From: Nemertoderma westbladi
Taxonomy: Eukaryota; Animalia; Xenacoelomorpha
Length of the DNA: 64,000 bases
Direction of reading: 5' to 3'
NCBI GenBank assembly: GCA_032718475.1
Contig: JAUCBJ010004458.1
Coordinates: forward strand, 1 to 64,000
The stretch's first letter is position 1, and every line of letters starts with the position of its first letter. The position numbers and the translations under genes are program-made. Positions 1 to 64,000 of the stretch are shown piece by piece. The notes under the pieces were generated by a model that worked only from the letters and a program-made list of their open reading frames with translations, did no database searches and had not been told where the DNA came from.

Positions 1-1100
1 ACCAGAGGCAACCCGAAGGCTCCTCTCTACCAGAGGCAACCCGAAGGCTCCTCTCTACCAGAGGCAACCCTAAGGCTCCTCTCTCCTGGAGGCAACCCGA
101 AGGCTCCTCTCTACCAGAGGCAACCCGGAGGCTCCTCTCTACCGGAGCCAAGCCGAAGGCTCCTCTCTACCTTAGGTATCCCGAAGGCTCCTCTCTATAA
201 GAGGCAACCCGAAGACTCCTCTCTACTGGAAGCAACACGAAGGCTCCTCTCTAATGGAGCCAAGCCGAAGGCTCCTCTATACTGGAGGCAACCCGAAGAC
301 TCCTCTCTACCTACTGGAGGCAACACGAAGGTTCCTCTCTACCTGAGCCAAGCCGAAGGCTCCTCTCTACCTTAGGTATCCCGAAGGTTCCTCTCTTCCA
401 GAAGCAACCCGAAGGCACCTCTCTCCTGGAGGCAACCCGAAGGCTCCTCTCTCCTGGAGGCAACCCGAAGGCTCCTCTCTACCGGAGGCAACCCGAAGGC
501 TCTTCTCTACCGGAGCCAAGCCGAAGGCTCCTCTCTACCTTAGGTATCCCGAAGGCTCCTCTCTACCTTAGGTATCCCGAAGGTTCCTCTCTACCGGAGG
601 CAACCCGAAGTTTCCTCTCTTCCAGAAGCAACCCGAAGGCACATCTCTCCTGGAGGGAACCCGAAGGCTCCTCTCTCCTGGAGGCAACCCGAAGGCTCCT
701 CTCTACCAGAGGCAACCCGAAGGCTCCTCTCTACCGGAGCCAAGCCGAAGGCTCCTCTCTACTGGAGGCAACCCGAAGACTCCTCTCTACTGGAGGCAAC
801 ACGAAGGCTCCTCTCTAATGCAGCCAAGCCGAAGGCTCCTCTCTCCTGGAGGCAACCCGAAGACTCCTCTCTACCGGAGCCAAGCCGAAGGCTCCTCTCT
901 ACCTTAGGTATCCCGAAGGCTCCTCTCTACCGGAGCCAAGCCGAAGGCTCCTCTCTACCTTAGGTATCCCGAAGGCTCCTCTCTACCGGAGCCAAGCCGA
1001 AGGCTCCTCTCTACCGGAGGCAAGCCGAAGGCTCCTCTCTACCTTAGGTATCCTGAAGGCTCCTCTCTACCTTAGGTATCCCGAAGGTTCCTCTCTACCT
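1..1100. repeat. 28-bp minisatellite (ACCGGAGGCAACCCGAAGGCTCCTCTCT), about 39 units, runs off the left edge
   Basis: Period of 28 visible directly (accagagg at 1 and 29); variant units ggagccaagccg and cttaggtatccc are interspersed. Confidence 0.97.
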
Positions 1101-3567
1101 GAACCAATTTGGGATGGGAGGCACCCGAGAGCTATTTTATTCTGTCGGTTACCTGTTAGATGAGGGATGAGGACACACCAAGGACTAATGTTGCACAATA
1201 AAAAAACATAAAAAATAAAATCGTTAGCATATTAAACGATTGAAAATAATCTTATCAATTAACTGTTGGATTTATGGATTTCTCTATAAACCCATTATTT
1301 TGTACATAGCGAATCTAATATGATACAACCCTCACTCAAGGTTATTGGATAATGACACTATCAATCTTATTTGAAATATATTACCAAATGGCTGTGACAA
1401 CTGTTAGTAATTAGCTTACTGCCCATTTCGGAATTTGACACAAAACTTGGAAGCATGCCATTAGGTTGCCTGTCAAAAAATCCTGCAGATTTTGTTCCAA
1501 TTTAAATGGCAAATTAAGGCGACGTGAAGGAACCGAAAGTTGTTCCTAATGACCCAGCAGTGTAGGAACTAACTGCCTTTATATTGGATTGAGCAGTGAT
1601 CACTGATCATTTACGTGGTCGTTGTAAATTAATTTACTGATAACAACCTCAGGCTTATTCCTCTCTGCAGCTCATATGGTGTCAGTTGAAGTTGCTGATT
1701 GATTAGGGCGTGTCGATAGTTGGAGATACGTGAGTGTGGGGGAATGAGGTACTAGAGTTTACGGAATGTGAAATACGTCAGGGATAAAAAGTATTATCTA
1801 CTAGCATTTCGTTTTTCCAAGTTCAAACACTTATGCAAATTGCCCGGGCCAGTAATTTACTCCTCGTCCCCAATGCCAATATTATATAGTCAGTCTTTAT
1901 GGATGAGTGCTAAAAAAAATTTCAATCGTGCTAAGCACGTTTTTGCTTCGTGTTCAGTTAGTTACATAAAACATAAGTCATGTTTTGTCACTATGATTAT
2001 TTTTGGCATAGGGGCGCAAATTGACCGCAAGTTAAATAACTGATAACACTGAGCTTCTGTAACCTGCACCTTTCACTAAAAGCATAGTTGGTGTTTGTAA
2101 TTTTGCTTCATAAACTCATTTTCGAAAATAAAAAATATTTTGAAAATTATCACGTATGGCAATTCCGGTAACCCATGTTTAACATCTGTAACAATTAGTT
2201 GTCCAAAAGTATCTATTACCCTTTGTGGAAAAAAAAGTATTAGATTTATCATACTATACTAATAAATAATTTATTGGCATAATTTAATCGTTAATCATAA
2301 ACTGACAAATTTATAATTGTATCGAAACGATAGATAATTGATTAGTCTTTCTTCGGGGAAGTGTATGCACGTTACTTTCCACACATTCCACATTCATATT
2401 ATATTTATTGTACATAAATTAATATATTACAGTTAGTTACGGTATGTAAGAATGTGTTATATAATTAATAACGTCAAACTATTGCCAACTTTGGCTATTA
2501 ACTGTGGCGGCGCAGGATAAACCACTGGCTCAGACACTGAACCCACTCCCTGATCTAATTATTGTGTAGTAATCATTACAACCATACATACATAACGTTA
2601 CGCATTCCAAAAGATTTTAAGAACATGTTAAGCGACATTATATGGCCTACCCTACGGTTTACTAATACATATTATTTAATTTATTTGTTTATTATGTTGA
2701 CATATTTCAGCCGTACAATAAGGTTAAGGCGTATTATGTTTACTTATCTTCTTATCTTACTAGGTTGCATTTTTTTGGTGAATCATTAAAATCTGGTAGG
2801 TGCTCTGTATTAAAATCGTAGAAATATTATCGAGTAAACATTAAATATTAGGATATAGAGTGGGATTCCATTTATGTTCTATTGTAATTTCGTTGAAACT
2901 GCAGTACAGAAATTGAATTTAAACGTTCTGTCCGTCATTTACAATGGCATGCATTAATTCGAACAACAAATAAAGAACCCTTTGCGCAATACAATATTGT
3001 TTGGTTTCCACCGGAATTCTTTTTGTTTACGTTTATAGTTAGTTATATTCACTGACATCGTCACTGCGATTGGGTTAGTTTTAATACATATTAATAATTG
3101 TGCTGTATTGCTGATATTATTGTTGCAATGGAAAGCGATATATGTCCAGACGGATAATTCAAACTATATTATATTGGGCTTAATAATAACTGATTAGTAG
3201 TTACATATCTTTAGACAGTTTAGTCTGCTCTGCTATTGATATCCAATATAATTTAATTTGTTTTCTGACTCATAATGATAGGAAAGTCTTTAAAAAATTG
3301 TTAGTTACCTTTTTATTTCAAATATTGCTTTAGTTTATAGTTTACGCATTATTAAACATGTGGGAATTGAAGAGAAAATTAGCCCGACTTTAGTAGAAAT
3401 TACCTGCATTTTATGTTATATTTCATAGGTTTAACACTTATATAATGCTTATTGGGAATGGGAATTTAATTTGTTTTTTTTTATAGTTTTTATTTATTTT
3501 GTAAATTAAACATTAATTTATTCTTTGTCTTGTGGCAATACAAAACATAATTTACACTGGTTTTGCT

Positions 3568-4042
3568 ATGAATATAATATTAGCCAATCCGGAAGACCTG
3601 CCTGACTCACCCGGACCCCGTAAACAGTTCCAGATGTCTCGGCGAAGTAGCAGTCCGGCCCAAGCCTTGCGGTACATCGAAACCGAACTGCAGAAGAAAA
3701 AATACCGTTCGGCCGCGCAATTTGCAGATGCGCTGCCCGCGCCGGTGTTTAAATCGATCTGCAACGAAATGCCGATGAGGGAGATCTTCAAAGACCTCCC
3801 CGTGAGCGCCGTGTTCCTACATACTATGCTGACGCGGGCGCTCTATCTCGGGTGTAAGTCCTGCTTCCCCAGTGCGGAGTTGTGTAAACTCGCCGATCAA
3901 TTGGTTCTGTTTCTCTCGTTGGAGGAGGACAATTCCTTCCCTGCGCTTGTCGACGACGATCATCTGAAAGCCTGTGGAAATCTAATGGGCTTGTTGATTC
4001 GTTGTGAGGACAGTGTAGGGAAACATCTAGCGGAACAGTTAG
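3568..4042 (+). CDS. MIEAP-domain gene, first visible coding exon
   Basis: GC-rich open frame (ALRYIETELQKKKY...GKHLAEQL) ending at TAG|GTAAGG. Confidence 0.8.
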
Positions 4043-7000
4043 GTAAGGTAATAATATCGGGAAACATCTAGTGGAACAGTTAGGTAAGGTAATAATGTCG
4101 GGAAACATCTAGCGGAACAGTTAGGTAAGGTAATAATGTCGGGAAACATCTAGCGGAACAGTTAGGTAAGGTAATAATGTCGTGAAACATCTAGCGGAAC
4201 AGTTAGGTAAGGTAATAATGTCGGGAAACATCTAGCGGAACAGTTAGGTAAGGTAATAATGTCGGGAAACATCTAGCGGAACAGTTAGGTAAGGTAATAA
4301 TGTCGGGAAACATCTAGCGGAACAGTTAGGTAAGGTAATAATGTCGGGAAACATCTAGCGGAACAGTTAGGTAAGGTAATAATGTCGGGAAACATCTAGC
4401 GGAACAGTTAGGTAAGGTAATAATGTCGGGAAACATCTAGCGGAACAGTTAGGTAAGGTAATAATAATGTCGTGAAACATCTAGCGGAACAGTTAGGTAA
4501 GGTAATAATATCGGGAAACATCTAGCGGAACAGTTAGGTAAGGTAATAATGTCGGGAAACATCTAGCGGAACAGTTAGGTAAGGTAATAATAATGTCGTG
4601 AAACATCTAGCGGAACAGTTAGGTAAGGTAATAATATCGGGAAACATCTAGCGGAACAGTTAGGTAAGGTAATAATGTCGTGAAACATCTAGCGGAACAG
4701 TTAGGTAAGGTAATAATGTCGGGAAACATCTAGCGGAACAGTTAGGTAAGGTAATAATGTCGTGAAACATCTAGCGGAACAGTTAGGTAAGGTAATAATA
4801 TCGGGAAACATCTAGCGGAACAGTTAGGTAAGGTAATAATGTCGGGAAACATCTAGCGGAACAGTTAGGTAAGGTAATAATGTCGTGAAACATCTAGCGG
4901 AACAGTTAGGTAAGGTAATAATAATGTCGTGAAACATCTAGCGGAACAGTTAGGTAAGGTAATAATATCGGGAAACATCTAGCGGAACAGTTAGGTAAGG
5001 TAATAATGTCGTGAAACATCTAGCGGAACAGTTAGGTAAGGTAATAATGTCGGGAAACATCTAGCGGAACAGTTAGGTAAGGTAATAATGTCGTGAAACA
5101 TCTAGCGGAACAGTTAGGTAAGGTAATAATATCGGGAATCATCTAGCGGAACAGTTAGGTAAGGTAATAATGTCGGGAAACATCTAGCGGAACAGTTAGG
5201 TAAGGTAATAATGTCGTGAAACATCTAGCGGAACAGTTAGGTAAGGTAATAATGTCGGGAAACATCTAGCGGAACAGTTAGGTAAGGTAATAATGTCGGG
5301 AAACATCTAGCGGAACAGTTAGGTAAGGTAATAATGTCGTGAAACATCTAGCGGAACAGTTAGGTAAGGTAATAATGTCGTGAAACATCTAGCGGAACAG
5401 TTAGGTAAGGTAATAATGTCGGGAAACATCTAGCGGAACAGTTAGGTAAGATAATTTTGTTTGGAGACATCTAGCGGAAACAGTTTGGATAATATTGTCG
5501 GGAGACATCTAGCGGAATAGTTTAGTTAGATAATAATGTCAGGATATATGTAGCGGCACAGTTAGGTAAGATAAGATCGTTAGGTAAGACATTATTTGTA
5601 GGGAGACATCTAGCGGATGGTTTAGGTAAGATACTAATGTCGAGAAACATCTTGCGGAATAGTTTAGTTAGATAATAAATAATGTCGGGAGACATCTAGC
5701 GGAACAGTTAGGTGAGGAAATAAATACTGCCTGGAGACATCTAGCGAAATAGTTTAGTTAGATAATAATGTCGGGAGACATCTAGCGGAACAGTTAGGTA
5801 AGGTAATAAATACTGCCTGGAGACATCTAGTTGACGGGATAGGTTAGATAGTAATGTCGGGAGACATCTAGCGGAACAGTTAGGTAAGGTAATAAATACT
5901 GCCTGGAGACATCTAGTGGACGGGATAGGTTAGATAGTAATGTCGGGAGACATCTAGCGGAACAGTTAGGTAAGGTAATAAATACTGCCTGGAGACATCT
6001 AGTGGACGGGATAGGTTAGATAGTAATGTCGGGAGACATCTAGCGGAACAGTTAGGTAAGGTAATAAATACTGCCTGGAGACATCTAGTGGACGGGATAG
6101 GTTAGATAGTAATGTCGGGAGACATCTAGTGGAACAGTTAGGTAAGGTAATAAATACTGCCTGGAGACATCTAGCGGAACAGTTAGGTAAGGTAATAAAT
6201 ACTGCCTGGAGACATCTAGTGGACGGGATAGGTTAGATAGTAATGTCGGGAGACATCTAGTGGAACAGTTAGGTAAGGTAATAAATACTGCCTGGAGACA
6301 TCTAGTGGACTACTAGGATCGGCATGCTGCATTGCAGCTGCATTTTTAAGAATGCTGTGCCGGCTTGTCAACAAAATTGCACCGCCACAACTCCCTATCA
6401 CCCATGACATTTGCTAGATCATCCGCATCTTTAAGGCCAGTGTCCTTTAAGATGCGTCTCAAGAAAGTCATGGGCTGTCCACCATGCTTATTCACTCCAT
6501 GAGGCTGCCAAAGTACAAGATTATGCACTGGCTGGTCCTCACGGCGAAAGCAATGTCCTGCAAAGCGGAGGCGATTTTGTTCTAGAGTCAAGCTTGGGGG
6601 AACCAATGAGACACCTCCAATGTTATATAGTGTCTGGTTGGAAATGTGTGCATTGTACTTGACACAATGAACCCGGCGTAGCATCTAGTGGACGGGATAG
6701 GTTAGATAGTAATGTCGGGAGACATCTAGTGGAACAGTTAGGTAAGGTAATAAATACTGCCTGGAGACATCTAGTGGAACAGTTAGGTAAGGTAATAAAT
6801 ACTGCCTGGAGACATCTAGTGGACGGGATAGGTTAGATAATAATGTCATAAGCTACTATATTTTCGTTGTTTCTCAAACACTTTTATGCGTTTCCAATTT
6901 CCATAGTTACCAAATTATTTATTTATTTGTTAGCCTTACACGAGAAGACTATTGAACGTCTGGGACAGCATGGCTTCGTTAACAGAGCCGGTCGGCAGTG

Positions 7001-10000
7001 TCATCTTCACGAAGGTATCCGTCTACAGTTCGATAGTTACCTTGCCGACATGCGGGCGGCTTGTCATCGTTTAGATGCGACGCCCCGAACTAGTAATAAC
7101 GATTTACTACCGACAAGGTTGGTGTTATTAATATATCAATATACAAAATACGTTCACCCAATTACAGGAGACAGGGAGGGGGGGGGGCTGTACGCAAATC
7201 CCATCTTGGCGAATTAATATCTCGCCTCCATGTTAAATTCTCAATTTAGGGAAAGGAGCAGGTTACAGTGGCACGTTATTTTAACTAAAACAATAAACTA
7301 AATACCATAGAAAAGGTTACAGTTTTATCTTTGAGAGTAATCAGCTGTTATTTGCGTCCAAGTTCCCCTGGAGAGAGATGAATTTTTATTGCGTCCAGTT
7401 TTCCCCTTATCTGAATTCCAGATATGTGTCTCGCCTGCTTAATAGAATCATTCGAACTAACGGTTAACAGTAGAAATGTTATGTAATTCAAACTACTACT
7501 GTACTAAAAACAATTAAACCACGTCAACTGTCTGTATATATGGAACCAAAGATCTACTGTATGTCCGAGTTCGCTCAACCTAGTAGTAGTAGTATTTGGA
7601 TTATGGAACCAAGCATACTACAATTTATCTAAACTGAAAGTTTCATTCCACCTCTATACCGCCCGCATACTTGCATTATTATACTGAAACAAAAACTGAA
7701 TAACTTCCAGTACCATGGCGTAACATGCTACTGTAGTTGCAAGACTACAATATTGTGCATATTTACATCACCTTTTCTCACTGCCTTTTCAGGTATAGTC
7801 ACCAACGGTTGATGGTTTCTAACGAGTCGGACGTCCAAGACAGATTGATAAATAATCAGAAACTGATGACGGCCATCGCCCCTGCTGTTGGCACCTCGAA
7901 GGCGGATATCGACAAACTCATTGAGGAACTTAGGGTGCGGATCGATGGTGACAAAGAGGCATTACGGTAAATCTCGCAATAAATATTGAAATTTAACCGA
8001 ATCGTTGAAATTAGTAGCAACTTTACAAACAGCGACAGTCTCACAAGGAAGTTATTACGTCCTGTAATGAGAACGAGAGTGCTCGAGTTTCCAATAAAGT
8101 ACTGATCTGGAATCAATTTGGAATTTGACGGCTTTGAATCGAGTGCCGTTGGATTGTTTACATATTCCGTCCAGAGTTAAAATAAATAATATGTTGATTT
8201 TAGTATAGTAATACAGTATACGAATATACGACATTATTAAAATTCATCCTCAGTACTTTTGCCGACTGCTGTAATTGAATAATTACAGAGGCAGCCGGTA
8301 TTATTTTAGATATCAGATCGGCTGCCTTATTTATAATTATAATTAGGATGTGAATGCACATGGGCTTGATCAGATAAACTCTCGACCTCTCTTGTCTATT
8401 GTAATAATGCGGAACCGTAACTACTGTAGGAAGTTTAGGCTACTGTATTGTAAAATCCAAGCAGGTGAGATACTTGGAAACAAACCCCTCCAGTAGTCAG
8501 TAGGCCTAATTGGGAAGAACAATTCCAATGAACCAATATTATATTGTGCCAGGTGGAAAAACAAAGTAACTTAGGAAAGCAAGTAGGAAAGAAACTTGTT
8601 TGGAAATTTATTATAAACGTATCTTGCCCATAACGCCACCCCCCACCCCCCAACCCCCTGCCCAAACATTAAAAATAAATATTATACCTTAAAATCATTA
8701 AAACTAAATCCCTGCGAATTAACAATGTTAAATATCAAGTAATGGAATGGATCCGCACGTTACAGCGACTGGTTAATTTAACCAAATCAATAAATAGGAG
8801 TCAGTCAATTGCATTTTGAATTTTTGAGAGTAAATCAGCTGTTATTTGAGTTGATTTTCCCCTGGAGAGGGATGCATTTTTATTGCGTCGAAATTACTGA
8901 AATACATAATGTTTATCTTTTTGTGGTGGTTTCGAAAAATATTGACAATTCTGATAATATATATTTTATAGGTTATTTAACGACAGACGTAAAGATAGAC
9001 GATTTGACGGGAGTATTCCGATTCTTTCTGTTCTAATGGAACACGCGAAAGCCCTACAAACAGCCGCCAACATTGCCAAGTTTGATAGCATCGCCCCTAT
9101 TGGTTCCAGTACCATTCCAAGAAGTAAAAACCAAACAAGAAGTAGAAACGATGAAAGCCCACGGTCTGATATCGTTGATGGTAAGTTATGTAGTTCAGAG
9201 TTCTCTTGAAATTGTTGATGGTATTACATATTATTGGGTCCACGTAGCGAGACCTCTAGTATTGTCTCTGTTGTTGTTGTTGTTGGTGTTGGTGGTGTTG
9301 TTGTTGTTAATTTCCACTTTGGTTTTGGTATTAGGGCTTAGTTGGCAGGCTTAGGGCAGTGGCTCAGTTGGCAAAGCGTCGGACTTGGAATCTCTAGTTA
9401 CCGAGTTCAATCGCCTCATTCCGGTGAATTTTTTGTTGTTGTAAGATTGGTATTAAGCCATTCAAGGAGACATTTCAATGAGTTAGTAGACTCGGACCTT
9501 TGCGCGATTTGGCGCATGTTATGTACTTTAGGTGCGATGGCTTAAATGTTGGTCAGATTCATTGACTCCTAAACTCATGCGACGTATTAGGCGCTATGCC
9601 TATGTAGGGTACAAGGTAATACAAATAAACGATCAATCAAAGACAAAAATAGAGATACACAAAATGTACAAATAATAACTAATAAAGCTGCAATGAAATT
9701 CTTAACCTCAGCTCAGATATTGTTCAAAGGTAACGAAGTCGTTAAACACTTGTATGTATTTTTTTTTAGGATCCCATGCCCTGAGCAATGGCGACATAGT
9801 GGTCAACGGCAATCGGCACGGTGTAGGAGCAGAAGGCGTTGAACATGTATCCGAAACTGAAACTAATCACAGACTTCGGATGGAATTAGCGGCCGTTCGC
9901 CAGCAAGTAGAGAAATTATCATCGAGAGAAGATATATTAACTCAAAGGTTAGATATTAAACTATAAAATGATTTGTTACCGTTGTAAATTCATGTTAACG

Positions 10001-13000
10001 AGAATGCCTCATGGAGAAAGCAATAAGTATTTGAGGAAGGATCGGCCGCGGGCTAAACCAGCTTATTGCATTTTTCCATATAATAGTGAACTACCTCCGA
10101 ACTAGTTTGACAATTTCCCTCCAATTTTAATTTATGAAACGGTTCGTTGATTATCTGTTCGTAAAAATGTAGTTATTAGAAAAAGCAAAACTAATTTAAT
10201 ATTTATTATACTGTATATTACATTGCCGTAAACCATGGTGCCGGACCGGTGCGGTGGTAATCAATCCACTCCCAAGTCACAACAGTATCCCCGATAGATC
10301 TCCTCAATCTCCCACTGATCAATATCTTTCTCCACTAAAACACAAATCATGGAACCAACTGCATCCGCTACAGAAAACACAAATATGAAGAATTATTCCT
10401 TTCCGAATTAGAATTACCATTTGCATACAATTATTTATCTGCACTAAATACATGAGTATTCATACTACTGTAACAAACGAGTCGACCCCGCCTGAGAGTT
10501 AGTAATTTTCAGTGGCCCCGGTTGATCCATAATTTCCAAAAGTTTGCTCACATTGACCGCATGGGAAAAGTGATTTCCAGCGTAAATTTGATGTTCGCAA
10601 ATGAAATAAAGTTTCTTGGATAGATATTTTTACAGAACACAAGCGAACACACAAAAACACACCCGAACACACTCCAAAAACCGCCGAACACAAATTCGGT
10701 CGCACAAAAAAAAGGTTACATACGTTAGATGGGCAATGGGCAGGCGCAGAGATGCTGAGATGTGCTAGGCGGTGCAGCCGCCATAGCATCGGTAAAGATA
10801 GATACCGACATCCGTGCACCAACACTGTCTGACGGGTAGTTCTTTTTACAGAACACAAGCGAACACACAAAAACACACCCGAAAACACTCCAAAAACTGC
10901 CGAACACAATCGAACACAGTCGAAAATAGAAAGAGCACAAAAAATGACACCGGGTACGAACTTTTAGATAAAATTAGCCACGCGTTGCTTTTCTATAAGA
11001 AAATTCCCGAAATTATTGAATCAAATTGTCGCGAAATTAAATATTCATTTCTTATCAAGTAGGCCTATCATTTGCTGTGTACTGCTGTACTGTATAACAA
11101 ACTATGTAGTGAAGCCTACTGGGGTCCCGTACCTGTCACATATATAGTAATTGCGGGTTAGCTAATAGGCCTATTTGCCTGTGTACTGGAATAGCTTGGT
11201 CTGGGACTGATTGCTGAGGATATGAATTACTGTAGGGAGTTTAGCCAGTTACCGTACATGACCGTCATGACACACGGTACAACAAGGGTACCGGTACCTA
11301 CCTGTCTACTCCTGCACTGGAATTTAAAGAGCTGGGTCTTAGTTAAGTACCTACCCTGGCAGGTACCGGTAGGCCTAGGGATATCTGTCCCAGTGCTACC
11401 ACACTTATCTTAGGCCTACTACTTTGTTAAATTATTAGTTGTCGGCTTAGGCTAGGCCTGATCTGATAAGAAATGAATATTTAATTTCGCGACAATTTTA
11501 TTCAATAATTTCGGGAATTTTCTTATAGAAAAGCAACGCGTGGCTAATTTTATCTAAAAGTTGGTAACCGGTGTTATTTTTTTGTGCTCTTTCTATTTTC
11601 GACTGTGTTCGATTGTGTTCGGCTGTTTTTGGATTGTGTTCGGGTGTGTTCTTGTGTGTTCGCTTGTGTTCTGTAAAAAGAACTATCCAAGTTTCTTTAT
11701 TGTTTTGGTTAGAAAACACCGCCACTGTGACGTTTTAAATTAAATTAATTATTTAAACTCAATGAATACATAATCATGGTGTTATTATTATATAATTTGA
11801 GATAATAATAATTACTGAGGCCTACATTAAAAAAAAGCCATAAGTTAATTTTACTTTATGCGGCTTATTGCGGACTATCGAACCCCTCAGACACACCCCT
11901 ACCCGTCTCCGTGTAGGACATGTAGGAGTTGCGCGTTACTCCATATCTGCAATAATTGTTCCGTCGATGGGTCTTCTCTAGACAGTACCGGTAGTAGTTC
12001 GGGTCTCCCGGGTTATTCTCGCGTCATCGCCACGTATAAATCAGGGACCGATTGACCAGCCTATACCACCTAACTACTGTACTTGCGCTACAGTACTAGT
12101 CTAAAATAGTGTATCTGTACATAACCAAGTGCTGCACGCGGTGTAACATTTCCCATTATAAAGAAAGTCTAGAAATTCTATGATTCCGTATTTCTATTTC
12201 TCCCAATTATATTTCCGGAGCGATCTTAAATCTAAAGAGGAGTTGGTAAGGCAAATTTAATAATAAAGCGATTGCCATCTTAATAATTACATTATCTTCC
12301 TATCCCGATTCTTGGTAAATTTTTTGGTTTTTAAATAAATACTATGAAACGCCGTTGACACCAAAGTTTATCACTACTCACCAAAGTACAGTAGGTACAG
12401 TACAAACTTAGTGCGACAACATTTATGTCTCAGTAACTTGAGCCGTTGAGGCCATATTTATAGGCGGGAATTTAAACAGTAGGATTTTGGACGGGCATAA
12501 GATAACCATAGAAAACCCATACTTGGGGTAAAGTAGTACATTTTTTGACTATTAATTCCCGAGAGAGTCGAGAGAATATTAAAAATATAGTGTACGTTTT
12601 TTTCCCATACAGTAGTAATACGCAATATTCTCGTAGACCAAGACTAGACTCTCCTGATTCATGGTTCCACCACTCCTCTGACAACCCCAGTCTCTGCAAT
12701 AGTCTGACACTGACGTTGTGCTTTATGACTCAAGGGAACCCCGGAGACACATCAGGGATGAGTTCACCAAAGCAAAGTTTAATTTGGTGCGGACTAACGA
12801 CACCGTGGATAACACCGGTAGTGGCAACAACAAATGAACAGAAACCCGCATGTTCTTTGAAATTTATGCGTTCCTCATATTTGCGGCGCTTCCCTCCTCC
12901 TGCTTGCTATATGAAGCAGTAATCGACCGGGGATTGGAAACGCAAAGAGGATTGACGTCTATAAGCGTCCGATCGAATTGTCCTCCCCACAGTGCACTCA

Positions 13001-16000
13001 CCACAACCTCAACTCGTGCATCATCTCGTGCGCATTGTCACTGGCTGAAGGTTCGGCTTAATCTGAATACTATGACACCTACCTTGGAGATAAGTTCTGT
13101 GTATCTGCGAGAATGTCACGGATGCTGATGCACTATGACATATGCGGGGAATCCACCATTGGAGCAGTGGAGTGTAGTGTGTGATGGTGAATGAAGCACC
13201 ACAGATGAAAGTGGCAGGCAACTGTTAAGGTTACAACTTTATACCTAAAACATAGACTTTCCCAGAAGGTAGTTTTGTGTAGAAACATTCCAAGTAATCT
13301 TTGCTTCCAAATCAAACTACCTAAAGAAGGACCTTCTGTACTTCCCGTGGAGGAGTATCGCATCAAGTATTTAAGGCTTGATTGGGCTCACTCAACTTCT
13401 TCAAATTCTCATAACAAATTATATGCAAAGTAATACAGTAGTAGTAATACAAAATATATTGAACTGCCGTATTTGTCTATATTGCTTCCATAGTTACTGC
13501 GATTCTAATTATTGTACTCTTTAATAAGATTTCAGGTCAAAGGGTCGAAAAGGGGCCAAGGACAAACAACACTGACAAACAATAATAAGGGAAAACAGCA
13601 AGTTACAGAGACGACTTTTTCTAACCAAAACAATAAACGATGTTGTTACCAATTGAGGGAAAGGAGTATAATAATATAATGAAAATGATCTTCCGATGCT
13701 CCAACACCCGATGCTGCATTACTCAATGTTAAATCATTTCTCTGGAATATTTATGCGTAAGAGAGCTGCTTAACTACATCAATATTGGATTTTGAGTTCT
13801 GTTTTGCCTTACTGTGTGCTTGGATTTTGCTCAAATTACGTGTTCTAACACCAAGTTAAAGCGACAAAGTAATGAGACTTAAATTTTGTCTCAATAGTTT
13901 GTACCTACAACACTGTACTTTGGTGAGTAGTGATAAATTTTGGCGTCAACGGCGTTCCATAACAAACTAACTGCGGTCAGCAAACCCAAACACTTTGTGC
14001 TGCAGTTTAAGTACCGAACCGATGCAGCAGTGAAGAAGAGTAGCGGCTCTAATGACCCCCTAGAAAATATAACATCGTCGTGTTAAACTTCACTTGTAAT
14101 AATTGAGATAATATACTGCGACACTATCACTACCAGTTTATTGAGAATTCGATAAGTAGTGGTATACTTTTTTTTCTTTAACGAAATAATGCGAAATATT
14201 AGCCATTAACGTTCATTATTAGATTTATTTATTTTACACCAAAATTATGATATACAATAATCAATTACTACAAGTTATCTATCACCGTCTTCGTGGTCTA
14301 AATCTTTATCAGCTACTTTGTGACTGTCTGCGTCCCGAAGATCGTCATTGTATCTCCGACGTCCCACATTGTGTCTGTCCGGATACCCTTCATTGTGTCT
14401 GTCCGGACGCTCTTCTCTGTGTCTGTCCGGACGCTCTTCATTGTGTCTGTCCGGATACCCTTCATTGTGTCTGTCCGGACGCTCTTCTCTGTGTCTGTCC
14501 GGACGCCCTTCCAAGTGCCTTACATTGTATCTGTCCGGACGCCCTTCGTTGTATCTGTCCGGGCACCCATAATTGGACCTATCCGGACACCTTTCATTGT
14601 GTCTGTCCGGACGCCTTTCATTGTATCTGTCCGGACGCCCGTCAGTGTATCTGTCCGGACGCCCTTCAGCGTATCTGCCCGGACGCCCGTCAGTGTATCT
14701 GTCCGGACGCCCTTCAGCGTATCTGCCCGGACGCCCTTCAGTGTATCTGTTCGGACGCCCTTCACTGTATCTGTCCGGACGCCTTTCATTGTGTCTGTCC
14801 GGACGCCCATCACTGTATCTGTCCGGACGCCCTTCACTGTATCTGTCCGGACGCCCTTCACTGTATCTGTCCGGACGCCCGCTATCATATCTGCCCACGT
14901 CCCGATATTTGTCCGAAGCCCCGGACTTGTACCTGTCCGGACCCCTGGCCTGAATAATATCCGCGCCCTGTCCCACAGAAACATCACGACTCTCATCGTC
15001 GTACCACCCCGGAGTCCCGGTACTGTCCGGGACCGGACTGTTCTTGTTGTCCCACAGACTAGATGTTTCCGGTAATATCGTATCCGACCACCACTCGAGC
15101 CCCCTCGCCCCCCGCTGGGGCGGCATCGGGACATTCACACCCTCGGCCATGGCGGCAGCCGTCGTTCTCCGCCCACGGAATAACGCAATCAGTCGCTCCC
15201 GCTCCCCAATGGGTTCAATAACCTCTGGGTCACGGCTACCCACCCAAGGCGTCGTCGGGGTGACTACCTTAGAGCCGTCAGCAAGTCCGTAGTAGTTGTA
15301 ATCTTTGGGGTTGTCCAGGGCCGTATCAATAACTTCCTCGATATTCTTATAATTTATCGACGATTCCAACATCTCTTGTACCTCAGATAGTTCCTCTTCC
15401 GTCTGTTTCACCTCCCCCGTATTTGATTCAGTTCTATCCGACTCCGCCAACATTAAACTTTCTTCCCTTAACCTTTCCCCCCGTTCTGCCGCCACTCTCT
15501 CATTCCACTCCCGGTTTACTTGTTCTCGTCTCAGATTATCTTCCGCCTTTACTGCGACTGCTTGGAGCGGCGAATTACCCAAATTATTCTCGAATTCGAG
15601 TTCCTTTTTAAAGTGTTCCTTAAGCAGTTCCATCTGTCGCCCGTAGGTCTCATAGGCGCTCTGAAGGAACAACGTATCGTCCACATTGATGGGTGTCGGT
15701 TCTCTCACCCGGCCCACTTTGGACGCCGACGTCGGTATGTAACGCGGCTTACGGTAGCGTTTCTGCGATACCATGGCAACATGGCCCGGACAAACAAAGA
15801 GTTTTCCTGTCCTTCCCAGTGTCAAACTCATCATGTTGAGTACATTTAACGCGAACTATTTAACCAAGAGTTAGTATAATTGCACAAGCCGAGCATCGGC
15901 TTGTGCAAAAATAAACATTTAGTAAGAATTGAATTAAATGTATAAAATATTAACTATTGTGGACTAAGTTGGGATTTAAATAAATAACAAAGAAATTAGT

Positions 16001-19000
16001 CAATAGGTTTCTCTAGTATTAATATTATTATCTTTATAAAATACATAATTAGAAATATAATGTCTTTATATTAATATAATTAATCATTATATTACGCGCA
16101 GAGATGCCAAGGCGATTTTATTTTCTAATATAACTGACGGAATCTAGAAAACGTCGCACAAAGAGCGGGAAAGAATAATAATATGTTATAAATAAGAAAG
16201 TAAAAATAATTAAGCTGATAATGTGCAGTTAGTTTGTATTAACGGCAGTATTTGCATAGAAACAAGGCGCCTAAATAGTAGCTGATGGTTTAATAATCTT
16301 ATAAGTTCTTACAAACAAATTCCGGAAACAAATTAACAACTATTTTATGCTGCAAATACAAAAATCGTATAATATAAATAATTTAATGTGAAATTCAATT
16401 CAAACCAAAACACGGATAAATAAGGTCATATCAACTATTATTACTAGCTAATTAATACATGGATATTAATATTTATCACTAAATTACCATCATATCAAAC
16501 ACTCAGCACAATTTTGTGACCCAAAACAAACACATCCGCATTTAATGTTTTATAAGGTAGTTTAAATTAAGAGTATCGAAATTTCATAGTAGATTTATCC
16601 GCCTTAGACAAATAGAACATACTATATTGATGATCCCTGGTTATCTCTTTTTTAACCTCCAAAAATGGAGGCAGTTTCAGGGCGAGTCCTTCTAGAGAGG
16701 TGTAGGTTTCTAGAACGACAACCCCGATTGCCCTGGGAGGGGATAGGTACTCGTCCAGTTGGAAGTAAGTGTTGTTGTACACGAAGGAGTAGCGTTGTTT
16801 GTAGACAGGGACGTGTTCCGGGTCGCCTTGGAGACAGAACAACTCGAAGTCCTTGTGGTTGATGTGGGAGACAATCTCCGGTGGGAGTTCCCCAGGGTTC
16901 GCGTCCCCCCATATCGTGTGCGTGTAGGTGCACTGGTGGTCGTCCAGACAACGCTCGTGCACCATGTGTCGTTTCTTACGATGCGGGGTGTACAGATACT
17001 GTACATGGTAGTGAGCGCGTTGGTATGGTTGAAGGAGGGTTGGATCGGCGACAGGGGAGGCCAGCAGGAAGCGTCGTCGACGACTGTGCACGCCGAGTCG
17101 GTCGCTCACGTCCACGCGTAGACGTTCGCACACCGCGGAGATCATCCGTCTGACCTTCATTGTGAACCCGGTCGAGTTATCGATAAAGTCGTAGGCGGAG
17201 TGACCCAGCCAGGCCTCGGAGATACGACGGTCCAGTCGCACGGCTTCGTCTACGGACTCGCGCCGCGCCGGATTGTTCGACGTGGAGTAATGATCGGGAG
17301 CCCCGTTAGCTGCGGAGACCATGTGGACCACCTGATCGTACCGTATGTCTCGTAGCGACTCTTCGGACCATTCCGGGTGGCGGGATAGTATGGTCGACCA
17401 GACGTCCTCCGACACATAGGCCTTGGGGTCCAGAGCGCCGCGATCGCAGATAATCAAAGAATTCCTGTTGGAATTCTCCGCTAAATCGAAGAACGTTTGT
17501 TCCACTTGTAGGATACAAGCGATCATGTTTTCTTGGAACTTGGTCTGTTGTTCCAGATCCATGCGGGCCCATTTCACGCCCCCTAGCAGTAGTGTGGTTG
17601 CTATCTCAGGGACGCGATACACCTGCCAACCTAATTTCTCGAAGAAGTTGCTGAGGCGGACTTGCGAAGTGGTTTTACCTCCGCAGGGGCCACCTGTCAG
17701 CACGAGTTTGTGGACTCTGTGAAGGTGTCGACTGGGTGCGAGAGCTGAGTGTTTAAACTGGTTGCTTAACCCGCTATACGGTCGCCACGTACGGCCGGCC
17801 GTCCCAACTAGAACAGTAAACATTGATATGTTGTTCTTCAATCCCCGATGACGCGATGAGCGACTAACACAACTAACAGCAGAACAGAATAAAAAATAAG
17901 TCAAACCTTGTCATGTTTACCAATTAATTTATCCTACACTATTGCTTTACAGATTTACCATGCTGCCATGACACATTTCAATTTTCGAAAACGAAACGAT
18001 AAACAGGGATAAGGCCTATACAGAACGAGAACATACACCAGATCAAAAACCATTAGTTGAGCAAAAAAATTAACCCTACATCATTTATTGCGTTCTACTG
18101 TTCTAGTATTACTAGTCGGTTCTGGGAGTTTGTACTCTCTGTAAACGTGTGCTTTCGATTGAATAATAACTTGCAAGCTGAAAATAGCGTTTATACTTGG
18201 CACTTGTAGGTCAGAGCGACTTCAAGTCTGTCTTCTTATACCAGGACCAGTCAGTCATACTGAAGCACAAACGGATTTTAGAAAAAAACAGACAAACTTG
18301 CTGTTTAATTTTGCTAAAGATGAAACATTACATGTAACAAACGATGTTTTTAAAATGTCGACCATTAATGAATTTATTGTCGACCATTAATTAATTTATG
18401 GTAGACCATAAATTAAAGGAAACAAACGCATGTGATAGGTCATTGGTGGTTTAGAAGTAAGGGAATATGTAGATGTATAGGAAGAGCCACGAAGTTGGCG
18501 GAGCCTTAGCGAACTCCGAACTGCCACTGTTTAGGGGGTGGGTCAATATCGGCAAATCAGCAAATAGTTCAGTGTTGGTGTACAATTCAGCCACTGTCTA
18601 ACTGTCGTTTCACTTACTTTTGCTTACTTTTGAGTTTGCCGGTATTTTGGCCTAGCAAATTAGCCTATTCCTGTATTTACAATACAGTTGCTTACTGTTC
18701 TGCTGTTATCTGTTTGTACTGCGGTAATTAGCATACAGATATCAGAATATACAACACATAAACAGAACTGTCTCTCTCTCAGTTTCTGCTCACCCTCACA
18801 AGTCACACTCAACACTTTCAAAAAAGACATTATTTTTCACGTGCACAATGAGTTCCAAATCCAAACAAGCAAAGAAAGCAGCGAAACCCGGTTCCCACAT
18901 AAAGCGGCCGTTGTCAGCCTACTTCTATTTCACGAACAACCTGCGCGACCAGTATAAGAAGCAGGGCAAACAGCTAGCACCCACCTTGTTCGCCAAAGTC

Positions 19001-22000
19001 TCAGGCGAGGAATGGAGGAGTTTAACAGAGAATCAGAGGAAACCATTCGATCTCAAAGCTCAACAAGATAAAAAGAGATACGACACCGAGATGGCTCCAT
19101 ACAGGAAGGAAAAAGAGGCGAAAGTTAAACGGCCTCCTTCCGCTTATATCCTATTCACATCGGATTTCAGGAAGAAACTGACTGTCAAGGAACGAAGCAA
19201 CGTTACTCAGGTGATTCGAGATGCGAGCGTCGCATGGAAGGCGTTGGGGGCCGTAGAGAAGAAGAAGTACGAGAATAAAGCGGCGGAGTTGAAGGCAGCA
19301 TGGAAATCTGCCGGGGATTCTAAGGCGGTTGCTACCGGTAACAACGTTGGCGACGAAGACGATGATTCGTATGAATCAGACGAATAACTGAACCGAATCC
19401 CCAAGCAGCCAAGGTTGTTCGAATCCCCAAGGTTGTTGTCTTGTTTACTCGGTTTTATTTAGGCCTATAGAATTCGAGTGCAATAAACTTTGTTTTTGTT
19501 TTTACTTTGTATTCTATTTACTATACCAGTAGACATAAAGTAGAAAAAAGCTCTGTCTGATCATCTAAAATATATGGAAAGTGGAAGAGTGTTTTAATTT
19601 ATGTTAAAAATGTAGTATATGTATATACCGGTTTATAAATTAATGAACAAAACCTTAGGCCCTATCATTTTTTTCATATACACCGATTTTTTTTTTGATA
19701 AAGTAGGTAGGGCCTAAGTGTTTGTCTTCTAAATATAAAATTTAGTTATTTTATAGTAAACCTGTAAATAATAGGATAAATCTTATTTTTAAGTTTGATT
19801 GTTGGTCTATTTACATTAATTTGTTGAATTTTGACATTTTAATATGTATTTAATTTGTAGGTTGATTTTAAGCTCTAACTTATGTATTATATACTATGGA
19901 ATAGGCCTTCCATGCCATATTTATACCTGTATTAATGTAAATTCTTTAGTTACTGGCTCAGTGTAGCAGGTAGCTAATATCTCAGATATTTATACACCAA
20001 TATTTTGTATAGATGTTGTAGAGAGACCAAATGGAATGTCATCTGATATAAAACAAGTAAATAATCATTCATTTATGGTATATTCTATTACTCATAACTG
20101 TTTACCGCTGCGAATGTCAACCCAGGCACCACGCACAGCACATATTGTCTTTGTCATTTTGTTTTGTTGTGTATAATTTGTGTTTTTGTTTTGTTGTGTT
20201 TTATTAATTATCATTATGATTATTTCATACATCCGTTTCTCTAAGATTAAAACCCGTTTATAATAATATAAATAATTATTATGTCAGTTTGAGCAGGGGG
20301 GGGGGGGGGGGGGGGGTGGGATATTGATATTGAATTAACAATCTTAATTATCAATTAATCAAATCTTGTAACACATGTTAATTGTCGTTCACCCATTAGT
20401 GTTGTTCTAGTAGAGGCGGTGGACAATTTCGACGAGTGGATCAGAATGCCTTCTTATCTTTCCTGAGAGACTTTAAACTCATTTTATATGCCGACGACAG
20501 AGCTCTTATTTTCTATCATAAAGATCCTATCCATATTTCCCAAAAGTTAAGCGCAGTTCTAGAATAATGTAATGAGTGGTTGGTTGATAATAAGCTATGC
20601 ATTCACTACGGTAAGACTGAAAGTATTTTGTTTGGTTCCAAAAGAAAGTTAAAGAAGGTAACTAAGTTTGAAGTCACTAGTAATGGACATAAGATTGAAA
20701 ATCAAAAGGAAGTTAAATATTTAGGCGCCATATTGGATAACTGCTTATCAGGAGAAAGCACGGCGAAAAATATTTTCTCGAAAGTTAACAGTAGGCTTAG
20801 GTTTCTATACAGAAATAAAAATAGTTTAAACACCGACTCCCGCAAGTTACTTTGCTCTTCTTTAATACAGTGCCACATGGACTATGCATGCATGCTCTTC
20901 TTGGTATGAAGGCTTAACCAAACAGCTTAAATGTAAATTACAAGTAGCTCAGAATAAAGTAGTACGATTTATTAAAGACTACAAACCTAGGCACCACCTA
21001 ACTACAGATGACTTTTCTGAATCTGGACTACTTAACTTAGATATTAGAGTTAAGCAGCTACGCCTTAACCATGTGCATAAAGTGTATAATGGTAAATGTC
21101 CCAATTACCTAAAACAAAAATTCAATAGTGTGCGATACACACTCTTACAGTACCAGAGCTAGTGCTTCAAACTTCTACCTCCCGAATTGTAAATCCTTTG
21201 AATCTGATACTTTCTTTATTAACGGTATTAAAAATTGGAACGCTCTGCCTAATGAAATTAAAAACCTAGATAATCAACATCCTTTTCTGCAGTTAAATCT
21301 CACCTCCATGTGCAATGTAAAAATAGGTAGAATACTGTAGTCCTACAGTAAGTTTAGTTTATTAATTATTTACTATTTATTGTAATTACGTTTTATAATA
21401 AATTGTTCTGTACATTACATCTTTATCGTTGACTCGAGCATTGTCACGCTCTTGGTAAATTTGACATGTACATAGTGTAATTACGTTTTATATTCGTTTT
21501 AGGTTAGCGTAGTGTAATATTGTATTTGTAACCAAGTATCATAAAGGACCCCCTTGGAAATAAGCTGCAAAGCTTTAGGGGTAATATCCTATATGTTATG
21601 TTGGACAATACTTTTATACCGGTATATTGTTTGGTGTATTTTTGTTATTGTTTTTACATAATGTATAAATAAATCTATCTATCTATCTAATGCCAGTCTC
21701 CATCGCTCACCAACATTGCCATGGGATTACAGCGATAGGGTAAACCGAACAATCTTCAGGATTTTGCCTCTGGAAACTGATTGTTTTCGGATGGGACACA
21801 GTTCAAGAAGCTGACTGGAAAGCTGTAGACTCACACTGTAACTGGAACCAGTGGTCATAAGTCCCAGATAGACAATATTCTGTTTCGTAAGAAATACAGG
21901 AGCTCTGTATAGGGCTCTTCGCTCCTTCACAAGTGATCACATCGCCTTATTGCAACCAAGATTATGAGTCCCCTGCCTTTGTGACTGTGAGAGCTGCAGA

Positions 22001-25000
22001 AACAGTTCTTGTATGTGCCTGCTTATCAATCAGCAGGTTGACGCTTCCAATGACAGCAGGTAAACAACCTATATAAGGCATGAAAATAAATCAACTTGCT
22101 CGGCGGAAAAGCCAAAGCTCGTAAATAATTCAGGGTAGCGTATTGCCTGATAACTTTGTGGAACAAAAAGTGTCTTACGTAATCTGTACTCCCAGAAATA
22201 ATCAACGGTGACATCTCCTTTGCCTTGGTCAAGAGGCTGCTGCAACGAGTTAACGAGCATTAAGACCAATCGTGCCAGTTGAATAGAGGGTGCCCCTTGA
22301 GGTCTTTAAAATAACAATGTTTTGACCTCATTCACCCTATATCATAACAGACATGTACCGAACAAAGAGAGTCCCACAACAAAATAACGAATAAGTTAGT
22401 CCCCGTCCCCAACAAGCGTAACCTAACACTCTAGATCTTCTTGCAATTAAATTGGTGCTTGGACAAGGACAGATATTGTTTTTGACGAGCGTACCGATAC
22501 TGTACTTAATAGGGTGCTTTGTTTTCTAAAGCCACACTGGGAGAATACGCATGGTAGACCTGTAGACAGCACATTACTTTCTTGAGACGACTCTAAAAGA
22601 CACTGGACTTGACTATGCGGATAATCTCGAGAAAATCATGGGGGATAGTGATTTCCGGCGGCACAATTTTGTCGATCGATATATTACATCCTGCCGATTA
22701 TCGATTGTATGACCGCAGCACAATTTGTTGTTAAGCCCACATAGCAATCTCAATGTGCGGCTGAAGTGCACCGTGCTGATTATATAGTAGTACTGTAGAA
22801 CAGTATTAGGCCTACTCAAAGTTGTATCATTGTATCCGACGTGGTGACTATTAACATAATAATTGTATGGTTTAGTTGCGCACTGATATCTAACATTATT
22901 ACCGCTTTGTGTCGCAGGATATCGTATTTGAACTCGAAGCTAGCTGCTTTGAATGTGTCACAGGATGCTACAGACACAGCGACCTCCGTTGTTAGCACCT
23001 CTGTAGAATCCACCTCTCAGGAGCTACCGCTTAACATGCCGACTACACAAGATATTGCTTATCAGTTCAATGTGCTGTACCAACGCGACCGAGTGGTGTG
23101 CATTAAGGCTATTAGAGATTCCGTTTTTGCTGGTGGTCGTGGGAACCTTTTAGAACGGAATTTGGCTTCCAAAGTTGTATTTACAGTAATGGTGGTAAGT
23201 GATTTTATGATTAATTTTACACTCATAATCTTTCTGTACAATCATTGGTGCGTCCACTACGTGCGCAATAACTATATGTGAGACCGATACTGGGATTACT
23301 TATACTTTCACAGCTGCTATATGTAGATTTTATATTCTGTAGAATCATCAATCAATTATTAATTAATCATCAATTAATTAATCTCCTAATAAATAAGATT
23401 GGTAGATAAATGGTTGTATTTAATGTTCAAGTACGATAAAGAAAATAGGCAGTATAGTCCTTATTAAGATTCCTTAATTCATTCTCAACGTCTGTCGAAT
23501 ACCTTTATAACAATATAACTTGATTTTTGAGAAGCTTTATACTGTACATCACGTTTTCAGAAGTCTGCTAACGTTTTTATGTCCAAACAGATCATAGAAT
23601 CGGTAGCAAATGGATTCATGGTGTACCAGTACCGTGGGAGGTCGATGCGAATCGTAAGGTTTCAGTAAATATACTCAAAGAATCACCAAGTAAAAATACA
23701 GACAGCGTGCGCTGTGTGAGATATCGGCTCAAAAATTTCTTACTGTGCGTTTGATGATAAGAATCGAAACTTAAAATTCCAAACTAAGGTAATTTTTTTT
23801 AATTTCATTGCAGCTGTCATTCCGCGCGGTAGAAGCGAACTTTGCGAGATCTACTGAGTATATGAGGCGGTTGTTAGGCCTACCACTGGAGGACTATATG
23901 CTGAGTCAAGAGGAGAGGCAACTAGACTCCGGCTGGATCGCGTTGTTAAGGAAACAGTGCCGCTCAGGCACTTTTCCGGAACCTGCGATACATCAGGTTG
24001 GGTAGTTCTGTTGGATACAGAGACTACAGTAGGTGAGGTGCTGTGAACATAGACTATAGTAGGTGAGGTGTTGTGAACATAGACTATAGTAGGTGAGGTG
24101 TTGTGAACATAGACTACAGTAGGTGAGGTGCTGTGAACATAGACTATAGTAGGTGAGGTGCTGTGAACATAGACTACAGTAGGTGAAGTGCTGTGAACAT
24201 AGGCTACTGCAGGTAAGGTGCTGTGAGCATTGACTACAGTAGGTAAGGTGCTGTGAACATAGACGACAGTATGTGAGGTGCTGTGAACATAGACTACAGT
24301 AGGTATGATGCTGTGAATATGGACTATATTAGGTGAGGTGCTGTGAACATAGACTACAGTGGGTGAGGTGCTGTGAACATAGACTACAGTAGGTGAAGTG
24401 CTGTGAACAAGGACTGCTGTAGGTAAGGTGCTGTGAGCATTGACTACAGTAGGTAAGGTGCTGTGAACATAGACGACAGTATGTGAGGTGCTGTGAACAT
24501 AGACTACAGTAGGTGTGGTGCTGTGAAAATGGACTATAGTAGGTGAGGTGCTGTGAACCTGAACATAGACTACAGTATGTGAGGTGCTGTGAACATAAAC
24601 TACATTATGTGAGGTGCTGTGAACATAGACTACAGTAGGTGTGGTGCTGTGAACATAGACTATAGTAGGTGAGGTGCTGTGAACATAGACTACAGTATGT
24701 GCGGTGCTGTGAGCATTGACTACAGTAGGTGTGGTGCTGTGAACATAAACTACATTATGTGAGGTGCTGTGAACATAAACTACATTATGTGAGGTGCTGT
24801 AAACATAGACTACAGTAGGTGTGGTGCTGTGAACATAGACTATAGTAGGTGAGGTGCTGTGAACATAGACTACAGTATGTGCGGTGCTGTGAGCATTGAC
24901 TGCAGTAGGTAAGGTGCTGTGAACATAGACGACAGTAGGTGAGGTGCTGTGAACATAGACTACAGTATGTGAGGTGCTGTGAACATAGACTACAGTATGT

Positions 25001-28000
25001 GCGGTGCTGTGAGCATTGACTGCAGTAGGTAAGGTGCTGTGAACATAGACTATAGTAGGTGAGGTGTTGTGAACATAGACTACATTATGTGAGGTGCTGT
25101 GAACATAGACTATAGTAGGTGAGGTGCTGTGAACATAGACTACAGTATGTGCGGTGCTGTGAGCATTGACTGTAGTAGGTAAGGTGCTGTGAACATAGAC
25201 GACAGTAGGTGAGGTGCTGTGAACATAGACTACAGTATGTGCGGTGCTGTGAGCATTGACTGCAGTAGGTAAGGTGCTGTGAACATAGACTATAGTAGGT
25301 GAGGTGTTGTGAACATAGACTACATTATGTGAGGTGCTGTGAACATAGACTATAGTAGGCGAGGTGCTGTGAACATAGACTACAGTATGTGCGGTGCTGT
25401 GAGCATAGACTACAGTATGTGCGGTGCTGTGAGCATTGACTGCAGTAGGTAAGGTGCTGTGAACATAGACTATAGTAGGTGAGGTGTTGTGAACATAGAC
25501 TACATTATGTGAGGTGCTGTGAACATAGACTATAGTAGGTGAGGTGCTGTGAACATAGACTACAGTATGTGCGGTGCTGTGAGCATTGACTGTAGTAGGT
25601 AAGGTGCTGTGAACATAGACGACAGTAGGTGAGGTGCTGTGAACATAGACTACAGTATGTGCGGTGCTGTGAGCATTGACTGCAGTAGGTAAGGTGCTGT
25701 GAACATAGACTATAGTAGGTGAGGTGTTGTGAACATAGACTACAGTATGTGCGGTGCTGTGAGCATTGACTACAGTAGGTGTGGTGCTGTGAACATAAAC
25801 TACATTATGTGAGGTGCTGTGAACATAAACTACATTATGTGAGGTGCTGTAAACATAGACTACAGTAGGTGTGGTGCTGTGAACATAGACTATAGTAGGT
25901 GAGGTGCTGTGAACATAGACTACAGTATGTGCGGTGCTGTGAGCATTGACTGCAGTAGGTAAGGTGCTGTGAACATAGACGACAGTAGGTGAGGTGCTGT
26001 GAACATAGACTACAGTATGTGAGGTGCTGTGAACATAGACTACAGTATGTGCGGTGCTGTGAGCATTGACTGCAGTAGGTAAGGTGCTGTGAACATAGAC
26101 TATAGTAGGTGAGGTGTTGTGAACATAGACTACATTATGTGAGGTGCTGTGAACATAGACTATAGTAGGTGAGGTGCTGTGAACATAGACTACAGTATGT
26201 GCGGTGCTGTGAGCATTGACTGTAGTAGGTAAGGTGCTGTGAACATAGACGACAGTAGGTGAGGTGCTGTGAACATAGACTACAGTATGTGCGGTGCTGT
26301 GAGCATTGACTGCAGTAGGTAAGGTGCTGTGAACATAGACTATAGTAGGTGAGGTGTTGTGAACATAGACTACATTATGTGAGGTGCTGTGAACATAGAC
26401 TATAGTAGGCGAGGTGCTGTGAACATAGACTACAGTATGTGCGGTGCTGTGAGCATTGACTGCAGTAGGTAAGGTGCTGTGAACATAGACGACAGTAGGT
26501 GAGGTGCTGTGAACATAGACTACAGTATGTGAGGTGCTGTGAACATGAACTACATTATGTGAGGTGCTGTGAACATAGACTACAGTAGGTGAGGTGCTGT
26601 AAACATAGATTAAATTAGGTGAGGTACTGTGAACATAGACTATAGTAGGTGAGGTGCTGTGAACATAGACTACAGTATGTGCGGTGCTGTGAGCATTGAC
26701 TGCAGTAGGTAAGGTGCTGTGAACATAGACGACAGTAGGTGAGGTGCTGTGAACATAGACTACAGTATGTGAGGTGCTGTGAACATAAACTACATTATGT
26801 GAGGTGCTGTGAACATAGACTACAGTAGGTGTGGTGCTGTGAACATAGACTATAGTAGGTGAGGTGCTGTGAACATAGACTACAGTATGTGAGGTGCTGT
26901 GAACATAGACTACAGTGGGTGAGGTGCTGTGAACATAGACTACAGTATGTGAGGTGCTGTGAACATAAACTACATTATGTGTGGTGCTGTGAACACAGAC
27001 TACAGTAGGTGTGGTGTTGTGAACATAGACTATAGTAGGTGAGGTGCTGTGAACATAGACTACAGTATGTGCGGTGCTGTGAGCATTGACTGCAGTAGGT
27101 AAGGTGCTGTGAACATAGACGACAGTAGGTGAGGTGCTGTGAACATAGACTACAGTATGTGAGGTGCTGTGAACATGAACTACATTATGTGAGGTGCTGT
27201 GAACATAGACTACAGTAGGTGAGGTACTGTGAACATATACTACAGTGGGTGAGGTGCTGTGAACATAGACGACAGTATGTGAGGTGCTGTGAACATAGAT
27301 TAAATTAGGTGAGGTACTGTGAACATAGACTACAGTAGGTAAGGTGCTGTGAACATAGACTACATTAGGTGAGGTGTTGTGAACAAAGACGACAGTAGGT
27401 GAGGTGCTGTGAACATATACTACACGGTCGTGGGGCCTTCGCGCAGCACGAGGCCCAGTTATGAGATACAAATTAAAATTGTGCGACTGTATCACAAAAT
27501 CAGGTTATGAGAGATTAACCCACACCACCAATTAATCAAAGAAAGGGGGACAGTACGTGTTCACCCCTTTTAATCTGCACCCCCCCCCCCCCCCCCCCTC
27601 CCACCAATACATAACCGCGACATCTACCACCACGGAAGGGTAGCACGAACTTATTTCCAAACGCACGTTCAATATGCAAAGCCAGGTGGTTTACAGGAAT
27701 ATAATCAATGCAGTACTCGTCTTCATTATAAGCCTCTTTGCGTTCGACCTGTTTTGTATTAAAATATATTTATTAAACGCAGGCTGACGCTCTTTATAAT
27801 AATAATACCTAGGGATGCCAGCTTCCAGACTTTCAATCTTTACTGCCGCGCAAACCCCGCAGAGGAAGTTTTGGTTTGAGAGATCAAGCCCATCGGCAAT
27901 TGGTGTTTCAATTTCGGTCCAGGAACTCTGACAATGGGAGCATTCAATCTTAGCTGTGGTCCATTCCCGTGGTTTCGGCTTCCTTTTCTTCGTCCCAATG

Positions 28001-31000
28001 ACAGATTCTTCTGAAGACGTTCGATTCGCTTTCAGTTTATTGTTGGCGTTTGTGTTTTGAAGTTGTATTCGAGTGGACAGTCGCGCCGGTTTCGAGGTAA
28101 CCATACCGACCTGTGATAAGCGTTGGTTTTGTTGAGTGCCGGTATTCATCTTCTCTCACCTCTTCAATGTCAGATGTTGCAAATACTGATAACACGAATA
28201 ACGGTATATATTTCAATACTTGTCAATAGTAATATATATAATTTAGATAACTATTTTATATCTGTACTGTTGAGCAAACTCTACATAAATTCCAACCTGT
28301 GTATCGCCGGTAGTGCTGTTGCTGTGAAAGTGTTGACGTGCTAGTTGCCACCGGTCACGCGGTCAGCCGGTACCGGTAGTAGGGTGGTACCTACGGTGCG
28401 CACTACAACGGCAGTACAGCAATACGGTGTACCGTGCCAATGACTGAATGATTAGCGGTAACTATCTAAACTATTACTGTATTATATTATTATTACCGGT
28501 ACCGGTACTGGGCTAATTAGGCCTAAACTATAATCACCGCAAGGGTTGGCGGGGTCATGTTTAATTAGATTACATGATATGGCATGTCTGCAGTGTATGG
28601 TACCGGCTGACCAGTATTGCAGTATTGACTGATTGAGGGATTCTCGATTCAGGGAATGAGTACAGCCTGACAGTACCGGTACACATGGTACATGCAGAAT
28701 TGCAAAATTTGTAAGAAAACCAGCTGATATATCCTACAGTAATAATAATTTAACGCATTTTAAATTTGGATAAATAAATTTATTATAACTGCAATAACAG
28801 TTACACTGATGCTGCACGAAGGCCCCACGCAAATTCTACTTGGAAAATTTTCAAACTTTCGCCAAACAACATGTGTACCAAGTTTGGATAGATTTCATCA
28901 AGGATTGGCCGAGTTATTAACGTTTAAAATAAAATACTGAAAAAAAACGCGACAGAACGACAGGTTGATTAATGGTACCACTACGCTAAGGCTCACTCAC
29001 TTCGTGGCTCGCCCCACAGTGGGTGAGGTGCTGTGAACATAGACGACAGTATGTGAGGTGCTGTGAACATAGACTACATTAGGTGAACAATGGCAATGAG
29101 GTGTTATATAAATATGGTAACATCTCATTGCCAAGACCTAGCATCACCCTGCAGAAACGCCGTCTAATGCTTGCTGGGCACTGTTTCCGCCGGCAGGATC
29201 AACCTGTACACAACCTTGTGCTGTGGCAGCCTGCTGGCGAGAATAGACGTGATGGGCAGCCAATGACTTTCCTCAAACGCCTGCTCAAGGACACAGGACT
29301 TGAGAACAGGAATGAATTAGGAAATTGTATGGCTGACCGCAAGATCTGGGGGCGCTATGTTTCTGGGGCCGCCGGCACTGCACCCTAGTGCAAGCCGATC
29401 ATCATCATCATCACATTAGGTGAGGTGCTGTGAACATAGACTACTGTAGGTAAAGTGCTTTGAGCATTGACTACAGTAGGTGAGGTGCTGTGAACATAGA
29501 CGACAGTATGTGAGGTGCTGTGAACATAGACTACAGTAGGTGTAGTGCTGTGAACATAGACTATAGTAGGTGAGGTGCTGTGAACATAGACTACAGTATG
29601 TGAGGTACTGTGAACATAGACTACTGTAGGTAAGTTGCTGTGAGCATTGACTACAGTAGGTAAGGTGCTGTGAACATAGACGACAGTAGGTGAGGTGCTG
29701 TGAATATAGACTACAGTGGGTGAGGTGCTGTGAACATAGACGACAGTATGTGAGGTGCTGTGAACATAGACTACACTAGGTGAGGTGCTGTGAACATAGA
29801 CTACTGTAGGTAAAGTGCTGTGAGCATTGACTACAGTAGGTGAGGAGCTGTGAACATAGACGACAGTATGTGAGGTGCTGTGAACATAGACTACAGTAGG
29901 TGTAGTGCTGTGAACATAGACTATAGTAGGTGAGGTGCTGTGAACATAGATTACAGTATGTGTGGTGCTGTAAACATAGACTACTGGTAGATACGTGAGG
30001 TGCTGTGAACATAGACTACAGTAGGTGAGGTGCTGTGAATATAGACTACAGTAGGTGAGGTGCTGTGAACATAGACTACAGTAGGTGAGGTGCTGTGAAC
30101 ATAGACGACAGTATGTGAGGTGCTGTGAACATAGACTACATTAGGTGAGGTGCTGTGAACATAGACTAATGTAGGTAAAGTGCTGTGAGCATTGACTACA
30201 GTAGGTGAGGTGCTGTGTACATAGACGACAGTATGTGAGGTGCTGTGAACATAGACTACAGTAGGTGTAGTGCTGTGAACATAGACTATAGTAGGTGAGG
30301 TGCTGTGAACATAGACTACAGTAGGTGAGGTGCTGTGAACATAGACTCACAGTATGTGAGGTGCTGTGAACATAGACTACAGCATGTGAGGTGCTGTGAA
30401 CATAGACTATTAGGTGAGGTGCTTTGAGCATAGACTACAGGTGTGGTGCTGTGAGCATAGACTATTAGGTGAGGTGCTGTGAGTATAGACTACTGTAGAT
30501 ACGTGAGGTGATGTGAACATAGACTACGGTAGGTGAGGTGCTGTGAACATAGACTACAGGTGTGGTGCTGTGAGCATAGACTATTAGGTGAGGTGCTGTG
30601 AGTATAGACTACAGTAGGTGTAGTGCTGTGAACATAGACTATAGTAGGTGAGGTGCTGTGAACATAGACTACAGTAGGTGAGGTGCTGTGAACATAGACT
30701 CACAGTATGTGAGGTGCTGTGAACATAGACTACAGCATGTGAGGTGCTGTGAACATAGACTATTAGGTGGGGTGCTTTGAGCATAGACTACAGGTGTGGT
30801 GCTGTGAGCATAGACTATTAGGTGAGGTGCTGTGAGTATAGACTACTGTAGATACGTGAGGTGATGTGAACATAGACTACGGTAGGTGAGGTGCTGTGAA
30901 CATAGACTACAGGTGTGGTGCTGTGAGCATAGACTATTAGGTGAGGTACTGTGAGTATAGACTACGGTAGGTGAGGTGCTGTGAACATAGACTACAGTAC

Positions 31001-34000
31001 GTGAGGTGCTGTGAATATACACTATTAGGTAAGGTGCTGTGAGCATAGACTACGGTAGGTGGGGTGCTGTCAACATATACTACAGTGGGTGAGGTTCTGT
31101 GAGCATAGACTACAGTAGGTGAGGTGCTGTAAACATAGACTAATGTAGGTAAAGTGCTGTGAGCATTGACTACAGTAGGTGAGGTGCTGTGAACATAGAC
31201 GACAGTATGTGAGGTGCTGTGAACATAGACTACAGTAGGTGTAGTGCTGTGAACATAGACTATAGTAGGTGAGGTGCTGTGAACATAGACTACAGTAGGT
31301 GAGGTGCTGTGAACATAGACTCACAGATGTGAGGTGATGTGAACATAGACTACAGTAGGTGAGGTGCTGTGAACATAGACTACAGGTGTGGTGCTGTGAG
31401 CATAGACTATTAGATGAGGTGCTGTGAGTATAGACTACGGTAGGTGAGGTGCTGTGAACATAGACTACAGGTGTGGTGCTGTGAGCATAGACTATTAGGT
31501 GAGGTGCTGTGAGTATAGACTACTGTAGATACGTGAGGTGATGTGAACATAGACTACGGTAGGTGAGGTGCTGTGAACATAGACTACAGGTGTGGTGCTG
31601 TGAGCATAGACTATTAGGTGAGGTGCTGTGAGTATAGACTACGGTAGGTGAGGTGCTGTGAACATAGACTACAGTACGTGAGATGCTGTGAATATACACT
31701 ATTAGGTAAGGTGCTGTGAGCATAGACTACGGTAGGTGGGGTGCTGTCAACATATACTACAGTGGATGAGGTGCTGTGAACATAGACTACAGTACGTGTG
31801 GTGCTGTGAACATAGACTACAGTAGGTGAGGTGTTGTGAACAAAGACTACAGTAGGTGAGGTGCTGTAAGCATAGACTACAGTATGTGAGGTGCTGTGAA
31901 CATAGACTACAGTATGTGTGGTGCTGTGAACATAGACTACATTAGGTGAGGTGTTGTGAACAAAGACTACAGTAGGTGAGGTGCTGTAAGCATAGACTAC
32001 AGTATGTGAGGTGCTGTGAACATAGACTACAGTATGTGTGGTGCTGTGAACATAGACTACATTAGGTGAGGTGCTGTGAACATAGACTACTGTAGGTAAA
32101 GTGATGTGAGCATTGACTACAGTAGCAGTAGGTGAGGTGCTGTTAGCATAGACTACAGCAGGTGAGGTTCTGTGAGCATAGACTACAGTGGGTGAGATTC
32201 TGTGAACATAGACTACAGTAGGTGATGTGCTGTAAACATAGACTACAGTATGTGAGGTGCTGTGAACATAGACTACAGTACGTGTGGTGCTGTGAACATA
32301 GACTACAGTAGGTGAGGTGTTGTGAACAAAGACTACAGTAGGTGAGGTGCTGTAAGCATAGACTACAGTATGTGAGGTGCTGTGAACATAGACTACAGTA
32401 TGTGTGGTGCTGTGAACATAGACTACATTAGGTGAGGTGCTGTGAACATAGACTACTGTAGGTAAAGTGATGTGAGCATTGACTACAGTAGGTGAGGTGC
32501 TGTGAACATAGACTACAGTAGGTGATGTGTTGTGAACATTGACTACAGTAGGTGAGATTCTGTGAACATAGACTACAGTAGGTGAGGTGCTGTAAACATA
32601 GACTACACAGTATGTGAGGTGCTGTGAACATAGACTACAGTAGGTGAGGTGCTGTGAACATAGACTACAGTAGGTGTGGTGCTGTCAACATAGACTACAG
32701 TATGTGTGGTGCTGTGAACATAGACTACAGTAGGTGTAGTGCTGTGAACATAGACTACAGTATGTGTGGTGCTGTAAACATAGACTACTGTAGATACGTG
32801 AGGTGATGTGAACATAGACTACAGTAGGTGAGGTGCTGTGAACATAGACTACAGTATATGTGGTGCTGTAAACATAGACTACAGTATGTGTGGTGCTGTA
32901 AACATAGACTACTCTAGATACGTGAGGTGATGTGAACATAGACTACAGTAGGTGAGGTGCTGTGAACATAGACTACAGTAGGTGTGGTGCTGTGAACATA
33001 GACTACTGTAGATACGTGAGGTGATGTGAACATAGACTACAGTGGGTGAGGTGCTGTGAACATAGACTACAGTATGTGTGGTGCTGTAAACATAGACTAC
33101 TGTAGATACGTGAGGTGATGTGAACATAGACTACAGTAGGTGTGGTGCTGTGAACATAGACTACAGTATGTGTGGTGCTGTAAACATAGACTACTGTAGA
33201 TACGTGAGGTGATGTGAACATAGACTACAGTAGGTGAGGTGATGTGAACATAGATTACAGTAGGTGTGGTGCTGTGAACATAGACTATAGTAGGCGTGAT
33301 GCTGTAAACATAGACTACTGTAGATACGTGAGGTGATGTGAACATAGACTACAGTAGGTGAGGTCCTGTGAACATAGACTACAGTAGGTGTGGTGCTGTG
33401 AACATAGACTACTGTAGATACGTGAGGTGATGTGAACATAGACTACAGTAGGTGTGGTGCTGTGAACATAGACTACAGTATGTGTGGTGCTGTAAACATA
33501 GACTACTGTAGATACGTGAGGTGATGTGAACATAGACTACAGTAGGTGAGGTGCTGTGAACATAGACTACAGTAGGTGTGGTGCTGTGAACATAGACTAT
33601 AGTAGGTGTGGTGCTGTAAACATAGACTACTGTAGATACGTGAGGTGATGTGAACATAGACTACAGTAGGTGAGGTGCTGTGAACATAGACTACAGTAGG
33701 TGTGGTGCTGTGAACATAGACTACTGTAGATACGTGAGGTGATGTGAACATAGACTACAGTAGGTGAGGTGCTGTGAACATAGACTACAGTAGGCGAGGT
33801 GCTGTAAACATAGACTACGGTATGTGAGGTGCTGTGAACATAGACTACAGTATGTGTGGTGCTGTAAACATAGACTACTGTAGGTGTGATGCTGTGAACA
33901 TAGACTACAGTATGTGTGGTGCTGTAAACATAAGACTACTGTAGATACGTGAGGTGCTGTGAACATAGACTACAGTAGGTGTGGTGCTGTGAACATAGAC

Positions 34001-35259
34001 TACTGTAGATACGTGAGGTGATGTGAACATAGACTACAGTATTGTTGTGCTGTAAACATAGACTACTGTAGGTAGATACGTGAGGTGATGTGAACATAGA
34101 CTACAGTATGTGTGGTGCTGTAAACATAGACTACTGTAGATACGTGAGGTGCTGTGAACATAGACTACAGTATGTGTGGTGCTGTAAACATAGACTACTG
34201 TAGATACGTGAGGTGCTGTGAACATAGACTACAGTATGTGTGGTGCTGTAAACATAGACTACAGTATGTGTGGTGCTGTGAACATAGACTACTGTAGATA
34301 CGTGAGGTGATGTGAACATAGACTACAGTCGGTGAGGTGCTGTGAACATAGACGGCAGTCGGTGAGGTGTTGTGAACATAGACTACAGTAGGTGTGGTGC
34401 TGTGATCATAGACAACAGCAAAGTGATGTCTACACAGACTTCGTAAAGTCTTGTAAACATACTGTAATCTACTGTAAAGCAAAGTGATGTCTACATAGTC
34501 TACAGAAAAGTGATGTCTACCATCTACAGTACATAGACTTCATAAAGTCTTGCAAACATGGTCTACAGCAAAGTGATGTCAACATACTGTAGAATACAAT
34601 AAATTGATGTCTACATAGATTACATAAAGCAAAGTTATTATATCTAAGCCTACAGGACTACATAAAGCCATTACTGTAGGTACATAGACTAGCAAAGTGT
34701 TGTGTACAAAGACCACATCAAGATCAAAGTGCTGTCTACTTAGACTACAGCAAAGTGCTTTTTACATAAAACTACAGTAAAATGCTGTCTACATAAACAG
34801 CAAAGTGATGTCTACATATAGAGTCTTGAGTCTTCAGCACTCGTCCACGCGTCCCGTAAATTATTTATGTAAATAATAAAATCGTCATAGTAAAGTTATT
34901 GTATTCCGAAAACGTTTTTGTTTCAGATGGTTTTGCAGCAGTTGTACGATGTTATCGGTACTAGAATCCCTCCCTCTTCCCAACTCGAAACATTCACGCT
35001 ATCATGTGTCCGGTTGGCATGGCAACTCTGTATCAACAGCCCGCCATTGACTCTCGAGTACCGGTCAAACGACTTCGACCACGCTATCCACCAAATAGCC
35101 GCCCCGACATCCCAGGGAGAGTCAACTGATTCTTCTTCGCCGCTTCCGGTTGCTAAGGCAACAAACATTCAGTACCGTTGGCCAGGACTTATTATAAAAA
35201 ACAGTGGGGAGTGTTTAGTGAGGGCACAAGTATCTCAGGCCTTACCGTTTTCCAATTAA
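3568..35259 (+). CDS. Multi-exon gene encoding a protein of about 670 aa with a C-terminal mitochondria-eating protein (MIEAP/SPATA18)-like domain; exons 3568(or 3584)-4042, 6934-7117, 7793-7966, 8972-9180, 9770-9947, 22918-23194, 23814-23996, 34927-35259
   Basis: All junctions are GT-AG and the phases chain without stops (1,2,2,1,2,0,0). The last exon has the MIEAP-type pattern CVRLAWQLCINSPPL...WPGL...GECLVRAQV. The start is uncertain: in-frame ATG at 3568 or an acceptor at 3583. Confidence 0.8.
4018..6850 (+). repeat. 41-bp minisatellite (GGGAAACATCTAGCGGAACAGTTAG|GTAAGGTAATAATGTC) amplified from the exon 1/intron 1 junction; becomes an 86-bp dimer after about 5760
   Basis: First unit is 25 exonic nt (4018-4042) plus 16 intronic nt; about 35 near-identical units to about 5450, then diverged units. 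Confidence 0.97.
6311..6681 (-). mobile_element. 5'-truncated non-LTR retrotransposon 3' end (RTE-like), inserted in the 41-bp array
   Basis: ORF 6346-6684 RLRFAGHCFRREDQPVHNLVLWQP...LKDTGL; 12-bp TSD CATCTAGTGGAC at 6299-6310 and 6682-6693. Confidence 0.88.
6934..7117 (+). CDS. MIEAP-domain gene exon 2
   Basis: tttgttag|CC TTA CAC...CCG ACA AG|gttggt; phase 1 to phase 2. Confidence 0.82.
7793..7966 (+). CDS. MIEAP-domain gene exon 3
   Basis: ttttcag|G TAT AGT CAC...TTA CG|gtaaat; YSHQRLM...RIDGDKEAL. Confidence 0.85.
8972..9180 (+). CDS. MIEAP-domain gene exon 4 (frame not in the ORF track)
   Basis: ttttatag|G TTA TTT AAC...GTT GAT G|gtaagt; LFNDRRKDRRFDGSIPILSVLMEHAKALQ. Confidence 0.8.
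9352..9430 (+). mobile_element. tRNA-derived SINE head (degenerate)
   Basis: A-box-like GTGGCTCAGTTGGCAAAGCG and B-box-like GAGTTCAATC; follows a (GTT)n tract; no clean cloverleaf. Confidence 0.55.
9770..9947 (+). CDS. MIEAP-domain gene exon 5 (coiled coil)
   Basis: tttttttag|GA TCC CAT...CAA AG|gttaga. Confidence 0.82.
10837..11685. mobile_element. MITE/foldback with about 220-bp TIRs and TA ends; a further partial TIR copy at about 10621-10700
   Basis: TAGTTCTTTTTACAGAACACAAGCG...ATTTCTTATCA (10837-11057) is the reverse complement of 11465-11685. Confidence 0.9.
12345..13959. mobile_element. Non-autonomous DNA transposon, about 100-bp imperfect TIRs, TA flanks, about 1.4 kb of unrelated interior
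   Basis: TGAAACGCCGTTGACACCAAAGTTTATCACTACTCACCAAAGTACAGT versus ACTGTACTTTGGTGAGTAGTGATAAATTTTGGCGTCAACGGCGTTCCA, with TA on both sides. Confidence 0.8.
14224..14233 (-). promoter_or_regulatory. Candidate polyadenylation signals (overlapping AATAAA) of MRPS26
   Basis: tttatttatt about 45 nt downstream of the stop codon. Confidence 0.5.
14275..15834 (-). CDS. MRPS26: Mitochondrial ribosomal protein S26 (mS26) with a long C-terminal repeat extension; uninterrupted 519-aa ORF
   Basis: Presequence-like N-terminus, RKPRYIPTSASK..RVREP, coiled coil NREWNERVAAERGERL, and IDTALDNPKDYNY...DG match the mS26 pattern from memory. Confidence 0.82.
   Translation of the reverse strand: MMSLTLGRTGKLFVCPGHVAMVSQKRYRKPRYIPTSASKVGRVREPTPINVDDTLFLQSAYETYGRQMELLKEHFKKELEFENNLGNSPLQAVAVKAEDNLRREQVNREWNERVAAERGERLREESLMLAESDRTESNTGEVKQTEEELSEVQEMLESSINYKNIEEVIDTALDNPKDYNYYGLADGSKVVTPTTPWVGSRDPEVIEPIGERERLIALFRGRRTTAAAMAEGVNVPMPPQRGARGLEWWSDTILPETSSLWDNKNSPVPDSTGTPGWYDDESRDVSVGQGADIIQARGPDRYKSGASDKYRDVGRYDSGRPDRYSEGRPDRYSEGRPDRYSDGRPDRHNERRPDRYSEGRPNRYTEGRPGRYAEGRPDRYTDGRPGRYAEGRPDRYTDGRPDRYNERRPDRHNERCPDRSNYGCPDRYNEGRPDRYNVRHLEGRPDRHREERPDRHNEGYPDRHNEERPDRHREERPDRHNEGYPDRHNVGRRRYNDDLRDADSHKVADKDLDHEDGDR
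14360..14945 (-). repeat. 24-bp coding tandem repeat (EGRPDRYS/EERPDRHN), about 22 units
   Basis: TGTATCTGTCCGGACGCCCTTCAC period of 24 on the plus strand, inside the MRPS26 ORF. Confidence 0.95.
16567..17969 (-). CDS. Ttd14: TRPL translocation defect protein 14-like (P-loop AAA_28/NadR-type NTPase plus CYTH-like domain); main exon 16567 to about 17872, probable micro first exon 17959-17969
   Basis: LVLTGGPCGGKTT Walker A, ICDRG, YDQVVHMVSAANGA, C-terminal YFQLDEY/LETY/PPFLEVKKEIT. ATG GCA GCA TG|gtaaat joins in phase to a ttag acceptor at 17873 or 17864. Confidence 0.88.
18848..19387 (+). CDS. HMGB-like protein: two HMG boxes and a short acidic tail; intronless CDS
   Basis: KRPLSAYFYF...GEEWRSL...DKKRYDTEM and KRPPSAYILF...AWKAL...Y; tail DEDDDSYESDE; AATAAA at 19482. 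Confidence 0.93.
   Translation: MSSKSKQAKKAAKPGSHIKRPLSAYFYFTNNLRDQYKKQGKQLAPTLFAKVSGEEWRSLTENQRKPFDLKAQQDKKRYDTEMAPYRKEKEAKVKRPPSAYILFTSDFRKKLTVKERSNVTQVIRDASVAWKALGAVEKKKYENKAAELKAAWKSAGDSKAVATGNNVGDEDDDSYESDE
20451..21688 (+). mobile_element. 5'-truncated, frameshifted LINE (CR1/L2-group-like), RT C-terminal part
   Basis: YADD at 20487, KTESILF and VKYLGAILD, consecutive ORFs in shifted frames, 3' hairpin, (TATC)n tail, possible TSD AATGCC at 20445 and 21689. Confidence 0.88.
22918..23194 (+). CDS. MIEAP-domain gene exon 6
   Basis: gtcgcag|G ATA TCG...ATG GTG|gtaagt; phase 2 matches exon 5. Confidence 0.8.
23814..23996 (+). CDS. MIEAP-domain gene exon 7
   Basis: cattgcag|CTG TCA TTC CGC...CAT CAG|gttggg. 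Confidence 0.82.
27425..29015. mobile_element. 1.6-kb insertion in the 30-bp array; Helentron/DINE-like non-autonomous element with a CxxC...CxxC ORF remnant (27691-28149, minus strand)
   Basis: Splits the unit CATATACTACA|GTGGGTGAGG; end GCTAAGGCTCACTCACTTCGTGGCTCGCCC recurs near 18490, 43200 and 51390; CATGTGTACCAAGTTTGG motif. Confidence 0.65.
29087..29412 (+). mobile_element. 5'-truncated RTE-like LINE 3' end, inserted in the 30-bp array
   Basis: RLMLAGHCFRRQDQPVHNLVLWQP...LKDTGL; (ATC)n tail; 11-bp TSD ACATTAGGTGA at 29076 and 29413. Confidence 0.9.
34927..35259 (+). CDS. MIEAP-domain gene last exon (MIEAP C-terminal domain)
   Basis: ttttgtttcag|ATG GTT TTG...; CVRLAWQLC...PPL...WPGL...GECLVRAQV, TAA. 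Confidence 0.85.
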   Translation: MVLQQLYDVIGTRIPPSSQLETFTLSCVRLAWQLCINSPPLTLEYRSNDFDHAIHQIAAPTSQGESTDSSSPLPVAKATNIQYRWPGLIIKNSGECLVRAQVSQALPFSN

Positions 35260-35919
35260 TATTGTCAGTGTAGAGTGATTTGTTGAAGTAATTAGCTGTG
35301 CATCAGTATTACAAGATTGGGAAACGTAAAGTTAAAGTGTTGGGCGCGCAGACTGAAAGTCAAATGGGGTGCTTTACAACTGAAAGGGGTTTTTTTACAA
35401 ATTAATTTCCGGTTAATTTCTATTTTTTTTATTTTGTAATCCGTTTTTAATTCAGTTGATGAAGTATAGTACAGTAGTAGTGGTAAAATAATTTATTATA
35501 ATAAATGCCCCTATTAGGGGCCAACAGTTAGGGTTTATTTTGCCTTGCAATACAATATTTTTAGCAACAAGATCAGAATCATTTATCAGAGTTTATTATA
35601 AATAATAAATTTGATCGGTTTATTCTCAGAAGAAACTTTCACTACTGCCTTGTTCTTAGATAAATATCTCAGATCGTTCTTTAATAATCTCCAGTACCAA
35701 TATCACTCAAACAGGATGCGCAACATATGAGAACCATTTATGTCAACTATCAACTCGAAAGGATAATAAACAAAAAAATATCCCCTGAGATATGGGATAT
35801 TTCCCTACACAGCAGTTGACTGGAGAACTTCTCATCAAGCACTCACAGAGACTCAGCCAAAGGTTCTGTAAACATCTGCCAATTAAAAATCCAAGCCTCG
35901 AAAAAATCCAAGGCGCCTT

Positions 35920-36010
35920 AAGCGTTTAGTGGCTAAATCTGTTGTCTTGAATACACATCCATCTGGAGGACGTCGTGGGTTCGATCCCTGTATGAGGGCT
36001 CTAGGGTAGG
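35920..36010 (+). mobile_element. tRNA-derived SINE-like head
   Basis: TAGTGGCTAA A-box-like motif and GGTTCGATCCC B-box. Confidence 0.45.
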
Positions 36011-36704
36011 ATTCGTTTTGGCGCGAACGCTTAGGAAGGGGGGGGGGGGGGGGGGGGGGATAACCACCCTGGTGTATTTTTTAAAATTTGTTTATATCTC
36101 CAGATATGGTTTGAAAAATGCATAGAAAACGATAGACCATCGAAAAGAGAATGAGCTTAAAGTAAATACAAAAATGTGATTTTTTTGGCGCCCCCTAGCG
36201 AGTGGTGAGATTAAAAAAAAATTTAATTTTAATTTAATTTTCGATACCACACAAAAAGAGACCCGTTTCCTCCAAAGTCAATAGTTACCGTTGTATTTTT
36301 GCTCGTACTTAGGTGTTGATTGAGCCGATTTTCTACCGGAGGGTTCAATTTTGATTGCGTCAGATACCGCTAACCCCTATAAATCTATCTTTTTGGAAGA
36401 AAATCCCTGTCAAAAGGCAACAATTTATTGAAATGAAGCATATGCAGTAATTACAAACAAGCAGACACGAGACAGCGCGCAAATTCATTACGTTGTAAGT
36501 AAATGTTTATGTGAGTTGGACTTCAGAAAAAATATAAGTTTATAGAATTATTATCAATATAATAACGATTACGGTAATAATACTAACTAAGTATAACTAG
36601 GGGTATAAACGGTTCAAGGATGAAGGTCCGAATAGCTATAGATTATGGGAACAAACGAGAATCCATAGCACAGGTTACAGACCAAGCGGCGCACCTAATG
36701 GCCA

Positions 36705-36892
36705 CTTTCGGTCCACCCGTCCCATTCGGTCCACCCGTCCCATTCGCCCCCCCCCCCGTCCCATTCCGTCCCCCCTTCCGATTCGGACATTCCGTACCAT
36801 TCGGACATTCGTCCCATTCGGACCTTCGTCCCATTCGGACCTTCGTCCCATTCGGACATTCGGACCTTTGTCCCATTCGGACCTTCGTCCCT
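36705..36892. repeat. About 18-bp tandem repeat (TTCGGACCTTCGTCCCA), probably a transposon arm
   Basis: Direct periodicity; no partner arm found. Confidence 0.8.
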
Positions 36893-38058
36893 CGGGCCTT
36901 GACAAAAGCGAGATTAGTCGATCTCATGATATAAAAGAGATTAGTCGCTACTATTAGATTATTACCGTACCGCTAACAGCTCATATGTTACGAAGAAAAT
37001 AATACCTAAGTCAAATTTTCTAGTAACTTTTGTACTCTAATTCAAATATTATTTTAACGGTAATATTGACCTATTACATCGATATTTTAAATAATACGCA
37101 TGTTTAATTAATTGTTCTTAAGATGAGCGACTAAATATCATAATTTGTCACCCACCTTGGATGCGGGTTACTGTACATACCAATGTGCCCAATTAAACCA
37201 GAAGCATCTAAACCAAGAAAATATTCGTGAAAACTTGTTAAAAAACATAAAAATAAAAAGAACAGCAAAATCAATAAAATCCAGAACTCATTTTTGTTTA
37301 AAAAAGTTTTATATTGAATAATATTTTAACAATTAAATGACAAGCAGCCATTCTAGAACACTACGTGGCGGTTGGAGATAGTTGTGAGATATTGGATATT
37401 CAGTATAGCACCATGAAGCCTACCAATAAATACCAAGAAAGCACCTTTACGGATGTACTTTAAATTAAGTCGGCGAGAAATACAACTGATTTATTTCTAA
37501 AATGCAATTAGTTAACGATGTTAGTTGGCCTTTTAACCTAACCGTAAAGCCACATCGGTTATTACCTAGAAGTACTGTAGATTGTGTTGATTAGAAGGGT
37601 GTGTCAGCACCATCATCAACCGTGGCTACTTGACCTTGATGATAAACTGCTTTATGGTATTACACCACTCAATAATCCACCTCCTATAAGCCCAAAGCAT
37701 AATATATCATCCTTCAACTGACATATTATTATTCAGATCTCCAGAAAATCGCTACATTTTTTGACCAAACTTAAAGGCGTCCAAGGACTGAAGGGTATTA
37801 TACCCTTGATGGGACACAAGTAAATATAATTATGGGACTCCCATAAACCTTGGGTTATTAAGAATTACTTAGGGTTTCTATTATTCACCGGTATTTAATT
37901 GACCGGCTTTGTAGTTTCCACTACCACCGATAGCGGCCAGAAGATAAATACATTTCCAAATACTGACAGTAAACAGTAAATAAATAGATAGAAGCTTTAA
38001 GTGGGACGATTAACAGATCATAAAAATAACAACTACTAGAGCGGCCTGGATAAAAATT

Positions 38059-38272
38059 GGGGTCAGAGTAAAACGCGGATCCGGATTCTACTTTTAACAT
38101 TGTCCCAACGGAAGTCGATTTTTTTTACATATTTAAAACTCCCAAAAATAAAACTATAACCTGTTCTATTGACTTTAGTTTATTGTTTTGGTTAAAATAA
38201 CGTGCCACTGTAACCTGCTCCTTTCCCTTAATTGATAATTTTGGAATCCGGATCCGCGTTTTACACCTTCCC
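38059..38272. mobile_element. Small MITE with GG...CC ends and 8-bp TSD TAAAAATT
   Basis: GTAAAACGCGGATCCGGATTC / GAATCCGGATCCGCGTTTTAC inverted; TSD at 38051 and 38273; interior recurs near 7245-7330, 8776 and 47650. Confidence 0.85.
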
Positions 38273-39417
38273 TAAAAATTGTGATTGTGACAACAGTGCC
38301 AAAAAGAATTAGCGAGTAACTTTGGGTATATTGATGACTAAAACCCCATGCTCAAAAAAATATTATTATTATTTACCAAAGTACAATTTTTTTAGCAGTT
38401 TTGACACAATTTCAACATTTTATGTCGCTAAGCTATTCCATCAACCATAAAGGCTAATACTGACATTATATTTATAAATTCATTTTTTTGGATATATCGC
38501 TTGTCTTTAAGGTGAAAAATAGAACTTTTTATTCTTGACAACATTAAAACCAGTAGATTGAAGTTAAAGTTTCATCGCCCACCAGCAAATTTATTATTAT
38601 AAATACTACTCAGCACTGAAGTAATTATTATTACTACATAAAATAATACTTTTAATATTAATATTATAAACCACTTAAATAATAACAACAATCGACTAAA
38701 ATTCTACAATAAATTATTACAATAAAAGCAAAAAGCAAAACTACTGCATGGATAAAATGTGCGGTATGAGGAACATTTACATATTATCATTATATAATAA
38801 TTTATACACCGTTATATACAACACACAAGCGCCGGAGTTAAATAATTTATTAAATACAACCAATTCCACTGTGGTCTGTGGGAAAATAACGGCTCAAAAA
38901 TACCATAGAAAACCAAAACTTTCTTAATTTTATTTACATGGTATGGAATTAATGAACACGTAACTACAAAATCTAAATTGCTGGATATCGTTGTTAATAA
39001 TATTTATATGTACAGATTGAGTGGAAAAAAAATGCGTTCGAGGAAATTAAGAATTTGGATTGGGAGGAATAAAAAATTATCATATTTAGAGTGGAATATA
39101 ACAGGTTGCAACACCAGTAAATAATATAAAACTGCAAGATAGTGTGAGCAAATATAGCAACAAACAGACCACACCATGAACATTAAGAAGGAAAAACCTA
39201 GAAAACTATGTATCCATATAGCATGATCAATTTCTTTCACAATAGCATCATCACACTAAATAGGGAATTATTTAGAAATAAATATTAAATACATATATTA
39301 TTATAATTTATAAATAAGTTAGGCAGTTTACGTGCTGTATGTCGCCGGGACATAGTCCCTGGCATTGGGATGCCCTGAGTGGGGGGGTGGGAGGCGTTTG
39401 CCGCACCATACCTCCCA

Positions 39418-39515
39418 CTATACCGTAACACTAGCCGTGCTACGGGCCGCAGCGTTTATTTCGGTGACCTTACTGGCGGTGGGGGATGTGGGTGAACGAC
39501 TGGCAATCACGTCAT
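39418..39515 (-). CDS. MXD: Probable MXD terminal exon ([32 protein letters not shown])
   Basis: ttttatttcgcacag| acceptor, phase 1, GC-rich, TAG stop, followed by an AT-rich UTR-like region. Confidence 0.55.
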
Positions 39516-42500
39516 CTGTGCGAAATAAAATAAATATTTTTAATAATGAAAGAAATTTATCAAATTGTTAGAGATAATTTTCTAACAAGTACCACAGGCC
39601 TAGAAACTACTGGACTACAGTATTTTCTGGTTAGTTAGTGTAATACGGGCTAATTAATAGGCTTATACGAACAGTATTACTGATCGTGAGATCAAATTAA
39701 ATAATTTTGCCCTTAAGACTGATTAAATAGGCCAGGCCTACTGGCCATCACTGGCCTAACTTACTTTCACTGGCCTAACTTACTTTCACTGGCCTAACTT
39801 ACCTGTGGGTCGATTCACCGCACGGAATATTGTTCCGTTGAGTGCGACCATGGTATAAGTAACCGACTTAAAAGGACACGATGACATACAAATTCTAGAT
39901 CTGTTACATTTGCGAAAGTGCAAATACACGGCACAAAATGAAACCACTATACATGATGACAGGGTTGACAAGAAGATTAGTTTTTTAGTAGATGGCGATT
40001 TTGCACCAGTTACCGGGGTGATAATTAAGATGAGGAATGTATTTGCCGCTGCTAATATATAAGTATATAAAAATAAGGTGTGGCAATATACACATTACCG
40101 TCATCCTATCTCCTTAATCAGTGGTAATGTGAACGTGTTTAAATAAAATAACATTTCAATAATAGCTACACAAATCTTCAATGTCAATAGGTTTTCTGAG
40201 AAAACTCATGAAGGAGATTTTTGCATGATGAGCTTGATGAGCATGCTCGCGGCGTAAATATCCAATAGCCAAAAATATTATTCTCATTATGTGGGTTTGC
40301 ACGGACGAGTGAGTAATTCATTAAATATCCAATCATTTTCAGCAAGCAGGGGTTCTTTCACAGTCAATGCTTCTATTTAGGTGATCAGTGGAGAAATGGA
40401 CGAATGGAAAAAATCACCGTTACGAGTTAGAATTAGCACGGCTTAACAATATCCAACCTACACGCAATCCAATCCGTGCATCATACATACATCCAAACAA
40501 CATAATTAAAAAATCTCAGATAGTTTAATGCTCCTTTAATCCGACAAACATGACCGAATGAAATTGCGAACAAAATTGCGAAAATCTTAGAAATATTGAT
40601 ATAAAGATTTGACACAGCCTCTGCCTGATACCGGACCAGCAGCTGCCATTGATAATCCTTGATCCATTGAGGTCTGATGCACACACATCAATGATCATTC
40701 ACTGATCAGCTATACGTAAATCATATTGTAACTGATTATCCATTACAGTGACCGCTTCCAACACCCTGAGTTTGAAAGATTTATTTATAAAAATAACATC
40801 CTATGTCTCTCTTTAACAGGTAATATTCTTAACAATAGGAAGCCGAAATCAGCCTAAGATCAACTAACTATGCCTGAAACAATGCTGTCCGAACAATGCT
40901 GTCCGAACAATGCTGTCCGAACAATGCTGTCCGAACAATGCTGTCCGAACACTGTAGTCCAGTCCGCAAAAGCATCTAATTTTATTATTATTATAAATAC
41001 AGGTTGTAAACCAACGTTAAAAATTATTGGTATGTTCCATAACTGTACTGGTAATGTTTACAGTGGGTTAAATTTTAAGTCTTAATTAATGAATGACCTT
41101 ACAAAAAAAAACTGAAAAAATCACAAAAATGCTAAATTCACCAAATTCATTGAAAAAAACACCAAATAAACTAATTTGGTACCAAATGTAATTTCTCACC
41201 AAATTTAATTTTCCGGCAGGTAAAGTACGTCGTAAAGTATACAGTCAATCTGTGGCGGCACGGAACCGACATACTTACATATGGAAATGGTGAAAAATAT
41301 CGAGAGTGAAAATATCGAGAGTAAAAATATCGCGAGTAAAAATATCGAGAGTAAAATATCGAGAGTAAAAATATTGAGTGTTGAAAAATATCAAGAGTAA
41401 AAATATCGAGAGTAAAAATATCAAATATCGAGAGTAACAATTTTTTTAATAAGGGTTGTATGATAATTTATTTTCCTATAAATGTTCTAGAACAAAAATA
41501 TTTATCAAAATTGACAGCTGGCACATCTATCTTCTATAATATTTATAAAAAAATAGCAAAAACTAGCTAGAATAAAGCTAGCATAGCATAACTAGCTAGC
41601 AAAAAAAATGTGGTCAATGGGTACCCAAGGTGTATAATGACATTTATTTGCACTGTTGTAACCCATGCACTGCAATATTGCCCATAATTCTGAATAAAAT
41701 GCTCATAATATTTTACTGGAAATCGATATTTTTCAACACTCGATATTTTTCAACACTCGATATATTTACTCTCGATATTTTTCAACACTCGATATATTTA
41801 CTCTCGATATTTTTCAACACTCGATATATTTACTCTCGATATTTTTCAACACTCGATATTTTTACTCTTGATATTTTTACTCTCGATATTTTCAACACTC
41901 TATATTTTTTAACACTCGTTATTTTTACTCTCGATATTTTTCAACACTCGATATTTTTACTCTCGATATTTTTACTCTCGATATTTTTCAATATAACCTT
42001 ACATATATAGATCTACTAGATCCTGTTAGAGCCGTATTTTGATTGATTATTCATATCCGTATTTTGGAATCTCGATTTTGGCGAAGATTCCATTATTGGC
42101 GAAAAAAGTAGATAATTTTGTAACAAATTAAAAGTCATTTTTGAGATGATTCAGTATTATTGGTGGTGAATTTATTAATTTTTTTGTTGAGGTAAATTAT
42201 TTTTGGTTGCATTTTAGGTATTTTTAATAATTAAATTTGGTCCCGATATAAATACTTGTCTGCAATATATTTTTGTTGCACAATTATTTTAATAAACTCC
42301 GTATCATTCTCCAATGATTCAGGCACCATAAGGTCCAGCAGCGATATTCAATCAACATGCCACGATTCGGTTAGATAGTCATAAATAATAAGCTGGTTTA
42401 TTATAAATATAAACTGTTAACGGATGTTGGGAAATTAATAAACGCTATGCGTTACATGGAATCAATAAACCAGTAGCAGCATATGTTGGACTGGACAGGT

Positions 42501-45500
42501 CCCTGATGTATGAAGCAACACATATAATGAGTTATATTGATAAACGCGGTTGGGTTTAATATAGCCGATAACCCAAAATACATTAACAATAATTTCTAGT
42601 AATCATTACATAAGGATATATAATTCGAAACACACTAGACAGAATCAAACATCTAATTGTAAAAATTAGATGAAACTCACACACTTCTATATGGATCAGG
42701 GCAATCACACGCATAGCACGTGTAAAGCTCATGACGTGCCATGAGAAAATATAATATGGCATACCATCAGCTCTAACACAAATAAGATTCGACAAAATTA
42801 AAAAAATATGTAATGGGGAGTCATCATCGAACCCCTATAACAGCACCGCGGTGGGGCCAATGATAGTGGGGAGCGGGACAAGCAATACAAGCAAAACCCG
42901 CAGAGACCAATACAGAATACACGTACGGTAAAGACTTGAGGTATTTGATTCACATGTATGTTAGCAATTATTAAAAAAACTCAGGTGATTTAAACAATGT
43001 TTGTGAGGTGAATTAAGTTTATGTATTGCACTTTTATACATTTCGCCCTCTAGCGGCAGACTAAAAAATGAACTGCACACGGATTAGCCTCCATACAAAG
43101 AAACAGTTAATGCCCTAGTGCACATCTGCCAAGTTTCAGTTTCATGCAATTATTCATCCCCCACCCCCTCCCCTAACAGACTCAGTTCGTTAAGGCTCCG
43201 CCTACTACGAGATCTGCCCTACAATGCCATTCAATCAGCGAGCAGATGTTTCTCCATGTATAATTAATTGTAAATCTCTCTCTTTCCAGTAACTACAATA
43301 TTCATCTGTCAATAGTATAAAAATATAAATAATAACAAATATTCTAATGACGCCCTGTACTAGATCTATCTCCATGGCTACGCGGTAAGGAAGGACCATT
43401 ACCATGAGGGGTTCACGAATCATTGTTTTTTTTAATGATTATTAGATATTAACCTGAGCTGGCTGCTGAAGCCTCGGATGAGTCAGTCATTCCCTCACTG
43501 TTCTTGCGATCGCCTCGCTGCAGCAGTATCCGGGATAGACATTCGAGTCGTCGTTGGAGATGAATCTGTTGACGTTGAAGTCGCCGTTTGGTAAGAGACC
43601 GAGCGCGATCTGTATCCTCAAGTGCCTGCAAAGGAATACCGGTATGGAACCATAGATACTAGACACTGAATAATATAATATTGTTATGAAAGGGAACATA
43701 TTTTAGGCTTACTAAGCGACGGGACGAAGGAATAATGCAGTAAACCCTTTATTGTATTTCCCAAGTTATCTTGGTTCCTATTTATCGACTAGCCGCAAGG
43801 ATGAAAAACCGCGGTTGGACTACGCTGCAGTATTTAAAGCACTGTGTCCCACACAGCGCTGGCTCCGTTTAGGGATGTTGCTAAATTATACTTATTAAAT
43901 AATTGAGTATTAACATCATAAGTAATGTATTTAATATCACGGTATATTTACTATTCGAATCAGATGGAAAAATAGGATGACATTTAAAACTGAAAGGTAA
44001 TAATACCAAGACATTCACATTCGGGTCGATATGATTATGTACAGGTTCGACATACCGCGATTCCTTTCTAGGCCTTTTATTTTCTAGGTTTCTAGGTCTC
44101 GGCATCTCTAGGCCACTAAGTAGGAATCAATAAATAAGTAACATTGTTATAAAATTTATTTACTATATTATATTCGTTCAGTTTCACCCAGTTATATAAT
44201 TGACCATATATAGTAAGTATCGTGTTCAATCTTATTCTCAATATCGGCAGACTGCCAACCACATGGAAACAAAGCATAATAAAGATTCTTTACAAGGGAA
44301 GGGGAACGATTACCAACCCAGACAACTACCGAGGAATAGCCTTGTTATGTGTCTTACTAAAAGTTATGACTTCAATCATTAACAAACGTATCCGTTCAGC
44401 GATATCACATCAAATCCCCAACGAACAATTTGGATTCGTTGCAGGTAAATCAACAACCCAAGCGATAAACAACCTCCTGAATGATATATCATCTGTTATA
44501 AACTCGAACACCAGCAACCGTATTGTCTATGCCGCATTTATAGATTTTCGCAAGGCGTTCGACATGGTTAGCCGTGCAAAATTATTATTCAAGTTATATA
44601 AGATGGGTATCAAAGGGAGAATATATAATATAATTAAGGACCTACTAGATAATTATTTAACCATATTCGACGGCCTTAGATTCTCCAACTTAATCCACCA
44701 ACTCCGTGGAATTCTACAGGGAGATTGTTTGTCACCGGTGACATTTATCATCTTCATCGCGGACTTGGCCCTTGCTCTGCGTTCTGCATCGGCATGCCTG
44801 ATGTTCCTCTTATTTGCAGACGATCTGGTGTTTTACTCCACCAATCGGGATGACGTCCAAGTAGGTTTAGATGCCCTCCATAGGTGGTCCATTGAAAACG
44901 GAATGTCAATGTCAATGGATGTCAATTTGACCAAAACCAAGATTATGAAATTCAGGAAAGCAGGTCGGCTATCAGCATTAGATAGGTTCCAATACAATGG
45001 TAAACTTGTTGAAATACCAAAGCAATACGAATATTTGGGCGTTATCTTACAACCATCACTCTGTTTTTCCAATCATATAAAAGAAAAGAAAGAAACATCA
45101 TATAAGATCATAGGCTCGATACATAATTTGCAACGGCTCTCAATAAAAACTGGTATTATGGTATTTAACATGAAAATCGCTCCGTCCGTAACCTACGCTC
45201 TAGCCGCATTCGGTAAATTTCTAAGAGTTACTCATCTCAAGGAACTCGACAAAATCAAAGCAACACATATGAAACGTTTACTCGGATTACACTCTTCTGC
45301 TTCATCCACCTTGGCCCTCAAAATGGTTGGTGACGGTGAGCAAACTTTCGTGGAATCGATTCTCCGTAAAACTCCAACCGTATTCGATCCCATAGTCATC
45401 GCCCAATACCGCGAACACCGGGCAGAACGGGAAGAAAACTTCCGTAGCGAAGGCTATCTGGAAGGACCGGCCTTCACAGGGTCCACCTGGAAACTTCCAG

Positions 45501-48500
45501 GACAACGGAACCGCCACCTGGTTACGCGTACCACATCGCATGGTTTTCACCACGTGATCTGTCTTAATACGCAGCGTTTCCATCCCCTCGCAGTAGGCTG
45601 TCGCTGCAAATATTGTAGTGGCCCGTGCGACCACCGCTACCATGCACTTAACTGTACACACTGCCCAACTTTGGCCGAGCTGGCAGCAATGTGACAACCA
45701 CCACCCCCCCCCCCCCCCCCCCACCCCACCCCACATAACTTATATTAAGCCAATATATATATTTTAAACCTCCTCTTTTATTGTGTTCTGATTTTATTGA
45801 ATGTTTATAATTAATTAATTATTCGTTTCCCTTTGCCCCGAGTGGGGCGCATATTAAAAAAAAAAAAAAAAAAAATATATAGTAAGTATATAGTGTATGT
45901 AAAACTATTAAAAATGTAAAGTGGGTTTATATTATATATATAAATAAATTTAAATATTAGGTCCAAATTAATACAGCGATGCTATATAAATACATACTAT
46001 ACAATTAGAGAAATTACACCAAAAATGTTATACTTCTTTGAACAACTATTGTTTTTAAATGCCTGTTCTGTGTTCATCCGCAACCATTTCGAAACTTTAC
46101 AACGTTCGAATAGAAAACTACATACTTGTTGCATTGCACTTCACTTTACAGTGTTCTGGACATACTATTTTAATTTTCATCCACTCACTACGTGAACTTC
46201 GTGAGACCAAATTACTTACGCACTCATCTTTCACGATTGTAACAAATTACCACTCGGATCAGCACAATAATGTAAAGTGCAATTTTTTTACACTCAAGTT
46301 CAACTATGTAAGTAAATAATAATTATTTATTTCGTGTGTTTTACTAGTGAGATGGGCAACTAGTTTACACTTTACAGAAACGCTTATGCTGGCGAGTGGA
46401 GAAAATCATTGATGTTTCATATATGTGAGATTATTGGTTTTGCGAGAATCATTTATGAGCTTTAACCGGCAAATGTTTGTTGCTACTATCTGGAATGCAA
46501 TCATACCGCTGCTTGCTGCAGTATATTGGATGCTTGTGGATCGATTGAGAGATAGGTCGTTAAATCACGAATTATTTATTGAATAAAGGAAGCTGCTTTC
46601 TGCATCCAATGACTCAGCTAGCATTATACGGCAAGTAATATATGATCCTGGACAACATTGCTTCATCCGTTAAACACAACACATGTGCTGAGTTCAAGGG
46701 AGGCCACATTAGAGTCCCATGTCAAGTAGGGAGAGATAGAAAGTGCGGGAATTGGGTTCCCCTCGACGCCATTAACACTAAGGACCGAATCGATTTACGC
46801 ACCCCAACCCGCGGACAAGAGCGGGGCAGGGAGGGGGTTTAATGAAACACGTTAATGAGATAATGGTAATTGGAGCAAGAGGCTGATCCTCATTCACTCA
46901 AGGTTCTCAGATAGTACCAGCTAAAAACTATTATATTGCCAAAATTTCGTGATATTCTCATCTGGAATATCTACGCCAGCCAACAATGTATATATCTATC
47001 TAAATATATTTGGGTAGGGCAGTTGCGTTTTTTTTTTATCGGAAATCGATTATACGTGCTGCTGGACTATTGAATTGTTATTGTGCAAGTATATCGAGAG
47101 GGGCTTCACATAAGAACTTGATATGTAGTACTTTATAATACAGTACTGTAGTAATTTATACAGGGGTGAGAATACAAGAGTTGGTCCCTTCATCGGGTGA
47201 TCCATATATTATTTTCTCAGTATATTACTAGAGTTCTCGTCTCAATTGGAAACCTCGCTGCGCTCGGAATTTAAAACGCAACGCACTGTAATCTTGGAAA
47301 GAGCTCAATTATAAGACTAGAACTACTAGATCTAGAAGTATTGAGCAGATCCGCATTCACCTGAGAAATTCACATTACAAAAATTGGGACAAGAAATTAC
47401 TGCTTTCGCTGACTATTATTAATTTCTATTGCTCAATTAGAATAGACGTCAGAAAGTATAAACTATGGGTGTAAACGTTAAGCAGACACCTGGTCCAGAC
47501 AGTGGTGCAGACACCTGATGCAGACACTCGTGCATACCCCTGGTGCAGAAAGCAAACAGTATTTTCAAACCAGACATGGTACAGTGTAATCATATCACCC
47601 AACGGTGCCTCGTCGCAAGTTCGAGCGTGAGTTAACAGTGATACGTTATTCTAACCAAAACAATAAACGAAACTCAATAGAACAGGTTACAGTTTTATTT
47701 TTGGGAGTAATCAGCTGTTATTTGCGTCTAATTTTTTATTGCACCAATGTCTGCACCACTGTCTCCACCAGGTGTCTGCACCAGTTGTTTGCACCAGTGT
47801 CTCTGCACCAGGTGTCAGCACCAGTGTTTGCACCAGTGTCTACACCAGTGTTTGCGCCAGTGTTTGCACCACTGTCTGCACCAGTGTCTGCAGTCTGCAC
47901 CAGTGTCTGCACCAGGTGCAAGCGCCACTGTCTGCACCAGGTGTCTGCACCAATGTCTGAACCAGGTATCTGCACCACTGTCTGCACCAGGTGTCAGCAC
48001 CAGTGTCTACACCAGTGTTTGCGCCAGTGTTTGCACCACTGTCTGCACCAGTGTCTGCACCAGGTGTAAGCGCCACTGTCTGCACCAGGTGTCTGCACCA
48101 CTGTCTGAACCAGGTATCTGCACCAGTGTCTGTAGCAGGTGTCTGCACCAGTATCTGTAGCAGATGTCGGCACCATTGTATGCAGCAGGTGTCTGCACCA
48201 GTGTCTGCTTAACGTTTACACCCATGAACTATTACATTATTGGGTTGGAGACACAACAGCCACAGCAAATTTTTTGTAATCGTAATTCTTTAAAAATAAG
48301 ATGCGATATCATCGCAGATATGGATTCACGTAGTAATTTCACTGACTAACGAATATAATACCAGAGGAAGTCAGCAGGTACTGCCATACCTATACTGTAA
48401 ACTAAATGTAAAGGTAGTACCGGTAATTCGTATAATTTTCAGATACATAGTGTATTCGATAAAAATAATTGTCAGAAAGAACAGATTGGCACTAATTTAG

Positions 48501-51500
48501 TTAACCGAAACTAAAATTTGAATTGTACATTAGGTGTCATTTTAGCACACGTTCGTGCAAAAAAACTGCAAAACTCAACAACTCGAACAAAATAATAGAA
48601 TTTTACTCAATTAGAGGCAACCAGGGCTTCTTTCCGATACTTTTTTCTATTGAAGAACATTATTTTTATGCGAGAAAAATTAAATTTCTGATTTTCTGGA
48701 AATTTTGTGTGTGTTCGTTCTTCTTTGACAATGTCCCGTACGCAAAGCGGCACATATTTGACGAGAATCACTCATTTAATGAATGATGAACTCATACCAT
48801 CCTACTCCCTTACTTCGGACACGTGTCCACAAACAAGCAGGTAATAATAGCCTTTAGGACACTGACCTCTGGGTTGCGAAGCTGTGATTGCCGCATAGAT
48901 TGCGAATAGGAGGGAGAATGGGTGAGTGAAAGAGGCCAGGTAGGCGCACGGAGCGATCTCACATACAATAAACCGTGGATGAATCGATAATGAAGGGAGG
49001 AAACCACACGAGATGCGATTGGAAATTCCCAACTCGATGTAATGGCCCACCAATCACATTGGATGGGAATCCTCACAAAGAAAGGGGTGATAACCCCCAA
49101 CTCAACGTATTAATTCCCAAAGAAAGCAGATAGAAAGTTCAAACGTCTTGAGGCTTGATTTACTTGTGCTAATTGCGTGAAACTAGCTGAGTAACCAAAT
49201 ATGACGCACAACACCTAAACCATGGAATACTAAATATACACGGAAGGACAAATGTATCATACCCGGAGGCAATCTTTTTATTTTATAAAACGATAGATAT
49301 GGATGACAGAAAACCGCTGCTAAATTTTTTTCCAAATCTGTCGTGCCGTTTTTGAGACATAGCATTTTATATAACGTTCCCATGGCCTATTATAAATACA
49401 CGGCCTAATAAGCTGCATTTTGAGGCCATTCAAAAAGAGACCAGTTTTTTTTTACAACAATTTGATATTTTGATATAATTCCTTAATTTGACTGAATTGA
49501 AGTCTCCTCGTTAAGCAAGATACTAAATTATATAGTAGCTAGTGTTTGAGGTAGGTTTAGCTATTAATTTTGACACTGGTTCCGACATCCTACTTCTCTC
49601 TATAAATATTTTGTAGTAGCTAGTTCTTATTACTATTTGTATAGAAAATGTTCCAGAACATGCTAGCTATTCATTTTAAAAAAAAAATGTTCTAGAACAA
49701 ATTTTTTTTTCTAGAACATTATTTAAAAATAAATCTGGATTTTATTTAAAACGCATGGCATCGTTCTAAAACGTGTTTAAGATCAATAAAAAAAATTTCT
49801 AAATTTAATTTTTTCTAAAAATTCTTTTCACAATATTTTTTTTGGTACTGGTGTGTTATAGGTAAACCCCCCCTTTCATTTTTTTTACTAGCTAGTTTTT
49901 GCTATTTCTTTTCATGAAATGTTCTAAAACATGAGATACAATTTAAAAAAATAATAAAATGTTCTAGAACAAATATTTTTTGTTCTAGAACTAATTTAAA
50001 AAAAAGCTTACAAATTTTATTTTTTGTTAGTTATGTTTTATTTGATATCAAGGAAATTGAATTTTCTAGAATATTCGAATTTCTACAGCTAAGATTTAAC
50101 TTTCGCCCAACAACTAGCGGAGTTTCGTTGGAAGCTTCTACACAAAGAAAACCCATTTTCTGCTCAGTTGGATTTGATCAGAAAATATTATCCTCTGTCT
50201 GCTAAATAATAAATACTGTATTATATATATAGGGCCTATACGTATTCTTAGCATATCATTAATTTCTGAATATAATGACCTCAATACAGTGAATTTTTTA
50301 ATTTTAATTAGCTATTAAATAGTACCCCCCCCCCCCCCCCCTCCCAAATCCATCTTGTCAGCAACGATTAAAAATTATATGAAACCAATTCTAAATAAAA
50401 TAAAAAAATAAATTTTTTTTTATATTTTCTTAACTGTTCTAGAACAAAAACTATTTGCTCTAGAACTTTTCTTTTCTAATCTTGAATAGCTAACATGTTC
50501 TAGAACATTATTAAAAAATAAAAATAGTACATTAATTTTTTTAATTTTTTTTTAAATTTTCTAGAAAAAATTTTTTTTTCTAGAACATATTATATTATAT
50601 ATATATACATAGACATACATATACGAACATATATATATTTATTTTTAATAGCTAACATGTTCTAGAATATGTTCATAAAAAGAAATAGCAAAAACTAGGT
50701 AGTAAAAAAAATTTGAGGGGGGTGTATCTATAACACACTAGTACTAACACACTAATGAACACACTAGTGCCATTTTTTTTCACAATTTTTTTTATTGATT
50801 TTAAACACGTTTTAGAACGATGCCATGCATTTTAAATAGAATCAAGATTTTTTTCTAAAAAATGCGTATCTTGCTTAACGAGGAGACTTCAATTCAGTCA
50901 AATTAAGGAATTATATCAAAATATCAAATTTTTGTAAAAAAAACTGGTCTCTTTTTGAATGGCCTCAAAATGCAGCTTATTAGGCCGTGTATATATAATA
51001 GGCCATGGGAACGTTATATAAAATGCTATGTCTCAAAAACCGCACGACAGATGTGGAAAAAAATTTAGCAGCGGTTTTCTGTCATCCATATCTATCGTTT
51101 TATAAAATAAAAAGATTGCCTCCAGGGGTATGATACATTTGTCCTACCGTGTATATTTAGTATTCCATGCCCAAACCCTACCTCTACCTGCAAACCGATA
51201 GTAAGGATATATATAATGCATTCAAAGCACATAGAAATATATTATTTGGCGTTGAGGGTTTTGAATCAAAGAATACTAAGGGGTCTCAGTAAATCCTTTC
51301 GCGGTTGTCCGTACTTTCTGGCATCGCATCATGAACTCCAAAAAGGAATCGCTGCACTACAAGATAAGGGGGTTGTGGGATGTGGGGCGAGCCATGAAGT
51401 TAGCGAACTAAGCATATTATGTATGTATGTAATATATTGACCACCATAATAGTAAATGTAATATTATAACCGCACAAAGATAGCCTGATACAAGGTTTAC

Positions 51501-53170
51501 ATTAATAATTTATAAGAACGGCTATTCCACCAGCAACTACTAGTTAATGATGTTGTTATTGCAGTAGTTCTATGAATATTCAGCATTTAGTATACACCTA
51601 CCCCTATTTCAACGGAGTGTCAATGTCAGTCATTTTTGGTTTTTATTTATCGGTGTAATATTTTGATTTAGTGACATTCCTAAGCATTTCTCCGCTTTCT
51701 TCCACTAAAACTTGATAGTAAGTTTAAGTTAGAAAGTTTATGTAGACGTCTTCAGTTCCTACTTCGGCAACTATGGGGCATAATGTCTTAAAGTGAAAAC
51801 CTTTCCCCACCGACAACAAGCAAACATAGACTAAACTACAAAAACACCCGTTTGCTAAAGCTTCTCTCACTATGTGGCTCGCACCAAAAAGCGTCTCAAC
51901 ATCAACAATTAGCAAACGCCATTAAAGAATCGAATCGAATCGAATCGATATGGAGGAGATATTTATTGCAGAACTAGTTGATTAGCAACACGCGTCGACT
52001 AATGGAAGGCATCGCGCCCACTAATACTCGAATAGTGACAATCTATTCAACTAAACACAATAAGACAGTTCCGCTTACATAAATTATTCACGCGGAATCC
52101 CATCGAATAAACGTTTACCTAACGCCATCTCATCTTCGGAGAAACTAAGCTACAGAAAGAGTTAATTTGTTTGATCAACACAATGGAATAAGTAATGACG
52201 TCATGATGCAATCATCATAAAAATCAGTCGAAGTAGGTTGTCATAAAATATCATCAAATTACATTGTTTTTTTTATTTGAGACAACTTGACTAAGGGGGT
52301 AGTGAGTGAGTGAGGGAGCAGTGAAACTTTTCAAGGTGATTTCTATACTAACGGGATATTCAGTTGCCTTGGAGATTTTGATCAACATTTGGGAATATAA
52401 TATTAATTACATTGCATCCAGAATACCTGATAAGACACTCACTATCATCTACCACCGTATTAATGTGCAATTGAGTGTATGAGTGGCCTATATTAGTTTC
52501 CAACAAAACCCGGGGTAAGTGATGTTCGCATTTAACTAAACCCAAAGCGTTGAGACTAATTAGCACACAGCCTTATATAAATAATAAGTAATATAAATAT
52601 TAATAATGATTGATTATCGCTTTGCTTGCCAACCAAGAAAATTCCATTATTCGTTTATGTGAGGCTTCTATCACTCAACAGTTAGTTGTGTGCTTAAGGA
52701 TGCCATTTTACTTGCCGACCATCTGCTTTATTGACCGATGGAAACTGAAATTACAGGCCCACATGCACATTACATGCACGACCAGTGCAGAGAGGCCACA
52801 AAGAGAGTTTCAGTCTCAGTGTAGTTTCATAAAACACAAACACAATACCAAATCAATAGCACTGGGCGAGAGGGCTGTAATTTAAATAAATTACATTTTC
52901 TCCATATGCGCTACGCACTTGATCGGGCCATCATGGATGCTAAAACACAGAATGGGTAATAATTCGCCAATGTTAAGAATACTGACGGGTGGAGGCACTT
53001 CAATGAACGGTTGAATAAAAATGATTTTGAAATTATAGTAATTATAATTACTAACCTTAATGAAGTTGGTTGCCTTGGTCAGGAGACTGAGGGTGGTGTG
53101 TCGGGTGCCGCCAGGGCCAGTGGGTACCAGAGCTTTAAGATCCCCCAAGCAACTGCGGAGATGAGCTCGT
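39418..53170 (-). CDS. MXD: Max dimerization protein (Mad/Mxi1 family bHLH-ZIP), 3' part; exons 53170-53056, 43625-43454 and probable last exon 39515-39418; upstream exons not found in the window
   Basis: [38 protein letters not shown]|ALEDTDR...[15 protein letters not shown] matches the Mad/Mxi1 bHLH-ZIP; GT-AG phases are consistent. Confidence 0.85.
39748..39802 (-). repeat. Three copies of a 19-bp unit beginning with GTAAGT at a CAG|GTAAGT donor
   Basis: Minus strand reads CCCACAG|GTAAGTTAGGCCAGTGAAA GTAAGTTAGGCCAGTGAAA GTAAGTTAGGCCAGTGA. Confidence 0.9.
40877..40950. repeat. 14-bp tandem repeat GAACAATGCTGTCC, about 5 copies
   Basis: Direct periodicity. Confidence 0.9.
41283..41998. mobile_element. 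MITE with tandem-subrepeat TIRs (AAAAATATCGAGAGT)n, GG...CC ends and 8-9 bp TSD (C)TTACATAT
   Basis: Left arm 41283-41440 is inverted relative to 41720-41998; the TSD flanks both ends. Confidence 0.88.
43454..43625 (-). CDS. MXD: MXD/Mxi1 leucine-zipper exon
   Basis: cctttgcag|GCA CTT GAG GAT...AGC TCA G|gttaat. Confidence 0.85.
44221..45874 (+). mobile_element. Young 5'-truncated LINE with poly(A) tail, antisense in an MXD intron
   Basis: 15-bp TSD ATATATAGTAAGTAT at 44206 and 45875; A-tail 45856-45875; uninterrupted RT frame. Confidence 0.95.
44222..45694 (+). CDS. LINE ORF2 fragment: reverse transcriptase plus C-terminal Cys/His knuckle
   Basis: [45 protein letters not shown]...H...C; no endonuclease domain because of truncation. 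Confidence 0.92.
   Translation: MFNLILNIGRLPTTWKQSIIKILYKGRGTITNPDNYRGIALLCVLLKVMTSIINKRIRSAISHQIPNEQFGFVAGKSTTQAINNLLNDISSVINSNTSNRIVYAAFIDFRKAFDMVSRAKLLFKLYKMGIKGRIYNIIKDLLDNYLTIFDGLRFSNLIHQLRGILQGDCLSPVTFIIFIADLALALRSASACLMFLLFADDLVFYSTNRDDVQVGLDALHRWSIENGMSMSMDVNLTKTKIMKFRKAGRLSALDRFQYNGKLVEIPKQYEYLGVILQPSLCFSNHIKEKKETSYKIIGSIHNLQRLSIKTGIMVFNMKIAPSVTYALAAFGKFLRVTHLKELDKIKATHMKRLLGLHSSASSTLALKMVGDGEQTFVESILRKTPTVFDPIVIAQYREHRAEREENFRSEGYLEGPAFTGSTWKLPGQRNRHLVTRTTSHGFHHVICLNTQRFHPLAVGCRCKYCSGPCDHRYHALNCTHCPTLAELAAM
47465..48225. mobile_element. MITE with TIR ATGGGTGTAAACGTTAAGCAGACAC and an internal 12-13 bp GTGTCTGCACCA array
   Basis: Terminal inverted match at 47465-47490 and 48200-48225; explains the low-complexity ORFs at 47605-48349. 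Confidence 0.88.
49221..51169. mobile_element. 1.95-kb foldback element, about 300-bp near-perfect outer TIRs, CATG ends, probable 7-bp TSD (P/Galileo-like)
   Basis: CATGGAATACTAAATATACACGG... / ...CCGTGTATATTTAGTATTCCATG; flanks CCTAAAC and CCCAAAC; inner arms also inverted, with many TTCTAGAA. Confidence 0.88.
53056..53170 (-). CDS. MXD: MXD/Mxi1 helix-loop-helix exon
   Basis: ttttattacag|A CGA GCT CAT CTC...TTC ATT AAG|gttagt. Confidence 0.9.
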
Positions 53171-54200
53171 CTGTAATAAAACAAACACCGGCTGCTATTA
53201 ACGGCTTAACTTACCTAATCAATACTCGAGAAAGAAATCAATATAAATGTTGGGCAGGAGGGCCTTCCGATGGGAAAAGGCAAATCGCAAATGAGGCAAA
53301 AACAATATTCTGATGTGAACGGAACGCGGACAGCAAGGCAAAACGCGAAATACAAGAGCAATATGTGACAAGCTTTATTATCATGACAAGGCGAGTTCAT
53401 GATGGTGGTTAAGTAATAGGATGGTTGACATTCAACTGAATAATAGATGCTATTGGCATGGCATGGCTAACCAGATCTACAAATGCACCAGAGACTACTT
53501 TTATTGTGTCCTGTGGTGGATGAGGGAAATTGACCCGGAATACACACAGCATGCGGACATATGATATTAGGAAGATGTATGTAGCGAGTATGCTGTGCTA
53601 AAGCTAAATAACTAATACAGCTGTATGAATTCTATGCGTATATATGAGCGTATTTTATATGCCAATATTAAGTGTTACCGAAAAATAGTGTTTCTTATTT
53701 AGTTTACTCTCACCAAATCGCAATTCGAAATATATGAAATTCATTACATTATTGGCAATAAAAAAATAGTACAAATACTGATTCCGGTATACGAGAGAGA
53801 GGGGGAGAGAGAGAGAGAGAGAGGAGGAGAGGGATACAGGTATCACCTTATTTGTCAATAAGATGATATCTAACGCTATCCTCTGATCCGAAACATTTTT
53901 ATGTTATTTACATGTTTACTACTCTAACATGTACAATTTGTTAAACCAAAATGATATAGATTATTGTCATTGAAATACCAAGAAATATCATAAATATTAT
54001 AAGTTATTTTGTTAGTTAAGTTAGATAATTACAGTAAATCGATAAATTCGTCTTCTCGGACAACCCAAGTCACAGACCGACGGCCTGAATCACACCAAAA
54101 CAATAAGTAATTCGTAACTCTGGGTTACAGGAACTACTAACTATTATTCTACGATAGATCTAATTAATATCTTACTAAAAAATTAGGAATTTAATTGTAA

Positions 54201-54433
54201 GCAAGCAATCAGTCGACCGAAGCCGGAGGCGACCCGAATTCTCCTCTTTCAATAGCGGCTACCCGAGGGTAGGGGTGGGCGCTATTCCTACCCCAAGATT
54301 TGCTCCCAGTTATTTAACTGGTACTCAGACTGGTAGGGTAGCTCAGTTGGTTGAGCGCTGGGCCTGCCATCTATTGGTTGTAGGTCCAGCTCCGCCAGGG
54401 TCCACTCGGCCTTTCATCCACTGGGGTCGATAA
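54201..54433 (-). mobile_element. tRNA-derived SINE with an inverted 5' half
   Basis: 13-bp TSD AATTTAATTGTAA at 54188 and 54434; tRNA head GTAGCTCAGTTGGTTGAGCG on plus; 3' half and (TTGC)n-like tail on minus. Confidence 0.8.
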
Positions 54434-55388
54434 AATTTAATTGTAAATGATTTAAAACATGGCACACTTGACCAATCATGACCCATGCAAACGTTACACC
54501 CAAAACTGGGTAACAACTGGGTGCGGCCTATCTGATATTTATATTAGTTAAATGTTGATTTCACTCGGTTACCTAATATTATTGTGTCGAAATCAAACAA
54601 AGGATGAATACATATTTGTGACGGGCTATTGTGACATATTAATCAATGTGATATTATTGCATATTTTGATTACAAAAAACAATTTCCGTTTATTGGAAAT
54701 AAGATAAAGGTCGGCATGCATTGCATATTGTCTCGGTAGTTTATGATCAATCCTCCATTTTCCTGCTTATTATTTCGACCAGCTGTTGGAGAAGATTCGT
54801 TGCCATGGGGATATCCTAGGGATTGGTTGGGATACCAGTTGTTATTTTAGCATGTGCGTGTTAGGCAGCATGCTTCTTGTTATTCCCACGTGCAGCTAGC
54901 TACTAGCATTGTTCCTTGAACATAACGACATGCTTGATCTTTACTAAACAAATTTGAAAAAAACAAGCTGTGCTAACTATCTATACTAGAATTACACGGG
55001 GAAGTACTATATTTAATGGTTTCCGTTTTAATAACAACCACTGATCCGAAACACAAGAAGCCAGACCGAGGAATTATACTATACTACCTACTGTATAAAG
55101 TTACATTGTCACTACTCTGCAGCCTGATCCACGGCCAATAACCAACTAATTTACATCCACAGTTTAGCTGACAAGTCACGTCCAATGAGTGAACGCAGTG
55201 TAGGATGAACGCAAACATCATCAGCTCATCCTTGACATATAAGTTCTTCTGTTAAATTTTTGCTGTTTTTGACTATTAGGTGGATCGCAAGTGGATCACC
55301 GAGAATTCTTAACATTCGCCTGAAACCAGCCAGGACTTGACATAAGTTGCGAACGGCAAACATTCCAACTGGCCTATGTAAACTCGAC

Positions 55389-56909
55389 GGTGTCGTCGCG
55401 TTTCGGCAAAAAAGTTGCGTTTCGGTAAAAAAAAGTCGTGTTTCGCAAAAAGGTGCGTTTCGGCCAAAAAGTTGCGTTTCGGCAAAAAGCCGCGTTTCGG
55501 CAAAAAAGTTGCGTTTCGGCAACAGTTGCGTTTCGGCAAAAGGTTGCGTTTCGGCAAAATTATTTCTTGATTGCAGGATAATACACTGTGGAGTAGAGAA
55601 CCGCGCAGGAAAGTAAAAGAGGCCGGTGGCGTCAACATGAAATTTAGTTTGTACTGATATATTACCTTAATTGCAAATAACAATAACACGAGTGGGGCCT
55701 TTGTGCAGCAAAAGCTGCAAGTCATCTTAGCGAACAGTTAGTTATAAATTTATTATGGCTAGTTATATCTTTGGTTTCCGACACACTGACATACACACAT
55801 ACTTTTAGAAACGGCCATAATATAATTATAACAGTTCGCTGATGGCTCGCAGTTCTGACATCTGTGATGTTCTCATTGTAGTTTTAGGAACGAATTACCG
55901 GAAAGAATAGGGTGACAGCTTTGAACTATTTAAATCGATACTTAAGAGTTGAAAAGAAGTTTCAGCACCACAGGCTGTTTTCATGTAAATTTGGCGCTAT
56001 AGTAATACTACTATAATAATAATAATACATAAACTAAATTAGTAGTTAGAGTGTATAATTAATCATTGTGGCCGTGATGGTTCATGGTTAATATACACTA
56101 CCCTTTCATTGTAACGAGTTAAAAGTAAAATACGTAAAGTAAAAGACGGCCAAGTACTGTAGGGTTGAGCAAAGTGGCAGCAGATGATGGTATTGGCAGA
56201 TGGGAAGCCATGAGGAGGTAAATTGCGTACATACAAGGTATCAGATAGTATTTCCAAGTCTATCTTTTACCCGAGCCGCTAGCTGAATGGTTAGAACGTC
56301 AGACTTCCTACCCGGAAGTCACCAGTGTGATTCCACCTGGACATCATTGCCAACTTTGCAAAGCTGTGTCCAACAAAAAGTTATAATAATTATGAACAAT
56401 GGCTAATCCATATAATTATATTTATTTGTGGGGAATTATTTGCAATTATGCACTTAAAACTTTCTAGAACAACCTAATAATGGCGCGGTGACACACTGGA
56501 TATACTGGACATACATTGTAAAATGTATGGCGTAGGGACATACTGAGAAATAATGTCGCACTGCGATGTAAAGTTAAAAATATGTCGCCCTGGCGATTTG
56601 GTAGTGCGAAATTAATTCCACACAAATAAATAAAATAATATTAGTACTGTGTACTTATTAATACCTTGCATAATTGTCATGAAGACCACTCCAAATTTAA
56701 TTGATTTCTAATTTCAACTTGGATCTAACACATCTAGGAATTTATTTATATTTTTTTGTAATTTTTAATTTTTATTTATTATTTTAATTTACTTTTTGCC
56801 GAATCGCGACATTTTTTTCCAAAACGCATCTTTTTTGCCGAAACGCAACTTTTTTTGCCGAATCGCGAGTGTTGCCGAATCGCGACTGTTGCCGAAACGC
56901 GATGAAACC
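55389..56909. mobile_element. Non-autonomous TIR element with (GCGTTTCGGCAAAAAAGTT)n arms, GG...CC ends and 8-bp TSD AACTC(G/C)AC
   Basis: Arms 55389-55560 and 56790-56909 are inverted; TSD matches 7 of 8. Confidence 0.82.
56272..56345 (+). mobile_element. Degenerate tRNA-like SINE head
   Basis: TAGCTGAATGGTTAGAACG A-box-like motif; degraded B-box. Confidence 0.4.
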
Positions 56910-59204
56910 AACTCCACAATGTAGCATTCGCCAAACGGCCAAAATTACATATCTGACAAACTTGTAAATAACAGTTGTGCCGGTACCGGTACTGTAACGG
57001 TTGAGAAATTAGGTATCGGCCCAACACAACATTATAAATAAGCCAAATAATGTAGTTAAACTGAGAAGGAAGAGGACAATAATTAAGTTTGAACAGTGAA
57101 TTACCCCTGTCGGAAGTAACACAGGGGCGAGGTCGAGAAGGAAATGCGGTAATTACTTAGTTTTGTATTTCCTTTTGTAATTACTTACTTACAGTTGCTT
57201 TAAAGAAGAAACAATAAATGGTGTAAAACAAGTATATTTTAACAAAAAATAATGATCAAATCAGCCAAGAGTAATATGTTTGACTTCATTACATATTAAT
57301 TAACGGCGGACGGTGACCTAGAATGACCTTTACGTACAAGCACAATTAATTATGAACCAGAAGCAAAATCGGACAGATGGACACATAGCAGGAAATCTAA
57401 TAGCAGTCACGACAGTGTTAATTAAGACTGAAATTATCAGCGGATGGCGTGAAAGGGTTAATCGCTCATTCTCGAGATCTTAAACCGTTGAATGTTAGAA
57501 GCCTTATAAGTTATCGATCTATCTCAGACCGATTGGCACCACTGGAGAAATATCCCAATCTCCTGAAGGATGACAGTGGGTTGATTTTATTTGCATGGAC
57601 GTGACTTGGAGATCTATTACATTGCATTACAGGGAGGAGGGTAGAATTACTGAATGCAGAGAGGAATCACATAATGTTGGATAGTCAATCATAACCTGGG
57701 CGTTACGACAACACAATAAGGTATCATTGGGGGCAGCCAAATCTAATATAAATATATATTATATCCACTCAATACTAAGTAACAAAACAGCATACCGCAA
57801 TGTAATAACCGTAACAATTAGCGGAGGTTTGAAATAGGTTGGAATTCTTTCTCGCGAAGTAATAACACAGGTTGTCTTTGTGAGGCCGTGGGAGGTCGCC
57901 TGCACAATTTTAATTAAATGGCGAGGCCAAGGCAAGGACAGCCACCTTTCCACTAATTGGTAACTGTTACCCCAACAACCGACTGCTATAACAATGATTG
58001 ACTTCCTCAATAACCAACGATGGCTCGGTGTGACTGACCGCCCATCGAAACATAAGAATACGAAAGCTTTTCATTAACACAAATAGGTCATTACGTGATT
58101 ACCCAACATGCACCTGCGGACTAATAAGCTTACCGCATTCCACTGGTAAGACATAAATTGTCAGAGTCATCGTCATTGTGGCATGGCTTAGTAGCCCCCG
58201 TGTTCATCGTCGTCTAGTAAGAAGTAAAAGATCAATTTGTCAAAAAATGTAAGATGGGCGTCAGGTTCAATGGAATACTTGTTAAGTTTGAAGTCAAAAT
58301 ATGAAACCTCTTTTGACTCATGAGTTGACAGAGTTGTGACTTACCAGTGGACCCTGCCAGGTTGAAACCAATGTAGGATATAGGACAATTGTGACCCGGA
58401 CAATTCGGCCCACATTGGATGACGTATATTTCAAGGATATGGCCAAATGATGTGGTACCATGGTAGGGGTAGGATTGTGGAGAAATAAAGGTTTGTTACC
58501 GACAAGAGATGGCTTCCAAAAATTATGCACCTTTTCCAATATTCAAACAAAATATATGACAATAGACTAGACAAATGTTGTTGTAAGAAACAGGTCGTGG
58601 GTTGAAGTGAAGGAGTATTACTGCTAAATATAATTCGATTCAAGGTCGGAAGATTTCAATAAGTATAATTCAATTAGTGTTCTGGATCAGTAAAACTGCT
58701 GCTCCAGCATACTAATATATAGGATGGCCCTGCCCTGCATACAATAGCTGCAGCTTGCATTAAGCGCTTGAAATAATCGCCGGCTGAAAAGGCAGGCTAA
58801 AAAATGCAATTAAGCCTAGTGCAATATCAATGACGGGCTTTGTGTACAAGGACAATATGAAATCGCCGTAGGCCTGCCGGCAGACCGAATACATATATAC
58901 GGGAATGTATAAAGCGGCTGGAATAGCCACAAGACGGGCCAAGTGCTTTTGCCGCGCTGGAATATTAATTGTAGCCGATAATGCTACGCTTCCAGGAGTA
59001 TCAACTGGAATGGATTAGGAATGTTGGACATTACTACATTACCTTCTCTAAGAAATTCGTATCTTAACAGGATGTTATTTAGGTTGACTTAGTTGGGGAG
59101 CTTTGGAGCATTTCCAAAGTACCTGGAGGGGTTATTCCTGATATATATATATATGTAAACCGGGGTCGTAAGATACCCACTATATTACAATACATTACAT
59201 GGTG

Positions 59205-62200
59205 GTTGGTTATGTCTGAAAGGCGGCGACCTACCTGGTTATGGTCATATATATACAGGAATGTGATTGGTTAGGTCTGAAAGGCGGCGACCTACCTGGT
59301 TATGGTCGTATATATTCAGGAATGTGATTGGTTAGGTATGAAAGACGGCGCCCTAACTGGTTGTTATGGTCATATATATATATATATATACGGGAATGTG
59401 ATTGGTTAGGTCTGAAAGACGACGACCTAACTGGTTGTTATGGTCATATATATACAGGAATGTGATTGGTTAGGTCTGAAAGACGGCGACCTACCTGGTT
59501 ATGGTTGAATATATTCAGGAATGTGATTGGTTAGGTATGAAAGACGGCGACCTAACTGGTTGTTATGGTCATATATATACAGGAATGTGATTGGTTAGGT
59601 CTGAAAGACGGCGACCTACCTGGTTATGGTCATATATATACAGGAATGTGATTGGTTAGGTCTGAAAGACGGCGACATACCTGGTTATGGTCATATATAT
59701 ACAGGAATGTGATTGGTTATGTCTGAAAGGCGGCGACCTACCTGGTTATGGTCATATATATACAGGAATGTGATTGGTTAGGTCTGAAAGGCGGCGACCT
59801 ACCTGGTTATGGTCGTATATATTCAGGAATGTGATTGGTTAGGTATAAAAGACGGCGCCCTAACTGGTTGTTATGGTCATATATATATATATATACGGGA
59901 ATGTGTTTGGTTAGGTCTGAAAGACAACGACCTAACTGGTTGTTATGGTCATATATATACAGGAATGTGATTGGTTAGGTCTGAAAGACGGCGACATACC
60001 TGGTTATGGTCATATATATACAGGAATGTGATTGGTTATGTCTGAAAGGCGGCGACCTAACTTGTTGTTATGGTCATATATATACAGGAATGTGATTGGT
60101 TAGGTCTGAAAGACGGCGACATACCTGGTTATGGTCATATATATACAGGAATGTGATTGGTTAGGTCTGAAAGACGGCGACATACCTGGTTATGGTCGTA
60201 TATATTCAGGAATGTGATGTTAGGTCTGAAAGGCGGCGAACTACCTGGTTATGATCATATATATACAGGAATGTGATTGGTTAGGTCTGAAAGACGGCGA
60301 CCTACCTGGTTATGGTCATATATATACAGGAATGTGATTGGTTAGGTCTGAAAGACGGCGACCTACCTGGTTATGGTCATATATATACAGGAATGTGATT
60401 GGTTAGGTCTGAAAGACGGCAACATACCTGGTTGTGGTCGTATATATTCAGGAATGTGATTGGTTATGTCTGAAAGACGGCGACATACCTGGTTATAGTC
60501 ATATATATACAGGAATGTGATTGGTTAGGTCTGAAAGACGGCGACATACCTGGTTATGGTCATATATATACAGGAATGTGATTGGTTAGGTCTGAAAGAC
60601 GGCGACATACCTGGTTATGGTCATATATATACAGGAATGTGATTGGTTAGGTCTGAAAGACGGCGACGTACCTGGTTATGGTCATATATATACAGGAATG
60701 TGATTAGTTAGGTCTGAAAGACGGCGACATACCTGGTTGGTTATGGTCATATATATACAGGAATGTGATTGGTTAGGTCTGAAAGACGGCGACATACCTG
60801 GTTATTGTCATATATATACAGGAATGTGATTGGTTAGGTCTGAAAGACGGCGACATACCTGGTTATGGTCATATATATACAGGAATGTGATTGGTTAGGT
60901 CTGAAAGACGGCGACATACCTGGTTATGGTCGTATATATTCAGGAATGTGATTGGTTATGTCTGAAAGACGGCGACCTACCTGGTTATGGTCATATATAT
61001 ACAGGAATGTGATTGGTTAGGTCTGAAAGACGGCGACATACCTGGTTATGGTCATATATATACAGGAATGTGATTGGTTAGGTCTGAAAGACGGCGACAT
61101 ACCTGGTTATGGTCATATATATACAGGAATGTGATTGGTTAGGTCTGAAAGACGGCGACATACCTGGATATGGTCATATATATACAGGAATGTGATTGGT
61201 TAGGTCTGAAAGACGGCGACATACCTGGTTATGGTCGTATATATTCAGGAATGTGATTGGTTAGGTCTGAAAGACGGCGACATACCTGGTTATGGTCATA
61301 TATATACAGGAATGTGATTGGTTATGTCTGAAAGACGGCGACCTACCTGGTTATGGTCATATATATACAGGAATGTGATTGGTTAGGTCTGAAAGACGGC
61401 GACATACCTGGTTATGGTCATATATATACAGGAATGTGATTGGTTAGGTCTGAAAGACGGCGACATACCTGGTTATGGTCATATATATACAGGAATGTGA
61501 TTGGTTAGGTCTGAAAGACGGCGACATACCTGGTTATGGTCATATATATACAGGAATGTGATTGGTTAGGTCTGAAAGACGGCGACATACCTGGTTATGG
61601 TCGTATATATTCAGGAATGTGATTGGTTATGTCTGAAAGACGGCGACCTACCTGGTTATGGTCATATATATACAGGAATGTGATTGGTTAGGTCTGAAAG
61701 ACGGCGACATACCTGGTTATGGTCATATATATACAGGAATGTGATTGGTTAGGTCTGAAAGACGGCGACATACCTGGTTATGATCATATATATACAGGAA
61801 TGTGATTGGTTAGGTCTGAAAGACGGCGACATACCTGGTTATGGTCATATATATACAGGAATGTGATTGGTTAGGTCTGAAAGACGGCGACATACCTGGT
61901 TATGGTCATATATATACAGGAATGTGATTGGTTAGGTCTGAAAGACGGCGACCTACCTGGTTGTGGTCGTATATATACAGGAATGTGATTGGTTAAGTCT
62001 GAAAGACGATGACCTAACTGGTTGTTATGGTCATATATATACAGGAATGTGATTGGTTAGGTCTGAAAGACGGCGACATACCTGGTTATGGTCATATACA
62101 GTATATACAGGAATGTGATTATTGGTTAGGTCTGAAAGACGGCGACATACCTGGTTATGGTCATATATATACAGGAATGTGATTGGTTAGGTCTGAAAGA

Positions 62201-64000
62201 CGGCGACCTACCTGGTTGTGGTCGTATATATACAGGAATGTGATTGGTTAGGTCTGAAAGAGGGCGACCTACCTGGTTATGGTCGAATATATTCAGGAAT
62301 GTGATTGGTTAGGTATGAAAGACGGCGACCTAACTGGTTGTTATGGTCATATATATACAGCAATGTGATTGGTTAGGTCTGAAAGACAGCGACCTACCTG
62401 GTTATGGTGGTATATATTCAGGAATGTGATTGGTTAGGTCTGAAAGACGGCGACCTACCTGGTTATGGTCATATATATACAGGGATGTGATTGGTTAGGT
62501 CTGAAAGACGGCGACCTACCTGGTTATGGTCGTATATATACAGGAATGGGATTGGTTAGGTCTGAAAGACGGCGACCTACCTGTTTATATGGTCGTATAT
62601 ATTCAGGAATGTGATGTTAGGTCTGAAAGGCGGCGAACTACCTGGTTATGGTCATATATATACAGGAATGTGATTGGTTAGGTCTGAAAGGCGGCGACCT
62701 ACCTGGTTATGGTCGTATATATTCAGGAATGTGATTGGTTAGGTATAAAAGACGGCGCCCTAACTGGTTGTTATGGTCATATATATATATATATACGGGA
62801 ATGTGTTTGGTTAGGTCTGAAAGACAACGACCTAACTGGTTGTTATGGTCATATATATACAGGAATGTGATTGGTTAGGTCTGAAAGACGGCGACATACC
62901 TGGTTATGGTCATATATATACAGGAATGTGATTGGTTATGTCTGAAAGGCGGCGACCTAACTTGTTGTTATGGTCATATATACATATATATACAGGAATG
63001 TGATTGGTTAGGTCTGAAAGACGGCGACATACCTGGTTATGGTCATATATATACAGGAATGTGATTGGTTAGGTCTGAAAGACGGCGACATACCTGGTTA
63101 TGGTCGTATATATTCAGGAATGTGATGTTAGGTCTGAAAGGCGGCGAACTACCTGGTTATGATCATATATATACAGGAATGTGATTGGTTAGGTCTGAAA
63201 GACGGCGACCTACCTGGTTATGGTCATATATATACAGGAATGTGATTGGTTAGGTCTGAAAGACGGCGACCTACCTGGTTATGGTCATATATATACAGGA
63301 ATGTGATTGGTTAGGTCTGAAAGACGGCAACATACCTGGTTGTGGTCGTATATATTCAGGAATGTGATTGGTTATGTCTGAAAGACGGCGACATACCTGG
63401 TTATAGTCATATATATACAGGAATGTGATTGGTTAGGTCTGAAAGACGGCGACATACCTGGTTATGGTCATATATATACAGGAATGTGATTGGTTAGGTC
63501 TGAAAGACGGCGACATACCTGGTTATGGTCATATATATACAGGAATGTGATTGGTTAGGTCTGAAAGACGGCGACGTACCTGGTTATGGTCATATATATA
63601 CAGGAATGTGATTAGTTAGGTCTGAAAGACGGCGACATACCTGGTTGGTTATGGTCATATATATACAGGAATGTGATTGGTTAGGTCTGAAAGACGGCGA
63701 CATACCTGGTTATGGTCATATATATACAGGAATGTGATTGGTTAGGTCTGAAAGACGGCGACATACCTGGTTATGGTCATATATATACAGGAATGTGATT
63801 GGTTAGGTCTGAAAGACGGCGACATACCTGGTTATGGTCGTATATATTCAGGAATGTGATTGGTTATGTCTGAAAGACGGCGACCTACCTGGTTATGGTC
63901 ATATATATACAGGAATGTGATTGGTTAGGTCTGAAAGACGGCGACATACCTGGTTATGGTCATATATATACAGGAATGTGATTGGTTAGGTCTGAAAGAC
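59205..64000. repeat. 61-bp minisatellite (GGTTAGGTCTGAAAGACGGCGACATACCTGGTTATGGTCATATATATACAGGAATGTGATT), about 78 units, runs off the right edge; probably in an upstream MXD intron
   Basis: Period of 61 (one-base shift per 60-nt line); variable (TA)n inside the unit. Confidence 0.98.

What the first reader, a model, noticed from the sequence alone, without database searches (positions are those of the whole stretch)
4018..64000. Unrelated intronic minisatellites all carry sense-strand 5' splice-site motifs: candidate donor-array (U1 decoy or recursive splicing) system
Seen: four arrays with unrelated sequence each put a donor motif in nearly every unit, oriented with the host gene. These are the 41-mer TAG|GTAAGG (+), the 30-mer TAG|GTGAGG or CA|GTATGT (+), the 19-mer GTAAGT (-, inside MXD) and the 61-mer CAG|GTATGT/GTAGGT (-, upstream of the MXD HLH exon). 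Three of them start at or within about 15 nt of a donor. The 28-mer also begins on the minus strand at CAG|GTAGAG. Established: U1 binding suppresses premature polyadenylation in long introns, and AG|GT sites act as recursive-splicing ratchets. Inference: either a splicing-linked mutational process seeds repeats at donors, or the arrays act as U1 landing pads.
Basis: partly seen in the sequence, partly recalled or inferred. Interest (0 to 1): 0.78.

Follow-up and report, generated by a model that had tools for sequence, protein, structure and literature searches.

The report
Splice-donor "mirage" minisatellites in two genes
In an unidentified animal, one intron repeat is plainly the end of an exon and its splice signal copied about 55 times, and three or four other intron repeats carry similar signals, likely for the same reason; this kind of repeat is known from lancelet and human genes and is likely tolerated rather than a splicing device.

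Summary
The motifs are real, but the arrays are not equal. The 41-mer (4014-6846) is a tandem copy of the true exon/intron junction of a MIEAP-domain gene (40 of 41 bases match; microhomology at both ends). That is a 'mirage' as in lancelet genes and human F7 intron 7. The 61-mer (66 of 77 units with a strong donor) lies by inference in an MXD intron, and its start is outside the window. The 30-mer begins 20 nt after the true donor and resembles its own junction only weakly (17/30, p about 0.04). The 19-mer is three units at an unverified exon. The 28-mer has weak donors and no known host gene. Sense donors occur in 3-6 of 19 intronic arrays, 0.3-1.9 expected (p 0.003-0.11); without the 41-mer p is 0.016-0.24. 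Donor columns are not better kept than other columns, and the AG|GT sites lack pyrimidine tracts, which argues against U1-decoy or recursive-splicing function. No genome or RNA run was available. The scan has already reported many donor and acceptor mirages in this genome and in other animals (unchecked notes).

The parts
3584..35259 (+). MIEAP-domain host gene, 9 exons seen (3584-4042, 6934-7117, 7793-7966, 8972-9180, 9770-9947, 22918-23194, 23591-23653, 23814-23996, 34927-35259); 5' end not established
   Evidence: All junctions AG/GT and 686 codons with only the terminal stop; Pfam MIEAP E 1.4e-6 in the last exon. No RNA support available.
4014..6846 (+). 41-mer donor mirage: unit is about the last 27-29 nt of the exon plus the first 12-14 nt of the intron; homogeneous to about 5440, then mixed 41/45-nt variants; true donor 4042|4043 is in unit 1
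   Evidence: Unit matches this junction at 40 of 41 positions, other 9 donors 13-21; TGT microhomology at the exon start of the unit and just after the array; 14 copies of the junction 16-mer within 600 nt, 0 at the other 9 donors and 12 acceptors
24017..34818 (+). 30-mer array, about 281 units plus a decayed tail from 34419, filling intron 8; possibly an old diverged donor mirage
   Evidence: starts 20 nt after true donor CAG|GTTGGG; 17 of 30 identity to its own junction, best of 10 donors, reached by 4 of 171 AG|GT sites, shuffles p 0.037-0.039, gapped test p 0.12; intron-side test negative
39418..53170 (-). MXD/MXI1-like gene, last three exons (53056-53170 HLH, 43454-43625 zipper, last exon from 39515); SID and basic-region exons lie by inference beyond 64000
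   Evidence: Pfam HLH E 3.7e-7, profile positions 13-50 of 53; a hit named Max dimerization-like; open frame of 127 codons across the three exons; upstream exons not found
39745..39802 (-). 19-mer, three units, starting exactly at the GT of a perfect donor that closes an unverified 64-nt candidate exon (39803-39866)
   Evidence: including the exon shifts the frame and stops at the start of the last exon
59202..64000 (-). 61-mer array, at least 77 units, running out of the window; each unit has CAG|GTATGT or CAG|GTAGGT and a second, acceptor-like AG 19 nt downstream
   Evidence: unit-level p 0.003-0.03 against shuffles and intron background; origin not testable because the upstream end is outside the window
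1..1099 (-). 28-mer array, about 39 units, weak donor-like GTAGAG; host gene and strand unknown
   Evidence: not above chance (p 0.11-0.45); no Pfam hit in 33 open frames of 1080-3560; 7 of the 10 nt before the first GT match one unit variant

Best explanation
The 41-mer is a tandem copy of its host gene's own exon end and splice donor, and the other donor-bearing arrays likely arose the same way, as local duplications at or beside splice donors that likely persist because the first donor is still the one used. Shown: the 41-mer unit equals the true junction, has microhomology at its ends, and every later donor would add an in-frame stop. Inferred: a short microhomology-led duplication made unit 2, slippage or unequal exchange amplified it, and the extra copies fell inside the intron. 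Inferred from human F7 and lancelet work: the spliceosome takes the most upstream donor, so the mRNA is unchanged and the array is nearly neutral, free to grow, decay and take transposon insertions. The shared sense orientation then follows from where the units were born, not from a shared function. The 30-mer would be an older, diverged case, the 19-mer a newborn one, and the 61-mer one whose source exon lies beyond the window.
For: 40 of 41 identity to its own junction; microhomology; stop at codon 161 for donors 2-6. 30-mer matches its own junction best of 10 donors, p about 0.04. Sense-biased excess of donor-bearing arrays, 3-6 of 19 against 0.3-1.9 expected. Donor columns not better kept: mean conservation donor versus other columns 0.89/0.94 (30-mer), 0.93/0.92 (41-mer), 0.92/0.97 (61-mer), 0.85/0.92 (28-mer). 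Related insertions with 10-12 nt target duplications sit inside both MIEAP-gene arrays. Precedent: lancelet mirages with normal splicing (PMC3087553; PMC3902484); F7 uses only the most upstream of 5-9 identical donors, and its unit holds only 4 exon bases (PMC1557585).
Against: Only 1 of 10 frame-supported donors has clear copies of itself. The 30-mer link is weak: the intron-side test gave p 0.26 and 9 of 67 AG|GT sites scored as well; the gapped exon-side test gave p 0.12. The 61-mer unit end does not resemble the expected end of the MXD basic-region exon beyond the last three bases (my reading, from the family sequence). The 19-mer exon and the 28-mer host are unverified. Without the 41-mer the excess is modest and vanishes at one threshold (p 0.24). 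Which donor is used was not observed here. In human CBS and IFI6 (6-16) later donors are also used (as cited in PMC1557585).
Confidence: 0.62

Rival explanations
1. Only the 41-mer is a mirage. The 30-, 61-, 19- and 28-mer are ordinary minisatellites whose units contain a donor-like word by chance and were picked out afterwards.
For: 13-16 of 19 intronic arrays have no sense donor; without the 41-mer p is 0.016-0.24, and without the 41- and 19-mer 0.014-0.49. The 30-mer motif is not above a dinucleotide shuffle (p 0.05-0.32) and the 28-mer not above any null. Only 20 + 108 nt of intron 8 is non-array, so any array there starts near a donor.
Against: All three arrays over 1 kb with a known or inferred host carry sense donors, none antisense; the 61-mer has p 0.003-0.03 under all nulls; the 19-mer starts exactly at a 9-of-9 donor, and sites of 8 or more occur twice in 28.6 kb of sense intron.
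Confidence: 0.17
2. A splicing- or transcription-linked mutation bias (pausing, R-loops or nucleosome edges at exon ends) seeds and expands duplications at splice sites in this lineage, beyond what tolerance alone would leave.
For: 27% of the window is four large arrays, three with sense donors. Unchecked notes report many giant junction arrays in this genome.
Against: Tolerance predicts the same end state. Nothing here measures mutation rate. The notes also report acceptor arrays, so the effect is not specific to donors or U1.
Confidence: 0.12
3. The arrays are kept as U1 landing pads or decoys that suppress premature cleavage and polyadenylation or tune donor choice.
For: Predicted in-register U1 pairing of -8 to -10 kcal/mol for the 41-, 30- and 61-mer, as strong as the best real donors. 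The 45-nt variants of the 41-mer carry AATAAA close behind the donor (11 hits in the array span). Telescripting is established (passage in PMC7544216).
Against: The +1 G of the 61-mer is the 4th most variable of 61 columns, the -1 G of the 30-mer the most variable of 30. The 30-, 61- and 28-mer spans hold 2, 0 and 0 AATAAA. The largest intron of the MIEAP gene (13 kb) has no donor array. Non-array intron shows no sense excess of strong donor sites (18 sense, 22 antisense). Units are not independent, so the column test is indicative only.
Confidence: 0.06
4. The AG|GT words are recursive-splicing ratchet points.
For: AG|GT is present in most units of the 41-, 30- and 61-mer; the 61-mer unit has a branch-point-like CTAAC about 37 nt before its AG|GT (read from the sequence; motif recalled).
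Against: 5-7 pyrimidines and 2-4 T in the 15 positions before these AGs, against 7-13 and 6-11 at 12 real acceptors. Spacings of 30-61 nt are at or below usual minimal intron size (own knowledge). Any donor-spanning unit of an exon ending in AG looks like this by construction.
Confidence: 0.03

Closest known systems
Lancelet 'mirage' minisatellites (Adh3, troponin C, globins BflGb6/BflGb9, PGBD5); PMC3087553 and PMC3902484, passages read
   Same: Tandem copies of an exon-intron boundary running into the intron; units of 10-160 bp; spare splice signals; concerted evolution inside the array
   Different: Here the arrays are larger (59, 281 and over 77 units against 3-6 for BflGb6), the animal is not identified, only one array is shown to span a real boundary, and splicing was not observed
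Human F7 intron 7 37-bp VNTR (PMC1557585; abstract, Discussion and introduction passages read), with IFI6 (6-16), CBS, LMNB2 and PDGFA as cited there (not read)
   Same: First unit holds the true donor, and identical donors follow; F7 shows that only the most upstream one is used and that a unit may hold as few as 4 exon bases
   Different: 5-25 copies in the human cases; here more copies, transposon insertions inside the arrays, and several arrays in two neighbouring genes
Tandem repeats at exon-intron boundaries of human duplicated genes (PMC2812944, passages read)
   Same: Minisatellites of about 30 bp at exon boundaries that may be spliced out
   Different: Those often create new introns or alternative transcripts from exonic repeats; here the arrays inflate existing introns
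Recursive splice sites and U1 telescripting (own knowledge; one passage in PMC7544216)
   Same: AG|GT words and U1-complementary sites on the sense strand
   Different: No pyrimidine tracts, no preferential conservation of donor bases, introns long only because of the arrays

Membership tests
Mirage / F7-type boundary minisatellite (41-mer) | First unit spans a real exon-intron boundary | tested here: met
   40 of 41 identity to the junction of a 686-codon open exon chain; boundary supported by reading frame, not RNA
Mirage / F7-type boundary minisatellite (41-mer) | Splice site repeated head to tail inside the intron | tested here: met
   43 of 59 units carry the exact donor TAG|GTAAGG
Mirage / F7-type boundary minisatellite (30-mer) | First unit spans a real exon-intron boundary | tested here: inconclusive
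   17 of 30, p about 0.04; negative and p 0.12 gapped
Mirage / F7-type boundary minisatellite (19-mer, 28-mer) | First unit spans a real exon-intron boundary | tested here: inconclusive
   Both start at a CAG|GT, but the exons are unverified
Mirage / F7-type boundary minisatellite (61-mer) | First unit spans a real exon-intron boundary | not testable with these tools
   Array start lies beyond 64000; no genome held
Mirage / F7-type boundary minisatellite | Mature RNA uses the authentic (most upstream) donor | not testable with these tools
   No RNA holder listed
Mirage / F7-type boundary minisatellite | Copy number varies between alleles | not testable with these tools
   One haplotype only
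Recursive splice site | AG|GT juxtaposition | tested here: met
   Most units of the 41- and 61-mer, under two thirds of the 30-mer
Recursive splice site | Acceptor-quality pyrimidine tract before the AG | tested here: not met
   5, 6 and 7 of 15 against 7-13 at 12 real acceptors
Recursive splice site | Saw-tooth coverage and intermediate junctions | not testable with these tools
   No RNA holder listed
U1 decoy / telescripting element | Complementarity to the U1 5' end | tested here: met
   Predicted -8 to -10 kcal/mol for the 41-, 30- and 61-mer; weak for the 28-mer
U1 decoy / telescripting element | Donor bases kept by selection | tested here: not met
   Donor columns equally or less conserved than the others across units; no cross-species test possible
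U1 decoy / telescripting element | U1 binding and an effect on termination or splicing | not testable with these tools
   Needs U1 cross-linking or antisense block

The most novel reading that the evidence does not exclude
In this animal lineage splice junctions are the main birthplace of large satellites: a splicing-linked bias seeds and amplifies repeats at exon ends genome-wide, so that intron and genome size grow largely by copying splice sites, and the hundreds of spare donors per intron add U1 binding that protects the inflated introns from early termination.
Probability: 0.12. Interest if true: 0.72.

Novelty: new member of a known kind. Interest (0 to 1): 0.3.

Why it matters
As it stands this is another example of a described repeat class. 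Its use is as a natural test of how a spliceosome chooses one donor among dozens to hundreds of near-identical ones, which F7 addressed with only 5-9 copies. If a genome-wide count showed that junction copies make up most large satellites here, it would name a route of intron expansion for which my nine paper searches (open-licence library only) listed no genome-wide survey.

Tried and rejected
No whole genome is held, so the genome-wide strand and distance test could not be run. No RNA holder was listed for exon 3584-4042, which is no evidence on expression; no reads could be laid. A protein search with that exon found no relative among 709 candidates. The 10 relatives of the last exon align only within that exon, so they do not test the intron 8 donor. 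A Pfam scan of 116 open frames in 1080-3560, 36900-43400 and 53200-59200 gave 2 weak hits (FARP E 0.007 in a repeat, Fer4_10 E 0.005 below cut-off), neither taken as a gene. The first unit-splitting script miscounted the 30- and 61-mer, and one search was one base out of phase for the 30-mer; one search supersedes both. The MXD join was one base off and was corrected. I first took the 25-mer at 47740-48208 as an antisense counter-example, then set it aside: it is one arm of an inverted pair whose mate has the motif on the sense strand. Acceptor mirages: 0 of 12 acceptors have a nearby copy. The 61-mer as an acceptor mirage or copied 42-nt mini-exon was considered and left open. Unit relatedness: 3 of 6 pairs were tested before the script failed (p 0.44, 0.028, 0.44), and the 28-mer pairs were not tested. 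The organism was not identified: the nested AAA_28 protein is 43-47% identical to its best 120 hits across many animal groups. A look-up of earlier notes by the 61-mer sequence gave nothing relevant.
Full report
Setting. The window is from an unidentified animal; no genome and no RNA run was available, so everything below rests on the window, protein libraries and papers. Tandem Repeats Finder lists 49 rows; four arrays over 1 kb (28-, 41-, 30-, 61-mer) make up 27% of the window. On the plus strand nine AG/GT exons from 3584 to 35259 join into 686 codons with only the terminal stop, with a Pfam MIEAP match in the last exon. On the minus strand three exons give the HLH, zipper and tail of an MXD-like protein. 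The HLH match starts at profile position 13, and the SID and basic-region exons are not in the window, so the gene most likely starts beyond 64000 and the 61-mer lies in its intron. That last step is inference from the family's structure.

The observation. Counted per unit: the 41-mer keeps GT in 57 of 59 units and TAG|GTAAGG in 43. The 61-mer has a donor of 7-8 of 9 consensus matches in 66 of 77. The 30-mer keeps GT in 272 of 281 but reaches 6 of 9 in 130 and 7 of 9 in 24. The 28-mer reaches 6 of 9 in 2 of 39. The 19-mer is three units. The ten frame-supported donors score 5-7 of 9. I scored sites by matches to the recalled consensus and by computed in-register pairing to the recalled U1 5' end. 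The modal unit of the 61-mer beats all nulls (p 0.003-0.03). The 41-mer beats intron background (0.005-0.024) but not a dinucleotide shuffle (0.10-0.18). The 30-mer depends on the score (0.005-0.32). The 28-mer does not beat any null. Across 19 non-coding intronic arrays, 3-6 carry a sense donor in half their units against 0.3-1.9 expected, 0-1 antisense; p is 0.003-0.11 with the 41-mer and 0.016-0.24 without. The microsatellites, the coding 24-mer, the intergenic 18-mer, the decayed tail of the 30-mer and the host-less 28-mer were left out of that count. Thresholds were set after seeing the data, and several small arrays are inverted pairs in transposon-like elements. So there is a real but modest sense bias, carried by the large arrays.

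What the 41-mer is. Its first unit contains the true donor at 4042|4043. The unit matches this junction at 40 of 41 positions and the other nine donors at 13-21. A TGT microhomology stands where the unit begins in the exon and again just after the array, as expected of a short tandem duplication that was then amplified. Using any of donors 2-6 brings a stop at codon 161, so a working gene needs the first donor. After the array only 87 nt of intron remain. This is the only one of 10 donors and 12 acceptors with near copies of itself within 600 nt.

The other arrays. The frame-supported donor of intron 8 is CAG|GTTGGG at 23996, followed by an in-frame stop three codons later. The 30-mer starts 20 nt after it and its first GT is at +36. 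Phased on the donor, the unit matches this junction at 17 of 30, the best of 10 donors, reached by 4 of 171 other AG|GT sites, with shuffle p 0.037-0.039; a gapped test gave 0.12 and the intron side alone 0.26. I read this as suggestive of an old mirage, not shown. Proximity alone says little, because only 20 + 108 nt of the intron is non-array. The 19-mer starts at the GT of a perfect donor behind a 64-nt candidate exon that would change the MXD tail; the exon is unverified. The 61-mer's origin lies outside the window. The 28-mer starts at CAG|GTAGAG on the minus strand, but no host gene was found. A plus-strand candidate exon at 1671-1729 leaves open that it lies in or before the MIEAP gene, in which case its motif would be antisense or intergenic.

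Function. Three results speak against a U1 or recursive device. Donor columns are not better kept than the rest of each unit; the +1 G of the 61-mer is lost in 11 of 77 units and the -1 G is the most variable column of the 30-mer. Units are related by concerted evolution, so this is indicative only. The AG|GT sites have poor pyrimidine tracts. Related retroelement-like fragments with 10-12 nt target duplications interrupt both MIEAP-gene arrays (74% identical over 131 nt), as in tolerant DNA. For the function reading: predicted U1 pairing is as strong as at real donors, and variants of the 41-mer place AATAAA just behind the donor. Nothing here tests binding.

Known relatives. Tandem duplications of exon-intron boundaries are described in lancelet genes as 'mirages' and reported not to disturb splicing (PMC3087553, abstract and section 16 passages; PMC3902484, one passage). 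Human F7 intron 7 has 5-9 identical donors of which only the most upstream is used, and its unit holds 4 exon bases; IFI6, CBS, LMNB2 and PDGFA are cited as similar, with some use of later donors in the first two (PMC1557585: abstract, Discussion, introduction passages; the cited papers were not read). PMC2812944 (passages) covers boundary repeats in duplicated human genes. PMC7544216 (passages) was used only for the statement on telescripting. No supplements were opened. I reached the mirage papers before opening the scan's notes; the F7 paper came from a note. The notes list 24 similar findings in at least 12 genomes and, in this genome, 66 and 63 of 79 notes fitting my two word look-ups, including giant donor and acceptor arrays. 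I saw 8 per look-up and checked none of their sequences; they are leads, not evidence.

Verdict. One certain donor mirage, one suggestive, two untestable and one weak. The best reading is local duplication at splice donors, tolerated because the first donor is used (0.62). New member of a known kind; interest 0.3. The open and more interesting question is whether junction copies dominate this genome's satellites, which a single window cannot answer.

Noticed in passing
window 14275-15834 (-), 16567-17823 (-), 18848-19387 (+): Three intact intronless genes nested within 5 kb in intron 5 of the MIEAP-domain gene: MRPS26, an AAA_28 (TTD14-like) protein and a two-box HMG protein.
   Followed up: partly
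window 14345-14880 (-): The MRPS26 frame continues through a 24-nt tandem repeat, giving a long 8-residue-repeat C-terminal extension.
   Followed up: no
window 6311-6681, 29087-29413, about 22540-22680: Three related 3' fragments of a LINE-like element (RTE clade by recall, not tested); two sit inside the 41- and 30-mer arrays with 10-12 nt target duplications.
   Followed up: partly
window 27425-28956: A 1.5-kb unrelated insertion inside the 30-mer array; a short inverted repeat seen by eye near its left end and about 28812-28831.
   Followed up: no
window 59202-64000 (-): Each 61-mer unit has a donor, an acceptor-like AG 19 nt later (11 of 15 pyrimidines) and a 42-nt stretch between that AG and the next donor that reads without a stop in the phase of the MXD junction (read by eye, not computed).
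   Followed up: partly
window about 5700-6830: 45-nt variants of the 41-mer create AATAAA just behind the repeated donor; 11 hits in the array span.
   Followed up: no
window 41280-42001, 47482-48208, 55395-56902, 10605-11701, 49262-51126: Several foldback or MITE-like elements with long inverted arms, some built from short subterminal tandem repeats.
   Followed up: partly
window 44204-45694 (+): An open 496-codon reverse transcriptase frame (Pfam RVT_1), antisense within an MXD intron.
   Followed up: no
window 39803-39866 (-): Candidate 64-nt alternative MXD exon with a perfect donor; inclusion would replace the C-terminal tail with a stop at the start of the last exon.
   Followed up: partly
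window 1671-1729 (+): Candidate non-coding upstream exon of the MIEAP-domain gene with a good acceptor and donor.
   Followed up: no
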